From an uncultured Acidimicrobiales bacterium (GTDB taxonomy: Bacteria > Actinomycetota > Acidimicrobiia > Acidimicrobiales > SZUA-35), in the NCBI GenBank assembly GCA_963698395.1, contig CAVOQQ010000001.1, forward strand, positions 2,284 to 66,283: 64,000 nucleotides of DNA, in the 5' to 3' direction. Positions 1 through 64,000 of the stretch are shown piece after piece. The translations under genes and the position numbers were made by a program. Each line of letters opens with the position of its first letter. The stretch's first letter is position 1. The notes under the pieces were generated by a model. It saw nothing but the letters and a program-made list of their open reading frames with translations. It ran no database searches and was not told where the DNA came from.

Positions 1-635
1 GGCACCGACGCCAGCGAGCGCCACGCCATGGCGATGCTGGCGCCTCGGGTGCTGGGTGGTCCCTGCGCGGCCAAGGCGAGCGACCACGACGCGCTCGCAC
101 CGACGTCGATGGCGACGATCTCGACGTCGCAGAACGCACGATCGGGCGGATCGTCGGACTCGGACACGGTCAACTCATCTCCGGCGATCGAGAACCGGCG
201 CTTGAGGATCGTCTTGCTCACCTCGACCCACGCACCGGTTCGGCCGTCCAGGCCCGCATCCTCGGGACGCCCTTTCCACCACACTTCGAGCACCCCACCA
301 TGCGCGACCCCGCCTCGTTCGATCGGCGACCGCTCCAGTGCGATGCTCGACTGTCTGCTCTTGATCTCGAGGGTCGATCGCCCACGGAGCTTGACGCCGA
401 CGTCGACGCGACCGTCGATTCGGTAGAGATCGGTGCGTTCCTCGAGCCTGCCGTGCGCGCTGTCCCGGGTGAACCACGACCGCAGCGATGCCGGGAGCGC
501 GCCCGATTCGAACCAGCGGAGTTCGGTGGTCTCGATCAGATCTCGAGATGGCGCCGAGCACTCCGCACCGCAGGCGCGACGACCCACGTGCGCAGGGTCC
601 GAGCACTCGTGCGGTGGCACGTCGACGACGGTCAT
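1..635 (-). CDS. hypothetical protein, possibly CYTH-like (partial; 3' end lies beyond window start)
   Basis: ATG at 635-633. My translation MTVVDVPPHECSDPAH...LIETTELRWFESGALPASLRSWF...VDVGVKLRGRSTLEIKSR stays open to nt 1 with GC-rich third positions. It is absent from the ORF track because no stop lies inside the window. Confidence 0.5.
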   Translation of the reverse strand, partial: MTVVDVPPHECSDPAHVGRRACGAECSAPSRDLIETTELRWFESGALPASLRSWFTRDSAHGRLEERTDLYRIDGRVDVGVKLRGRSTLEIKSRQSSIALERSPIERGGVAHGGVLEVWWKGRPEDAGLDGRTGAWVEVSKTILKRRFSIAGDELTVSESDDPPDRAFCDVEIVAIDVGASASWSLALAAQGPPSTRGASIAMAWRSLASV

Positions 636-810
636 CTCGACCCGTCGGCAGCGATCGGCGCACGAGCGCCCGGCACGAGGAACGGCCGCAGGCTCATCTC
701 GACCATTTTGCCGCGTCGATCCGGTGCCGTCACCCGCAGAGGGGGTGAAGACTCCGCTCACCCTGCTGTTCACCCGCGACAGCAGGCTGGATCGCACGTC
801 GCCGACAGAT

Positions 811-1230
811 TCAGAGGTCGTCGTGTTTGGTGAGCCAGCGCAGGCTGACGTAGCCCCACAGTGGTGGGAGGTAGTAGTAGCTGACGAGTCGGTAGATCAG
901 CATGGCGGAGACGGCGGTGCCGGGGTCGACGCCGATCGCTGTCAGGCCGGCGGTCATGCCGGCTTCGCTGACTCCGACACCGCCGGGGATGGGCATCAGC
1001 CCGGCGAAGAGTGAGACGGTGACGTTGATGAAGATCGCCTGGCCGAGGGTGATCGATCCTCCGACCCCACCCCAGCCTCGGTAGCGATCGGCGACGAAGC
1101 GTCCTCGCCGTACGGCCTCTCTCGTGAGCGGCACATCGCCCTGCCACGCATGCGCCACGGCGAGGCTCGAGCCCCGAGATCGTGAGCCGGGTCGGTTCGA
1201 GCATCCGGTCCGGATGGAGGAGGTGTTCAC
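811..1230 (-). pseudogene. C-terminal remnant of a flippase-like / lysyl-PG-synthase-TM (UPF0104-type) membrane protein
   Basis: The last ~95 aa (GWGGVGGSITLGQAIFINVTVSLFAGLMPIPGGVGVSEAGMTAGL...LIYRLVSYYYLPPLWGYVSLRWL) look like the terminal TM helices of this family. Upstream in-frame sequence is Arg-rich noise, so the 5' part of the gene is missing. Confidence 0.5.
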
Positions 1231-1441
1231 ATTCGGCGACGGCGCGGTCGAGATCGCCCGCCATCAGATATCCGATGGCCAGTGTGACGTGGAGCGTCTC
1301 GCTGTCGACCGCCGCCATGTCGAGCAGTCGATCGGAACCGCATAGTCCGAAGTGCTCGCGCAACCCCTCGAGCGGCTGCGGCTCTTGGGCTGGTGTTGCC
1401 AGCCCTAACTCGAGCCGATCGATGCGAGCCCATGCGAGCAT
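1160..1441 (-). pseudogene. fragment of a helical-repeat (TPR-like) regulator
   Basis: The first ~95 codons of ORF 770..1441 (MLAWARIDRLELG...LHVTLAIGYLMAGDLDRAVAECEHLL) read as genuine helical protein. The frame then degenerates and runs into the membrane-protein remnant, which lies in another frame. Confidence 0.3.
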
Positions 1442-1495
1442 CTGGGCGTGCTGGTGAAGACCCGCCGAAACGGGATCGTGTTCGTGGGCGGCCCC

Positions 1496-2206
1496 TCAAG
1501 CCCGGCGAATCCGCCGAGGCAGGCCACACGATCGTCGTTCCCCGAGACGATGATCTGGCCGGCCCAAACGCCAAGGTCTCAAAGACTGCCTGAACCCGCG
1601 CCTCGGGGCGACCTCAGCCATGACACACAACAGGTCGCCCCTCGATCCGGTTGCGGTGGAGAGCCTGACGTTGTCGAATCCATGGGCGACGCATCTGTCC
1701 ATGAACCGCTCTGCCTGGTAGCGGAGCCAGCCGTGGTCGGTTTGGTCGGTGCCGTCTCCCTTGAGATGTCGTTCGATGGCCAAGAACCGTCCTCCGGGAG
1801 CCAGAACCCTCGTGACCTCTTCGAGGCCGGCTTCAATGTCCTTCCAGTGGTGAACGGTTGCGACCGACCACACGACGGTCGCTTTGGCGTCGTCGACGGG
1901 AATCGATTCCGCTGTTCCGGTTCTCCAGTCGATGTTCGCGTGATCGTTGCGCTTGCGACCGACATCGAGCATCACCTGAGCGGGGTCGACAGCCGTCGCG
2001 GTGGCACCTCTGTCGACGGCCTGTCTGACAGCTACTCCCGGGCCACTGCCGATGTCGACCACGTGGTCGCCTGCTCTCACGTCTGTCAGATCGCAGGCGA
2101 CGGCCGCGTCGGAGGAGACCTTCAGGAAGCGAACTGCCGCCTTCAGGCCCTCCCACCCGGAGAATCCTGGGTGGTGTGCATGGTGGTTGGGTGGCAGGGT
2201 TTCCAT
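1496..2206 (-). CDS. class I SAM-dependent methyltransferase
   Basis: ORF 1496..2323 with probable start METLPP at 2206. SAM-binding motif VVDIGSGPGV and LAPGGRFLAIE are present. The last ~40 codons are Arg-rich, so the native stop may be disrupted. Confidence 0.8.
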   Translation of the reverse strand: METLPPNHHAHHPGFSGWEGLKAAVRFLKVSSDAAVACDLTDVRAGDHVVDIGSGPGVAVRQAVDRGATATAVDPAQVMLDVGRKRNDHANIDWRTGTAESIPVDDAKATVVWSVATVHHWKDIEAGLEEVTRVLAPGGRFLAIERHLKGDGTDQTDHGWLRYQAERFMDRCVAHGFDNVRLSTATGSRGDLLCVMAEVAPRRGFRQSLRPWRLGRPDHRLGERRSCGLPRRIRRA

Positions 2207-2319
2207 GATCTGGGCTCCAGGTGGTTGGCTTCCGGCGGCTACCCGGCAGATTCTCGCCGAGCGCCTCGGCGATGTCCTCGAAGAGGTCATAGACCTCTGA
2301 GCAGAGGGTGCAGTAGAGG

Positions 2320-3311
2320 TCATCGACCTCTGAGGGTGGTGAGGAACTCGTCGATTGCTTCGTTCAGGGCGTCGGGCTGGTCGTATTGGACCATGTGGCC
2401 CGCGCCGTCGATGACCACCTCGCTGACGTTGCCGAAGTTGGCGAGGCGTTCTGCGTGTTCTGGTCGGTGTAGCGCATGGCTCCGCCCGATGGCCCTTGCG
2501 ACCAGAACCTCTCCCATGCGTCTCCGCCGTGGATCACCAGCACGGGACAGTCGATCGAACGCCAGCGTTGGTAGGCGCGTTCTTGATCGTGGCCCGCGAG
2601 CCAGTCGCGAGTGGCAGGGTCGAACAGCCACTCGTGCGAGCCGTCCTCGAGGATTCGGGTCGATCGCTCGACCAGATGGAGCGCTCGTTCGTGCGAGAGG
2701 CCGGGGTGGCCGGCCCGGAAGCGTTCGACTGCGGCGTCGAGGTCGTCGAAGGTTCGCTTTCGATACGGCTTACTGGTCACTTCGACGACGCGTCTGGCCC
2801 AGGCGAGTTGAGCTTGATCGGGTGTGAGTTCGACCCCGGGGGAGGGCCGGAGCGGGTTGACGGGCGGGCCCACTCCTTCGATGAGCACGAGGGCGGCGGC
2901 TACCCCGGGTGTGATGCCGCAGAACTGTGAGGCCACCTGGCCACCCAGGGAGTGACCCACGATGATCGGGTGGTTGATCTGCATCGTTTCGATCGTCGCA
3001 GCCAGATCGGCGACGAATTGGAGCACCGCGTAGCCCCCTCGGTCGCTCGAACCGTGACCACGCAAATCGAGGCTGATGACGCGATACCGGTCGCCGAAGG
3101 CGAGAGCGATCGAGTGCATGCTCCAAGCTGAGTCGGCTTGTCCGTGCAGCATCACGATGGTGTCGGTGGCGGCCTTGCCGTCGAGCAGTTCTTCGTAGTC
3201 GAGGTAGTTGAGGCTCAGCGCGCCGATGTCGACACGATGTTGTCGGGGTTCGAATCGAGTTGGCACGACGACGATCGTATGCCACCGGCTACGACGTCGG
3301 TTTGCCGACAT
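2320..3311 (-). pseudogene. alpha/beta hydrolase with one apparent frameshift (~2,490-2,520)
   Basis: The N-terminal ~260 aa lie in ORF 2364..3311 (HGQADSAW, nucleophile elbow GHSLGG). The conserved C-terminus (VVIDGAGHMVQYDQPDALNEAIDEFL) lies in ORF 2320..2631, a different frame. Confidence 0.75.
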
Positions 3312-3444
3312 GGCTAGATCGACGGGTGGCGTTCACCTCGCGATCCGCGGCCCCGGGTTGGTGCCGGTGACCTGCGAGCGCATCAACGAAGGCAGTTGAC
3401 GCCGAGCGGAGCGACCGACGGCGCCGCGCCAGCCTGACCACCGG

Positions 3445-5568
3445 TCACCCGTTCGTCGATGACGCCGTTGCCGACACCCACACCGGTATGCCCGTCATGT
3501 GGGCCTGGCTCGACAGCGGCTCGAACGAGCCCGGCCCGGATGGCAACAGCGCGTTCGGGTTGGTGCCCGGGAAGTTGCTGGCGACGCTGAGCCCTGGGCT
3601 CGCCTCGTGTCCCCACCCGTGCACCATCGAGACCACGCCCGGCATCAACGAGTCGTCGATCTCGATCGTCGCCGCGACGGCGCCGTGGTCGCTGGTGACG
3701 ATCACCTCGTCACCGTCGGCGAGTCCCAGCCGACGGGCATCGCTCGGGTCGACCCCGAGCGGGTTCGTCGTGCGGCCGGACCGGTGCATCCGATCGAGAT
3801 TGGACATCCACGAGTTGTGCATCCATACGTCACGCTTGTGGATCAGGTGCAAGGCGTCGCTCGAAACGGCGCCCTCGGCAGCCGAGAAGAGGTCTTCGCA
3901 GCGGCTGATCGCCTCGGCGAAGACCGGCGGACAACAGTCGACTCGGCCGTCCTCGGTTTGGACCTGCTGGTCGTAGAACGATCCGGGCATCGGCGGATCG
4001 AGCACCACCACCTCGTTGGACTCGCGCAACGCTGCGAGTTCGATGCCGGCACCCTTGCGGAGTAGGTGAGCCCACTTGCCCCACGGGTCCGGATCGTCGG
4101 CGTCGAGGAGCGATTCGCCGCCCAACTCCTGGATCAGGCGATGGGCGATCCACCACTCGGGTCGTCGCTCGGCCTGCGGCTCGACGACCGCTGGGGTGAA
4201 CTGAGCGTACGGTTGGTGGCTCGTGCCGATGTTGACGATGTTGACATCCTCCCGCTCGTACATGTCGGTACCGGGGAGGCGTACGTGGGCGTGCTCGGCG
4301 GTTGCGCTCGGATAGATGTCGATCACGACCAGCAGTTCGAGTTGCTCGAACGCTTTGGCCAGGCGGTCTTGCCCTGCGATCGACAGGAGTGGATTGCCGG
4401 CCCACACGAACATTGCTCGCACCGGTTCGTCGGCGTCGAGAATGGCGTTGGCCATCATGGTGCCCGGGAGATTGCCGGAGCGGAGTCGTCCGAACTCGGT
4501 GTCGACGTAGCGCTGCTCGGTCACCCCGCGGCCGGAGACGGCATTGGGGAAGAACCCGTCGCTCTTCAGGTTGCCGCCCTCGACGTCGAGACGCCCCGTC
4601 ACGAACGAGAGCATGTGCACCAGCCAGTAGGCGAGGGTGCCCTGACGTCCCATGTTGATCCCCGTGGAGGCGTGGACCGACGCCCGGGGTGTCGACACCC
4701 AGGACGCGGCGAGTTCACGCACGGTCTCGGCTTCGACGCCGGTCACCGGCCCGGTGCGCTCGGCCGGATAGCGGGAAATGAAGGCCCGTAGCTCGTTTAT
4801 GCGTGTGCCGTGCCGCTCGATGATCTGTCGGTCGAAACCGTCGAGGGCATCGATCTCGCCCAGCAACGACGCCAGGAACCAGACGTCGGTGTCGGGTCGG
4901 AGCTGGACCGTGTCGCCGATGCCCCCTTCGGGTGTCTCGATCCGACGAGGGTTGACGAAGACGAAACGGGCACCGCGCGAGGCCGCTCGTCGCATCTTCC
5001 CGAGCACGTTGGGCACCGAGTAGAACGACGCCTGCGAGGCCCGAGGGTTCTCGCCGATCACGAGGCAGAGGTCGGTCCGATCCAGATCGGGGATCGGATG
5101 GACGAGGCTCGACCCGAAGACGGCTTCACTGGCCACGAACTTGTTGGCGCAGTCCTGGGTGCCGGAGCTGAAGGTGCGACGGATGCCGGCCACGGCCAGG
5201 AACTGACCGATGTGTTGCTGGCCGAGCGCATTGAACGCCGTCGGGTTGCCGATGTAGGCGGCGATGCTCGAGGCGCCATGCCGGCTGCGGATGGCGTCGA
5301 GCCGATCGGCGATGGTGGACATCGCTTCGTCCCACGAGACGTCCTGCCACCTCCCATCGGCAGAGCGAATGCCGGGTCGGTCGAGACGGTCCGGGTCGTT
5401 GTGGAGGTCGACCATCGCCAGACCCTTGTGGCAGGCGAAGCCCTCCGAGACCGGGTGGTCCCGGTCGGCGGTGAGCTTGGTCAGACGCCCGTCCTCGACA
5501 CGAGCAACGAGGCCGCATGACGGCTCACAGACCCGGCAGAACGTACGGACATCGGTGACTTCGCTCAT
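3445..5568 (-). CDS. molybdopterin-dependent oxidoreductase (MopB superfamily, formate-dehydrogenase-like)
   Basis: 707-aa ORF with an N-terminal Fe-S cysteine cluster (CRVCEPSCGL...ACHKG). Overall length and layout match MopB enzymes. Confidence 0.9.
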   Translation of the reverse strand: MSEVTDVRTFCRVCEPSCGLVARVEDGRLTKLTADRDHPVSEGFACHKGLAMVDLHNDPDRLDRPGIRSADGRWQDVSWDEAMSTIADRLDAIRSRHGASSIAAYIGNPTAFNALGQQHIGQFLAVAGIRRTFSSGTQDCANKFVASEAVFGSSLVHPIPDLDRTDLCLVIGENPRASQASFYSVPNVLGKMRRAASRGARFVFVNPRRIETPEGGIGDTVQLRPDTDVWFLASLLGEIDALDGFDRQIIERHGTRINELRAFISRYPAERTGPVTGVEAETVRELAASWVSTPRASVHASTGINMGRQGTLAYWLVHMLSFVTGRLDVEGGNLKSDGFFPNAVSGRGVTEQRYVDTEFGRLRSGNLPGTMMANAILDADEPVRAMFVWAGNPLLSIAGQDRLAKAFEQLELLVVIDIYPSATAEHAHVRLPGTDMYEREDVNIVNIGTSHQPYAQFTPAVVEPQAERRPEWWIAHRLIQELGGESLLDADDPDPWGKWAHLLRKGAGIELAALRESNEVVVLDPPMPGSFYDQQVQTEDGRVDCCPPVFAEAISRCEDLFSAAEGAVSSDALHLIHKRDVWMHNSWMSNLDRMHRSGRTTNPLGVDPSDARRLGLADGDEVIVTSDHGAVAATIEIDDSLMPGVVSMVHGWGHEASPGLSVASNFPGTNPNALLPSGPGSFEPLSSQAHMTGIPVWVSATASSTNG

Positions 5569-5633
5569 CGCCGGAAGCTAGCAGCCCCGCCGCGCCCAGT
5601 CCCGTGGTCGCATGTCGGCGGGGCGAGCGGCGA

Positions 5634-7457
5634 CTACGACGCGCCGTCGAGTGCGATGCCGTCGAGCTCCAGTCCGGGAAGGTCCCCGGTCGCGCGCCAG
5701 TCGTCGAGTAGCTGGTTGAACTTGGCCGGGCCGGCCGGATACGCACCGGCGAAACCGCTCCCGCCCTTCGGCTGACCTTCGTTGTTGTAGTAGCCCGGGG
5801 TGCACTCGGCCAGGAAGCCACCGCCGCCGATGGAGAAGCCGCGGAGGAGATCCAACCATCCTTCGACCCCGTCCTCGGATGGCTCGACCGTGCGTGCGTC
5901 GCGCCGGGTCGTTTCGTCGATGATGTAGGCGATGTGGCGGGCCTGCTCGTCGAACATCGAGGTCATGTTCAGGTCGAAGGCGTTCTGGGACACGCCGATG
6001 TAGAACCAGTTCGGGAACCCGCGGGTGGTGAACCCGTGCAGGGTCTTCAGGCCGTCGGCCCAGTGATCGAACAACGAAAGACCGCCACGCCCGTTGACCT
6101 CGATCCCCAGGCGGCGCCGGAACTCCGACGAGATCTCGAACCCGGTGGCGTACACGATCAGATCGACCTCGCACTCGGTGCCGTTGGCGACCACGCCGCG
6201 GTCGGTGATGCGCTCGACGCCCTTGGAATCGCTCACATCGACGAGGGTGACGTTGTTGCGGTTGAAGCACGGCAAGTACTCGTCGTTGAAGGTGGGGCGC
6301 TTGCACATGACCCGATACCAGGGCTTGAGTGCCTCGGCGGTGGCTGGGTCCTCCACGACCTCGTCGACGCGTCGACGGAGCTCCTCCATCTTCGCCATGT
6401 CGCTCAGCTCGACGACGTGGTTGCGTTCCTCCCGGGTCTTCGGCTGGTCGGCATCTTTGGGCGAACTGATGGCACGGAAGATGTCGGTCCAACCGTCGTC
6501 GATCAGGTCCTCGTTGACCGGGCGTCCGGCGGCCTGCTGGGTGAAGTTCTCCCTCCGGCGGCGCTGCCAACCGGGCTCGAGCGAGGTGAACCAGTCGGGG
6601 TCGGTCGGCCGGTTCCTCCGCCAGTCCACGGTCGAGGGAGTGCGTTGGAAGACGTAGAGGTGGCCTGCGTCGCGTGCGAGGCGCGGCACGCACTGGATCG
6701 CTGTCGCACCGGTGCCGATCACGGCGACCTTCTTGTCGGCGAGCTTCGTCATGGGGGCGTCGGTGTCGCCGCCGGTGAAGCTGTAGTCCCAGCGGCTGGT
6801 GTGGAACGAGTGCCCTTGGAACGACTCGATTCCCGGAATACCGGGCAGCTTCGCTCGTGTGGTGGTGCCCATGGCCATGATGACGAAGCGGGCCTTGACG
6901 GCGTCGTCCCGGTCCGTCGACACGTGCCACCGTTCGATCTCATCGTCCCAATCGATCGATCGGACCCGGGTGCGGAACATCGCCCGTTCGTACAGGCCGT
7001 AGTGTCGACCGATCCGCTGTGAATGGTCGAAGATCTCCTTGACGTATGCGTACTTCTCCTTGGGCACGTAGCCCAGTTCCTCCAGGAGTGGGAGGTAGCA
7101 GTAGGCGTCGGTGTCGCATTGGGCACCGGGGTACCGATTCCAGTACCACGTGCCCCCGAAGTCGCCTCCGGCTTCGACGATCCGGAAGTTCGTCAGGCCA
7201 CGCTCGCTGAGACGAGCCGCCGCCAGGAGACCGCTGAAGCCCCCGCCGATGATGGCGATGTCGGTCTCGTCGGCGATGGGTTCGCGGTCGAAGGTCGGGT
7301 CGGCATAGGGGTCGCCGTCGGCGAAGTGGGCGTACTTGCCCGACATCTCGAGGTATTGGTCCGGGCCGTTCGTTCGCAGGCGCTTGTCTCGTTCGTGCCG
7401 ATACCGCTCGCGCACTGCGTCGGGGTCGAAATCGAAACCGGTCACGGATCGGGTCAT
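5634..7457 (-). CDS. Baeyer-Villiger (flavin-dependent) monooxygenase
   Basis: ORF 5634..7760 with real start [10 protein letters not shown] at 7457. FAD motif [12 protein letters not shown] fingerprint [12 protein letters not shown] and second Rossmann motif [12 protein letters not shown] are present. Confidence 0.9.
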
Positions 7458-7534
7458 GCGTCGGACGCTAGGACGTCGCGCCGTCAGGGTCGAACCGCGG
7501 TCGGGTCTTGAAGAAAAGTCGCGCATGACCAATG

Positions 7535-7638
7535 GTCCAAGGGGGAGTAGCGGGGAGTTACGTAGGTCTCTGAACAGGGTCGAATGCTCCTGACCGGCCG
7601 GACCGGGATTGTCGGATTCGCTCGACAACCCGAAGGTC
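7535..7638 (+). repeat. att-arm-like repeat, copy A (degenerate core, no tRNA T-arm)
   Basis: Aligns by eye at about 85% identity to 10537-10640. Ends in ...GATTCGCTCGACAACCCGAAGG. Lies in the intergenic gap between the BVMO start and the hydrolase-GT stop. Confidence 0.7.
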
Positions 7639-7671
7639 ACCCCGAGAGATGCCTGGTGGCGACTGGTCCGT

Positions 7672-9798
7672 TCAAAGGAGGTTTGCGAGTTGCTCGGCGA
7701 CGACGGCTGCGCCCTTCTCGAATGCCGGCGGAGTTCGTCGTTGTTCAGACGATAGGTCAAGCAGTTCGGCGGCGAGTTCTTCCGGTCCGATGCGGTGGTG
7801 AACGCGCCGTCCGACGCCGTGTCGTCGTAGGCGATGGTCGACGTGGAGTTGTTGCTCGAAGTGGCCTTCGAGGGGTGCGTAGAGGAACGGAACGCCGGCC
7901 GCTGTCAACTCCATCGTTGTGGTCAAGCCTCCTTGGACCACAGCGAGATCGGAGGCGGCCAGCATGCGGTGGAGGTCGGGCACCCATCCGTGAACGTCGA
8001 GTGACGGGGATGCTGCGAATTGCCCGACGGAGATCGATGGGCCGGCGACGAGGACGGTTCGCCACCCGGAGTGTTCGCTCCGGATTCTCTCGTGTGCTGC
8101 AGCGACGCATTCGAGTAGCGCTGCTCCGATGCCGCTGCCGCCGACCGCTGCCACGCACACCGTTTCGTCGGGGTGCCATCCCAGATCGGCCCTGAGGTCT
8201 TCGCGTTCGCCGAGGGATCGGAGATCGAATCCTGTGATGTATCCGCTGTAGGTGAAGTGTTCGTTGACCCAGCTTCGCAGGTCCGGGAGGCCGTCGCCGA
8301 GGCTGACATCGATGACGTCTTCGGGGTCGCCGATGAAGATCGAGGCGTCGCGTACGCCGGGCGTGCGGTCGATGTGGTGAACCATTCGACGGTTCCGGCC
8401 GTGGATCACTCGGCGTTGCAGTTCGCCGCTGTTGGGCAGGGGTAGATCTCCAACGAAGTCGGTGAGCCAGGCGAACCGACCACGTTTCGCAGAAGGTTCG
8501 TCGAGCCAGAACCAGTCGACTTCCCATGCCTCGTCGCCGACGACCAGGTCGTAGTTGCCGTTCTCGACGACGTCCTGGAAGACGGCGAAGTTTCCGTAGA
8601 GGACGTCGGTGGATTCGAAAGCTGCAAGCGTGACATCGAGGTGATGATCAGTCGCGTGTTCGGTCAACCTTTGACATTCAGGCGCCAGGAGCCGCGACGC
8701 AGGATGGACCTGTTCGCCATGGTGACCGAGGACTGCCGTCACGGGGTCCTGCGAGAGCCAGTCGATGTCGACGTCGGGGCAGCGCTTGCGCAGCTCGTCG
8801 GCGATGGCGAGGTCGCGTCGAACGTGGCCGAGCCCGATGGGCGAGGAAAGGTAGAGAACGCGCGGTCCGTGCCCTCGACGCTTCGTTGGTGGCACTGGTG
8901 ATGTCGGGTGTGGGCGCAGCACTGCGAGGAAGTCGTCGATGTATCGATTGACGACAATCGAATGGCGGGTCCCGATGGCGTGGGAGCCGCCATCGATGAC
9001 GCGCAGTTCCGCATTGACGAGGTCTGCTAGCTGCATTGCTCCGGCGACCGGTGAGATTTCGTCGCTCGAACCGTGCAGGAGGAGAACCGGGCACGCAATG
9101 GCGTGTAGTGCGGCCTCCATCTCTTGACTGGGCATGGCCCACTGCTCGCCACCGGACCGAACGTTTGCGACGATGTCATCGATCGACGTCGCCAAGGCGT
9201 ATTCGTAGCTTCGTTCGAGTTCGACATCAGACAAGGGCTCCGACACCGCAAGCTCATGGAAGGCCCGATGGAAGCGCTCGGGGTTCGCCATGGCGGCCTC
9301 GGCGTTGAACCACCCCCACGGATGGTCCTCGACCGCTGGTTCGTCGAAGCGCAGAGCCGCCTCAGCTAGTCCGGGGTGAAAGGCGAACGGTGTCCCGCTT
9401 GCGATGCCCGCCACTCCGACAACCCGTTCGGGTGCTGTTCCTGCCACGAGCAGCGAAACCAGTCCGCCGAGTGAAACGCCGGCGAGCACACACGGCCCGA
9501 GTTCGAGATGATCGAGCAACTCGAGCACGTCGAGCATTCTCCGGGGCACGGCGTGATGGGCGGGGTCGTCGGAGCGTGACGAACCGCCAGTGCCGATCGG
9601 ATCCCAGACCACGGTCCGGTGGCGGCGGGCGAGGTGGGCTACCTGGGCGTCGTACAACTCGCGGCCCAACACGTTGAAGGGCGGGACGAACACGATCGGC
9701 GGGTCCATCGTTGACTCCCCGGCGTGCAGTTCCCACGACAGGAAGAGCCCGTCACTGCGTTGGAAGCGTCCGGCTCGCTCGATCGTCGGCAGCGTCAT
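7672..9798 (-). CDS. alpha/beta hydrolase - GT-B glycosyltransferase fusion protein
   Basis: ORF 7672..9867. The ATG at 9798 is preceded by GGAGAA and overlaps the TetR stop (ATGA). aa 1-~310 are alpha/beta hydrolase (GVSLGG elbow). aa ~335-708 are GT-B-like ([17 protein letters not shown] ... [24 protein letters not shown]). Confidence 0.85.
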
Positions 9799-10409
9799 GG
9801 TTTCTCCTTTGGTTCGACGAAGTGCTCGATGAGGTGATCCCACGTTTGGAGGTACTCGTCGTGCCACAGCGAGCTGCCAGCAAGCCTCTCCCCGATCATC
9901 GATGCCTGCGACGACACGATGGTGGCGGCAATGCCGCGAACGAAGGTGGGGTCCAGTTCCACACCGGCGTCGTCGAGCGCCTGCTGTACGACGTCGGCGA
10001 TCAGGCGGCGCCAGCCATGGAACTGGGGTAGGAGTTCGGCGCGCAGCGCCGGGTGGTCAATGGCAAGGTAGGTCGCCTCGGTCAGACGCCGGGCCCAGCC
10101 GGATTCGAGATCGTCCTCGAAGTAGACCCGTGTCGCCTTCCGCCACTTCTCGAGCGGGGTCAGGTCGCCCGAGTACAGCTCGGCCTGGCGGGCGAGCATT
10201 GCGTCGTTCTCGCGTCGGAACGCGGCGACGAGCAGCGCTTCGAGTGATCCGAAGTGATACCGAATCGAACCATGCGTGGTTCCGGCACGTTCAGTCACCC
10301 GGCGGCTGGTCACTGCTGCGTGACCTTCGCTGGCGAGAAGCTGATCGACGGCATCGAGGAGGGCTTCGGCGGTGGCATGCATTGATTCAGCCTCGCAGAA
10401 ATTCTCCAT
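9795..10409 (-). CDS. TetR family transcriptional regulator
   Basis: 204-aa ORF with N-terminal HTH (AAVTSRRVTERAGTTHGSIRYHF). An alternative start MHATAEA lies at 10382. Its stop overlaps the start of the downstream fusion gene. Confidence 0.85.
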   Translation of the reverse strand: MENFCEAESMHATAEALLDAVDQLLASEGHAAVTSRRVTERAGTTHGSIRYHFGSLEALLVAAFRRENDAMLARQAELYSGDLTPLEKWRKATRVYFEDDLESGWARRLTEATYLAIDHPALRAELLPQFHGWRRLIADVVQQALDDAGVELDPTFVRGIAATIVSSQASMIGERLAGSSLWHDEYLQTWDHLIEHFVEPKEKP

Positions 10410-10536
10410 GTGGAGAACACTACACCACGAAATTCTACAGGTGGAGAAATATCTGACTTGCCCCGTCTTCAGTCACGCGATCTCAAAGCCCGAGTCGATG
10501 TACCAACCATGTACCCGGACAGCGGTAAACAGCAGT

Positions 10537-10669
10537 GTCCAAGGGGGAGTAGTGGGGGGGTACCGTAGGTCCCTGACCAGGGACGAATGCTCCTGACCGG
10601 CCGGAACGGGATTGTCGGATTCGTTCTCATAACCCGAAGGCCGCAGGTTCAAATCCTGCCCCGCCACCA
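10537..10669 (+). repeat. att-arm-like repeat, copy B, ending in a tRNA-Met 3' half
   Basis: About 104 nt homologous to copy A, followed by a T-arm, acceptor 3' strand and CCA. Phased CTGACC motifs lie at 10573 and 10593. Confidence 0.75.
10626..10669 (+). pseudogene. orphan 3' half of an initiator-type tRNA-Met (anticodon loop to CCA)
   Basis: CTCATAA-CCCGA-AGGCC-GCAGG-TTCAAAT-CCTGC-CCCGCC-A-CCA. Upstream there is no GGCGGGG acceptor 5' strand, no D arm and no TCGGG stem partner. The acceptor strand appears 1 nt short. Confidence 0.75.
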
Positions 10670-10680
10670 AATGCCCTGGT

Positions 10681-10710
10681 CAGAGGCTTGCACTTTGGTG
10701 CGGGCCTCTG
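10681..10710 (+). terminator. GC hairpin following the tRNA remnant
   Basis: CAGAGGC...GCCTCTG inverted repeat 12 nt after CCA. No clear T-tract follows. Confidence 0.35.
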
Positions 10711-11045
10711 CCGCGTCTCGGGTCATCGACCAGGCATCGAACAAACCGGGCGCTGGAGGGGCCCCTGCGGGTGTCGAACGTGGTTGGGACCGTGAAGTGC
10801 CTGGTCAGACCGGTCTGGGCGGTTGACCTTCGGGTTCTGGCCCAACCATCGCCCGTACTGCACGCAGCGGCGGATTGTCACGCAAGGTGGTGTCTCGCTG
10901 GCGCCCAGGTGATGTCCGCGACCGGCACGGTTCACGAGAAATCGGTGGCCCATGGAGGTTGGGGCCGCCCCAGCTGGGGCAAGCGCGCCGAGGCGACATC
11001 GACGGGCACTCGCTTGGATTGCGACCACACGACCCTTTCACACAT

Positions 11046-11062
11046 GTAGCACGACGTGCTAC
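11046..11062 (+). promoter_or_regulatory. palindromic candidate operator of the Phd/VapC operon
   Basis: GTAGCAC-GAC-GTGCTAC perfect 7-bp inverted repeat, 11 nt upstream of the antitoxin ATG. Confidence 0.4.
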
Positions 11063-11072
11063 GGTACCCCCC

Positions 11073-11327
11073 ATGAGTGAGACCATCACGCAACGAGAAC
11101 TCCGCAACGGCAGCGGCGAAATCATGCGCCGCCTCGACGAAGGAGAGTCGTTCGTCGTAACCCGCAACGGCGTACCTGTCGGCGAACTCACACCACTGCG
11201 ACGCCTACGATTCGTCACCGCAGAATCGGTCACCGAGATCTTCCGCACCGCACCGTCAATCGACACCAAACAATTCCGCAGCGACCTCGACGCCATCACA
11301 GGCCAGGACATCACACCCCGTGGCTGA
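11073..11327 (+). CDS. type II antitoxin, Phd/YefM-like
   Basis: ATG at 11073 within ORF 10875..11327. MSETITQRELRNGSGEIMRRLDEGESFVVTRNGVPVGELTP is a typical Phd/YefM N-terminus. Its stop overlaps the vapC GTG by 8 nt. Confidence 0.8.
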   Translation: MSETITQRELRNGSGEIMRRLDEGESFVVTRNGVPVGELTPLRRLRFVTAESVTEIFRTAPSIDTKQFRSDLDAITGQDITPRG

Positions 11328-11730
11328 AGCCCGGCCGCTACGCGGGATTCTCGACACCTCCGTCGTGATCGATCTCGAGACGATCGAAGCGCACTCGCTG
11401 CCAGCCGAGGTCGCAATCACCGCGCTCACGATGGCCGAACTCGCCGCTGGACCGCACGCCGCGACAAGCTCAGATGGGCGGGCTCTTCGTCAAGACCGCC
11501 TGCAACGGACCGAAGCCGCGTTCGCTCCGCTCCCGTTCGATGCCGAAGCAGCCCGCGCCTACGGCCGGATCTATGCAGCGGTCGCCTCCGCTGGCCGTAA
11601 GGCGCGAGGCACACGAGCAGTCGACTTGATGATCGCCGCGATCGCTTGTTCGGTCGATCTGCCGCTCTACACCAGGAACCCGAAGGACTTCGCCGCGCTC
11701 GAAGGTCTCGTCGAGATCGTTGCTGTTTGA
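11320..11730 (+). CDS. vapC: PIN-domain ribonuclease toxin VapC
   Basis: 136 aa. GILDTSVVIDLE supplies the first acidic PIN residue. The C-terminal DLMIAAIACSVDLPLYTRNPKDF motif is present. Confidence 0.85.
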   Translation: MAEARPLRGILDTSVVIDLETIEAHSLPAEVAITALTMAELAAGPHAATSSDGRALRQDRLQRTEAAFAPLPFDAEAARAYGRIYAAVASAGRKARGTRAVDLMIAAIACSVDLPLYTRNPKDFAALEGLVEIVAV

Positions 11731-11879
11731 GCAAACAGCAGCTGCCATTTGGCTGCGAGCCTTGGCGCTACCCGCTCCCGAACTTCGAAGACCCCGGTAG
11801 CCCACTTCGCCACGTGGGACGCAATGAAGGGCATGCCCAAACCCCACCCGCTGGCACACCCGACGAGGCGCCCCACGCA

Positions 11880-12245
11880 GTGAGGCGCCAACATTTTCGA
11901 TCGCTGAAGAATGCTGCGCTGGCGTGGCGATGTGGAACAGTCACCTCGTCGCGAAACCAAGTTCGACGCTGGCTGAGGAACCTTGCGAACAACGAGATCT
12001 CCCCGAGTGAGGCCTCCGACCTGGCCTCCCCATGGATCGTCGACCGTGAGCAAGACATATCCGATCCCGCCTCCATTCGCGGCCTTTCGTGGCTACACAG
12101 CGCTGACTTGCCATCCACCGATCGTCGCAACCTTCACGGCCCTGACGACTTCAGCAATTGGCTCGCCTTCAGCAATTGGCTCGCCGACTTCGACGCGCCG
12201 GCTGAACCGGCTTGGGCGGACGAGAGACCAGCGACCTCAAAGTGA
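11880..12245 (+). CDS. orphan hypothetical protein (start uncertain)
   Basis: Distal part of ORF 11646..12245 beyond the vapC stop. First in-frame GTGs are at 11814 and 11880. Third-position GC is lower than in the neighbours. Contains an in-frame 18-bp duplication (FSNWLA x2). Confidence 0.3.
   Translation: MRRQHFRSLKNAALAWRCGTVTSSRNQVRRWLRNLANNEISPSEASDLASPWIVDREQDISDPASIRGLSWLHSADLPSTDRRNLHGPDDFSNWLAFSNWLADFDAPAEPAWADERPATSK
12150..12185 (+). repeat. perfect 18-bp tandem duplication (TTCAGCAATTGGCTCGCC x2)
   Basis: Read directly from the sequence. It is in frame within the orphan ORF. Confidence 0.9.
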
Positions 12246-12293
12246 CCCCGACCGCACAGGTCCAGGGCTCCGAAGAACGCCCCAGAACGCCAG

Positions 12294-12497
12294 CTAGTAG
12301 CACGTCTCCCGCGGCTGCTTGGTTGCCGCCAAGCTCGTGGCAACCAGCGCATCCCACGAGCCGCGTGCCATGACGCTCGGCCAGATCGACGCAGGGCGAT
12401 CAGTCAGGACACCGACGAACAATGTGAAACCGGCGATGGCGACCGTGAACGCCGGTAGCCCGCCCACGCTGCCATACCATCCGAACAAGATCAGCAC
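12294..12497 (-). CDS. possible small membrane protein
   Basis: 67-aa ORF with GTG start and a hydrophobic first 30 aa (LILFGWYGSVGGLPAFTVAIAGFTLFVGVL). No obvious SD. Lies downstream of vapC on the same strand. Confidence 0.25.
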   Translation of the reverse strand: MLILFGWYGSVGGLPAFTVAIAGFTLFVGVLTDRPASIWPSVMARGSWDALVATSLAATKQPRETCY

Positions 12498-12521
12498 GGT
12501 CGCCTGCGCACCGACAGGTTT

Positions 12522-12935
12522 TCAGTCGCTCGGCGCGATGAGTGACACCGTCGGGAAGTAGGTGCGGTAGCGGCTGACGTCTCGGGTGAGGAGCTGCAGT
12601 TCGGCGATCGCCGCGTGGGCGCCAATGAAGAAGTCGGGAAGTGCTGTCGACTTCGTGCCCTGGTTGCGTCGGTAGTTCAGGAAGGCCTTGCCGGCGAGGA
12701 ACGCTGCGGTCCACGGTATGGGCTGGCGCCGATAGTCCTCTTGTGGAAGTGCGTCCTCGAGCGCCTCGATCGTTGTGAACCTGATGGACACCTCGGAGTA
12801 GATAACTGGGTTGATGTAGAGGGGGCCGGTTTCAGCGGCCTCAGCGAGGGTGGTGCTGGACCAGTCCTGCCAGACCGGGTCTTCGGTCAGGATGTCCAGC
12901 AAGATGTTGCTGTCGACCAGCGTCCCGTAGGTCAT
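12522..12935 (-). CDS. vapC: PIN-domain toxin VapC
   Basis: 137 aa. MTYGTLVDSNILLDIL is a PIN N-terminus. ...DFFIGAHAAIAELQLLTRDVSRY is present. Confidence 0.9.
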   Translation of the reverse strand: MTYGTLVDSNILLDILTEDPVWQDWSSTTLAEAAETGPLYINPVIYSEVSIRFTTIEALEDALPQEDYRRQPIPWTAAFLAGKAFLNYRRNQGTKSTALPDFFIGAHAAIAELQLLTRDVSRYRTYFPTVSLIAPSD

Positions 12936-12936
12936 G

Positions 12937-13164
12937 TCACGGTTCCCGGGTGAGAGCCATGATCTCGCTGGTCGTCATGGTGACGTCGCCGCGACCGCGA
13001 AGTCGTTCGACGAGCTGCCGTCCCCGGGTGGGCGGACCGCTTGCCTTGCGCACCACGATGGCATCGTCGTGGCGCTCGAACTCGACCTCGGTGCCCGCCC
13101 CGATGCCGAGTGCATCGCGGATCTCCTTCGGAATGGTGATTTGGCCCTTCTCGGTTACCTTCAT
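12937..13164 (-). CDS. vapB: AbrB/SpoVT-type antitoxin VapB
   Basis: MKVTEKGQITIPKEIRDALGIGAGTEVEF (looped-hinge-helix motif). ATG at 13164. Its stop lies 1 nt from the vapC start. Confidence 0.9.
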   Translation of the reverse strand: MKVTEKGQITIPKEIRDALGIGAGTEVEFERHDDAIVVRKASGPPTRGRQLVERLRGRGDVTMTTSEIMALTREP

Positions 13165-13265
13165 GGTTGGAATCCTAGACGTCGTACTCCTACTCCAGCG
13201 ATGGAAGAGTGGACTTCTGCTCGTCGGGCCGGATCCCACCTGGGTTTGCCGATGGTGATGTTCAT
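13161..13265 (-). CDS. 34-codon upstream ORF translationally coupled to vapB
   Basis: The ATG at 13265 has a strong SD (AAGGGAGG, 8 nt upstream). Product is MNITIGKPRWDPARRAEVHSSIAGVGVRRLGFQP. Its TGA overlaps the vapB ATG (ATGA). Confidence 0.35.
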   Translation of the reverse strand: MNITIGKPRWDPARRAEVHSSIAGVGVRRLGFQP

Positions 13266-13423
13266 GGCAATGGCCTCCCTTGGTTGGTGCTTGAATACCG
13301 GGGGGCACTCCTGATTCGGGTTGATGTGCTCGCGCCTCTTTCGAGCCACACGACGGTGAGACACCGGCCGTCGAAAAGGCGTCGATGCGGGAACCACGAG
13401 TGGCGCACGATCGTCTGAGAACC

Positions 13424-13960
13424 ATGAAGCGAATCACATGGATCTTGGCTTTTGTACTGGTCGCTGCCGCGTGTGGTGACAGCGAAGGTGGGAGCGCAGG
13501 CAGCGGTGTACCGGCCGACGACACTCCAGCGATCATGGCTGCGGCGGTGGAACAGTTGATCGCCGTCGACAACACCTTCGGCGAGGGGCCACCCCCCTTC
13601 AGTCAGTATCTCCTGCTCGATGCCGTTGATCCCGCAGCGGGGTCAGGCGAGGCGGTCGATGCCGCAGTTCGACCGTTGACCGCGAGCGAGCGCTCGGCCA
13701 CCGAGGCGGTGGTGTCGCTGTTCGGCCCAGTCCAATGGATCGGTGATGCCGAGGAGTACCGGACCGAGGATCTTCGTCCGACGGTCGAGGGAGCGGTGAT
13801 CATCGGTGTGGGTGAACCGGTCCTCGATCAGGGTGGTGCGCTCGTGCCTGTATCGCTGTGGTGTGGTGGTTCGTGCGGGACCTGGCTGACCTACCGCGTG
13901 GAGTTGGCCAATGGTGCCTGGACCGTGACCGGCATCGAAGGCCCGATCGCCATCTCCTGA
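13424..13960 (+). CDS. secreted lipoprotein, unknown function
   Basis: MKRITWILAFVLVAAAC is a signal peptide with a lipobox Cys. The remainder is hydrophilic. Confidence 0.75.
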   Translation: MKRITWILAFVLVAAACGDSEGGSAGSGVPADDTPAIMAAAVEQLIAVDNTFGEGPPPFSQYLLLDAVDPAAGSGEAVDAAVRPLTASERSATEAVVSLFGPVQWIGDAEEYRTEDLRPTVEGAVIIGVGEPVLDQGGALVPVSLWCGGSCGTWLTYRVELANGAWTVTGIEGPIAIS

Positions 13961-13993
13961 CAACGATGCCGAACCATTCGACCTGGATCGCCG

Positions 13994-14179
13994 TCACGTT
14001 CGTTCGACGATGAGGAGGAAGTCGATCTTGCGAGTCGTGCCGTAGATCTGCGCCAGGGTCGTCTTCTTGACGTTGGGGATGATCGAAACCACGTCACCGC
14101 TCAGTCCGTTCAAGAACGTTTCCAGCTTCGAGGAATCGGTCTCCATGTTGATGTCCAACCGATGCACCTTGTAGCTCAT
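13994..14179 (-). CDS. 61-aa conserved-looking small protein (DUF4177-like pattern)
   Basis: The ATG at 14179 is preceded by GGAGGT. Product is MSYKVHRLDINMETDSSKLETFLNGLSGDVVSIIPNVKKTTLAQIYGTTRKIDFLLIVERT. GC is lower than the flanks. It is the last gene of the ABC/FtsX operon. Confidence 0.65.
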   Translation of the reverse strand: MSYKVHRLDINMETDSSKLETFLNGLSGDVVSIIPNVKKTTLAQIYGTTRKIDFLLIVERT

Positions 14180-14253
14180 GAGATACCTCCTGCATGTGTT
14201 CGGAAAGTCGAATCGAGAAGACCCCGGGCCGTCCCGAAGTCGATCGACCGGTA

Positions 14254-16625
14254 CTACTCGTAGCGGAGCGCGTCGCCCGGCCGCATTCGAACCACTCGGC
14301 GGAGTGGAAGTCGGATCACGATCAGCGTCGTGATCACCGTGACGACGAGTGAGAGGGCGATGGGCCAGAGGGGGAATCGGAACGTGAACGCGGCGTCGAA
14401 TCGACGCTCGAACACCCACAGGATGAACCTGGCCATCCCGTAGCCGAGAGGAATCCCGATCAACCAGCCGAGGATCGCGATGGTGAGTCCTTCGGCCCGG
14501 AACATCGCCCGAAGGTCGCGCCGCCGGCCCCAATGCGAGCGCAGGATGCCGATCTCGCGTGTCCGGTCGAGGATGTTGCTTGTCATGGCACTGACCAGGC
14601 CAATCATTCCGATCGCAACGACGGGCAGGCCCATCACCATCACGACGGTCACGATCAGTCGGTTCTCGGCCAAGTTCTGGTCGCGGTCGATGTAGCGAAG
14701 GCTCGACGCCACCTCGTAGCCGTTGCGTTCGAGCACTTCGTGGATGCCGGCTGCAGCGGTGTCAACGGTCATGGGCTCTGGATCGACGGTTCTCACCCAG
14801 TAGTTGCCGGTGGTCCACCCCTCGTAGTCGAGCACCGTTTCGAACGGCATGAACAGGCCCTGCCCGTCGTTGACGAGTTGGCCGTCGACGCCGACGACCT
14901 CGAGCTCGATCGGTCCACGACGGGTTTCGACGCTGACATCGTCGCCGACCTCGAGGGCGAGCTTGTTGGCGAGCGCCTCACCAACGACGACGACCCGAGC
15001 GGCGTCCATCGACTCCTCGGGTGAGAACCATCGTCCCGCGATGACGTCGTGCTCGTAGGCGCTCGAAACCGGCAGCCCCCACACGTACTTCTCCCCGTCG
15101 AACTCGACGCTGCTGTAGATCATCGGATGTGCAAATGCGACCTCCGGCACTGATTCGATCAGCTCTCCTGCCTGTGCGTCGAGACCGGGAGTCCGATTCC
15201 ACAAGGTGATGTCGCCGCCTTCGAGATCGAATGAATTGATGTCCTCGTTGACGGCGGTGATCAGCACGGAACCGAAGCCGAGCATCGTGCCGACAGCGAG
15301 CCCAATCGGAACGGCTGTTGCGACGGTACGACCTGCCCGACGAGTCGCGTTCCGCAGGCCCATCTGGGTCCGGCGGGAAAGGTTCGGGATCCTTGCTACA
15401 ACACGGTCGAGCGGTCGGAGTCCGTAAAGGACCCGATCACACCGTGGTCGTCGATCGCATCGCGAACGGTGATGCGGGACGCTTTGCGCAGCGCCGGCCA
15501 CGAAGCGACTGCCGTGCCGCCCGATCCCGACCAGGATGCTGAGCACCAGAGCCAGGCCGCTGAACCGCCACCCGACGGGGGTGCCGCCGAACTCGCCACT
15601 CATGAACGTCATCAGCCAGTTGCTGAGTGGGATACCGACGGCGATGCCGACGACGGTGCCAAGACCACCGAGGAGGAGCGCGGTTCGGAGGAACCCGATG
15701 GCGATGGTGTGCGGCGTGCCTCCGATTGCCTTCATCACCCCGATCTCGCGGGTCTGCTCCCGAACCATCGTGTTCATGGTCGTGAAGATCAGGATCAGCG
15801 CCGACACAAGGGCCACACCGGCGATCACGTAGAACACGACGATGAAGTTGCCGAAGTCTTCGGAGCCGGGCCAGGTGCCGGGCCGCCACACCTCCAGCAC
15901 GTCCCAGTAGGCGAGGTCATCGAGCTCGGTAGCAAGCGTCGATCGGATTTCGGTCACCATCGCGCTCACGGCCGCCGGCGATGCATCGATGGCAACGACG
16001 TCGATCGAGTTCGGAGCCGGGTAGTCCATCACCGCTTGCACATCGGCGTTGGTCAGGTAGAGGACGGGGGAGTCCCGCGACACTTCACTGCTGTAGCGAA
16101 CGGTGCCGCCGGCGCCTCGGATCTCGAAGGTCTGCCACCGGCCGGCGTGATCGCGGACCTCGACCACGTCACCCACCGCCCCTCGGAAGCGCCCGGTTCG
16201 GGAATTCTCGGCATCGGTGACCAGCTGGTTCGGCCCATCGGGGAACGCTCCGCCAGCCAGCGACACGATGTTCACGGTCTGCTGTTCGAAGTCGGCGACT
16301 CCCACCAAGATCACACCTTGGGTCCGGCCGTCGATGCGGATCTCGGTACGCCCGAGCGTGCGGATGTCGAGCGCGGCCACGTTGTCGACCGAGCGGAGTG
16401 AAGCGAGCTGCGTCGGCGTCAGGTCGGCGGCGTTCGGGGCGAGTCGCGCCGTGTGCATCGCGTCGGCGCGAACGCGCTGCGTCCAAGCTCGCCTCGACGT
16501 TGCCAGGTATCGCGAACAGCCAGACGCCGGCAATCGCCACGTGCGATGGTCGCAACGGTCAGGATCGATCGGCTGCGACGGCGCGTCAGCTCCCTGATCG
16601 ATCGACGGGCATGGGACGAGATCAT
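14254..16625 (-). pseudogene. FtsX/MacB-type ABC permease (two FtsX domains) with several local frame disruptions
   Basis: The true start [28 protein letters not shown] at 16625 overlaps the ATPase stop (ATGA). The next TM (HVAIAGVWLFAIPGNVEASLDAA) is in a third frame, and the body lies in ORF 14254..16728. The end of the first FtsX domain (GGTAVASWPALRKASRITVRDAIDD) is only readable in ORF 15396..15599. Confidence 0.8.
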
Positions 16626-17380
16626 CGCTGCTCGTCAGCGGTGACGAGCCCGTCACGGATCGAAACGACACGGTTCGCTCGCTGGGCAAGCGCCGTGTCG
16701 TGTGTGACGTAGATGACGGTGGTCCCATCTCGGTTCACGTCGGTCAGGACCGAGAACATCTCGCTCGCGGTGTCCGTATCGAGATTGCCCGTCGGCTCAT
16801 CAGCGATGAGAAGCAACGGGTCGCAGGCGAGCGCCCGTGCGATCGCAACCCGCTGCTGTTCACCCCCCGACAGTTCCGCTGGGAACTGATCCAGGTGATC
16901 GCTGAGCCCGACCTGGCCGAGCCGGGCCGCGGCCCGATCGGAGCGTTCGCTGACCGAGCCGCGGCGAGCGAAGTCGAGCGGAAGCATCACGTTCTCACGT
17001 GCGGTCAGCGTCGGTAGCAGCTGGAAGAACTGGAACACGATGCCGACGTGTTCACCGCGCCATGTGGCGAGTTCCTCCTCGTCGAGTTCGTTCAGGTCGC
17101 GGCCGGTCACGGTGACGGTGCCGGCGGTCGGGCGATCGATGCCGGTGACGATGTTCAGAATGGTCGACTTCCCGCTTCCACTGGGACCGACGATCGCCAT
17201 CAGCTCGCCAGGGGCGACATCGAGGTCGACACCACGCAGCGCCGCATGCTCCACGCGGCCCGTGCGGTAGAGCTTCTCGATACCGCCGAGCCTGATGATC
17301 GGGGTGCTGGAGCCTGCAGCCGGCTGGTCTTCCAGCGGGTGGGGTCCTCGGCGCGCCGCGGCTGGCAATTGGGGATCCAT
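16622..17380 (-). CDS. ABC transporter ATP-binding protein (MacB/LolD-like)
   Basis: Walker [10 protein letters not shown], signature [15 protein letters not shown] and Walker [13 protein letters not shown] are present. Confidence 0.9.
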
Positions 17381-17653
17381 GGCCTAGATCTACCATCGAG
17401 CCCTGCGTTCGGTCAGGGGCCAAGGTCACGGCGCTTGAATCACCGGCGCCAACTCGGTCGGCTCTGGCCTTCGAACAACTCAGGTGGGAATCCGCCGGTA
17501 CTGGACGGGGTCCCAGCGGGTGGGCTTGATGCAGATGACTGAGTTGCCTTGGTCTGACCGACGATTCGGAACCGTTCTGGGCGTCGCAACCGGGTGTCGT
17601 GGAACGCTGGGTCTGATTTCCGAAGAGCCCGCAAACGCAGCAAGAATCACGCC

Positions 17654-19105
17654 ATGGACATCACGTTGCGAAGTGCAGGCGAACAGGCGGCAGCGGTGGC
17701 AGCGACGACGATTTCGGCCTCGGAGCTTCTCGACGAAACGCTGGACCGATACGAGCGGTTCAACCCCGCCATCAACGCCGTCGTGTTCACCCAGATCGAG
17801 GCAGCCCGTCAGCGAGCGCTCGATGCCGACGAAACAACGGCTCGTGGCGAATCGTGGGGTCCTCTCCACGGCGTCCCGATGACGATCAAGGAGGCGTGGG
17901 ATTGGCTGGGCTCACCCTCGACGTCCGGTCATCCAGAGCTGGTCGACTGGCGTCCTGCGGGGAACTGCGAGCCGGTTCAGCGTCTCCTCGACGCTGGAGC
18001 GATCATCTACGGCAAGTCCAACCTGCCGGTGTCGATGGCCGACTGGCAGACCTTCAACCCGGTCTACGGAACGACCTCCAATCCCTGGAATCACGACCTC
18101 ACCCCAGGTGGCTCATCGGGAGGCGCCGCTGCGGGTGTCGCCGCAGGTTTGTCAGCGCTCGAGCTGGGAAGCGACATCGGTGCGTCCATTCGGAACCCGG
18201 CCCACTACTGCGGGATCTTCGGCCACAAGCCCACCTACGGATTGGTGCCCACGACGGGCCATGGCAGCCCGGGGAATCCGGCCGAGCTCGACATCGGCGT
18301 CGGCGGACCCTTGGCCCGCTACGCATCGGACCTGACGCTCGGACTCGATGTCGTTGCCGGCGCCAAAGGGCTCGAGGCAAGAGGATGGAAGCTGGACCTG
18401 CCTGCGCCGCGCAAGGATCATCCCGAGCAGTTGCGCGTCGCCGTCATGCTCGAGAGCCCCTGTGTCGTACAGGACAGCGAGCTGACCGACCAGCTGGCGG
18501 CGACGGTCGAGGCCCTGTCATCGCTCGGCGTGCAGGTCGACTACGACGCCCGACCAGACCTCGACATCGTCCGCAGCCATGAGGTCTACCTGATGTTGTT
18601 GCGAGCGACGACCGGTACGGAGTACCCACTCGAGGCCTACGAGGCGCAACTGCCCCACGCCGATCGATACCGCGCTGGCGACCGGGACTACCGAGCCGTC
18701 GTGGGAAAGGCGGTCACCCTCAGCCATTGGGAGTGGACTGCCTATCACCGCGAACGCGAAACCGAGCGCCTGGCATGGGATGCCTTCTTCGATGAGTACG
18801 ACCTGTTGCTGTGCCCGACGGCGGCTTCGGCGGCGTATCCCCACGATCACACCGGGGAGCGAGCCGACCGCACCATTCCGGTGAATGGTGGGCAGGAGTC
18901 GACCATCGACCAGTTGTTCTGGGCCGGATGGTCCTGCGGTGTCTACCTCCCGGGGACGGTTGCGCCTGCGGGACTCACGGCATCAGGCCTTCCCTGCGGC
19001 CTCCAGATCGTTGCCGGGCATCTGCGTGACCGCGAGTCGATCGCCTTTGCCGGGTTCATGGAACGCGAGCTCGGCGGTTACCGGGTTCCTCCGGGCTACG
19101 ACTGA
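17654..19105 (+). CDS. amidase (amidase-signature family)
   Basis: ORF 17594..19105 with start MDITLRS at 17654. AS motif GGSSGGAAAGVAAG...GSDIGASIRNPA is present. Confidence 0.9.
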   Translation: MDITLRSAGEQAAAVAATTISASELLDETLDRYERFNPAINAVVFTQIEAARQRALDADETTARGESWGPLHGVPMTIKEAWDWLGSPSTSGHPELVDWRPAGNCEPVQRLLDAGAIIYGKSNLPVSMADWQTFNPVYGTTSNPWNHDLTPGGSSGGAAAGVAAGLSALELGSDIGASIRNPAHYCGIFGHKPTYGLVPTTGHGSPGNPAELDIGVGGPLARYASDLTLGLDVVAGAKGLEARGWKLDLPAPRKDHPEQLRVAVMLESPCVVQDSELTDQLAATVEALSSLGVQVDYDARPDLDIVRSHEVYLMLLRATTGTEYPLEAYEAQLPHADRYRAGDRDYRAVVGKAVTLSHWEWTAYHRERETERLAWDAFFDEYDLLLCPTAASAAYPHDHTGERADRTIPVNGGQESTIDQLFWAGWSCGVYLPGTVAPAGLTASGLPCGLQIVAGHLRDRESIAFAGFMERELGGYRVPPGYD

Positions 19106-19425
19106 CGCCTGCCGTGTCGACATCGAGCTCCAGCGGGCCCGGACGCGACTGATCCAGTCGCGGGAGGAGGAACGACGTCGACTCCGCCACGGTCTCCACG
19201 ACGGACTCGGCCCCATCCTCACCGGTGTTGCGTTCTCTGCGGATGCGGCCGCGAATGTCGTTTCGACGGCTCCGCACGAGGCTGGCGAGCTCATCGCAAC
19301 GTCACGCCCGCGGTCGATGGGGTCCGGCGCATTGTCGAGGATCTCCGGTCGCCGGCCCTGGACGAAATCGGCAGGGCGCACGAGTTGGGCCGATCGGTGG
19401 GCCGGTGCATGACGCATCGTCGCTG
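19101..19425 (+). pseudogene. internal fragment of a NarL-type sensor histidine kinase (HisKA_3 region)
   Basis: DACRVDIELQRARTRLIQSREEERRRLRHGLHDGLGPILTGVAFSADAAAN. About 14 mismatches in ~205 aligned nt versus 55516-55720, then an indel and frameshift. There is no N-terminal sensor and no ATPase domain. Confidence 0.8.
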
Positions 19426-19451
19426 ATTCCGCGCGACTACGGTCCAACCTC

Positions 19452-20123
19452 ATGACCCAGGCATCGGATTCTCTGCCATCGGCCGACTCGGCGGCCTTGC
19501 GCGCTCTGGTGATCGAAGCGGTCGACACCGCAGCAGATCTCATGAGCCACCCTTCGGTTGCCACCAGGTGGGACGAGCCGTCTGCGCTCGAGGGCATGAC
19601 CGTCGGTGGCCTCGCGGCCCACCTGGTACGGGCCGCCGGGGCCACCTTGGCCTACCTCGACCGGACTCCGTCCGACGCCAAGCCCAAAGGTGACCTACTC
19701 ACACCGATCACCTACTTCCACGCTGCTATCGACTCGCCCATCCACGAAAGGATCAAGGACGTCTCGGCCAACGAATCGGCCATCGGTCACGAAGCCACGG
19801 CGACGAAGTGCCGGGACCTGGCCGACCAACTCCGGGAGCGGCTGGCCGACGAGCCTTCCGACCGCCTCGTCGCTGCCCTGGGTGGCCGTATGCTCACACT
19901 CGACGACTTCTGTCGCACCCGCCTCATCGAGGTCCTGCTCCACCTCGACGACCTCGCCGTCAGCGTCGGCGAGTCGCGACCGGAGACCGACCCCGAGGGC
20001 GTGGCCATCGTCGTCGACATCATCGAGGGCATCGCCCGGCATCTCCACGGCGACTGGGAGGTCCTCTACTCGCTCGCCCGTTCGGAGCGGGTCGGAGAAC
20101 GGCCCGTATTCCCTGTCTTCTGA
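19452..20123 (+). CDS. DinB-like / mycothiol-dependent maleylpyruvate-isomerase N-terminal domain protein
   Basis: 223 aa. The pattern ...WDEPSALEGMTVGGLAAHLV... and ...LIEVLLHLDDLAVS fits this actinobacterial family. Confidence 0.7.
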   Translation: MTQASDSLPSADSAALRALVIEAVDTAADLMSHPSVATRWDEPSALEGMTVGGLAAHLVRAAGATLAYLDRTPSDAKPKGDLLTPITYFHAAIDSPIHERIKDVSANESAIGHEATATKCRDLADQLRERLADEPSDRLVAALGGRMLTLDDFCRTRLIEVLLHLDDLAVSVGESRPETDPEGVAIVVDIIEGIARHLHGDWEVLYSLARSERVGERPVFPVF

Positions 20124-20124
20124 C

Positions 20125-20555
20125 CATGCGGCAGGTCGGGCATCAGCGACGAGCGATTCCACCTGCCCGGCGCTCGTCGCCGTTGCATCCATCATTGCCC
20201 GGTCCTCCACCGACGTCGCCAGCGCGACGGGCTCACACCGTTCCGAATCCACCCACTGCCCCAGCCCCCTGACACGGATGCCACAGCTGCGCTGCCGTCA
20301 CGCCGTTTACCAGACAGGCGACCACCGTGAGCGTCCCCGCCAACATCGTCTCGAGCGTCCGGGCTCGTGTCTCGGACCGCAAGGCCCGCCGACGGCGGGA
20401 TCCCCAGTCTGCGACCCGGGCGCCGAAACGCATCTCGGCCACGACGGCGAACGGAAGGACCCAGCCCGATTGGCCGAGGGTGTCGGCCCAACGAGAGCGG
20501 CGGGCCGAGATGCGTTTCGGCCGAGCCAGGCGCTGGCAATCATCGTGTCAACCAT
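20125..20555 (-). pseudogene. decayed PIN-domain toxin (vapC-like), at least 2 frameshifts
   Basis: MVDTMIASAWLGRNASRPAALV (ATG 20555), then LPFAVVAEMRFGARVADWGSRRRRAL in a second frame, then DRAMMDATATSAGQVESLVAD in a third. Confidence 0.55.
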
Positions 20556-20571
20556 GATGACCTGATGAGGT

Positions 20572-20812
20572 TCAGAGGTCAGCAAGGATCCCGAAGAACT
20601 CGTCTTCGTCTTCGTCGGTCAGGTCGTCGATGCCGAACCTCGACAAGTCGCCGATGGGTTTGGCGCGAGCGATGACCTCGGCGAGGGTGGGCTCAGCGGG
20701 CCCGGTAGGTGTCGGACTCGGTGTCGGACACGACTCCAATCGTACGTAGGAGTCACTGCGGTCGATAGGGCGGACGTCAGTGACGGCTGTCGGCCTCAGC
20801 TCGAGGGTCACG
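20572..20812 (-). CDS. putative antitoxin with acidic C-terminus (start uncertain)
   Basis: C-terminal part of ORF 20572..21168 beyond the hydrolase gene: ...AEPTLAEVIARAKPIGDLSRFGIDDLTDEDEDEFFGILADL. Possible GTG near 20812. Its stop lies 16 nt upstream of the vapC remnant. Confidence 0.4.
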
Positions 20813-20926
20813 GTTCGTGCGGATCGGCACGGTGGGAGAGCTTCACGAGGCGGGCGCCGAGCAGAGCTGCCATCACCTGAGCGCGATTGCGTCGCACGCA
20901 CTGTTCGGCTGAAGCGAAGCACTGGC

Positions 20927-21775
20927 TCAACTGGTGATGAACTCGCGAAGCAAGGCGAAGCCTCGCTCGGGGTAGTCGCGGTAGACGCCGTGTCCGCAGT
21001 CGTCGAATCGCTCGAAGCGAGTCCACTGAGCGGGAAGGGCAGCGGCGATCTCCTCCTGGTCCTCGATGGGGCAGACCGGATCCTGGGCGCCGCCGAGCAC
21101 GAGTGTCGGACAGCGCACCTTCGCGAGTCCTTCGCGCAGATCCATCGTGCGGACCTCTCCCGCTGCAAAGTGGAACATCACATCGAGAGCCCATCGGGTC
21201 CTGGCGGACGAGTCCGGGTCTGCCAGCTTTCCCGTGCGCGTGTACAGCGGAAAGGCCGAGTTCGCGTAGGGAGCGAGCGTCTCGGCGGAAGGGGATTCCC
21301 AGAAGTCGCGGGCGAGCGTCGCGACGTCCTTTCCGCCGAGCTCCTCGAAGCGGGCGACGACACCTTCGATGTCCTGCCGAGCAGAGGTCGAAGAGAAGAT
21401 GAGCTTCGCCGGATGGTCGGGATGCCGCTCCGCGTACGCCATGGCGACCATGCCACCGAAGGAGTTGCCCATGACGATCGGCTTCTCGATGCCGAGCACA
21501 TCGCACAGTGAGCGCACGTCGTCCGCCCACTGCGAGAGCGTCCAGCGTGTGGGGTCACTCCTGTCGCTGCGTCCCTGGCCCCGTTGATCGAGGTAGACGA
21601 TCTGCGCCACATCGCGCAGCGCCTCGAAATCCGGCTTGTAGCTCGAGTGATCGAAGCCCGGACCGCCATGCAGCAGGATCAGCGTGGGCTTCTCGCGCAT
21701 CTCGGGGCCGTCCGGCATCAACTTCGCGCCGTCCACGTCGAAGAAGAGCCGGCATCCGTTGACCTGTGCGTACAT
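20927..21775 (-). CDS. alpha/beta hydrolase (proline-iminopeptidase-like)
   Basis: 282 aa with LLHGGPG, GNSFGG elbow and C-terminal DCGHG. Confidence 0.9.
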   Translation of the reverse strand: MYAQVNGCRLFFDVDGAKLMPDGPEMREKPTLILLHGGPGFDHSSYKPDFEALRDVAQIVYLDQRGQGRSDRSDPTRWTLSQWADDVRSLCDVLGIEKPIVMGNSFGGMVAMAYAERHPDHPAKLIFSSTSARQDIEGVVARFEELGGKDVATLARDFWESPSAETLAPYANSAFPLYTRTGKLADPDSSARTRWALDVMFHFAAGEVRTMDLREGLAKVRCPTLVLGGAQDPVCPIEDQEEIAAALPAQWTRFERFDDCGHGVYRDYPERGFALLREFITS

Positions 21776-22007
21776 CGGGTTCCTCCAGTAGCCGGGTCGA
21801 GTGTGACGCTGGAGCGTAACGGTGCGGGCCGGATCGCTACCTGCCTCGGCCTCTCAGGCGTGATGCTCCCGCAGGTCGCCGACGCGCGTCAGCGGCAGAT
21901 ATCCCACCGCGATCGAGACGGCGAGGGCGGAGAACAGTACGCAGTAGGCGCCGTTGCGATCGAAGCCGGACGCCAGCAGCAAGACGACGAAGAAGACGCC
22001 GTCAGCG

Positions 22008-22179
22008 AAGCCCGCGCTCCCCTTGCCTCGGCGATCCACTTGCCGACGATTGTCGGGTCGGTGCCTGCTTCGAGACTGGGGCGGTACTTGGCCAGTTTGT
22101 CGTCGCATTCGGTCAGCTTCGTCTGGGCAGCGATGCGGGGACTGGCATCGGTGCAACCGGATCCGTAGCGTTCTGGCCC
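22008..22179 (-). pseudogene. fragment of a large serine recombinase (C-terminal coiled-coil region)
   Basis: Inside ORF 21889..22431: RIAAQTKLTECDDKLAKYRPSLEAGTDPTIVGKWIAEARG resembles the recombinase motif ...L.ecd.kLaryr.alEaG.dp..v..W. No catalytic domain is present. Confidence 0.45.
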
Positions 22180-22339
22180 CGAGAAAACCGGTTCCGCCTG
22201 GCAGTGCCACCGAGGCACGTCCTGCTGCTGCTGGCGCCGGCCGCCTACGGACTGGCTGTTCTCGAATCGGACGGTCGGGTACGTTATCAAGGGCCGCAAC
22301 GACGTGGCCTTGAGGCGAGCCGATCGGAAGGAAAGGCAC

Positions 22340-23506
22340 ATGCCAGATGGAAGTGAGCGAGCGCTTGATCGCGACGACGAGATGTCGGTGAAGTCGGTCA
22401 TGGATGAGTATCTGGAAGAGGGTCGACGCAAGGCCTACGCCCTCGGAAACCGCGGGCCCATCCGGTTCGACGAGACGGGTCAGGTTCATCCGGACATTCT
22501 CGAGGCCTACGGGCGTTGCGGGTTCTATGTGTTCGAAGGCGTCCTCGGCCCCGAGGAACTGGCCGACATCGAACGCGACGTCCTTGACATCTTGGATCGG
22601 GTGCCGGCGGCTCGCGGGAGCGAAGTCGATGCTCACGGTCGTCCGGCGATCACTGCCGGTCTGAAGGCTCCGAGCGTGTATTTCGCGAAGCCGCTGTCGG
22701 ACCCGAGCGGTGGAACGAAAGCAGCGAACGGGCGTCACCCGGTGAAGATGCATGAGCCGACGCCGGCCGACGATGCGCCCGACGAGGTCGTGTATCTCAT
22801 GCTCGGCTCGCTGCAGCATTCCGAGGCCTGCCTCCGGGTGTATGGGCATCCCGATTTGCTGGCGGTGGCAGCAGCGGTCAACGGTGAGGACTTTGCGCCG
22901 TTCAACGAGGCCCTGTTCTTCAAGGAGCCGGGGCTCGGGGCGTCGGTGGCTTGGCATCGCGACGGCGTGACCCATTGGGATCGTGATGATTGGGATGAGG
23001 GGATTCACGGTTTCAACTTCATGGCCCAGCTCTACGGCTCTACGCCAGCCAATGGGGTGTGGGTCGTGCCCGGTTCGCACAAAGATCGCCACGCTGACAT
23101 CGCAGCGATGGTTGCTGCTGCCGGGTCGGAGCGGATTGTCGACGCGGTACCGATCGTGTGCGCCCCGGGTGATGTGGCGATCACCAATCGTCAGGCGGTC
23201 CACGGCTCGTTTGCGAACACCAGCCCGGATTGGCGGGTCACGGTCAACTTCGGTTTCCACCCGAGGGCTTCGGTGCTCGACGTCGAGGCCGGTGGCGTCC
23301 ACAATGCCAAAGCGGTGTACGACGCCGATCGCATCCGCCGTCGGGCACGACTCATCGGTTACGGGATCGATGCCCGTCGTCAGCGCTTTCCGGATGAGAC
23401 CCCGTTCGCGTATCGGCCGCATCTCGATGAAGGTCTGCACTACACCTGGGATGACTCGGCGCGTGCCGATGTTCGGGACTACAACCTCGAAGATCTGAGC
23501 ATCTGA
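22340..23506 (+). CDS. phytanoyl-CoA dioxygenase (PhyH) family Fe(II)/2-oxoglutarate oxygenase
   Basis: ORF 22304..23506. The ATG at 22340 follows GGAAGGAAAGG. Motifs ...VAWHRDG... and ...AVHGS... are present. Confidence 0.8.
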   Translation: MPDGSERALDRDDEMSVKSVMDEYLEEGRRKAYALGNRGPIRFDETGQVHPDILEAYGRCGFYVFEGVLGPEELADIERDVLDILDRVPAARGSEVDAHGRPAITAGLKAPSVYFAKPLSDPSGGTKAANGRHPVKMHEPTPADDAPDEVVYLMLGSLQHSEACLRVYGHPDLLAVAAAVNGEDFAPFNEALFFKEPGLGASVAWHRDGVTHWDRDDWDEGIHGFNFMAQLYGSTPANGVWVVPGSHKDRHADIAAMVAAAGSERIVDAVPIVCAPGDVAITNRQAVHGSFANTSPDWRVTVNFGFHPRASVLDVEAGGVHNAKAVYDADRIRRRARLIGYGIDARRQRFPDETPFAYRPHLDEGLHYTWDDSARADVRDYNLEDLSI

Positions 23507-23713
23507 ACGGGGACGAGCTGCTCGTCTCACGACGGCGGGAGCGCCGGCCGATGCCTCTTGCCATCGACACAGATCCAAAGATCCCGAACCGGCAGAGATG
23601 CCTGTCGCGGTTGCGGCCTCGTGACGACGAGAAGCGTAAGGTGAGGCGGCCAATCGCCTCTGGTAGTTGGTAGGTGCTTGCCGGTGTGGCAAGTTCGATG
23701 ATCGGGGAGATTG

Positions 23714-25261
23714 ATGAACGGAGCAGAGGCACTCGTCGGGACTCTTGCGGATGCAGGTGTTGACACTTGCTTCGCAAATCCCGGTACGTCCGAGATGCAG
23801 CTGGTCGCTGCGATCGACAAGCAGCCAGAAATGCGTTCCATTTTGGGTCTGTTCGAAGGAGTTGTGACCGGTGCAGCCGATGGCTATGGCCGCATGGCGG
23901 ACAAGCCTGCGATCACGTTGCTTCATCTGGGGCCGGGGCTGGCGAACGGAATCGCGAATCTGCACAACGCGAAGCGTGCAGGATCGCCGGTCATCAATCT
24001 CGTGGGCGATCACGCCACCTACCATCTGCAATACGATTCGCCGCTGACCAGCGATCTTTTGGGTGTGGCGCGGCCAATGTCAGATTGGCTGAAGGTCTCC
24101 AAATCGGAACGCGACCTGGCGCAGGTTGGCGCTGAAGCGTTCTTGGCCTCCAGTAGCTATCCGGGGAAGATCGCTACGGTCGTCGTTCCTGCCAATCATG
24201 CATGGGACGAAGGCAGCGCGGTTGTTTCGGTTGGGCCGGTACCAGCGGCACAAGCCGTTCCGGCGCAGGCCGTAAGCGATGCTGCGGCAACATTGCGCGA
24301 TGCAGAGGGACCGGTCGCTGTCTTTCTTGGCGGGCGTGCATTACGCGAAGGAGCATTGCAGCAGGCCGGCCGAATCGCTTCAAAGACCGGCGCACGGCTG
24401 CTCTGCGAGACCTTTCCTGCACGATTGCAGCGCGGAGCGGGGCGCGTGCCCGTTGAACGCTTGCCCTACTTTGGGGAACAAGCAGAGGAGTATTTGCAGG
24501 ATTTCAAATCCATTGTTTTCTGCGGCTGTGAACCTCCGGTTTCCTTCTTTGCCTATCCCGGCAGGCCGAGCTGGCTCTCTCCCCAGGGTGCAACGCTCAT
24601 CCGCCTTGCTTCGAAAGAAGAAGAACCAGAAGTCGCGTTGAAGGCGGTTGCCGACGCGCTCGATGCTCCGGCAGAGCCCACGTTGGTGCAGGAACCGACC
24701 ATCCCCGCCGAACCTGAGGGCAAGCTCAAGCCGTGGAAGATCGGCGCCATTCTGGCGGCGTCGATGCCGGATCAGGCTGTTGTTGTCGACGAAGGTGCCA
24801 CATCCGGGTTGTCGATCTACCAAGCTACCGAGGGCGCCAATCAGCACGAATGGTTGACGGTTACCGGCGGCTCGATCGGCATGGGATTGCCGCTTGCAAC
24901 GGGCGCTGCGGTGGCGTGCCCTGATCGCAAGGTCATCGCGCTGCAGGCCGATGGTGGCGGGATGTATACCTGTCAAGCCTTGTGGACGATGGCGCGGGAG
25001 AACCTCGATGTGACGGTGATCCTGCTGAACAACGGCAGCTATGCGATCCTCAATATCGAGCTCGCGCGCGTCGGGGTCCAAAACCCTGGACCGAAGGCAC
25101 TAGCGATGCTCGATTTGCGCAATCCTGCGCTCGACTGGGTATCCATCGCCAAAGGCATGGGCGTTCCCGCCCAAAAGGCCACGACCGCAGAAGAATTCAG
25201 TGTGGTACTGGAAGATGCCTTGGCGCACAAGGGCCCGCGACTGATCGAGGCAATGCTCTAG
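23714..25261 (+). CDS. thiamine-diphosphate-dependent enzyme (acetolactate-synthase large-subunit-like)
   Basis: ATG at 23714 after GGGGAGA. N-terminal MNGAEALVGTLADAGVDTCFANPG is present. ThDP motif GGSIGMGLPLATGAAVA...ALQADGGGMYT...NNGSYAIL is present. GC and GC3 are visibly lower than the neighbours. Confidence 0.9.
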   Translation: MNGAEALVGTLADAGVDTCFANPGTSEMQLVAAIDKQPEMRSILGLFEGVVTGAADGYGRMADKPAITLLHLGPGLANGIANLHNAKRAGSPVINLVGDHATYHLQYDSPLTSDLLGVARPMSDWLKVSKSERDLAQVGAEAFLASSSYPGKIATVVVPANHAWDEGSAVVSVGPVPAAQAVPAQAVSDAAATLRDAEGPVAVFLGGRALREGALQQAGRIASKTGARLLCETFPARLQRGAGRVPVERLPYFGEQAEEYLQDFKSIVFCGCEPPVSFFAYPGRPSWLSPQGATLIRLASKEEEPEVALKAVADALDAPAEPTLVQEPTIPAEPEGKLKPWKIGAILAASMPDQAVVVDEGATSGLSIYQATEGANQHEWLTVTGGSIGMGLPLATGAAVACPDRKVIALQADGGGMYTCQALWTMARENLDVTVILLNNGSYAILNIELARVGVQNPGPKALAMLDLRNPALDWVSIAKGMGVPAQKATTAEEFSVVLEDALAHKGPRLIEAML

Positions 25262-25380
25262 ACGGCGTCACTGGGACCGGGATCAATCGGGGGAGCGTCA
25301 GAGTCTGCTCCAAATGAGGCTGTGTAAGGGCGCTTCGCATCCAAGCGAGTTCCGTCAGTGTGTTGTGTACGAGCCAGCTG

Positions 25381-28300
25381 TCACGTCGCTGGTGTGACGC
25401 TCACGTCGGTTGTCTCGTCGTTGCTGGGCAGGGCATCGAGGGCTTGGCCAAGTTGTTGACGGAATTCGGCGATGCGATGCAGCTTCAGACTCTCGTAGCC
25501 GCGGACCTGATCCGGTAGCTCTGCGATATGGACCCCAAGTTCGTAGGAATCGCGGTCGAGCACGTGGTACACGCGTTCCATTGCGTCGAGGTACTCTCGG
25601 GGCAAATCTCGTTCCAGGCGACGCAGCTTGGTTCGGCCGAATGGATCGAGCCCGGTTCCACGCACCCGCTTTCCTGCACGCAGAGCGATGAATAGGGGTG
25701 ACGTGCGTGGCCCAAACGACATCTTGTTCGACCGGCCGAGCGCTTTGAGCATGGGTGGGTGGAGCTGCCACGTGATCTTCGCCCCGTGCCCGCCAACGTC
25801 CGCAGCCGCGACGTGCGCCTCGGGGAGCAGCATCAGCCGGGCGACCTCGTATTCGTCTTTGTAAGCCATCAGTTTGTGCAGGTTTCTGGCGACTGCCTCG
25901 GTGAGTCGTGACGATGTCGGGTCGAGACCGCCTTCCGCAGTGGCCGCGGCCTCGACGGCGTCGAGGAACTCCTGGGCGTACCCCTCGTCCTGGTAGTCGA
26001 GCAGGTCGGCGGCGAGCATCTGCAGGGTAGGCATGAGGTCGGGACTGGTCGTCAGGAGCGCAAGCCGAGAGGTGAGTTTCGTCGGGAGTTCGGGGACCGT
26101 CACTACCATCGTGGAATCGACGGTGCTGGTGGTGTCGTGCACGATCGGCAGCTGCCCGGCCAGCGTGTCGTGTTGCCAGCAGCGGCCACCATCGAAGGCG
26201 GTCAAGTTGGCGTTGACCGCGACTCCGTTGAGCTCGATTGCATGCTTGATGGCCTCTGCAGACACCGGTATGTTGCCGGTTTGGAAGGCGACGCCGAGCA
26301 ACAACAGGTTCGCGTGTGCTGCGCTGCCTGTGAGTTGTTCTGCGGTCGCGCTCGCATCGAGCCGGCTCATGGCACCATCGATTGATGCAGCGTCGAGCCG
26401 TTCGAATATTGCGTTCTGGGGGTAGTCCAGTTCGGGATGGCTGATCATGCGACCGGTCGGGGTGGAGCTGGTCGACACGACGATTCCGGTTCGGGTGGGG
26501 TGGGCGGCGAGTAGTGATGAGTCACTTGCCGCGACCAGCGCATCGAAGCCGATGATGAGGTCGGCTTGCCCGGTGCCGATGACGTTCGAGCAACCACTGC
26601 TGATGCGGGTGAGGATGACATCGCTCACCACCGGGCCTGCCTTCTGACTCAACCCGGTCTGATCGAGCCCCCGAACCTCCCATCCGTCGAGCATGGCGGC
26701 AGTCGCGAGGATCTGTGCGACGGTGACGACACCGGTGCCTCCGATTCCGGCCATTCGAATACGCACCGTCTCGGCGGTGTCGAAACGGCAGATGGGGTCC
26801 GGAATCGTTGCTGATGGGTGTGTCGGTCGAGCGCTTGTCGCCTCAGGAGTCAGCGGTACTTCGACCACCATGAACGCCGGGCAATCCCCCTTGACGCAGC
26901 TGTAGTCGAGATTGCAGGACGCTTGATCGATGGATGTCTTGCGGCCGAGCGGCGTGTGGACCGGTTGAACCGAGAGACAGTTGCTGACGTCGCCGCAGTC
27001 GCCACACCCCTCGCAGATTCGGTGATTGATGACGATCCGTTTCGGCGGCGTGTCGAGCCGGTTCCGCTTGCGGGAGCGGCGAAGTTCGGCAGCGCAATAC
27101 TGGTCGTGTATCAGCACGGTTACACCGGGTACCGCTCGAAGCGCAGCCTGTACGGCCACGATGTCATCGCGGTCGTGGACCTTCACCCCTGCCGGCAGCG
27201 CGAGCCGTCGGTAGCGTTCGGGGTCCTCGGTCGTCACCGCAACCCGAGCGACACCTTGGGACAGCAGGATCGTTGCCAGCTCCGGCACACCAACCGCTGC
27301 CGTGGAATCCTGACCACCGGTCATCGCGACGGTGCCGTTGTACAGGATCTTGAACGTGATGTTGACACCCGCACCGATGCAGTATTGGAGAGCCAGTTGG
27401 CCGGAGTGGAAGAAGGTGCCGTCGCCATAGTTCTGGAACAGATGGTTCTCAGAGACGAACGGGTCCATCCCGATCCACTGGGCGCCCTCGTTACCCATCG
27501 CAGTGATCCCGATCGTCTCTCCGACTCGTTCCTCGTCCATGAGCAGTGTCATGCCGTGGCAACCGGTGCCGGCACCAACGAGTGCGCCGTCGGGAACCTT
27601 TGTGCCCCAGTTGTGGGGGCATCCCGAACAGAAGAATGGTGTTCGCTCAATCGTGAGCGGGATGAGTTCGCGCTTTCGTGGTTGCGCTTCTGCGGGACGA
27701 AGCCGATCGACAAGGCGAGGCTCCAGCCGAGCTCGGAGGCCGTCGACGATCGCGTCGGCGTCGAGTTGCCCCCACGCTCGCATGAGGACTTGGCCGTCCT
27801 CGTGGGTCTTCCCGACGACGCGTGGCTGGTCGGATCCACCGTAGAGTGCATCCTTGATCAGCCATTCCAAGGTCGGGTTCTTCTCCTCCACCACGACGAT
27901 CTCGTCGAGACCTGAGGCGAATTCACGGACCAGGTCTGCGTCGAACGGTACGGGCATTCGCAGCTGCAGGAGGCGGATTCCGGCCGACTTGATCTGCGCT
28001 TCGTTCTCGAGGCCGAGGCGTCGCAGGGCCTCGAGCATCTCGTGATACGTGAAGCCGGTCGCGACCAGCCCGATCCATGCGCGGCTCGGACTCACCGTGA
28101 TCCGGTTGAGATCGTTGTCGATTCCGTACCGCATCGCGAGCGGCAGTCGAATCTCACGGAATTCGCGTTCGACCTCCAGCATCCGCGCCGCACCGAGGAA
28201 CTTCGCCGACGGCGTCCTGACCCATGGTCTCCCATCGACGTCGATCGTCGACATCACCGGCAACCCATCGGCGAGTCCAGGAAGGTCGACAGTGGCTGAA

Positions 28301-29001
28301 CCGTCGGCGACCGGAGTCACGATCTTCAACGCGGACCAGAGCCCAGTCATTCTTGACATTGCCACCGCATGGAGCCCGAGTTCCAGGCATTCGGCGACCG
28401 TTCCCGGGTACAAGATCGGCATGTGGAGATCGACGAGCGAGGCGTCCGACGACGACGGCATCGTCGACGACTTGCACGCCGGATCGTCGCCGACAATCGC
28501 TACCGCACCGCCCCGGCTCGAGGAACCGGCGAACACGCCGTGACGCAACGCATCGCCAGCCCGATCGAGCCCTGGCGCCTTGCCGTACCAGATCCCCACC
28601 ACGCCGTCGTACTTGGCATCTGGTCGGGCAGCAGCGAGCTGCGATCCCATCACGGTCGTCGCGCCGAGCTCTTCATTCACCGCCGGCCGATGGACGATCG
28701 TGAGATCCGGAACGAGGCCGATCATCCGAGCGACCTCCTGATCGAACCCTCCGAGAGGCGACCCCGGGTACCCCGACAGCATCGCAGCCGTGTTCAGCCC
28801 CGCCGCCCGATCCGCACGAAGCTGGTCGATTGGGATCCGCGCAAGCGCCTGGGTTCCCGTCAGCAACACACGTCCACGATCGCTCTGATAGCGATCAGTG
28901 AGGCGATACGAGCCGACGATTTCGTCGGTGCCTCCCTTAACCGGATCGTGAAGATCGGATCTGGCCGGGTCCGCTGTGGCGAATGGTTTGTGATCGATCA
29001 T
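25381..29001 (-). CDS. indolepyruvate:ferredoxin oxidoreductase family protein (fused alpha/beta)
   Basis: ORF 25381..29205. The ATG at 29001 follows GGGGGAACG. 1206 aa. Ferredoxin-type ICEGCGDCGDVSNC is present. Confidence 0.9.
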   Translation of the reverse strand: MIDHKPFATADPARSDLHDPVKGGTDEIVGSYRLTDRYQSDRGRVLLTGTQALARIPIDQLRADRAAGLNTAAMLSGYPGSPLGGFDQEVARMIGLVPDLTIVHRPAVNEELGATTVMGSQLAAARPDAKYDGVVGIWYGKAPGLDRAGDALRHGVFAGSSSRGGAVAIVGDDPACKSSTMPSSSDASLVDLHMPILYPGTVAECLELGLHAVAMSRMTGLWSALKIVTPVADGSATVDLPGLADGLPVMSTIDVDGRPWVRTPSAKFLGAARMLEVEREFREIRLPLAMRYGIDNDLNRITVSPSRAWIGLVATGFTYHEMLEALRRLGLENEAQIKSAGIRLLQLRMPVPFDADLVREFASGLDEIVVVEEKNPTLEWLIKDALYGGSDQPRVVGKTHEDGQVLMRAWGQLDADAIVDGLRARLEPRLVDRLRPAEAQPRKRELIPLTIERTPFFCSGCPHNWGTKVPDGALVGAGTGCHGMTLLMDEERVGETIGITAMGNEGAQWIGMDPFVSENHLFQNYGDGTFFHSGQLALQYCIGAGVNITFKILYNGTVAMTGGQDSTAAVGVPELATILLSQGVARVAVTTEDPERYRRLALPAGVKVHDRDDIVAVQAALRAVPGVTVLIHDQYCAAELRRSRKRNRLDTPPKRIVINHRICEGCGDCGDVSNCLSVQPVHTPLGRKTSIDQASCNLDYSCVKGDCPAFMVVEVPLTPEATSARPTHPSATIPDPICRFDTAETVRIRMAGIGGTGVVTVAQILATAAMLDGWEVRGLDQTGLSQKAGPVVSDVILTRISSGCSNVIGTGQADLIIGFDALVAASDSSLLAAHPTRTGIVVSTSSTPTGRMISHPELDYPQNAIFERLDAASIDGAMSRLDASATAEQLTGSAAHANLLLLGVAFQTGNIPVSAEAIKHAIELNGVAVNANLTAFDGGRCWQHDTLAGQLPIVHDTTSTVDSTMVVTVPELPTKLTSRLALLTTSPDLMPTLQMLAADLLDYQDEGYAQEFLDAVEAAATAEGGLDPTSSRLTEAVARNLHKLMAYKDEYEVARLMLLPEAHVAAADVGGHGAKITWQLHPPMLKALGRSNKMSFGPRTSPLFIALRAGKRVRGTGLDPFGRTKLRRLERDLPREYLDAMERVYHVLDRDSYELGVHIAELPDQVRGYESLKLHRIAEFRQQLGQALDALPSNDETTDVSVTPAT

Positions 29002-29096
29002 CGTTCCCCCTTGAAGTTCTGCCAGTGTCCTTGAGGGCCGTCGCGTTGTACAGTCCTTGCTTTCAGAGCCGAATATTCGAAAGGCAATGAGCACAA

Positions 29097-29573
29097 ATGC
29101 CGAAGATCGACGCAATTGATCGCCGGATCCTCCGTGAACTGCAGTCGGATGCGCGGCGTCCGAACGTGGCTCTCGCCGCCGCAGCTTCGGTGTCGCCATC
29201 CACAATGCTCGGTCGCGTCCGTTCGCTCGAGCAGCAGGGCGTGATCACGGGCTACCACGCCGCCATCGACATGGCGGCGCTCGGCAGGACGGTTGAAGCG
29301 CTCGTCTCGGTTCGCCTCGATCGGAAGACCCCGGGCGCCGTCGAAGAGTTCATCGAGATGATCTGGAGTATGGACGCCACCATCGCCGTGACCTTGCTCA
29401 CTGGACCGTTCGACATTGTCGTACACGTGAGCGCTCGAGACGTCAGGAGTCTCGGCGACATGGTGCTCAGCCAGATCGCCAGCGCTCCGAACGTCGCCGA
29501 TGAGCAGACCGCAATCATCTTTGATCATCGACGCAAACACATCCTCACGCCACTCGACGACGACCACCCGTGA
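29097..29573 (+). CDS. Lrp/AsnC family transcriptional regulator
   Basis: MPKIDAIDRRILRELQSDARRPNVALAAAASVSPSTMLGRVRSLEQQGVITGY. Divergent from the IOR gene. Confidence 0.9.
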   Translation: MPKIDAIDRRILRELQSDARRPNVALAAAASVSPSTMLGRVRSLEQQGVITGYHAAIDMAALGRTVEALVSVRLDRKTPGAVEEFIEMIWSMDATIAVTLLTGPFDIVVHVSARDVRSLGDMVLSQIASAPNVADEQTAIIFDHRRKHILTPLDDDHP

Positions 29574-29864
29574 TCGGTCCTGGCTCGAATGCTGCTGGTA
29601 GCCGCCGCTGGCTCAGACGCTCTCAGGCGGGAGCGACGGTCAATCCCAAGAGTTGAGTTGGCGATAACCCAGATCAAGGTGCGGTCGACCAGTCCATGGC
29701 CAACGGTGCGCACTCATCGCCGAGAGAAGAGCCTTTGCTCGTGGCGGAACTGGTCGTGTCGCGAACGCTTTCGTGCCGACGGCGGCCAGGTGACGCGGCG
29801 AGTGCGCACCTCACCGCTCGCAAACGCGTCGCAACTCGATGAAGAACAGGCCGGTTGCGCCCGG

Positions 29865-31295
29865 CTAGTGACTGTGCTCTCCGCTCTGGTCGTTTCCAGC
29901 AACGCGAGTGAAGATCCGGTTGTTGATTCGCAGGTAGTTGCGTTTGCCGGACGGATCTTCGAGCAACTCACCGAGGGCTCCCTTGTTCGGCCCTTCGGTG
30001 ACGATCATCCACCCTTCGGATGTGCTGGCCACATTGGCGGGGGCAGGGTCCGCTCCCGGCTTTGTCAGTTTGGACGTTTGGGCAAGCTGATACCTGCCGC
30101 CATTCGTGGTGATTTCGTAGTCGTGGAACGTGCCGGTGAAGACGCCGACAAAGGGATCGAGCACTGACGGATCAACGCCGGTTGCGACCGCGGTTTGGCG
30201 TTCGAGCGTGGTGAAGGCGCTGACCGTTGCGTCGGCAATCGCATGGTAGGCCTCGACGCCACGGTCGCTGTTGGTGAAGATGAGGACGGCAAAGTCGTGA
30301 TCCGGGATCAGCTGCAGCCAGGTGCGGTAGCCGATGTAGGTCCCTCCGTGGTGAGGGCTGGTGACCTCGCCGTACTTGCGGACGAACCAGGTCAGTCCGG
30401 TGAACTCGCCGGTCGGGGCGTCGACTGCCGGGGCGTGGGCAAAGGCCAGCGCTTCCTTCGACAGCAACGTGTTCCCGGACGAGTCGTTCCCGTCCAGCTG
30501 AAAGCGGGCGTACTTCAACATGTCGTGAACCGTGGACTGGATTCCGCCGGCAGACCCGGCCGTCGGGGGGAACGGCGTGAAGATCGGCTGGAGTTCGCCG
30601 ATCTTGTCGTCGGTGTAGATCGGTGGATGGCCCCAGGCGAAATGGTCGTCGGGAGGGGAGGCGCTGTAGTTGAAGCAGGACGCATCCATGCCGAGCGGGG
30701 CCAGGATGCGTTCTTCGACGAGGGTTTCGTACGGTTTTCCGCCGACGACCGACAGCACATGGCCGGCGAAGGCGAGATTGGTGTTGTTGTACATCCAGGT
30801 CTGATCGAAGGGCAGGACCTGCTCGAGGTAGTGCGCTTGGAGCATGCACTTCTCGGTGATCGATCCACCGGGGGGAACGGGATCGAAACAGTGGTCACCG
30901 CTCCAACCGGTGTGATGGTGGAACAGGTCGATGACCCGCGCCTTGGAGGTCGCCTCACGGTCCTTGACTCTGAACCACGGCAGGATGTCGATGATGCGAT
31001 CGTTCAGATCCAGGTCGCCCTGTTCGGACAGCTGCATGGCCAGTGTCGCGGTGAAGGTCTTCGTGATGGAGCAGATCGGAAAGGTGGTGTCGGCGGTGAC
31101 GGGCTCCCCCGAATTGGTGTTCGTGACGCCGATGCCGGCGGCATAGGAGTTGGCTCCGTGGATGACACCGAGAGCGAGCCCCGGTACATGCAATCGAGCG
31201 ATCTGATCGGCGGCTTCGCCGACGACGGTATCGAAGGCCGCTTGGCCGTTCTGTTCAGTGCTGTCCTGTTCAGTGATTGGAAACTCCTCAGTCAT
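29865..31295 (-). CDS. serine hydrolase, beta-lactamase/D-aminopeptidase fold
   Basis: 476 aa with the SxxK motif in FPICSITKTFTATLAMQL. Confidence 0.85.
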   Translation of the reverse strand: MTEEFPITEQDSTEQNGQAAFDTVVGEAADQIARLHVPGLALGVIHGANSYAAGIGVTNTNSGEPVTADTTFPICSITKTFTATLAMQLSEQGDLDLNDRIIDILPWFRVKDREATSKARVIDLFHHHTGWSGDHCFDPVPPGGSITEKCMLQAHYLEQVLPFDQTWMYNNTNLAFAGHVLSVVGGKPYETLVEERILAPLGMDASCFNYSASPPDDHFAWGHPPIYTDDKIGELQPIFTPFPPTAGSAGGIQSTVHDMLKYARFQLDGNDSSGNTLLSKEALAFAHAPAVDAPTGEFTGLTWFVRKYGEVTSPHHGGTYIGYRTWLQLIPDHDFAVLIFTNSDRGVEAYHAIADATVSAFTTLERQTAVATGVDPSVLDPFVGVFTGTFHDYEITTNGGRYQLAQTSKLTKPGADPAPANVASTSEGWMIVTEGPNKGALGELLEDPSGKRNYLRINNRIFTRVAGNDQSGEHSH

Positions 31296-31301
31296 GGTCT
31301 G

Positions 31302-32324
31302 TTACCCCCAGCACCGGTCGTACACGCTGACCCAGTTCATGCCCAGAATCTTACGGGTGTCGTCGTCGCTGTAGCCCCGTTCCAGCAGCGCCTTGGTCAA
31401 GTTCGGCAACGACTTCGGGGTCTCGATGCCCATCGGGTATTTGTGTGGCGGCGGCGGGTAGTCGGCTGCGTGCCAATGACCATCGGCGATCAGGCGCTGG
31501 TAGGTCGCCATCGCCTCGGCCTCGGGCACCGTTTGATCCTGCCCGAGGTAGTAGTCGATCCCCAGTCCGACGTGATCGATTCCGGCGACGGCGACGAGAT
31601 GGTCGAGATGGGTGAGGAACTGATCCATCGTCGGCTGGCCCTCGGTGACCACGAAACCGGGGAAGCCATTGATGCCGATGATTCCGCCGGATTCGGCAAT
31701 GGCAGTGATCAGCTCATCCGTGGCGTTCCGCGTGCTCGTGGTCTGGTGAATGGCGTGGGGGTTCGAGTGGGACAAGATCACCGGCGCCGTCGACGCCGCG
31801 ATGGCTTCCATGGATGTTCGATGTCCGGTGTGTGAGCAGTCGACGATCACCCCAGCATCGTTGCAGCGGGCAACGAAGCCCCGGCCGAACGATTTGAGTC
31901 CGTCGTCGTGCTCGACTTCAGCGCCGTAGCCGACGTTGTTCTCGGTGTTGTAGCAGAGCTGCATGATGCCGACCCCGAGCTTCTTGAACGCGTCGACGTG
32001 TCGGAGATCGTCCTCGATGGGCGACGCTCCTTGGAAGTGGAAGACCACACCGGTGACGCCGGCGAGCTTGGCCGCTCGTGCGTCATCTCCCGACTCGACC
32101 AGAACCAGGTCGTCTCGGCTCGAGATCCGCTGCAACCAACGACCCACGGCTTTGAGCGATTGGCCAGCAGCGCCGTGGGCACCGACGGTGCCGACGGTCG
32201 GCGTGACGATGTCGACGCCGCCCTCTTGATACCAATCCAGATAGCGGTGATCGAACAGAAGCGGGCAGACCCCGTCGACGATGAGCGCATCGGCGTGGAG
32301 CTTTTGGTAGTGGTCGTTGCTCAT
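31302..32324 (-). CDS. membrane-dipeptidase family (M19) metallopeptidase
   Basis: 340 aa of family-typical length and layout (ALIVDGVCPL...HFQGASPIED...DCSHTGHRT). Confidence 0.85.
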   Translation of the reverse strand: MSNDHYQKLHADALIVDGVCPLLFDHRYLDWYQEGGVDIVTPTVGTVGAHGAAGQSLKAVGRWLQRISSRDDLVLVESGDDARAAKLAGVTGVVFHFQGASPIEDDLRHVDAFKKLGVGIMQLCYNTENNVGYGAEVEHDDGLKSFGRGFVARCNDAGVIVDCSHTGHRTSMEAIAASTAPVILSHSNPHAIHQTTSTRNATDELITAIAESGGIIGINGFPGFVVTEGQPTMDQFLTHLDHLVAVAGIDHVGLGIDYYLGQDQTVPEAEAMATYQRLIADGHWHAADYPPPPHKYPMGIETPKSLPNLTKALLERGYSDDDTRKILGMNWVSVYDRCWG

Positions 32325-33223
32325 GCGGCTGTCCCGGTGTCAGAGGCGAGCGCTGCGAATTCGGACTCGTTGTCGCCTGCGATGCGGGCGTGCCACATCG
32401 TTCTCGGTTCGGTCATGTCCCACGGCCGGGCGCGATGGAGGAGGCATCGATTGTCCCAGATGACGGCGTCGCCGCTGTGCCATTGGTGCTCGTACACCCG
32501 GGGGCCTTGGCAGGCCTGGTCGACGAGCTCGGCCAGGAGACGCTCGGACTCTTGCTCCGAAAGACCGGGAATGCCGTAGGCGTGACGCCCGATGAGCAGT
32601 GAGGGCGTGCCGGTCACTGGGTGATGTTTCACCAGCGGACGCAACGGGGCGCCGCTGTGCTCGAGGCCGTACCCGACGTAGTCGGAGTCCTCGGAGTGAA
32701 CGTGGCCGTGGGCTCGTTGGCTGTGATGGAGCGAGTGGTGGGCAGACAGGCCGTCGACCATCAATTTCGTGTCGTCATCGAGGGCTGCGTAGGCGGCCCG
32801 CATGTCAGCAAACCCGGTGCCCCCACCTTCGGCCGGTACGATCTCGGCCGAGAAGACCGCCCCTTTCGACTGCAGCGGCATATAGGTGCTGTCCACATGC
32901 CAGTCCATGTTGCCGCGCAGCACCTTCATCACGTCGTCCTCCCCGCGGAGAGCGCCGCTTGGGGTGACGTTGCTCAACGCGACGATTTCTTGGCCGCCGA
33001 GCAACTCGATCGATCCGAACCGTTTGGCCAGAGCGACCTGCTGCTCCCGCGTGAGAAACACCTCGGGCAGGATGAGCAGCGCGTACTCGATCCATGCTGC
33101 GTACAGCTCGTCCCAAATCTCAGGCGAAGCGTTCGGTCCGACGACCGTCTCGACATCGAGGTTCTCGACGACTGCGCCGAATGTCGAGTCGGCGAGCGGT
33201 TTGATCGTGAGTGCACTGGTCAT
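32321..33223 (-). CDS. TauD/TfdA family Fe(II)/2-oxoglutarate dioxygenase
   Basis: ORF 32321..33394. The ATG at 33223 follows GGAGAT. WHVDSTY and ...WDNRCLLHRA motifs are present. Its stop overlaps the dipeptidase start (ATGA). Confidence 0.85.
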   Translation of the reverse strand: MTSALTIKPLADSTFGAVVENLDVETVVGPNASPEIWDELYAAWIEYALLILPEVFLTREQQVALAKRFGSIELLGGQEIVALSNVTPSGALRGEDDVMKVLRGNMDWHVDSTYMPLQSKGAVFSAEIVPAEGGGTGFADMRAAYAALDDDTKLMVDGLSAHHSLHHSQRAHGHVHSEDSDYVGYGLEHSGAPLRPLVKHHPVTGTPSLLIGRHAYGIPGLSEQESERLLAELVDQACQGPRVYEHQWHSGDAVIWDNRCLLHRARPWDMTEPRTMWHARIAGDNESEFAALASDTGTAA

Positions 33224-33354
33224 GGGAGATCTCCATCGCTCGCGGACTGTCTTGAGATCATGGTGCGAAAAAAACAGGACCATCAAATTCGGGCGGCGTG
33301 ATCGCCACATCTTCGTCCCTGATGCGTCGGCCCGAGCCCTGTTAACATCACCGT

Positions 33355-33930
33355 GTGCCGAAAATAGTCCATCATGAGAAGCGCCGAGAGGCAATCGCCG
33401 ACGCCGCCGTTGGCGTCATCGCAGAGCGTGGGTTCAGGGATGCGAAACTGCGGGATATCGCCGATGCTGCTGGCTTCAGCACGGGCGCATGCGGGCACTA
33501 CTTCCGTGACAAGGAGTCGCTGCTCTGCGCGGCAATCGAGCGAGTCTTCGCCCGAATCTTCCTCCAGCTCGAGCCGGTATCGGAGCCGCTGAGTCTCGAA
33601 GACTGTCTCGAGATTCTCCCGTGCACCATGACCAACCAGAACGACTGGAGAGCATGGGTTGCGTACTGTGGCGAGGCCGTCACGTCCCCCACGCTCCAGT
33701 CCATGTACGAGCGGCACTACGAACAACTCGAGACCATCGTGATGGCTCGCCTGAGCGGAAGCGAAGCGGAGCGGCGCATGGTGGCGGGGATCGCTATCGC
33801 TGCGGTTGATGGGATCGGCCTGTACGCCACCGTGCAACCGGATGCTTGGCCGCCCGCCCGGCAGCGAGAAACCCTTCGAGCGCTGCTTTCACAACACGTA
33901 CCGACACGAGCCGATCTGGCGAACCTCTGA
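33355..33930 (+). CDS. TetR family transcriptional regulator
   Basis: MPKIVHHEKRREAIADAAVGVIAERGFRDAKLRDIADAAGFSTGACGHYF. Divergent from the TauD operon. Confidence 0.85.
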   Translation: MPKIVHHEKRREAIADAAVGVIAERGFRDAKLRDIADAAGFSTGACGHYFRDKESLLCAAIERVFARIFLQLEPVSEPLSLEDCLEILPCTMTNQNDWRAWVAYCGEAVTSPTLQSMYERHYEQLETIVMARLSGSEAERRMVAGIAIAAVDGIGLYATVQPDAWPPARQRETLRALLSQHVPTRADLANL

Positions 33931-35096
33931 TTGCGACCCCGCCACCTCACAAAGGTGGCAGCTACTGGATCTTCGTCAAGCTGACAGCAGACAACGAAAT
34001 CTCGGGCTACGGCGCGGTCTACGGCGTGCCATTTGCCCCTCGCGTCGTGCGTCAGATGATCGAGGACGTTGCCGCACGCCATGTGGTTGGCCGGTGTGCC
34101 TGCGATAGCGAAAAGATCTGGAGGGTGATGTATTCATCGGCCTTCAACCAGCGGCCCGACATCAGCGTTGGTGGGGTCATCTCGGGGCTCGAGATGGCAT
34201 GTTGGGACATCGTTGGCAAGACGCTCGAGCAGCCGATCTATGACCTCATGGGAGGCAAGGTGCACGAGCGTTTGCGCTCCTACACCTACCTCTGTCCGGC
34301 GGTGGACCCCGATGGGGTACGAGCCAAGGAGTTCCACGGCGACCCGGCGGCAGCGCCCGACCGGTTGCAGGAGTACATGGACATGGGCTTCACTGCCGTT
34401 GGCTATGACCCGGTCATGCCCATGGGATCATTCGATCCACGCCAGCTCTCCCTCGAAGCACTGCATGAGGCGGAACAGCTGACGAAGAGCCTGCGCGAAG
34501 TGGCCGGCAGTACGTGCGATCTGATGATCAAGACCCACGGTCAAATGACCACGTCCAGCGCGATTCGGCTCGCCAACCAGCTGGCGAAATACGATCCGCT
34601 GTGGTTCGAAGAACCCGTGCAACCCACCAACAGCAAGGAAATGGCACGCGTCGCCAACTCGACCAGCATTCCCATCTCCGGCGGCGAACGACTGGTCAGC
34701 TGCTACGAGTTCTCGCAGGCATTGGAGGCCCAAGCCATCCAAATCCTTCAACCGGCACTCGGCCGAGTCGGCGGCATCTTCGAAGGAAAGAAGATCGCCG
34801 CCATGGCCGAGGCGCACGACGCCCAATTCGCGCCGCATCTCTATGCCGGACCAATCGAGGCCGCCGCGAACATCCAGCTGTCCGCATCGCTCCCGAATTT
34901 CCTCATCCTCGAGAGCATCGAGACGTTCGACGGGTTCTTCAACGACCTCCTCACCACACCGATCCAGTGGGAAGATGGATTTGTCACCGTTCCAGATGCG
35001 CCAGGCCTCGGCGTCGAACTGAACGAGGATGTGGCTGACGCCAATCCGTACACGGCCGAAGCGGTGTTCCCACCGATGGCGGAATTCCCGCTCTGA
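33927..35096 (+). CDS. enolase-superfamily enzyme (mandelate racemase/muconate lactonizing, dehydratase-like); start codon unresolved
   Basis: ORF 33846..35096. Homology-like sequence starts at ...IATPPPHKGGSYWIFVKLTADNEISGYG. No ATG or GTG occurs between the TetR stop (33930) and this point. Only CTG 33927, ATT 33930 or a TTG 85 nt inside tetR are available. Confidence 0.75.
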   Translation: MIATPPPHKGGSYWIFVKLTADNEISGYGAVYGVPFAPRVVRQMIEDVAARHVVGRCACDSEKIWRVMYSSAFNQRPDISVGGVISGLEMACWDIVGKTLEQPIYDLMGGKVHERLRSYTYLCPAVDPDGVRAKEFHGDPAAAPDRLQEYMDMGFTAVGYDPVMPMGSFDPRQLSLEALHEAEQLTKSLREVAGSTCDLMIKTHGQMTTSSAIRLANQLAKYDPLWFEEPVQPTNSKEMARVANSTSIPISGGERLVSCYEFSQALEAQAIQILQPALGRVGGIFEGKKIAAMAEAHDAQFAPHLYAGPIEAAANIQLSASLPNFLILESIETFDGFFNDLLTTPIQWEDGFVTVPDAPGLGVELNEDVADANPYTAEAVFPPMAEFPL

Positions 35097-35125
35097 GACT
35101 GCGGCTCTGAGCTCGCTGCGGGGCT

Positions 35126-36294
35126 CTACCCCGCAGCGAGTGCTCCACTGATCCCAGGACGGTTCGGTGCCAGCTCGGCTTGGGTGAGTCCTGCTGCGAG
35201 AAGGTCGTGTGGTAGTTCGCCGTCGAGCATGAGTCCCGCCGCGGCTCGGGCGAGCCCGGGCGCGGTCTGGATGCCGTAGCCGCCCTGTCCGGCGAGCCAG
35301 AAGAATCCCGGCGCAGCAGTGTCGAATCCGGCGACGAGGCTTCGATCGGCCGCGAAGGTGCGCAGGCCGGCCCATGTCGTGCGAACGTGACGCAGCTCGA
35401 GCGTTGTCCATTGGCCGATCACATCGATGGCGCGGGCAACGTCGATCTCGTCGGGGCGGGCGTCACAGGGCAGCGACAGTGTTTCGTCTGCCGGGGAGAT
35501 GAGGAGCCCGCCCGGCTCCGGTTTGCAGTAGCCGGCCATCCCGCCTTCTTCGGCTTCGAACGCGACGAGCGGCCACGAACCGGCGTCGCTGATCCCCGCG
35601 GGAAGCGATGCAACCGCGACGGTGCGCCGGAGGGGAAGCAGGCCGAGCGGTTGAATGGACGCGAGCTGCGCGATCTGGTCGCACCAGGCTCCGGCTGCGT
35701 TGACGACCAGCGGGGTGGAGATCGTGCCCGATGGTGTGGTCACGGTCCAACCATCGCCTGAGGGAGTGATCTCAGTGACGCGTGCATTCGAGTGGATCTC
35801 GGCCTGTTCCCGGCGCATCCCTCGGACGAACGCCTGGTGGATTGCTGCGACGTCGAGTTCCATGGCGTCGGGTTCGAGGAGCGCACCGCCGACGGCTTCG
35901 GGCCTCAGTACCGGCATGAGGGCGATCGCTTCGGCGGGGCTGATGAATTCGGTGGTGGGAACGAGTGTCTTGTACTCCTCCGCGAGGGAGCGGACGCGGT
36001 CGACGTGTTTCGGCGAGCAGGCGTGCATGAGTGGTCGGTTGTGCCAGAGCGGGCCATCGACCAGCTCGGGTGGCGGGTTCTCGAAAAGGGCCTCCCTGCG
36101 ATCGTCAGACGACGCACCGACTCGTTGCCGTAGGTTTCCAGGTATTGCGCGGCTGAGCGGCCCGTTGAGTGGTGAGCGAGAGCTTGCTCGGCCTCGAGGA
36201 GCTGAACCGACAGACCACGCTGGCACAGTTCATACCCGACAGAGACTCCGGCAATGCCGCCCCCAATGATCACTGCATCCACGGTTTGTGACAT
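35126..36294 (-). pseudogene. FAD-dependent oxidoreductase (DAO/glycine-oxidase family) with one apparent frameshift (~36,095-36,110)
   Basis: MSQTVDAVIIGGGIAGVSVGYEL...YGNESVRRLT lies in ORF 35905..36327 (ATG 36294). The remaining ~330 aa lie in ORF 35126..36226. Confidence 0.8.
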
Positions 36295-36406
36295 GCCAGC
36301 GAGGTTAGCCCGGGACACGTCGACCAACGGTCCGAGGCGCGGCTCGCGCCGCTTTCCGGCGTGTCCGGAATCGAAACCGCACTCGATGGTGAGCTACCGT
36401 CCCCGG

Positions 36407-37903
36407 ATGCGAATAGCGATCGGTGGCATCCTTCACGAAACCAACACCTATGCGGTTGAGTCGTTCGGGATGACCGAACTCGACGCTTTCGATGTGCGCC
36501 GCGGCGATGGTGTTCTGAGCTACGGGGGTACGCGTACGTTCACCGGTGGCATCATCGACGCTGGCCGCGAAGGTGGGCACGATCTGGTGCCGGTGCTGCA
36601 TGCGTTCGCACAACCGTCGGGGACGATCAAGGCCGGGGTTTACCGCAAGTTGGCGGATGAACTCGTCGAGGGGATCCGCGATGCACTCCCGGTCGATGCG
36701 GTGGTGATCGAGACGCACGGGGCCGGGATCGTCGATGGGATCGACGATCTGGAGGCTGACCTCGGGGCGGCGATCAGAGCGGTCATCGGTCCTGAGATTC
36801 CCTTGCTGACCACCCTTGATCTGCACGGAAGCATCACCGAGGAGATGAACGAGGTCTACGACCTGATGCTCGGTGTGTATGACTACCCCCACGTTGACAT
36901 GTATGAACGCGGGGTCGAAGCTGTCGAGGCGGCGGTGCGGATCGTGTCGGGTGAATGGCAGCCGACGACCCACGTCGAGCGACTCCCGCTGCTCTTGCCG
37001 ACGTCGACCACCGATGCCTCTCCGGCGGCGGACTTTCGCCGCCGTTGCCTCGACATCGGAGACGAGCCAGGCATGATCCGGGCCGCGTTCTTCCATGGTT
37101 TCCCTTACACCGACATCCCCCAGGCCGGAGCGTCGATCGTCGTCACATCCAACAACGATCGTGCTCTGGCTCGCCGCCATGCACAGGCGCTGGCAGCCGA
37201 GGTGTGGGATCGGCGCGAAGACTTCCGAAACGAGAGCCTCACGCCGGAGGTGGCGCTTCGACAGGCCATCTCGATTGCTGCGGAACGCGGCGGTCCGGTC
37301 GTGGTCAACGACACCGCCGACAACCCCGGTGGCGGCTCTCCCTGTGATGCGACCCACGTGTTGCGGGCGTTGCTCGAAGCCGAGGTCGAACGGGCATGCT
37401 TCGGTTTCATCTACGACCCCGAGGTCGCGGCGCAAGCCCACGCCGCTGGCCCCGGTTCGGTCATCGACGTGAGGCTCGGCGGCAAGCATGATGAGCTGCA
37501 CGGAGCGCCGCTCGAGCTGTCGGTCTATGTGAAGACGTTGTCCGACGGTCAGTTCGTCCACACGTCGCCGATGCTCGCCGGAATGCGGGCCAGCTACGGC
37601 CCGATGGCGCGGCTCCAGGTCGGCGGCCGAGGCGGGATCGATGTGCTCGTCGGTTCGGCCCGTTCACAGGTCTTTGATCGTGAGGTGTTCGCTCTCCACG
37701 GGATCGATGTCACCACATACGACCTGGTCGTCCTCAAGAGCAGCCAGCACTTCCGGGCGGGTTTCACGGATCTGGCGACCGAGATCCTCACCGCCGACAG
37801 CCCCGGCCTCACCACGTTGCGAGTGGAGAACTTCGAGCACGAACGGGCTGACGGACCACGCTGGCCCCTCGACCCGAACACCACCTGGACCCCCCAGGAC
37901 TGA
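36407..37903 (+). CDS. M81 family metallopeptidase (MlrC/microcystinase-C-like)
   Basis: ORF 36254..37903 with the family-typical N-terminus MRIAIGGILHETNTY at 36407. An alternative ATG lies at 36386. Confidence 0.8.
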   Translation: MRIAIGGILHETNTYAVESFGMTELDAFDVRRGDGVLSYGGTRTFTGGIIDAGREGGHDLVPVLHAFAQPSGTIKAGVYRKLADELVEGIRDALPVDAVVIETHGAGIVDGIDDLEADLGAAIRAVIGPEIPLLTTLDLHGSITEEMNEVYDLMLGVYDYPHVDMYERGVEAVEAAVRIVSGEWQPTTHVERLPLLLPTSTTDASPAADFRRRCLDIGDEPGMIRAAFFHGFPYTDIPQAGASIVVTSNNDRALARRHAQALAAEVWDRREDFRNESLTPEVALRQAISIAAERGGPVVVNDTADNPGGGSPCDATHVLRALLEAEVERACFGFIYDPEVAAQAHAAGPGSVIDVRLGGKHDELHGAPLELSVYVKTLSDGQFVHTSPMLAGMRASYGPMARLQVGGRGGIDVLVGSARSQVFDREVFALHGIDVTTYDLVVLKSSQHFRAGFTDLATEILTADSPGLTTLRVENFEHERADGPRWPLDPNTTWTPQD

Positions 37904-37959
37904 TCCAACTCTGCACCCGGGAGTGCTTCCTGCTTTCGGTGCTCCACGGCAAACGTGTG

Positions 37960-38551
37960 GGCAGGATTCATTCGAGACACCGACGCAATTCCTGAACGAG
38001 GTGCCCGAAGCACGGCCCGCTCCAGTCCGATCTCGCCAGTGCCGCAGACCCAGGCCACGAGATGATCGCGACACAGGACGAACAACCAGCCACTCGGCAA
38101 CCGACGAAGTGTTTGACCTGAACGGGAACAAGGGGGCGGTCGTAGTTGGCTGAGTGCCGGAAGCAGAACACGATTGCGACGCTCGATCGGCGGCATGTCG
38201 GTGTCGTGCGGCCAGCTCATGGCGTCTGGCAGAGGTCGACTGTCGGCCCGGTGATTTGCCGGCCCGGACGAGTTCGCCGACAAAGGTGACGTCAAGCGCG
38301 CTCGGGACAAGGTCGGCGGCCGGTGGAGCAGGTCGGGTTCGGTGACGTCGGTGAAGCGCTGTGCCAGGTTGTCCCCGGAGCTGCTGGAGGTGGTGCAGGC
38401 GATGGTCTTCGACGGTCTGACCGCTCGGGAGGCGGGGCGACATGCTCGGTCTCCCCGAGGGCACGGTGAAGGGGCGGATCCGCAAGGCGAAGGCCGAGTT
38501 GCGCGACGTCGCTCGGCACGACTGTCGTTCGAGTTGGGAGATCTGCGATGA
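37960..38551 (+). pseudogene. ECF sigma factor, fragmented
   Basis: The region-4 HTH is split over two frames (LSPELLEVVQAMVFDGLTAREAG at 38342.. and MLGLPEGTVKGRIRKAKAELR at 38442..). A possible region-2 trace WLAECRKQNTIATLDRR near 38,150 follows an in-frame stop. Confidence 0.5.
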
Positions 38552-39300
38552 GCTCATGGCACGTCGACGAACGCGCGCTACGTGGCGTACGCCGCTCGGG
38601 AGCTCGAGGCTGCTCCAGCGAGCATCGGTCGAGGCCCACGTCATGGGTTGCGGGACATGCCGGGCTGACCTGGCTCGCCTCACCGGCGGTGCGGTCGGCA
38701 CGTTGTCGTTCGAGCGGCTGTGGGATCGCAGTGCAGACGCGTGGTCGAGCTGCGCTCGGCGGTCCGTATCGACGCGGTGGCTCCGTCGCGATCGGTGTCG
38801 CCGAGCGCGGACACGGTGATGGTCGCGTCAGATCGGCAGGCAGTGCCTGCAGTGGACGATCGCGACCACGCTGATGCTCGCGCTGGCAGCTTTCGCGGCG
38901 GCGCTCGGCGTGCACGACTCGGCGCGGCTCGGGTTCGTGCTGCTCGCGCCGCTGCTGCCGGCGCTGGGAGTGGCTGCGACCTACCGCCTCACTCCGACCA
39001 GCACGACTGCGGCGCTCGAGATCACATCGCCGTACTCGCCGGCACGGCTGCTGTTGTGGCGAACCGGCGTACTGCACGTCGCCACCGCCGTACCGACCGC
39101 GATCGCACTCGGGTCGATCATCCCGGGAGCTCGCGTGGATGGCGGTCGCGTGGCTGCTGCCGAGCGCTGCGTGCACGACGATCGTGCTCGTCGCGGCCAC
39201 CTGGACCGACCCGGTCAGGCCGGCGGTGGCGATGTCGGCCAGTCTGGCTCGGGCTCGTCGCCACCTGGCACATACGACACGTTCCTGACGCGGTGTCCAC
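38548..39300 (+). pseudogene. zf-HC2 anti-sigma factor with membrane domain, multiple frameshifts
   Basis: MSSWHVDERALR, then VEAHVMGCGTCRADLARL (H-x3-C-x2-C) in another frame. The TM segments (LMLALAAFAAALG...LLAPLLPALGVAATY) are in a third frame. Confidence 0.55.
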
Positions 39301-39420
39301 GCCGGCGACGCAGTTCGCATCGCTCGCTCATCGCCGCTGGCGGCTGGTGCCGTGTTCGACTCGCCGACTGCGTCGTCTTCCGCAGTCCCCGCTCTCTGAT
39401 CCGAAGAAAGGCCCATCCGA

Positions 39421-40315
39421 TGAACGTCACCATCCAACTCGAGCACGTCACCCGCCGGTATCGCGATGCCGTCGCGCTCGACGACGTCACGTTGCAGATC
39501 GGCACCGGCATCACTGCGCTGCTCGGGCCGAACGGCGCCGGCAAGACAACACTGCTGTCGCTGCTTGTCGACCGCGGCGGCACCCGACGCGGGATGCGTC
39601 GAGGTACTCGGCCATCGTGCTGAACGGGACCGCTCGCCGAGCGGACCGAGATTCGTCGCCGGCTCGGCTTCCTGCCCCAGGAGGTCGAGTTCCCGTCGGG
39701 GATGACGGCGTTCGGGTTCCTCGAATACATCGCGGTGCTCAAGGAGTGGAACGACAAGACAGCACGACACCACGAGATCCGTCGCGTGCTTCGACGCCGT
39801 ACAACTGGCCGACCGGCCGACGATCAAGATCCGCAAGCTCTCGGGTGGCCAGCGCCGCCGATTGGCGTTCGCCCAGGCGCTGATCGGCGAACCGGACCTG
39901 CTGATCCTCGACGAACCGACGACCGGCCTCGATCCCGAGCAACGAGCCGTGTTCCGGGCGACGCTGTCCGAACGCGGCCGCCACGGCACCGTGCTGCTCG
40001 CCACCCACCAGACCGAAGACGTCGGCGCCGTGTGCGACCACGTACTCGTGCTCGACCACGGCAGGGTCGCGTTCGCCGGTGACGTGCCTTCGTTCATCGA
40101 CTCGGCCCGCGGGCGCGTGTGGGTCGACGACGCTCCGGTTCCGAACGCGATCGCCACGTGGCGAGACCCCAACCGGCGGGTCAGATCGGTCGGCGGCGAT
40201 CCGCCGCCGACCGCACGACCCTGCCGACCCCACCGTCGAGGACGCCTATCTCCTCCTCGTCGGCCCGACCGCAAACGCAGAGGGTGGCAGCATGACCACG
40301 GCGACCGCCGGCTGA
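39421..40315 (+). pseudogene. ABC transporter ATP-binding protein, at least 4 frameshifts
   Basis: MNVTIQLEHVTRRY...GPNGAGKTTLL (Walker A), MTAFGFLEYIAVL, LSGGQRRRLAFAQAL...LLILDEPTTGLD and the C-terminal DPTVEDAYLLLVG each lie in different frames. Confidence 0.75.
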
Positions 40316-41196
40316 TGTCGAGCGACGATCGATCGGTCATCGGCGACCGCTCGCATGGCTGCTGCTCGTTCGGATGGAGATGATCCGATACGCACGGCCG
40401 TCCGGCGTTCGTACTCGGGGCAGGCGCTGACACTGGCCGTCCTCCTGCCGTACCTCGATCCGGCAGAGCCGGTCGACGAGCTGTCGATGATCGCTCCGGC
40501 AGCACTGATCGGACTGATCGGAATCACGCTCGAGCGCGCAGCGGGTCTGGGCATCGGACCGGTGCGCCGACGCGGCTGGTTCGACACCGGTGCCGATGGC
40601 TACCCGCACTCTCGCCCACCTCGCCGCCTGTCTGGTGCCGTTCACCGTCGGGCTGGTCTTCGTCGCGGTCAGCTACGTGCGCTACCTGACCGATCCTCCA
40701 CCTGCGAGCGGGTACGCGGCGCTTGATGTCGGACGGATGGGTGGCTGGCGGTCTGGTTCGCGCTCGGTGCGGTGAGCTGTCTCGGCGGGCCGATCCTCGG
40801 CGTCCTCATCGCCAGGATGACCGAGCGACGATGCGGCGCCGATCCTCATCTCGGTCGGGCTCGTCGCACTGGTCATCGTGTTCCAAGGCCTGTTCGAACC
40901 ACTACGCCGAATCCGCGTGGTCATGCCGTGGACCTACTGGGGCGGGCCGTTCGGCATCGACGGCGACCCGCAACGCTCGATGGTCCTGACCGGATCGCCA
41001 TACTGGTGGGTCGGTGTACCTGCTGATGCTGTGTGCCATCGCTGCGCTGGCGGCGACTCCGGCGGGATCGCACCTGGCGATCGCCTCGCAACAGGACGGC
41101 ACTGGCTGTCGCTCGCGGATCGCTGCCGTGATCACCTGTCTGCTGGCGATGTGGACCGGCACGCGCGGACACGATCATCAACCCGCTCCCCGGTGA
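40316..41196 (+). pseudogene. ABC-2-type membrane protein, heavily frameshifted
   Basis: TM-like stretches (LAHLAACLVPFTVGLVFVAVSY, GGPILGVLIA, ISVGLVALVIVFQGLF, YLLMLCAIAALAA) are scattered over all three + frames. Confidence 0.45.
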
Positions 41197-41199
41197 CGG

Positions 41200-41836
41200 G
41201 ATCAGCTGACGTGGGTGAGCCCAGCGATGCGATCCGCGTCATCGCCCGCTACAGCCGTACCGGCGACACCGTGGGGCCTGTTGGCGACGAACGCTGCGGT
41301 TCGTTGATCGGGCTCCTGCTGATCGTCGCTCGCTGGCCGGCGGCGATGTGGCCGCTGCACGGCGCGGCGATCGGGCTGCTCGGCGGCGTGTCGGCGTGGT
41401 CGGTCGACGAGCGCTGCTCGGCAATCGTCGACGTCGCGCCCCGCCCGCTGTGGTGGCGCACCGTCGCCCGAACACCAGCGGCACTTCTGCTCGTCGTCAG
41501 CGTGGATCGCGAGCACATCTCGCCGTTCGCGACCGGCTCCCCGATCACCTCGGCGTCCTCATCCTGCAAGGAACCAGCGCTGCCGCAGCCGGGTTTGCCG
41601 CCGCGACGTGGCAGCGAACCCGCAGCCAATCCGAACCCGGGCAGCGGATCGCCATGTTCATCTGTCCCGCAGTCGTGGCGATCGCGCTGGCGAAGCCCTG
41701 GAGCGAACACGCGCCCCTGTTCCCGATCTGGCCGCACGAGAACTGGCCCCGGGCAACCATGATCTGGTCCGTCACCGCCGGGCTTGCGGTCGTGAGCCTG
41801 GCCGTGGCGCTGACGCGAGATGCAGCCGACCAGTGA
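41200..41836 (+). pseudogene. second membrane protein of the decayed operon
   Basis: LIGLLLIVARWPAAMWPLHGAAIGLLGGVSAW lies in the frame of ORF 40878... The C-terminus ...MFICPAVVAIALAKPW...MIWSVTAGLAVVSLAVAL lies in the frame of ORF 41348..41836. Confidence 0.4.
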
Positions 41837-41887
41837 TGATCGCGATCGCGTGCGTCTAGCGTCGAACATGCGCGTCATCTCAAGCCC

Positions 41888-42075
41888 GTTGAGATGCCGG
41901 CGAAGAGCTCACAGAAAGCTCACGGGACAGGCGTAAGCAGTGGGGAGCAGCGGAGAACACTGGCCGTCGTCCTAGGCCGTTGACCTGCGATTGCGCGTGT
42001 TTCCCCAGGTCATCCGACGAGTCCCAATGTGCTCATAACCCGGAGGTCGTGGCTTCAAATCCACCCCTGCCGCCA
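41888..42075 (+). repeat. att-arm-like repeat, copy C, ending in a second tRNA-Met 3' half
   Basis: Homologous to 45742-45906 at about 75-80% by eye. CTCAC motifs lie at 41908 and 41919. Ends ...CTCATAACCCGGAGGTCGTGGCTTCAAATCCACCCCTGCCGCCA. Confidence 0.7.
42032..42075 (+). pseudogene. orphan 3' half of a tRNA-Met (CAT) gene
   Basis: Anticodon loop CTCATAA, CCCGG, variable AGGTC, then a T-arm GTGG/CCAC with an 8-nt loop (1 extra nt), the acceptor 3' strand and CCA. Upstream ATGTG cannot pair with CCCGG, and no acceptor 5' strand is present. Confidence 0.7.
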
Positions 42076-42090
42076 TTTACCCTGTTCAGG

Positions 42091-42120
42091 GGGCTGTATT
42101 TCGGTACAGCCCTCTTTCGC
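42091..42120 (+). terminator. rho-independent-type terminator after the tRNA remnant
   Basis: 8-bp stem GGGCTGTA/TACAGCCC with a 6-nt loop, followed by TCTTTCGC. Confidence 0.6.
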
Positions 42121-42130
42121 GTACCGGGCT

Positions 42131-42156
42131 CTCACGCAGATCTCACACCAGCTCAC
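42131..42156 (+). promoter_or_regulatory. three helically phased CTCAC motifs (candidate arm-type protein-binding sites)
   Basis: CTCAC at 42131, 42142 and 42152 (spacing 11 and 10 bp). The same motif pair with 11-bp spacing occurs at 41908/41919 and 45763/45774. Confidence 0.35.
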
Positions 42157-42346
42157 AAATTTGGGCGGGAATCCCTGTGATCAAGCCGCCGATGGAGCGA
42201 CCTTCGGGTTGGGTGCCCGACGAGAAGCTGCGGAATTCGGAACGTATCGGGGATTCCAGACCGCAGGGCCGCCCGAGTGGGTGTCGACTGCCAGCCGTAG
42301 CGCACCCGGTTGCTCGAGAACCGAGAGTGGGTAGCTGGCGGAGGTC

Positions 42347-42634
42347 TCAGTGAACCGTTGCCGCGGCTTCTGCCGGAACGATCCGTGCGGTGTGGCGACG
42401 GCGGTGGACGAGGGTTGCGATGCCGATGCCGGCGGCGAGGATCGTGTAGTTCACGGCGAAGTAGGCGAGCGTGTTCGCGAGCGGCTCGTCGGCTTGTTCG
42501 CCCAGCAGGACGTTGTGGGTCTGGAACGGCATGATGAGCAGCCAGACCGCGGCGAGGGCGATGTAGAGGTGGCGTCGGTTGGGTACGAACCATCCGAGGG
42601 TGGGGGCCAGGATGACGATGGCAATGAGGTTCAT
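42347..42634 (-). CDS. small membrane protein (3 predicted TM)
   Basis: 95 aa: MNLIAIVILAPTLGWFVPN...LYIALAAVWLLIMPF...AYFAVNYTILAAGIGIATLV. Confidence 0.5.
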   Translation of the reverse strand: MNLIAIVILAPTLGWFVPNRRHLYIALAAVWLLIMPFQTHNVLLGEQADEPLANTLAYFAVNYTILAAGIGIATLVHRRRHTARIVPAEAAATVH

Positions 42635-42774
42635 GGCGAAGTTCCTTCTGATCGGGGAGGTGGACCATCCGAGTAGGCCATGGGCGAGGTCATCGGGTCA
42701 CGGGGCGGCGATCACTGTTTGGTCGTGAGATGCTCACGGAACCGTCGTGAGACGAAGCTCGTGACAGCGACGGC

Positions 42775-44831
42775 GTGCGGGTGGAGACTGCACCCATTCC
42801 TTCTCGCCTTCTTCTGAAATTTCGTGTCGATGCAGTGCTCGTCGTCGTCAGCGTCGGTTGTCTGGTGGCAACCGTTGCCTTCGTCGCGGTGCTCCAACAG
42901 GGATCTCTCGATGGCGATCTCGGTGAGTGGCTGGTGGCGTGCTTCGCGCCTGGGTTCCTGGTGTCGGGGTGGTGGCTGGTTCGCCGTCGCCCGGGCCTGG
43001 TGCTGGGGTGGCTGTTCCTGTCCGCGGGCGCGTCGGTTGCGATCGCAGGCCTGGGTGCCGCCTATGCCGGAGCGGCGGCGGTGGAGGGCTGGGCGGGCGT
43101 CGACTGGGGATTGTGGATCTTCTCGTGGATGTGGCAGCCCCATGCGGCGCTGATCTCGATTGCGGTGTTGGCGTTCCCCGATGGCCGGTTCGCGGATCGC
43201 TGGCGCCGGGGTCTCGCGTGGTTGGTGACTGCGGTGCTGGGTCTTTCGATGGTGTGGTCGGCGATCGCACCGGGTGCGATCGTCACGACACCGAACAAGC
43301 CCGACGGTGCGCTGCCGGGTCTCATGAATCCAATTGGGATCGACAGCTTGTCGGTGATCGCAGGTGCGATCTCGGCCTCGCTTCTCGTGTTGGGTTTCCT
43401 GGTGGGTCTGTCGCCTCTCGTGGTGACAGCGGTCGCGTGGCGACGTTCGATTGGGTTGCGCCGTCGGCAGTTTCGGTGGGTAACCCTGATCCAGTTGGCT
43501 GGGCTGGTCACACCGGTTGCGGTGTTCGCTCTTCCGGGATCGGTGGGTCCTGTTGTTGCGGTGGCGAGCACGCTGATGATGCAGGTGCTGTTCGTGGTCG
43601 CCATCTTGCAGTGGCGTGCCTTTGAACTCGATGTGGTTGTGCGCCGCTCGGTGTTGGCGGCCTCGTTCCTCGTCGTGGGCCTCGGCAGCTACGCCTTGAT
43701 CGTGGCATTGCTGTCCACCCTGGTCAGCAGCGACGGCCCGATCCCTTCCACCGTGGCTGCAGCGGTAGCCATTGGGATTTTCGGCCCTGCGTCGGCGTGG
43801 GTGCAGCGAGCGGTGAACCGCTGGCTGTACGGGCGCCGAGACGACCCTTACCTGGTCGTCGCTGACCTCGGCCGACGGCTCGCTGCCGCGGCCGATCCTG
43901 CCGATGGTCTTCGAGCGATCGTCACGGCGCTGACCGTGCAGCTGCGCATTCCTTATGCGGTGATAGACGACGCCGCGGGTGTCACGCTCGTCGCCGGCGG
44001 CACTCCCCAGAGCGACGACGTGCCGTTCACTGTCGAGTTGGTTCATCAGGGTCGTCGGGTCGGCGTGTTGTCGGTCGGCCATCGTCGCGGGGAAGGGGCG
44101 CTCACGGCCGGCGAAGCCAACCTGCTCGAAACGTTGGGCCAGCAGGTTGGTGCCGCAGTCGCGGCACGGGATCTCGTCGAGCGTCTGCGTTGGGGCTCGC
44201 GAGCATCTGGTCGTGGCGCGTGAGGACGAGCGCCGACGGATCCAGCGTGATCTTCACGACGGGCTCGGTCCGCAATTGACTGCGGTCACGCTCAAGCTCG
44301 ACGCGGCCCGCAACTACCTTGCTGCCGACGCGGTCGAGACTGCCGATGAACTGGTCGGCAGCGCACGCGAAACACTGCAGGGCACCGTTGGCGACGTGCG
44401 CCGACTGGTGTACTCGCTCGGTGAACCAGCCGTTGCTTCCCTCGGGCTCGGCGCAGCCATCCGTGATGAGGTGAACCAACTCACTCGTGCGTCGGGCGTG
44501 TCGGTCGGCATCGAGGTCGATGAATTGCCCCGTTCTTCCGGCCGCCGTCGAGGAAGCCTTGTATCGGATCATCGCCGAGGCCGTCACGAACGTGGTGCGC
44601 CATGCCGACGCCACTAGGTGCGTCGTCCGTGTCGTGTGCAACGGTGAGGGTCTCGATGCCGATGTCATCGACGACGGACACGGCATCGCCGCTGAGGCCC
44701 TGCCGGGAGTCGGTTTGCGGTCGATGGAAGCACGAGTCACCGAACTCGGCGGCACGATACATGTCGGGAACTGCGCTGCTGGAGGCACCATCGTGAGGCT
44801 GCACGTCCCGCTCGAGGCAAGGACACCATGA
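42775..44831 (+). pseudogene. multi-TM NarL-type sensor histidine kinase (HK1) with two apparent frameshifts (~44,190 and ~44,530)
   Basis: The membrane and sensor part lies in ORF 42775..44223 (GTG start). The H-box VAREDERRRIQRDLHDGLGPQL lies in ORF 43979..44617. The ATPase part LPAAVEEALYRIIAEAVTNVVRHA...GVGLRSMEARV lies in ORF 44487..44831. Confidence 0.8.
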
Positions 44832-45511
44832 CACTGTCGCAGCCCATTCGTGTCGTCGTCGTCGACGATCACGCACTGATCCGCGAGGGTGTCCGAGCCC
44901 TCATCGCGTCCATCGACGGTATGGAACTGGTGGGAGAGGCCGCGGACGGCGACGAAGCCCTCGTGGTGGTGAGCGAGGCCCGAGCCGATGTCGTCCTGAT
45001 GGATCTGCATATGCCCGGCACCGACGGCATCACCGCTACCCGGGCTCTCAGCGCCACCCGCCCCGGTGCCGCGGTGCTGGTGGTGTCGATGCTGGACGAC
45101 GACGCCAGCGTGTTTGCCGCGATGCGAGCTGGAGCCCGAGGGTTTGTTCTCAAAGGCGCCGACCCCGATGAGCTCCGTCGAGCGATCATCGGCGTCGCCA
45201 ACGGTGAAGCCATCTTCGGCCCCGGGGTCGCCGAGCGCGTTCTCGATCTCTTCCTCCGACCGACACCTGCCGAGACGCAGCCGGTGTTCCCCGAGCTGAC
45301 CGAACGCGAACGAGAAGTCCTGGACCGGGTCGCGCGTGGTGAGACGAACCCCGTGATCGCGCAAGCGTTGTATCTCAGCCCCCGCACGGTGGCGAACCAT
45401 GTCTCGAACATCCTGTCGAAACTGCATGCCACTGATCGAACCGACATCGCGCTCAGAGCGAGGAACGCCGGATTGGGTGCAGCCGGTTCGGAGCCGGGGA
45501 GCCTCGGCTGA
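44828..45511 (+). CDS. NarL/FixJ-family response regulator (RR1)
   Basis: The receiver domain has VVVVDDH...VVLMDLHMPGTDG. LuxR HTH LTEREREVLDRVARGETNPVIAQALYLSPRTVANHVSNILSKL is present. Its start overlaps the HK1 stop. Confidence 0.9.
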   Translation: MTLSQPIRVVVVDDHALIREGVRALIASIDGMELVGEAADGDEALVVVSEARADVVLMDLHMPGTDGITATRALSATRPGAAVLVVSMLDDDASVFAAMRAGARGFVLKGADPDELRRAIIGVANGEAIFGPGVAERVLDLFLRPTPAETQPVFPELTEREREVLDRVARGETNPVIAQALYLSPRTVANHVSNILSKLHATDRTDIALRARNAGLGAAGSEPGSLG

Positions 45512-45519
45512 GGACCCAA

Positions 45520-45720
45520 GTCATCCAATCCGGTCCGTCGGAAGGGTGTCCAGCCGGTCGCAGCGGGAGCTTCTCGAACGGATGGGGACGACCCAGTTGG
45601 TGATCTCGCTTCTCGAGAAACAGGGTGGGACACGGAACCGGATCGACACCCTCGTCCGGGTCGCGAAGGTGCTGGATCGGTATCTGGTGGCGTCGTTGCT
45701 GACACGAGGCCCCCGAAATG
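45520..45720 (+). pseudogene. XRE-type HTH protein remnant (copy 1)
   Basis: ...SQRELLERMGTTQLVISLLEKQGGTRNRIDTLVRVAKVLDRYLV within ORF 45399..45863. It lacks its own start and abuts the RR1 stop. Confidence 0.5.
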
Positions 45721-45741
45721 CTCACCGACGCCATCCAGGTC

Positions 45742-45906
45742 GCTTGACGAGATCTCGAAAGGCTCACAGAAAACTCACGGACCGGCGGGAAACAGGGGGC
45801 AGCAGCGGGGAACACCTCTCGTCGTCGCAGGCTGTTGACCAGCAATTTCTCGTGTTTCCCTAGGTCAGCGAAGTAGTCGCAATGTGCTCATGACCCGAAG
45901 GTCGGC
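45742..45906 (+). repeat. att-arm-like repeat, copy D (core truncated after the variable loop)
   Basis: Homologous to copy C. Ends ...CAATGTGCTCATGACCCGAAGGTCG, then unrelated low-GC DNA. Confidence 0.7.
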
Positions 45907-45997
45907 ACCCCGCCCACACCGTGTCGAATAGCCACTCAACCATAAGTATTCTCATGCAGCACTCGGTCTCGGCTGTGGAGGTCCCCCTCCTAACGAC

Positions 45998-47104
45998 CTA
46001 GAGCCGTTTCTGGAGAAGGGCAAGACCGATGTCACCAATGGTTTTGGGAGGTCGGGCACCTGAAGTCGCCACGAGGTTGTCAACGGCCTCTACCAATTCG
46101 ACCTCCGACTTGGCCGACATCTCCTCGTTCACTACTGGCAGCGCTTCAACTCGCGTCGGCCATTGATCTGCCGCCTGTGTCATGTGCGCGTAGCCGGAGT
46201 CAGCGAGCTTCGCCCTGAGTTCCTGGTAGCCCGACTCGTCTAAGTAGAGCGCTGCGACATTCAATATCGACCTCGCTGCGTCCGACTTGTCGCGGTCCTT
46301 CAATTCGAGCGTCTCGTTCAGGATTGAAGCGACCAGCGATTCATCAGGTGTGAGAAGCCAAAGCCAGGGGTAGAGCGTGGACCGTTTGCGCAGTGCGCTT
46401 TGAATAACAAGGCTCGCGCTTCCCGGCCGTTCGAAACTCAGTGCTGCCCGATTCAGCCAGAGATAGCCGAGATCGGCGCCGGAGAGCAGTTTCTCCGGCC
46501 GATGTTCGAAGATGTCCGTTGCTTGCGAAAGAAGCATCGACGGCGGATCGTGAGGACCGGAGTCGTCAACGAGCTGGACTTTCGTCTCTGCGGGCGCATT
46601 CATGACGAGGGTCAGATTCGCCAGAATCGACTCCCGCTCACGTCTTGCGGCGTCCCGAGACCATGCCCGGTAGTCCGCTTGACGAGCGGGCTCGGCCTTG
46701 GTGTTTCGTCGGACGTACACGGCGTTCTGCGGGAAAACCGTGTCGTGCTTCTTACCGCTCCGCACGTTGCCCACCTTGCTGAGCACCAGCGGAGGCTCTG
46801 CAAACGCAGGGATGTCGAGAACGACCGTTGGTAGTGACCCAGCCGCTCGGACCAGTTCGACTCCGACTTCGATTCGGTCAGGTGAGATGAATCGGTCCAA
46901 CAGGTCACCCACGACAGAGGAGTCGAATTTGGCAGCCAGTTCCTCGTCCAGGCCGATCCTCGTACCGTCGTCTGCGAATCCGATCTTGATCGTTCCTCCG
47001 CCGGAGTTTGCCATCGCAACAATCTCTCGAACCAACATCAGCTTTGAGCGTTGGTCGCCGAGATCAACCACCGTCTTGTATTCAACGTCTGCGTTCTCCG
47101 CCAC
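45998..47104 (-). CDS. AlbA_2/Schlafen-type domain protein with uncharacterised C-terminal domain
   Basis: 368 aa. The N-terminus EYKTVVDLGDQRSKLMLVREIVAMANSGGGTIKIGFADDGTRIGL matches the AlbA_2 pattern (E.K...l.k.i.AfANs.GG.i.iG). Codon usage is low-GC. Confidence 0.7.
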   Translation of the reverse strand: MAENADVEYKTVVDLGDQRSKLMLVREIVAMANSGGGTIKIGFADDGTRIGLDEELAAKFDSSVVGDLLDRFISPDRIEVGVELVRAAGSLPTVVLDIPAFAEPPLVLSKVGNVRSGKKHDTVFPQNAVYVRRNTKAEPARQADYRAWSRDAARRERESILANLTLVMNAPAETKVQLVDDSGPHDPPSMLLSQATDIFEHRPEKLLSGADLGYLWLNRAALSFERPGSASLVIQSALRKRSTLYPWLWLLTPDESLVASILNETLELKDRDKSDAARSILNVAALYLDESGYQELRAKLADSGYAHMTQAADQWPTRVEALPVVNEEMSAKSEVELVEAVDNLVATSGARPPKTIGDIGLALLQKRL

Positions 47105-47459
47105 TGCCCAAGTCTAGGTTCACGTTTGATCACCGATGCCCCGGGGACGAGAGTCAGCTACTCAAACACAGCGGTCCTTGTCTCCGCGAACTGCGTACGG
47201 GAGCCGTGCGCATCCAGAGGACGTTCGTGTCGAGGACGACCCGCTTTGGAAGGGCTCTATGGACATGCACGCTGTCAATCACCACTCAGGGATTGGGCCT
47301 GCCGCCAGCGCGGCAAGCACGCTCACTCTGCCGCCGGTGGCAGCGCCACAGGAACCGATGACTCTCGCGACCCACAGACCTGAGAGGACAACGGTCGTCT
47401 CAGACTCGGTGTCCGTCAACACCGCGGACCTCCACCGGTGAGGATTGGCCTTTGGGGGG

Positions 47460-48399
47460 TCAGTTGTTGGGGGCGACGATGCCGTTCATTTGGATGACCC
47501 CGTTGGTGACGGAGAACCGTGAGAGCCTGAAGTTGGTGGATGAGAGGCGGGGTGTCGCCTGGAATGTTCCGCTGCGTAGGAAGGCGCCACGCTCGTTCCC
47601 GTCGTTGTCGACCACCCACGCCGCCCACGCTCCCTCGGCGGCGGCGTCTTCATCATCGACCTCGTACAGGCCGGCGTCGCCGGCCGCCTCGACAGTGTCG
47701 AACCCGTGCACCGACCCGGCTGCATCGGTGAAGTCGCCGCGGAACACTCCGTCGACCAGTTCGACGGTCACCACGGCGCCGGCGTCATTGGCCTCGGTGT
47801 CTGTGTGGGTGACGATGACCGACACGAAGGCGTCGGTGCCATCGACCCGGCCCACGGACCCGGTGATCTGTTGCGCTTGCTGATGCCGTGCGACCAGATC
47901 CATCAGATGGCTACGGCGCTGGAAGACGAGGGCTTCAGCGTCGGCACGATCAAGTTGTCGTTTCTGCGCTTGCGCTGCCAGGCGTTCACGCTCGGCCCAT
48001 TCGGCGGCGCGTGATTCGACCTTGCCGGCCTCCAGCTCCAACCTTGCGAAGGCGTGGTCGAGCCGGTCCTCGAGCTTCCACCGCTTCCCGGAATCGCTCG
48101 CCAACACCACACCAACCGACGACCCATGACCGAGGACCAGCCGCAAGACCCCTGCCGGAGTGCGCTGACTGCACGGTGAACCCGCGGCGCTCCGCTTCGG
48201 TGAAGAACACGTGCGCGATCCGCCACATCCGGCCGAACAGTGTCTTGGTTCCGAGCCGGTAGTGCAGGTAGCCCTGATGCCGCCGGTTGTCCCACCAACC
48301 ACGCTCGGGTTTCGGCAGTTCATGCTGTCGGGATCGCCCGACGACCGGGTGGGGTTGGCGGGCGAGTGTGGCGGGGACATGAATCGGATCGGACTGCAT
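47460..48399 (-). pseudogene. hypothetical protein (basic N-terminus, coiled-coil middle, acidic C-terminus) with one apparent frameshift (~48,130-48,160)
   Basis: The N-terminus lies in ORF 47986..48399 (HELPKPERGWWDNRRHQGYLHYRLGTKTLFGRMWRIAHVFFTEAERRGFTV). The rest lies in ORF 47460..48380 (...RWKLEDRLDHAFARLELEAGKVESRAAEWAERERLAAQAQKR...). Confidence 0.55.
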
Positions 48400-48458
48400 G
48401 TGACGCAGCTATCCGGGATCCGCTCCGACCGCTCGTCGACGACCGTCGTCGCTGGCGG

Positions 48459-48686
48459 TCAGGTCTTGGTGCGGCGGCGACGGCGTTGTGCGTCGATCCC
48501 GCGGGCGTTGACGATCACGTCGTCGAGCGTGCCGGCGATCAACTCGATCGCATCGAGCTTTGCGGTGAGCGCTTCGAGGACGGCACTGACGCTCACACCC
48601 TGCTCGGCAGCGAAGTCGTGCCACTGGTCATGGGCTTGGTCGCTGACGTACGCGTGAAGCGCTCGCCGGTCTTGCTGTGTCGCCAT
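48459..48686 (-). CDS. 75-aa possible ribbon-helix-helix-type DNA-binding protein
   Basis: ATG at 48686. Product is MATQQDRRALHAYVSDQAHDQWHDFAAEQGVSVSAVLEALTAKL...ARGIDAQRRRRRTKT. First gene of a same-strand trio. Confidence 0.5.
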   Translation of the reverse strand: MATQQDRRALHAYVSDQAHDQWHDFAAEQGVSVSAVLEALTAKLDAIELIAGTLDDVIVNARGIDAQRRRRRTKT

Positions 48687-48955
48687 CGGATGCTGCTTTC
48701 GTGTCGCCGTCTCCGGCAACACTATGCGCTGGTGCAACCGGTCGTCCGGATTTGAACAGAGCAGCGCAAGAAAACCGTACCAACAGACACGACTGGTTGA
48801 GTCCGTGCACGGGTTCAACGTCTCGATCGGTCGAGTCTCGATGCAGCCCCCGGTAGCGATGCCGGCCACCGGGGATGTCCCCGATTCGCGTTTCGACTCC
48901 TTCAGCGATGCTCCTCTTGCCAGCAACCCGACTGGCCATAGGAGGGAACATTCAA

Positions 48956-49333
48956 ATGAGCAAGCACACCACCAGAGCCGTTGCGGCTCTCGTCGCCATC
49001 GTCGTGGTCCTCGGCCTCGGCGCAGGAACAGCAAGTGCCAAAGCCAAGAGCGAACGACAGGTCGACGACCTCTACACACAGTGCAAGGGAACCGACGCCA
49101 ACCCCATCGTCTACACCGACGAAGACGGAAGTTTCACCTGCATGACGAAAGACGGCAAATACCTGACCTGCAACAACCAGGGGGACGGCACCTGGAATTG
49201 CTGGCAGTCACGCCGCCAACCCGTCGAACTCAAGGAGAAGGCTCCCGACAATGCTGGCGTCGCCCCCACCGAACCGACGAAGACGAGTCCCCGACTCTCC
49301 CGGTCGACGTCGCCAGCGCTTGTGACCCGCTAA
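48956..49333 (+). CDS. small secreted Cys-rich protein
   Basis: The ATG at 48956 follows GGAGGG. Signal peptide MSKHTTRAVAALVAIVVVLGLGAGTASA. The mature part has 4 Cys (CKGTD...FTCMTKDGKYLTCNNQGDGTWNCW). Confidence 0.65.
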   Translation: MSKHTTRAVAALVAIVVVLGLGAGTASAKAKSERQVDDLYTQCKGTDANPIVYTDEDGSFTCMTKDGKYLTCNNQGDGTWNCWQSRRQPVELKEKAPDNAGVAPTEPTKTSPRLSRSTSPALVTR

Positions 49334-49415
49334 CGCATTCATCCACTCGTCCAGGGGTCTCACGCCCCTGGACGATCGACTGGAGGCAACACGCTCGAGC
49401 TCGGACGAACACCGC

Positions 49416-50209
49416 TTGGTCGGCGTGGCGGCTGCGCTGCTGATGTCGACCCTTCTGTTCCCAGGCACGGCTGGAGCAAAGAACACGAAACAGGATGTGT
49501 GCCACGCAACTGGTGATGGCAGATATCAGTTGATCAACATTTCAGAGAACGCTGTCCCGCCCACTTCGCTCACGGCGATCGCGTTCCCGGTGACCCGGTT
49601 CCGGGAGAGCCTGGCTACAAGTTCGACAGTGACTGCTCCCCCGTTCTCGTCGTCGTTGTCTTTGTCGACACCGACGCCGACGGCGTTCCCGACAATCAAG
49701 ACAACTGCTCGCTGGTGGTGAACCCGGATCAGTCCGACCGGTACGGCTCCGCCAAGGGTGATGCCTGCGAGGACGACTCCAACGGCGACGGGCGACTCGA
49801 CGCCGACGAGACCGACATTTGCATCCACATCAACGGCATCCAGATTCGGCAAAATGGCACTGCGACTTGCACGTCGACAGCCACTACGGGAACCCTCCCC
49901 AACATCGCCATCGCCACCGGCCCCAGTCCGACCGACTGCGCAATCGCACAGGCTGGCAACGGGAACTACAACACCGCTACTGCCAACGGCACCAGCTCAA
50001 ATCCGGGCGTCGCGTCCGTCAGTGCGGTTGCGACAGGCGGGGATTTCAACACGACGACCGCAACCGGCGACACTGCTCAGGCAGCTTCGGGGTACGGGAC
50101 CAACAACGTCGCCACCGCCAACGGCGACTTCACCCTGGCCTTGGCATTCGCACCCGCAGGTTGCACCGCTGTCAACGCGGTCAGCTACACGGTCGTTTCC
50201 TGTCCCTGA
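49416..50209 (+). pseudogene. secreted protein with thrombospondin-type-3 Ca-binding repeat; one apparent frameshift (~49,555)
   Basis: The signal peptide and VCHATGDGRYQLINISENAVP lie in ORF 49416... AHFAHGDRVPGDPVPG...DTDADGVPDNQDNCSLVVNPDQSD... lie in the frame of ORF 49715..50209. Confidence 0.7.
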
Positions 50210-50383
50210 GGTTCAGCCCCGCATTTCATCGCATCGCCGTAGGGAGTTTGGGCCCGGTTCCTCTTGCTCGGATCCAGTCGACGTCAGCTGCACGTGCTTG
50301 CGACCTGTTCTGCTGGATCGTTACCGGCACAACGAAATCAAGTCGCCGACGCCTTGTAGAAGGAGGGTGCGAGACTCTCTGCG

Positions 50384-50767
50384 ATGCTCACCATCCACGC
50401 GACACGGAAGCTGTTGGCCAAGGTCAAGCAGCCGGCGGTCGACGCCACCCAGTCGGCGACCGGGCAGCTCGGTGACTGGTATGCGACCGATCTCGGCTGG
50501 CGACCCGGCGTCGCACTGTTCGTCAACGAGGCCACGTTGTTGCCGATCCTGTTGCCGTTGGCGCCGGCGAAAACCCTGGGCGCACGGTTTGCCGAGCAGT
50601 TCGGGATCGTGCTCGCCGCCATCGACTGCCCGGCCGAGTTCGCTCTGGCCGAAGTCGGACACGCCCGCACGGTCGCGTGGGCGAAGACGGCGAACCGGGG
50701 CCGGCATTCCGTCAGGATCGCTAGTGGGCGATCATCGTCCAGGTCGCACCGCTGTCACCGTCAGTGA
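50384..50767 (+). CDS. hypothetical protein (DUF6933-like N-terminus), C-terminus possibly frameshifted
   Basis: The ATG follows GAAGGAGGG. MLTIHATRKLLAKVKQPAVDATQSATGQLGDWYATDLGWRPGVALFVNEATLLPILLPLAPAKTL. The tail after AKTANR is Arg/Ser-rich noise. Confidence 0.55.
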   Translation: MLTIHATRKLLAKVKQPAVDATQSATGQLGDWYATDLGWRPGVALFVNEATLLPILLPLAPAKTLGARFAEQFGIVLAAIDCPAEFALAEVGHARTVAWAKTANRGRHSVRIASGRSSSRSHRCHRQ

Positions 50768-50912
50768 CCACCTTCGGTTGACGTTCCGCCATCGATGGAC
50801 GCTGTGGTCATCGGCTGCTTGCGACGAGTTCGCCGATCTCGTCATCGACGGAATCGGGCGGTTGACCGTCTGAGCGATCGTCAGTCGTTGGATGCGAGGG
50901 CGAACGGGGCCA

Positions 50913-52628
50913 TCACTGGACACACCCGTAGTGAGCGGAGGACACCAGGCGAGCGAACTTGTCTCGGACAGAGCCAGGACGAACGGTCGGCACCGGGGGC
51001 TTCCACGCCTCGAGGCGATTGGCGATGACGTCGTCGGGAAGGCCCAGATCGAGGCGTCGTTGACTGGGGTTGATCACGATCTCGTCGCCGTCTTGCACGG
51101 CGGCAATCGGCCCGCCTCTGGCCGCTTCGGGCGAGACGTGCCCGATGATGATGCCATGGGACACGCCGGAGAAGCGTCCGTCGGTGATCAGGGCGACGTC
51201 GGTGCCGAGGCCCCTTCCCTGGAGCTGGATCGTGAGCGCCACCATTTCGGGCATGCCGGGACCGCCGACCGGTCCGACATTGCGGACCACGACGACGTCG
51301 CCGGCGACGATGCGGCCCGCCTTGATGGCAGTCATGGCATCGGCCTCGCTTTCGAACACGCGGGCCGGGCCGCGGAACTCGCCGCGTTCGAGGGTCTTGC
51401 CCGACAGCTTCAAAACACAGCTCTCGGGTGCGAGGTTGCCGGTGAGCACGCTGATGTGATTGTTGGCAGGAGCGAGCGGGGCGTCGATGGGAACGACGAT
51501 GCGTTGGTCGCCAAGGTCGGCGAGGGCAGGCACATCGGCCAGATTCTCGGCGAGCGTTCTTCCGGTCACGGTGGGAACATCGCCGTGAAGCAGACCGGCA
51601 GTGAGCAGTTCCTTCATCACCACCGGCACTCCGCCGAGTTGGTGGAGCGACACCATTGCGTAGGGCCCGTGCGGCTGGAGGTTGGCGATGAGCGGGACTC
51701 GCTCGCCAACCGCTTGGATGTGTTCGATGGTGAGCGGCACATCGGCTTCTCGAGCGATCGCCAACAGGTGGAGGTAGAGGTTCGTGGAACCGCCCATGGC
51801 GTAGGCGGTGACGATGGCGTTCTCGAACGCCTCCATCGTCATGATGTCACGGGGGCGTACGCCGGCTTTTGCCAGGCGAACGAGTGCGTCGACCGACGCC
51901 TGCACGTGTGCCTTGACGTCGTCGTGGATGTCGCTGGCGGCTTCGAGATCGGCTGGATACGAGGCGCCGCGCGGGAGCATCATGCCGATGGCTTCGGCGA
52001 TCACGCTCATGGTGTTGGCGGTGAACATCGCCCCACAGGTTCCGCTGCCGGGCATCACCGCCTGCTCGACCGCCGACAGCTGGACCCGAGTGATACGTCC
52101 GGCTTGCTCGGACGCTCGTGCTTCGACGTAGTCGAGGATGGTCAGGTTGTTACCCTTGGCCGACCACGGCTCGACGTCGACTGAACCGGGTGAGCTGGTG
52201 CCCGGGTAGATGACCAGACCGACCTCGTTGAGCCGAGCCAACGGCATCAGCGCCGCAGCCCCAACTTTGTCGCAACCGGAGATGACGATCATTGCGTTCC
52301 CATGGTGCGCTCGGTGACCGAGCTCGATGCAATCGGCGATGAGATCGCGAGAGACCAGGCTGAATCCGGCGCTCGGTGTGCCCTGCGTGAGGGCATCGGA
52401 CACCGCCGGGGTGCCGACGATCAGGCCCTGAGCGTTTACCTGTGACAGAGCCTCGACCGTCAGATCCGTGATGCGGCGCACCCGGTTGTTGCAGCGATGC
52501 GCATTGGTGAATGGGCTGGCCACGGTCACCACCAGATCGAGACCCGCCGTTCGGTCGGGATTGAACCCGGCGGCCCGCATTTCGACCCGGTTTCGCTTCC
52601 AGAAGCGGGTGTCGTCGCCAGCCATCAT
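50913..52628 (-). CDS. IlvD/Edd family dehydratase
   Basis: 571 aa. The Fe-S ligand motif region [16 protein letters not shown] is present, and length is family-typical. Confidence 0.9.
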
Positions 52629-52789
52629 TCAGACCTTCCTTCGAAATCGACAGCGGTGGTCCGCAGTCGGACACCATATCAGCAGGCCTTTCGTCACGTC
52701 GGTGTCCGACGCGCCGGTCCGTCCTGCTGGTCGACCGTTCTCGGCGAAATCGCTCGCACCGGTCATCCACTCAGGAGGCGTGGCAAGTA

Positions 52790-52930
52790 GTTCCGCAACG
52801 CAGCGGGAGTCGGCTGAGAGGATTGGCCCCACCCAGGGGGTCGTCTCTCGCCTCGAGGAACGTGGTGGGGCCCGGGACCCGATCGACACCCTCGCGTGAG
52901 TCGCGAATGCTTTGGACCGGCACCTGCAGG
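52790..52930 (+). pseudogene. XRE-type HTH protein remnant (copy 2, with in-frame stop)
   Basis: TQRESAERIGPTQGVVSRLEERGGARDPIDTLA*VANALDRHL. About 70% nt identity by eye to 45560-45690. Confidence 0.5.
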
Positions 52931-53483
52931 AATACGCTGAGTTGCTCGGCAGTCCAGGCCTGGGCTTCGTGTTTGGGGATCGAGCGGAGCCTCGGGGCGT
53001 GGGCGACGGTGCGGGTGAGGATGCCTCGTTTCACCGCCGCGGTGAGTGCGCCGCGGATGATGAGGTGGATCTCGAGCACCGTCTTCGGTGCGAGCTCCTT
53101 CACGTCGGGGTCGGTGGGTCGGAGTTTGGTGTCGTAGAGAGCTTCGAGGTCGGTGACCTTGAGACGCCGGATCGGAACGGTGCCGAGCGTGGGGAGGATG
53201 TGGCGTTCGATCTTGCGGCGGTAGCCATGCCAGGTCGACTCGGCGAGGGTGTTCGCTTTGCCGGGGAGCCACTGACCGGTGAGGAAAGCACCGAAGGTGA
53301 GTGACCGGGTTGTGTCGTTGGCGCCGTCGACTTCGGCGGCGAGCTTGCTGGCGAGGGTCTCGGCAGCCTTCCTGTCGGGCCGGCGGGATGCCAGGTCCGC
53401 TTTTCGTTGCCGGTGATGGGGTCGAGTCCTTCGTAGATGACGGCGTAGAACCGGTTGCCCTTCTTCGCGACGTAGCCCTTCAT
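52925..53483 (-). pseudogene. tyrosine integrase, N-terminal half only, plus a frameshift (~53,375)
   Basis: The ATG at 53483 follows GGAAGGAG. MKGYVAKKGNRFYAVIYEGLDPITGNEKRTWHPAG, then (other frame) KAAETLASKLAAEV...TFGAFLTGQWLPGK...STWHGYRRKIERHILPTLG...AWTAEQLSVFL. The catalytic domain is missing. Confidence 0.8.
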
Positions 53484-53574
53484 GGCAGTGCTCCTTCCGG
53501 GAGCCCGATGGTCGGGCACTCGATTGAAGCATCGGTAGAAGCGCACGTGGTTGCCGGCGTGACCCGCGCTGCGT

Positions 53575-53685
53575 CCGCAAGGTCTCTACGAGACTCGGGG
53601 CGGAACAAGGGCGATTTCCCGGGTGGTCGGGAATCTGACCTCTGTCGGCCGGGAACGGGGGCGTGGTTGTGTTCGAGGCATGAAC
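53575..53685 (+). repeat. possible diverged att-arm-like repeat, copy E
   Basis: Shares AGGTCTCT, AACA(A)GGG, (A)TCTGACC and GGCCGG(G)AACGGG blocks, in the same order, with copies A and B. Lies directly upstream of the integrase start. Confidence 0.35.
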
Positions 53686-54119
53686 AGATACTTCAGATCA
53701 GTGACCATTGTTGGCGTCTCACTCGGGATGTTGCTCCTCGCCGGATGTGGCGATGAGGACGAGAGTTTGACTGCATCGGAGTTCCGAGAACAGGCGAACG
53801 CCATTTGTGCCCAGGGAAATCAGGACATCGGCGAAGCCGCTGGCCCGGTGTTCGGCAATGACTCGCCGACCCCGGACCAGTTGCAGGCCGCGTTGGACGC
53901 GATCGTGTCCATATCGGATCGTCAGCTTGATGACGTGGAAGCGCTCCGGTGCCGTCGGACCTGAAGGACGATGTGGCGGCGATGATCGCTGAGGGACGCT
54001 CCGCAACGGATGCGGCTGAGGCGCAAGGTCTCGGATTCTTTGAGTCCGACGATGATCCGTGGGCACGCACAGGAGAATTGGCGCTCGGTCTGGGACTCGA
54101 TGCCTGTAGTGGAGGGTGA
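53680..54119 (+). pseudogene. lipoprotein with one apparent frameshift (~53,950)
   Basis: MNRYFRSVTIVGVSLGMLLLAGC (lipobox)...DDVEALR, then PSDLKDDVAAMIAEGRSATDAAEAQGLGFFESDDDPWARTGELALGLGLDACSGG in the next frame. Confidence 0.6.
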
Positions 54120-54150
54120 TCTCGACCGTCTGGTGCGCGAAGCTGGCCCG

Positions 54151-56163
54151 ATGAGTTTCGGTTTTCGCCAGCGGCTGAGGCCCATGCGTGTGCAGGTCTT
54201 GCCGTTGCTGGCCTGCGCCGTCGGCACGCTGTTGCTCGTGGTTGCCGTGGTGCTGGCGGTCGTCGATCGGGGCTTACAGGTCGATGCGCCGGTGCCCGAG
54301 CCCACCAACTGGTTCATGCCCGTGCAGGTAGTCAGCGCCATCGTCTGGGCGGTGGCGAGCCTTTCGCTTCTGCAACGTCGTGACCTGGCGTGGTCTCGGC
54401 TCGCGGCCATTGCCAGCCTCAGCCACGCAGTCGCAGCGGCAAGTTACGTCTGGGCAGTCCACGGGCTGGTGGGCGGGCACGACGCTCCAGGCGCAACGGT
54501 TGCCGCGGCACTGACGATGATGCTCCTCCCGGTCGAGATGCCGGTCAGTATCTACATGCTGGTTTCGCTCCCAACGGGGCGGCTCACGATGACGGGCGTT
54601 GACCGTATTGGCTGGATGGCGGTCGCCATGGCGACCATCGGAGTCTGTGTGGAGCTGGTCACCGATCCCGATGTGGCTGACACGGTGTTCGCTCCGGCCC
54701 GGAATCCGCTCTCGCTGGGACTCGGTCCAGGTCCGTGGACGGCGTTGTTCATCGCTCCGTCGGCGTTGATTGCGCTTGCTGTCCTGCTGGCGAAGTGGCG
54801 TAGAAGCCGCGGCGCCGACCGGTTGGCCTTGCGGTGGGTCGTCTGGACGCAGGTGGCCGCGACCGTGGTCGTTGTGCCCTTGTTCGCCTTCGTGGAACCA
54901 GCGGTGTCGGTGGGGGCCGCACAGATTGCCTCCGCGTTCGGTCTCCTCGTTCTTGTCACGGTCATTCGGCGCCAGCATCTCCTGGGGGTGGAGCGCCTGT
55001 TCGAACGGGCCTTGCGCTTCGTGGTGCTCGCCGGGCTGTTGGCGTTGGTCTACGGCGCAGTGATCGCCGCAGGGTCGGAGATGGTCGGCGGAGCAGCTCG
55101 ACCGCTCGCCGCCGCGGTCGTGGCCCTGATGGTCCTCCCACTTCGTGATCGGGTCGCGGCGCTCGTGGCGCGGTTCGTCTATGGGGATCGGGCCAACGCT
55201 GTCGACATCGTGCGTGGTGTCGTCGAACAGGCTGCCACCGTGTTCGCACCGTGTGAGTTGGTCGAACGGTTCCTCGAAGATGTCCGACTCGGGACCGGAG
55301 TCGGAGCGGCTGCGGTTGAGCTCGACGGCTACGGGACGATCGCCTCGGCGGGCCGCTGGACCCCGGTCCGCGGTGGCACGGTGGTCATCTCGCTGCAGCA
55401 TGCCGGCCGAAGCGTCGGTCGGTTGAACGTCTTGCCCTCAGCGGGTGAGGTCTGTCTCGACCCTGCCGCCGAGCGGGTCGTCAACGAGGTGGCGCCGCAC
55501 ATCGCAATGGTGGCTGACGCCTGCCGCGCCGACATCGACCTCCACCAGGCCCGGACGCAACTGATCCAGGCGCGGGAGGAGGAACGACGTCGACTCCGCC
55601 ACGATCTCCACGACGGACTCGGCCCCATCCTCACCGGTGTTGCGTTCTCGGCGGATGCGGCCGCGAATCTCGTTTCGACGAATCCGCACGAGGCTGGCGA
55701 GCTCATCGCAGCGTCGCGCCGCAACGTCACGCTGGCGCTCGATGAGATCCGGCGTATCGTCGAAGATCTCCGGCCGCCGGCCCTCGACGAACTCGGCCTG
55801 GCCGGTGCCATTCGCCAGCACGCGCAACGGCTCCCTCAACTCGATGTCATCGTTTCGGGCACGCTCCCCGACCATGGTCTGCCGGCGGCAGTCGAGGTGG
55901 CGGCGTACCGGATCGCAACCGAGGCACTCACCAACGTCGCCCGGCATTCCGACGCCTGCCGCGCCGAGGTCGACGTCACGATGAACGGACGACTTGCCTT
56001 GACCGTCACGGACGACGGACGGGGATCTGATCCATGGCAGCCCGGCGTCGGCCTGACATCGATGAACGCCCGAGCGCAGGAGCTCGGCGGTGACCTGCAC
56101 GCAGGGCCGAGCCCGACCGGCGGCGGGCGGGTGGTCGCATCGCTTCCGGTAGAGCCAGAGTGA
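54151..56163 (+). CDS. multi-TM NarL-type sensor histidine kinase (HK2), intact
   Basis: ORF 54010..56163 with candidate starts ATG 54151 or ATG 54100. H-box AREEERRRLRHDLHDGLGPIL and ATPase region LPAAVEVAAYRIATEALTNVARHS...GVGLTSMNARA are present. Confidence 0.85.
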   Translation: MSFGFRQRLRPMRVQVLPLLACAVGTLLLVVAVVLAVVDRGLQVDAPVPEPTNWFMPVQVVSAIVWAVASLSLLQRRDLAWSRLAAIASLSHAVAAASYVWAVHGLVGGHDAPGATVAAALTMMLLPVEMPVSIYMLVSLPTGRLTMTGVDRIGWMAVAMATIGVCVELVTDPDVADTVFAPARNPLSLGLGPGPWTALFIAPSALIALAVLLAKWRRSRGADRLALRWVVWTQVAATVVVVPLFAFVEPAVSVGAAQIASAFGLLVLVTVIRRQHLLGVERLFERALRFVVLAGLLALVYGAVIAAGSEMVGGAARPLAAAVVALMVLPLRDRVAALVARFVYGDRANAVDIVRGVVEQAATVFAPCELVERFLEDVRLGTGVGAAAVELDGYGTIASAGRWTPVRGGTVVISLQHAGRSVGRLNVLPSAGEVCLDPAAERVVNEVAPHIAMVADACRADIDLHQARTQLIQAREEERRRLRHDLHDGLGPILTGVAFSADAAANLVSTNPHEAGELIAASRRNVTLALDEIRRIVEDLRPPALDELGLAGAIRQHAQRLPQLDVIVSGTLPDHGLPAAVEVAAYRIATEALTNVARHSDACRAEVDVTMNGRLALTVTDDGRGSDPWQPGVGLTSMNARAQELGGDLHAGPSPTGGGRVVASLPVEPE

Positions 56164-56849
56164 CCACTGCAGACGAGTCAGCCGGAGCAGGCTCCGATCG
56201 GATCTCGGTCGTTATCGCCGACGATCACGACGTCGTGCGCCAAGGCATCCGATCCCTCCTCGGCACCATCAGTGACATCGAAGTCATCGCCGAAGCCGCC
56301 ACCGGTGACGATGCGGTGTCCATCGCAACCGAGCTGATGCCCGACGTCCTCCTCCTCGACCTCCAGATGCCGCACGGTCACGGCCTCGACGCAACCCGTC
56401 AGATCACCGCCACCTTGCCGAGGGTCGCGGTGGTCATCCTGACCATGTACGAAGACGCCGACTCGATCGACGCCGCGCTCCGGGCCGGGGCGCGCGGATA
56501 CTTGCTCAAAGGTGCCCCGCAGGGAGACGTCGTACACGCCATCCGAGCCGCCGCCCGCGGACATGTCATCCTCGGTCCGGGCGCAGCGGAACGCCTCCTC
56601 GAACGCCTGAGCGCTCCGACCGGTGGCCCGTTGGTGTTCCCACAGCTCACCGACCGCGAGCGCGACGTCCTGCGGCTGGTCGCAAATGGCCACAACAACA
56701 CCGCCATCGCCCAGGCGTTGCACCTCGCCCCCAAGACCATCGCCAATCACGTGTCGAACATCTTGACCAAACTCCAGATCGCAGATCGGGCAGAAGCGAT
56801 CGTCGCCGCCCGCCGCTCGGGTCTCACTGACGATCGCGATCGGATATGA
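56160..56849 (+). CDS. NarL/FixJ-family response regulator (RR2)
   Basis: The GTG start overlaps the HK2 stop (GTGA). The receiver domain has VVIADDH...LLLDLQMPHGHG. LuxR HTH LTDRERDVLRLVANGHNNTAIAQALHLAPKTIANHVSNILTKL is present. Confidence 0.9.
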   Translation: MTTADESAGAGSDRISVVIADDHDVVRQGIRSLLGTISDIEVIAEAATGDDAVSIATELMPDVLLLDLQMPHGHGLDATRQITATLPRVAVVILTMYEDADSIDAALRAGARGYLLKGAPQGDVVHAIRAAARGHVILGPGAAERLLERLSAPTGGPLVFPQLTDRERDVLRLVANGHNNTAIAQALHLAPKTIANHVSNILTKLQIADRAEAIVAARRSGLTDDRDRI

Positions 56850-56942
56850 CTGGGTTTGCCGACAGGCTGGCCGCACGACCATCTGATCAGTACTCGAGGT
56901 CGTCGCCCTTTGCGCTCGAAGCTCGGCACTCGAGTGATGCAG

Positions 56943-58642
56943 TCATCCGACGTGGATCGTGCCGGTGTCGCCGTCGACGTGGAGGATCGTGCCGTCGCTC
57001 ACGGCGGTGATGCCGGGGGCGCTCATCACTGCGGGGATGCCGAGCTCGCGGGCGACGATGGCGGCGTGGCTTTGCACCGCGCCGGTGTCGCACACCACGG
57101 CGACGGCGCTGAGGAAGAGCGGCGTCCACGACGGGTCGGTGATCGAGCAGACCAGGACGTCGCCGGGTTCGAGCCCTCGTGGGTCGGCCGGATCCTGGAT
57201 GACGCGGGCCGGGCCGGAGGCTGTTCCGCCGCTGACGGCGATGCCCGTGATGAGGGTGCCGGCTGCGGGTCGTTCGGTCGTGACGTCGTCGCGGAGCGGC
57301 CAGGTCGAGGGGTCGGGGATCCGGGAGTCGAACCACGGCGGCGGGATGCGCTGGTTGAGGTAGTCCGCCCGAGCTGCTCGTTCCGCGATCACGGCGCTGA
57401 AGGCAGCGGGCCGGGTGAGGTAGCCGGCCAGTTCGTCGATGGTGACGCAGAAACCGTTGCGGGGATCGCTTGGCCCGCCCCGCTCGGCCGCTCGGCGAAC
57501 CAGTTCGTGTAGAACGAGTCGGGCGCCAAGGTTCTCGAGCACCATGATGTCCTTGGCCCGCTCCCGGGCGATCGCACCCTGCCGGGCCACCATCGCGCTT
57601 CGTCGCAACAGCCATCGCGCCGGTCGTGGTACGAGCCGGAGCGCTTCATCCAGGGCCTGGTCGGCGTCGGCTGCCAAGTGCTGCGACGCTGACGACGGGG
57701 TCTCGTTCCTCGGGGGCATGGCGGAGGCGGTCGATGGCGGCGTACACGGGCGCCGGGTCCATGACCCATGCGGGTGTGGCGAGTTCGTACTCGTCGTTGC
57801 CTCGGTGTCCATGATCGGCGAGAAACGCGTCGATCGCCGGCTGTAGATCCGTGTCGGCGGTACGCTCCGCGATCCGGTCGAGCCCCTCGTCGAATGCGGC
57901 CCCCAGGCGTTGGTCGTTGGCCACGATGCGGCCCAGTAGCCACATCCGTTGGGCGAGTTGTGCGGAGTCGACGTCGCCGGTGCCGCTCACGATCCGGTTG
58001 GCCAATCCCGGGGGTGCCTGTCGCGGTTCGAGGAGCTGATCGAGGATCCCGCGTGGGGCACCGGCGAACATGGCCGCCTGCAGGAGTCGCTTCATGCTGG
58101 CCGCTTGGCGAGCCGGGAAGTCGTCGAGCCATTCCAGGAGCTGCTGGTCGGGTGTTGCGGCGAGATCGGGCATCGTGGCCAACCACCGCTGGGCGTCGTT
58201 TCGAGCGGCGGCGAGGAACTCGAGGTCGGGCCGGCGCAGCAGTCTCGTCGAGTAGCGCACGGTCGCCAACGACGCTGCGAGATTGCGGTCGCCCTTCCTC
58301 GGTTCATAGGGCGGTACTCCTTCGACGGCGCCCATGACCTGTTCGTCGGCGTCGCGCCAGGTCATTCCTGGCATGCGGACGCCGAAGAGCCGCATCGCGG
58401 ATCCGTTCATGTACAGGTAGCCGCCGAAGACACCGGTCGTTGCCGAAGGGCCCTTGACCTCACCGCGACGCAGCACCCCCATCTCGACCAAGACCTCGGA
58501 CTGGGCCTGGCGTATCGCATCGCCGATCAGCGTGCCGGTGAGCGGTGTGATGACGTGGGGGAACACTTCGCCGACGTTGCCGCGGGTGTAGAGCGTGAAA
58601 CGCTCGTTCGGCTCGGTGTCGGTTACCCAGATTCGCTGTCAT
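56943..58642 (-). pseudogene. PEP-utilising-enzyme family protein (rifampicin-phosphotransferase/PEP-synthase-like), at least 2 frameshifts
   Basis: The ATG at 58642 overlaps the upstream stop (ATGA), but the real frame (QRIWVTDTEPNERFTLYTRGNVGEVFPHVITPL) differs within a few codons. The middle part lies in ORF 57646..58566. The C-terminal swivel domain (GIAVSGGTASGPARV...TGAVQSHAAIVARELGIPAV) lies in ORF 56943..57812. Confidence 0.8.
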
Positions 58643-59330
58643 CGTTCATCTCCGTTCGTCAGTTCCGGCACTCGCCCCGAGAAGAGCCCGACACAGCCGA
58701 CGACGCTGACCTCGGTGTCGGTCAGGTGCTGCGCCAGGGCCCACTTCAATCCTTCGAGGTCGTCGTCGGTGTTGGAGAAGATCCCGTGCCGGTTGTTGCG
58801 GGCCATGACCTGTCTCGCCATCCAATTCCGTCGCACGCCACCGTGGAGAAGCGTCGCCCCGAACACCGTGGCGCCGGGGTTGGCGAGCGCTTTCAGGTGC
58901 TCGAAGACGACGGCCTTGGTCCGGATGGTGCCGGGGACACAATGCAGAAGGTAGTTCAGTGCCGATCGAGTCGAACTGTCTCGGTGTCGATCGTCACGGG
59001 TTCGAGGACGTTCGCCTCGTAGGTCTCGGGCCGGTATCGAGCGACCCGATCAGCAGCAACCTCCAGGCAGGCGGTGTTGAGGTCCATGAGCGCAAGGCGA
59101 GGCGGGGTGGATGGGTAGGTGCAGCGGTCGAGGAAGTAGCCGGTGCCGACACCGACGTCGAGATGGTTCCCCGACACGTGGGCGTTGTAGTGATCGAGCA
59201 CTCGTCGCGCCGGGCATCTCCAGGCAACCCGCGAGAAGTACCCGAGGATGGCCAGGTCGTAGACGGCGAGCGAGCGTTTCGTGTAGAACGAGTGCCCCGC
59301 GGCGATCTCTTCAGGCGACGGTTTCGTCAC
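58639..59330 (-). pseudogene. class I SAM-dependent methyltransferase with two closely spaced frameshifts (~58,940-58,960)
   Basis: The N-terminus lies in ORF 58956..59330 (LDVGVGTGYFL). The reading then needs FDSIG / LNYLLHCVPGTIR in two further frames. The C-terminus lies in ORF 58639..58866. Confidence 0.7.
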
Positions 59331-59378
59331 GGAGCACCTCTTCTTGTGGCCGTCATGGTGAGTTCCTCTCGCTAGTGC

Positions 59379-59780
59379 TCAGCCGGATTGGGAGAACGCG
59401 ATCACGACGAAGACCGCCATCCACGCCAAGAGCAGGACAACCGCGATCGCAAAGACCGTCCGCAGCATTCTCGGAGCGGGTCCGTCATCGGCGATGGCCG
59501 TGTCGCCGGTCGCACGGCCAGACGCGTCGACACCGGCGTCGTGGCCTGCCGGCGGTGGTTCGGGGGATCCCGGTGTGAATGGGCCGCACTGGTCGCTGCT
59601 CAGTCGCCGCCACGCCTCGGTCACCGCGGCGATCTCGCCGTGTGCGCCCAGGTCGTCGGCGCCGCCCCGGTCAGGATGCAGAGCTCGCATCCGATCCCGG
59701 TAGGCGATCCGGATCTCATCGATCGACGCGTCCGGCGGCACCCCCAACACTGCACAGGCGTCGGTCCGGGTCGTCATCAT
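59379..59780 (-). CDS. J-domain (DnaJ-like) protein with C-terminal TM helix
   Basis: DACAVLGVPPDASIDEIRIAYRDRMRALHPDRGG (HPD motif). C-terminal MLRTVFAIAVVLLLAWMAVFVVIAF. Confidence 0.8.
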   Translation of the reverse strand: MMTTRTDACAVLGVPPDASIDEIRIAYRDRMRALHPDRGGADDLGAHGEIAAVTEAWRRLSSDQCGPFTPGSPEPPPAGHDAGVDASGRATGDTAIADDGPAPRMLRTVFAIAVVLLLAWMAVFVVIAFSQSG

Positions 59781-60551
59781 GCGAGCTCCCCCACATCACG
59801 CGCCAACGCGATCAGGCCGGCAACCGCGACGGCCAACCACACACCCCGAACGGCCACGCGCAGCCCGAATGGCACGTCGCCGATCGCTCGACCGAGCGAC
59901 GAACGGGCACCCACACCGCCAGAACGAGAAGCGCTGGTACCGCGACGAACAGCACGGCTGGGAACCCTGCGATGAGCACCAGCGGCAACGCCCAGCGTCG
60001 ACGGCCGACCTTCGTCCACGAGTCCGTCGGAAGCGACGCGGTCCACCCCGAGACCGATCGCCACGGCGAACAACGCTGGCAAGGCCACGAACAGCCCGAT
60101 GGCCAGCCACAGCGGCTTCAACAACCGGAAGTCGACCCCGTCGGAATGCACCAACATCGAGCCGACAACGGCCCCCGAGGCCGCAGCGGTCGTCAAACGC
60201 CGAAACCAGGCCGGGCCCAACAGCCAAGGGGCGACCGCCCGATACGCAGCCGCACCGATGACGCCGACACTCGCACCCAACAACAACAGGTTGTAGGTCC
60301 CGCCGAAGGTGAAGCGACCGATGGTGAACCCATCGTCACTGGTGACCCCGACGACTCGATTCAGGCGACGTCAGCCGCAACAGCAACATCGCCAACCGGC
60401 TCCCGACCCCTACCACCAGCACCCCCACCGTGACACCGGCGACCACCAGCACACGGAACCGCTCGAACACCTCAGAGCGCACGTCACCGGTCGCCGGCGC
60501 GGCAACACGTTCGAGGCCGGACTCAGCGATCATCCGAGGCGACGTCGTCAT
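59777..60551 (-). pseudogene. polytopic membrane protein with local frame disruptions
   Basis: The ATG at 60551 overlaps the upstream stop (ATGA). MTTSPRMIAESG...VLVVAGVTVGVLVVGVG, then VVGVTSDDGFTIGRFTFGGTYNLLLLGASVGVIGAAAY in the frame of ORF 59777..60286. A TM stretch (RRRWALPLVLIAGFPAVLFVAVPALLVLAVWV) is only readable in a third frame. Confidence 0.5.
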
Positions 60552-60991
60552 CGGATCCGCACTCCACGGGCGCCGACACTCGCCCATAGGGCAACCCCGG
60601 CAAGGACCGGCACCGCAGCCAGCGAGCCGATCAGGGCCACTCGATCCAGGCCCGCGATTCCCTCCAGATGCGCGCCGTGATACCAGAGGTGACCCGACCC
60701 TTGGACGAGCCAGGCAACCGACACCGCCGCGGCCGCACCCGTTGCCCTCCACGCGGTCCATCCCGTCACGACGATCAGCGCCACGAACAGGAGCCCGACG
60801 TCGCGCACGAGATGCTCGTCGTACAAGGCCCCATCGGCGGCGATCCAGCCCCGTCCCAGCGGAAAGCCGTCGAAGAACGATCGGGGAGCCAACGTCGCCT
60901 GCATCCCGACCGGCAACATGAACACTGCGATCGCGGCCAGGCAACCACGCGCCACCAACGGTGTCGGTTCCGCCCGTCCCGAATCAGTCAT
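60548..60991 (-). CDS. membrane protein, unknown function
   Basis: The ATG at 60991 has GGAGG 9 nt upstream. MTDSGRAEPTPLVARGCLAAIAVFMLPVG...DVGLLFVALIVVTGW... Confidence 0.6.
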   Translation of the reverse strand: MTDSGRAEPTPLVARGCLAAIAVFMLPVGMQATLAPRSFFDGFPLGRGWIAADGALYDEHLVRDVGLLFVALIVVTGWTAWRATGAAAAVSVAWLVQGSGHLWYHGAHLEGIAGLDRVALIGSLAAVPVLAGVALWASVGARGVRIR

Positions 60992-61228
60992 CCAGATCCC
61001 CTCCTTCGCGATGGTGAGCAGTAGCCCGAGCCCCTCCCGAGATTCGGACCTTTCAAACAAGCAGACGTCTCAACCACCGACACCGGGTGACATCGGCAGT
61101 CGCCAAACGACGAAATGAGGATGGTGTGAACACCCAGCGAGCGTCGGCCCCGTCCGTAAGTGAGTCGATGCCCCGATGCCCCGATCACCCGAACCACTGG
61201 ACTCGGGAGACCACCAACGGGTGCGGTG

Positions 61229-61811
61229 TCATGACGGGATCACTGGAGGTCGGCGAGTCGTGAGGCGCATCAGTCCGAGCAGGAGCCCGACACCGGTCAG
61301 GATCAGTCCCAGGAACACGATCAGTAGCCCGGCGAACCAGGCTTCGACGCCGGCTTCGGCGGCGACGATGACGCCCCCGAGGAGGACCGGCCCGGCGAGT
61401 ACGAGCTTCCACCAATGCTCGGTCTGGATCGATGCGCCCGCCGGAGCAGCTCGCTGCCAGGTGATCGCCGCCATGGTTCCGGCGAGGAGGGTGACGATGA
61501 GGCCGACGATGAGCAACGCAATGCTCGTTCCGCCGGCGATGGCGAGTACGGCTCCGGCGCCGGCAACAGCGGTGTAGATGAGTGGGATGAGAAGTGATGG
61601 GTTTCGTCTCATGTGTAGCTCCAGGTGTTGCGTGGGAATCGAGATCGCGAAGGTCGACGACGACACGTGATGCGACTCGCCAGCCGGGTTCGTCGTCGCA
61701 ACTGTCTCGCACGAGTTGCACCATGTCGGCGCCGTACTCGTCGCGGAACGTGCGTGGGTACAACGCAACCAGTGCGCCGTAGGCCCGCACGATCGCTGGG
61801 TCGGCGTTCAT
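61229..61811 (-). pseudogene. membrane protein (LYPRxFRxEYG N-terminal motif) with one apparent frameshift (~61,650)
   Basis: MNADPAIVRAYGALVALYPRTFRDEYGADMVQLV lies in ORF 61185..61811. The TM-rich remainder lies in ORF 61229..61768. Confidence 0.55.
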
Positions 61812-62285
61812 GCGAACGCTCCGCCATCGAGTGATCGGGTCACCCGATCGACCAGGGTCCGCAGGCGAGCCAGTTCGAGCACTGCACTGAGGCCGTTCCG
61901 TTGAGCGCAGCGCTGGCCAGCGCTGCGTTTGCTGCGCTCATGGATGCAGCGCCTGGCCGGAGCGGTCGAGTGAAGTCATCGACCACGTGTACAAGGTGCC
62001 TTCCTCGCAGGCTTCGAAGCGGTGTGTCGCGACACCAATCGCTGGACGTCCAGGCCTGACCGATCGGAACGCCGTTCGTTCCCCCGGCTCCCATTCGATC
62101 GTCTCACTCACGATCTTCAGCGGCAGGCCCAGCATCTTCATGTGAATGATGTTCCGGACCCCGAGGGCCATGGTCCCGCCTTCGGGGGCGTAGCTGAGGA
62201 CGGCCGGATCGATGATCGGAGCGGTCGCTGGTTCGGCCAGGAACCAGAACACCTGCGAAGGCGTCGCGTGAATACTCGTCGTCAC
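61808..62285 (-). pseudogene. SRPBCC (START/polyketide-cyclase-like) domain protein, about 2 frameshifts
   Basis: GTG at 62285. VTTSIHATPSQVFWFLAEPATAPIIDP...IEWEPGERTAFRSV...GTLYTWSM lies in ORF 61938..62981. The C-terminal ...LELARLRTLVDRVTRSLDGGAFA is in another frame, and its stop overlaps the next ATG. Confidence 0.55.
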
Positions 62286-62299
62286 AGAAAACCCGCGGT

Positions 62300-62956
62300 T
62301 CAACGTCGTGTCTCCGACAGGTCGGAAGTCTCGAGTCCGATGGTTTCGGTGGGCACGCTTTCCGCGGTCGATCGTGGAGTGAGGGTTGGCCCGACGGCCC
62401 AGACGGTGGCGGCGTAGGTTGCGGCGAAGAGAGCGAATCCGGCGAGAGCTCTGGTTTCGAGAAGGCGGTCGACCCCTTCTTCGCTGAGGGTCATGCCGAC
62501 GAATCCGATCATGTTGGCCGCGGCGAGCGCGGCCAAGGTGGCTCGTTTCCAGCGTCGCCACGTGGTCTGCCAGAGTGCGAGTGCTCCGAACCAGAGGAAC
62601 GGCAGCATGAGCACTCCGGGTCCGCCACCAAGCAGCACAAGGGAGAGCCCGCCGATGAGCCGGGTGGGGACGGTGACCCATTGCCGAGTCGTTCGGCTCC
62701 TGACCGCAGCGACCACACTCTGCACAAGGCCGAAGACGGCGAAGATGCCGACGATGAGGAGGGTGCCGGACCACGTGAATTCTGGGTCCTCGGTCAGGAG
62801 CCGCATGAAGGCACGTGCGGCGACTCCGAGACTGACGCCCGTGGTCAGCCCGATGCCGAGCTGGGCAGCGATCGACCCTTGACGAATCGGCGAGACGGGC
62901 TTGTAACGATGATCGTGGGAGGTGTGTTGGTGATCGTGGACAGCGAAGGTGCTCAT
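62300..62956 (-). CDS. His-rich N-terminus polytopic membrane protein
   Basis: ATG at 62956 in ORF 62300..63181. MSTFAVHDHQHTSHDHRYKP, then 5-6 TM segments. Confidence 0.6.
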   Translation of the reverse strand: MSTFAVHDHQHTSHDHRYKPVSPIRQGSIAAQLGIGLTTGVSLGVAARAFMRLLTEDPEFTWSGTLLIVGIFAVFGLVQSVVAAVRSRTTRQWVTVPTRLIGGLSLVLLGGGPGVLMLPFLWFGALALWQTTWRRWKRATLAALAAANMIGFVGMTLSEEGVDRLLETRALAGFALFAATYAATVWAVGPTLTPRSTAESVPTETIGLETSDLSETRR

Positions 62957-63026
62957 ACCCGACAGACGGATTGCCGGGCATGTGCGGGTGACGTCTACCG
63001 ACTCGTGGGTTGAGGAGGAATTGGCG

Positions 63027-63692
63027 TCATGGTCGATCGTCGGACTCGTTCTGGTCAAAGTCGCGATCGCCGAGGTCACGTGATGCGACCTCGCGCATCT
63101 GTTGATCGAGCCTGCGGTTGAGGGTGAGCAATCGACCGATGATCGGGAGGACGAGCAGGTTGATGCCGTGCAGGAGGCCAATGATCAAGAGGATCCCGCC
63201 GACACGAACGATGGTGTGCTCGACCTGGTCTGCCCCAACCGTGGCGGACCATTCCCGTGGTCGGTCGATGGTGGTGGTGAACAGGATGTACGCGGAGAAG
63301 ATGAGGTAATAGGCGAAGTCGGTGAGCACGATGAAACTCTTGCCAGTGGAGGGGTTCGATCGAAACACATCGGCGGCGTAGCTGCGGCCAAAGCGTTTGA
63401 TGAACGGTCCGAGGATCAACGCGATGGCTGCGAGGAGCGCGAAGGCTCCGAGTTCGAGGATCCACCAGTTCATGTGAGGTTCTCCTTGTCGGTAGACGAG
63501 TGCAGTGAGCGTTGCGATGGCTGCGGCAGCAAGCGTGCCGATGATGATGAGGCGGCGGTTCCGGGTTCGTCTGCGTCGGCGGTCGACGTCGATTCCGGTG
63601 CGGATGCGGGCGAAGAGGTCGTCGGAGGGTTCGGTTCGGGTGCCGGCGTCGTGGAGGGCGTCGGTGAGGAGGCGTTCGAGGCGGCTGGTCAT
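63027..63692 (-). CDS. putative anti-sigma factor / membrane protein
   Basis: 221 aa. Cytoplasmic N-terminus, an RRRRR stop-transfer and several TM helices. Its ATG overlaps the sigma-factor stop (ATGA). Confidence 0.6.
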   Translation of the reverse strand: MTSRLERLLTDALHDAGTRTEPSDDLFARIRTGIDVDRRRRRTRNRRLIIIGTLAAAAIATLTALVYRQGEPHMNWWILELGAFALLAAIALILGPFIKRFGRSYAADVFRSNPSTGKSFIVLTDFAYYLIFSAYILFTTTIDRPREWSATVGADQVEHTIVRVGGILLIIGLLHGINLLVLPIIGRLLTLNRRLDQQMREVASRDLGDRDFDQNESDDRP

Positions 63693-64000
63693 CGATCCTC
63701 CTCGAGGAGTGAGGCCCGGTCGGTGGTGGTTCGCAGTGTTGCGAGTCCTCGTTTGAGGTGGGTCTTGACCGAGTTGGGTGACAGTCCGAGGGTGTCGGCG
63801 ATCTCGGCGACAGTGAGTTCGAGTAGGTAGTGCAGCGCGATGCAGTCTCGCTGTCGTCGGGGAAGTTTGCGGAGCCCGCTGACGAGGTGGGCGTGGTCGT
63901 GGTGGTGGGTGAGGGTCTCGTCGATTCCGACCGGGTCGAGGTCGTCGGCGCGTGCCGCATGCCGTAGGGCGAGCAGGCCGCGGTCGATTGTGGTCGCGTG
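63689..64000 (-). CDS. ECF (sigma-70 family) sigma factor, partial (5' end beyond window)
   Basis: My translation of the reverse strand from nt 64000 gives ...LRKLPRRQRDCIALHYLLELTVAEIADTLGLSPNSVKTHLKRGLATLR...EEDR*, a region-4 HTH. Not in the ORF track because it is truncated by the window edge. Confidence 0.75.
   Translation of the reverse strand, partial: HATTIDRGLLALRHAARADDLDPVGIDETLTHHHDHAHLVSGLRKLPRRQRDCIALHYLLELTVAEIADTLGLSPNSVKTHLKRGLATLRTTTDRASLLEEDR

Follow-up and report, generated by a model that had tools for sequence, protein, structure and literature searches.

The 64-kb window (the whole stretch of DNA that was analysed) contains four repeat units, A to D, that are very probably scars, left at the junctions when elements integrated site-specifically into an initiator tRNA-Met (tRNA-fMet) gene. 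The layout of these units is an arm of 100–130 nt with periodic direct repeats, followed by a stretch identical to initiator tRNA-Met, and in all units the tRNA identity begins exactly at the anticodon loop (CTCATAA). The original prediction, which read the repeats as the outcome of successive integrations at one tRNA 3′ end, is supported by the layouts of integrase, tRNA-fMet and unit in relatives (L033, L031, L034, L035 and others). Tandem accretion of tDNA islands, including modules without an integrase, is a known process, found here in the little-studied Acidimicrobiia.

A four-member repeat family

Five copies, A to E, had been predicted. Copies A to D are real (Table 1) and, as anticipated, all four are intergenic between called genes and share one orientation, on the + strand. 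E does adjoin the integrase remnant, of which it is the 5′ flank. However, it was matched by no family model at E≤100 and has no core match to CTCATAACCCGAAGG; the family therefore has four members and not five. The proposed division into two subclasses is borne out by pairwise identity, which is ~89% over 72–120 nt for A and B and 78% over 149 nt for C and D. Homology between the classes was weak when models were built from the window only (C/D model against B, E=0.011; A/B model against D, E=0.23). An HMM of the arm only, derived exclusively from copies in metagenomes and leaving out the tRNA part, ranked C, D, B and A first, second, third and fifth among its matches in the window, the fourth being a reverse-strand match inside copy C. 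Its recovery of both classes confirms, by sequence comparison, that the A/B and C/D arms are distantly homologous. The A/B arm class had no relatives in any collection searched, including the fetched loci.

Allowing ≤1 mismatch, the + strand of the window has three occurrences of the tRNA-like block CTCATAACCCGAAGG. With ≤3 mismatches on both strands, five occurrences were observed compared with 0.92 expected by chance, and none of 100 shuffles reached five; copy A's version of the block is longer by one base. It had been claimed that B and C run on into a tRNA, and both do extend into a T arm, acceptor strand and CCA-like end, followed by a terminator-like hairpin, while A and D end after the variable loop. 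The 3′ half in B comprises the anticodon loop, variable loop, T arm (GCAGG/CCTGC), an acceptor strand that is one C short, and CCA; assessed as a tRNA it scores 18.5 bits in Rfam against a cut-off of 29 bits, and ARAGORN finds no tRNA. In C the T stem is damaged and the acceptor strand has diverged. No T arm follows the core in A or D, and the post-core likeness of A to B and of D to C lacks significance. By eye, CCCCG and CACCCCGCC behind the core suggest a clean T-arm deletion in A and D, but against shuffles this is not significant. Neither an intact tRNA-fMet nor a tRNA 5′ half was found in the 64-kb window (ARAGORN, 0 tRNAs; Rfam, 0 hits), and this is a point against interpreting the units as island scars.

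The arm repeats consist of two CTCAC[A/G]G at 11-nt spacing and three CAG[C/T]GGGG at 10-nt spacing. In copy C the former lie at 41907–41925 and are accompanied by G-rich 10-nt repeats and the inverted pair TGACCTG...CAGGTCA; copy A has G-rich 10-nt repeats at 7540–7558 and TGACC at 7591–7595. The downstream (P′-type) side of C contains a terminator hairpin (~42088–42114), three CTCAC repeats at 10–11 nt spacing (42131–42156) and a pseudo-anticodon hairpin, TCGGG-TTGGGTG-CCCGA (42204–42220), of the kind that is also present after B and after units in L002 and L004. The arm repeats, taken with the three CTCAC repeats on the other side of C, resemble the arm-site architecture of attP. TTGACC in the arm was also considered as a promoter element and rejected, there being no conserved −10 box at 17–19 nt.

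Table 1. Features of the window, with positions counted from its first nucleotide.
Feature	Position	Strand	Description
Copy A	7520..7640	+	class A/B arm and degenerate core CTCGACAACCCGAAGGTC (7621–7638); arm-only HMM E=0.07
Copy B	10522..10669	+	class A/B arm and initiator tRNA-Met 3′ half (10626–10669); arm-only HMM E=4e-5
Terminator-like hairpin after B	10681..10710	+	CAGAGGC...GCCTCTG; homologous to the hairpin after C (73% over 100 nt)
Hairpin on downstream (P′) side of B	10822..10846		resembles inverted anticodon stem and variable loop (GACCTTCGGGTT...)
Two VapBC-type toxin-antitoxin pairs	11073..13164		directly after B
Copy C	41901..42075	+	class C/D arm and tRNA-fMet 3′ half (42032–42075); arm-only HMM E=2e-25
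Downstream (P′-type) side of C	42086..42222	+	read directly from sequence
HigA-like XRE-family HTH remnant	45558..45747	+	5′-truncated, frameshifted; stop codon 8 nt before the arm of D
Copy D	45756..45905	+	class C/D arm (CTCAC repeats 45762–45780) and core CTCATGACCCGAAGGTCG; arm-only HMM E=2e-23
Second HigA-like remnant	52798..52926	+	in-frame stop; broken off at the boundary with the truncated integrase
Tyrosine integrase remnant	52921..53532	-	only integrase trace in the window; 48–55% identical to L035 and L033 integrases
Former copy E	53575..53685	+	5′ flank of integrase remnant; no model or core match

Related units and integrases

Units composed of an arm and a tRNA 3′ half were found at ~25 places in Acidimicrobiia MAGs and metagenome contigs, often in same-orientation arrays of three, and all units within any one contig have the same orientation. 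Units are often followed closely by a convergent tyrosine integrase (directly after the unit in L003, L006, L016, L021, L031, L034 and L035) and a HigA-like gene often ends 8–19 nt upstream. A 5/5 bp T stem and CCCCGCC-A-CCA are present in 20 of 26 relatives, and a terminator hairpin follows every complete unit.

In L033 the order is an intact tRNA-fMet (called by ARAGORN; Rfam 65.6 bits), an integrase, an island, an arm with 3′ half, a second island and a second arm with 3′ half. The integrase is convergent, lies 66 nt from tRNA-fMet and is 55% identical to the window remnant, and the two units, with the same T-arm variant, come 6.4 kb on and then another 2.9 kb beyond that. Full-length homologues of the window remnant adjoin tRNA-fMet in L033 and arm-plus-3′-half units elsewhere, in convergent orientation. 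These homologues carry Phage_int_SAM_3 and Phage_integrase domains, and the L016 integrase has an Arm-DNA-bind_4 domain. Arrays of three units are present in L028 and L031, and in L028, L031 and L033 short gene modules are bounded by the units of same-orientation arrays. The T arm in the second unit of L028 is chimeric (GCAGG/CCAAC), with two tRNA variants joined.

Decay is the rule in the related arrays, since most of their integrases are frameshifted, at differing positions, or interrupted by an IS element. A programmed frameshift, considered because integrase homologues of ~315 residues recur, was rejected: the breaks occur at differing residues and in differing directions and one is an IS insertion, which indicates independent decay events or assembly errors. 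Mapping of reads from four metagenome runs to window positions 5000–14000 gave fragmented contigs at low depth (~4x) and no informative joints, with foreign tRNA-fMet genes piling up on the 3′ half of B. Neither an excision product nor an empty site was seen, a further point against the island reading.

Remnant genes and the modules between units

The integrase remnant retains the arm-binding N-terminus and the SAM-like core-binding domain but is cut at about residue 188 of ~400, and the catalytic domain is missing. It is fused to the second higA remnant at ~52.93 kb, in the orientation expected for higA upstream of a unit with a convergent integrase behind it. This position is a deleted junction from which the arm and the tRNA part are gone and it, instead of E, is the true fifth vestige. 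The higA remnant that precedes D is 71% identical to residues 45–96 of the HigA-like protein of L028.

The 3-kb A–B segment encodes an alpha/beta hydrolase and a TetR regulator, and the 3.7-kb C–D segment a GAF protein, a LuxR-type response regulator and the higA remnant. The 31-kb B–C segment contains mainly ordinary metabolism genes; the VapBC-type pairs are Phd/YefM with PIN (11073–11730, + strand) and PIN with a small upstream ORF (12522–13164, − strand). No integrase or transfer genes were found in the A–B, B–C and C–D modules, which counts against island accretion, and because they have no integrase we can only infer that these modules are integrative elements.

The absence of mobility genes between the paired copies would also be expected if A/B and C/D had arisen by local segmental duplication or ordinary homologous recombination, with only one or two true att junctions ever having existed here. 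We regard this as improbable, even though the copies of each pair are mutual closest relatives only 3.0 and 3.9 kb apart and both higA remnants are truncated at the same residue (~45). No duplication is seen in the sequence that separates or flanks the paired copies, arrays of similar spacing recur with non-duplicated content in L028, L031 and L033, and identities of 78–89% imply old or independent origins.

Alternative readings of the units

The units might instead be genes for a structured, tRNA-like non-coding RNA, with a 5′ domain, a tRNA-fMet-like 3′ half and its own terminator, that are merely targeted by integrases in the way that tRNA and tmRNA genes are. The hairpin behind each complete unit and the highly conserved 5′ block of the arm would fit such a gene and, reading from the sequence, pairing of an AGCGGGG block with the 3′ acceptor strand would be feasible in some copies; however, this candidate 5′ acceptor strand varies without compensation. 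Rfam gave no match in the window at gathering score, B included. Folding z-scores were +0.13 (A), −1.0 (B), +0.21 (C) and −2.17 (D), and RNAalifold with 7 and 6 homologues restricted covariation to the inherited T arm. A conserved RNA structure was rejected on these two analyses, with neither a curated family nor covariation outside the T arm being found. In addition, direct repeats with a period of 10–11 nt, as in the arms, are typical of protein-binding DNA, and L033 has a normal tRNA-fMet where such a gene would sit. We therefore consider an RNA gene very unlikely.

Two further candidates were rejected. An intron- or insertion-bearing tRNA, or a gene resembling tmRNA, is contradicted by negative ARAGORN and Rfam results, by the lack of a 5′ anticodon-stem strand in most units and by a candidate 5′ acceptor block that does not covary. 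An integron cassette array with attC sites is contradicted by an integrase of the arm-binding phage type rather than IntI and by units that are not palindromic; with regard to the single-strand folding of attC, folding was no better than in shuffles for three of the four copies.

A generic dispersed intergenic repeat (REP- or MITE-like) with no link to tRNA or integrase, which the original prediction had named as the outcome that would overturn it, is effectively refuted and hardly credible, in spite of the intergenic positions and the inverted repeat TGACC...GGTCA in the arms: all 11 true family members whose contigs reach far enough, out of 28 metagenome arm-motif loci (L009 stops short), run into the tRNA-fMet 3′ half, units keep one orientation per contig and are flanked by integrases and higA genes, three patterns gave no matches in viral contigs, and the strict pattern gave just 2 matches among 185,579 species genomes.

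Proposed origin of the array

We propose that, at each scar, an island ends in its P arm and tRNA sequence, beginning at the anticodon loop, is joined directly to it. A tyrosine integrase with an arm-binding N-domain would bind the periodic arm-type repeats, and strand exchange would take place at or near the 7-nt anticodon loop, where it is placed because CTCATAA is exactly where tRNA identity sets in. A new tRNA 3′ half and terminator would arrive with the incoming element, and so the tRNA gene would be kept intact, with the old 3′ half displaced downstream, behind the arm of the element. Repeated rounds would generate a same-orientation array of tRNA, integrase, island, arm with 3′ half, integrase, island, arm with 3′ half and so on. 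The array in the window would be an old one in which the integrases have gone except for one truncated remnant, the junction at ~52.93 kb has been deleted, the T arm has been lost from A and D, and the 3′ halves of B and C have been damaged. A–B and C–D would thus now look like integrase-less modules between att-type sites.

A more speculative and rather unlikely extension is that the units are still active recombination sites and the initiator-tRNA locus an open gene-capture platform. If so, whatever lies between two units could leave as a circle that contains one complete attP-like unit (arm, core, terminator and P′ repeats), and an integrase acting in trans could return it to tRNA-fMet in its own or a different cell. 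Such a system would be like integron cassettes, but built on a tRNA fragment, and adjacent HigBA pairs would stabilise each cassette.

Implications

Acidimicrobiia are an abundant lineage in sediment and soil that is mostly uncultured and for which we know of no genetic tools. The analysis locates an integration hot spot in this class at the initiator tRNA-Met gene and describes the architecture of its attachment site, and the combination of arm motif and tRNA 3′ half offers a simple marker of island boundaries in Acidimicrobiia MAGs. Such boundaries would escape standard island finders, since the integrases are decayed and partial tRNAs are passed over by tRNA finders. With at least three units in several contigs, the arrays seem to be deeper than is usual, and they should be useful for studying the accretion and decay of islands. 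The integrase of L035 is intact, at 401 residues, and such an enzyme, together with a defined attP/attB pair, could potentially serve as a tool for site-specific integration in high-GC Actinomycetota. How tDNA islands work is understood no differently as a result of the present findings.

Comparison with known systems

In a lambda-type attP, direct arm-type repeats flank the core and the integrase has a separate arm-binding N-domain. Copy C likewise has two repeats upstream and three downstream of its core, and the integrase has an arm-binding N-domain; its repeat sequences are unrelated to those of lambda, and the arm sites are putative.

In the tandem tDNA islands collected in Islander, a tyrosine integrase splits the tRNA gene, the island restores it, and the displaced 3′ fragment marks the island's far end, so that several islands on one tDNA form an array (PMC4383910). 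The units described here share the attachment site centred on the anticodon loop and the displaced 3′ fragments (PMC4383910), with A–D all carrying, on the + strand, a fragment in gene orientation from the anticodon loop on. A tyrosine recombinase with relatives beside the same tDNA is also present. Islander requires an integrase in each island and an intact cognate tDNA, whereas no integrase follows A, B, C or D, the window has a single truncated one, and the intact tDNA that would head the array is found in the relative L033 and not in the window. Arrays of at least three are rare in Islander (4 of 3,919 islands; PMC4383910) but recur in these Acidimicrobiia contigs.

CIMEs of the ICESt1/ICESt3 family are decayed elements in which the att sites persist although the integration and transfer genes are gone, and which accumulate in tandem with newer arrivals (PMC5704250). 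The A–B and C–D modules fit this structure (PMC5704250), having same-orientation att-type sites at both ends and neither integrase nor transfer genes. CIMEs belong to Firmicutes, are located at the fda gene or tRNA-Lys and have been shown to undergo cis-mobilization (PMC5704250), whereas the modules here, at initiator tRNA-Met, are CIME-like in structure.

In the ssrA arrays of Dehalococcoides the 3′ end of a single essential small-RNA gene recurs many times as direct repeats in one orientation, and some of their islands have no integration genes and are discussed as cis-mobilizable (PMC3146451). Tandem islands and a conserved motif just upstream of each repeat are shared features (PMC3146451). 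The Dehalococcoides system has a tmRNA target, a 20 bp repeat and a serine recombinase (PMC3146451), whereas that described here has initiator tRNA-Met, a tRNA segment of ~45 nt, a conserved arm of 100–130 nt and a tyrosine recombinase.

Four copies of one repeat family

Copies A and B of the repeat have ∼105–120 nt in common, with 89% identity over 72 nt (repeat-finder family D6), and an A/B model retrieves both by nhmmer with E values of 1e-39 to 1e-42. Copies C and D are 78% identical across 149 nt (family D2). Judged from the window by itself, the A/B arms resemble the C/D arms only marginally (E=0.011 and 0.23). An HMM trained solely on arms, those of 12 metagenomic copies (tRNA part excluded), places C first (2e-25), D second (2e-23), B third (4e-5) and A fifth (0.07); the fourth hit is a reverse-strand match within copy C. 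The four copies therefore constitute one family with the two subclasses that had been proposed, A/B and C/D. All four are intergenic and on the + strand by codon-usage gene call, in agreement with the original prediction.

The core block CTCATAACCCGAAGG occurs with at most one mismatch in B, C and D; with up to three mismatches allowed, both strands of the window give 5 matches against 0.92 expected by chance. The copy A version is CTCGACAACCCGAAGG. Identity of the units to initiator tRNA-Met (tRNA-fMet) begins at the anticodon loop. Past the core, B and C go on, as had been noticed, to a T arm, the 3′ strand of the acceptor and an end resembling CCA, beyond which comes a terminator-like hairpin; over 100 nt their downstream sides share 73% identity (family D4). 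Each 3′ half is damaged: the acceptor strand of B is short by one C, and in C the T stem is mismatched and the acceptor strand has diverged. A and D retain the arm and core with nothing recognisable beyond the variable loop. A T stem-loop deletion of 12–16 nt in A (CCCCG) and D (CACCCCGCC), acceptor-like by eye, was not significant against shuffles.

Features of the window and of the intact tRNA locus (positions are those of the window except where stated; neighbours of the copies are from the codon-usage gene call)
Feature	Position	Strand	Description
Flavin monooxygenase gene	5634–7457	−	neighbour of copy A
Hydrolase gene	7672–9798	−	neighbour of copy A
TetR gene	9795–10409	−	neighbour of copy B
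Phd/YefM antitoxin gene	from 11073	+	neighbour of copy B
Small gene	42347–42634	−	preceded by copy C
higA remnant 1	45558–45747		frameshift near end; immediately upstream of copy D
AlbA_2/Schlafen gene	45998–47104	−	neighbour of copy D
higA remnant 2	52798–52926		in-frame stop; breaks off exactly at start of truncated integrase
Integrase remnant	52921–53532	−	SAM-like domain, no catalytic domain; cut at ∼residue 188 of ∼400; the window's one integrase trace
Module A–B			alpha/beta hydrolase with GT28-like tail; TetR regulator
Module B–C			two VapBC-type pairs directly after B; 25 kb of transport/catabolism genes; ∼3.5 kb GC-rich without family match
Module C–D			small membrane-like protein; protein with weak GAF match; LuxR-type response regulator
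Segment from D to integrase remnant			AlbA_2/Schlafen protein; several unknowns; ilvD
Intact tRNA-Met(CAT)	11261–11337 of L033		ARAGORN; Rfam 65.6 bits

RNA readings of the units

ARAGORN called neither a tRNA nor a tmRNA in the window, and no Rfam family reached its gathering score there; copy B scores 18.5 bits against the Rfam tRNA model, for which the cut-off is 29 bits. The anticodon stem cannot form in most copies, in which the sequence immediately 5′ of the anticodon loop is …AATGTG. Single-sequence folding of A–D gave z=+0.13, −1.0, +0.21 and −2.17, no improvement on shuffled sequence for three of the four, and RNAalifold on two homologue sets backs the T arm alone, which is tRNA-inherited. 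Variation in a candidate 5′ acceptor block, AGCGGGG, is not matched by compensating changes. Outside the window, none of the arm-bearing units was called a tRNA by ARAGORN.

The unit in related genomes

A gapped pattern run against 185,579 species genomes matched two copies, both in Acidimicrobiia MAGs, and the unit patterns had no matches in viral contigs. The arm motif GCTCACAGAAANCTCACGG matched 28 metagenome loci, of which 12 are true family members. In all 11 of these with a long enough contig (that of the twelfth, L009, ends within the arm), the arm leads into CTCATAACCCGAAGGTC and, beyond it, a T arm, CCCCGCC-A-CCA and a terminator. Of the 26 units tabulated outside the window, counting all loci, 20 have a T stem with all 5 bp paired.

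Two loci (L028 and L031) each carry three units in the same orientation, 4–8 kb apart. The second unit of L028 (6969–7015) has a chimeric T arm, with GCAGG as its 5′ strand and CCAAC as its 3′ strand; this appears to be the footprint of recombination between two tRNA-fMet 3′-half variants, the pattern matching that expected for exchange between the T-stem strands. In the first unit of L028 the tRNA match begins at the D-stem 3′ strand (Rfam 33.5 bits), and the extent of tRNA identity therefore varies among elements.

Gene context and the layout with an intact tRNA

A conserved XRE-family HTH gene (HTH_3, 1.7e-12; MqsA_antitoxin match weak) ends 8–19 nt upstream of the arm in six relatives (L009, L010, L011, L013, L017 and L028) and at window copy D. 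In L031, L034 and L035 a Gp49/HigB-type toxin gene and a related HTH gene lie immediately upstream of the unit, which marks them as a HigBA-like pair. Downstream of the unit in L003, L006, L016 and L021 lies a tyrosine integrase gene of opposite orientation, whose 3′ end points at the unit; the L016 integrase has an Arm-DNA-bind_4 domain. In the search of relatives that had been suggested, the unit is thus shown to recur in Acidimicrobiia next to integrases and higA genes.

Homologues of the window integrase remnant face an arm-plus-3′-half unit with their 3′ ends in L031, L034 and L035, and in L033 the homologue faces an intact tRNA-Met(CAT) in the same manner. The anticodon stem of this tRNA contains the GGG/CCC pairs that are typical of initiator tRNAs. 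In the direction of the tRNA, the L033 order is intact tRNA-fMet, integrase, a 6.4-kb island encoding an AEP-type primase, arm and tRNA 3′ half, 2.9 kb with a Fic gene, and again arm and 3′ half, with the T-arm variant GAAGG/CCTTC common to all three tRNA segments. This complete layout, with an integrase homologous to the window remnant, indicates that the original prediction of a decayed tandem array of elements targeting initiator tRNA-Met was right in substance.

The integrases adjoining units are frameshift-split in four of five loci (L031–L035; residues ∼233–248, 277 and 306–313) and one is also broken by an rve-type IS element, although long-read assembly may underlie some of these contigs, in which case assembly errors could account for part of the breaks. 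Most integrases of the relatives are thus disrupted, the frameshifts lying at differing residues and one gene holding the IS element, so decay after integration is normal in such arrays.

Arm anatomy

In alignments of the copies, the class C/D arm comprises two CTCAC[A/G]G repeats at 11-nt spacing, three CAG[C/T]GGGG(A)A repeats at 10-nt spacing (five in L002), an inverted TGACC...GGTCA and a short variable stretch, after which tRNA identity begins. Copy C has three further CTCAC repeats on its far side, at 10–11 nt spacing, and then a hairpin mimicking the anticodon stem. Other arm classes have repeats of their own, such as TCTACCG in L028, L031 and L033–L035. Hallmarks of attP in lambda-type recombination are periodic direct repeats flanking the core on both sides and an integrase with an arm-binding domain. 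By analogy, the arm-core architecture of the units is attP-like, and the integrase would bind the arm repeats.

The five G-rich repeats of L002 (2740–2793, identical to L024) arose by a 20-nt tandem duplication within the 10-nt repeat block, which suggests that arm-site number is evolutionarily flexible. The inverted anticodon-stem/variable-loop mimic (GACCT-TCGGG-loop-CCCGA) is found at 10822–10846 and 42199–42222 of the window and in L002 and L004, 170–200 nt downstream of complete units; the hairpin is conserved between elements and may provide a second binding site of the core type.

The window as a probable decayed array

We propose that in B and C an arm is joined to a displaced tRNA 3′ half, with a terminator and a P′-type flank beyond it, that A, B, C and D would each mark a separate integration event, and that the crossover probably took place in the anticodon loop. 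No integrase was found in modules A–B, B–C and C–D or in the segment from D to the integrase remnant; these integrase-less modules may formerly have been, or may still be, mobile.

The original prediction counted a fifth copy, E, abutting the integrase remnant. E does lie on the 5′ side of the remnant, but it shows no similarity to anything: every model misses it at E≤100, and it lacks a core match. On the 3′ side, higA remnant 2 abuts the integrase in the orientation of the relatives, in which higA and the integrase converge on the unit, and this junction is best explained by a ∼1-kb deletion that took the arm together with the tRNA segment and the C-terminal half of the integrase. The true fifth vestige is therefore at ∼52.93 kb. 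Both higA remnants begin at ∼residue 45 of a ∼106-residue protein and higB is absent; either both derive from one already truncated copy or the element has a conserved end that effectively starts within higA.

GC content is 0.61–0.64 after B and after D and 0.67–0.69 at 37–42 kb and 54–60 kb, a mosaic weakly consistent with a patchwork origin. The ∼3.5 kb just upstream of C (38300–41880; GC 0.68–0.69) has long ORFs on both strands, none of which matched a Pfam family. A ∼280-nt fragment of the histidine-kinase gene (54052–56163, HisKA_3 region; 55514–55802) is duplicated at 19102–19377 with 93% and 84% identity, directly after the stop of the amidase gene inside module B–C, and is likely a pseudogene fragment recording exchange between two modules. 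A 49-nt intergenic stretch (13303–13351) upstream of the gene at 13400–13960 is covered 5–15 times as deeply as its flanks in four of four metagenome runs, and many metagenome contigs diverge on either side. Apparently short and widely shared, this sequence has no Rfam match even at E≤1.

Comparison with known systems

The initial observation was largely right, and what emerges in this under-studied lineage is a hot spot at the initiator tRNA whose arrays are unusually deep and decayed and whose arm architecture is well defined. The window array behaves like Islander tDNA islands (PMC4383910), although it is not one in the strict Islander sense, having neither an intact tDNA in view nor an integrase per island; the match at the level of mechanism is strong. 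It likewise behaves like tandem accretion with integrase-less CIMEs (PMC5704250), and among published systems its deep arrays are paralleled most closely by the Dehalococcoides ssrA island region (PMC3146451).
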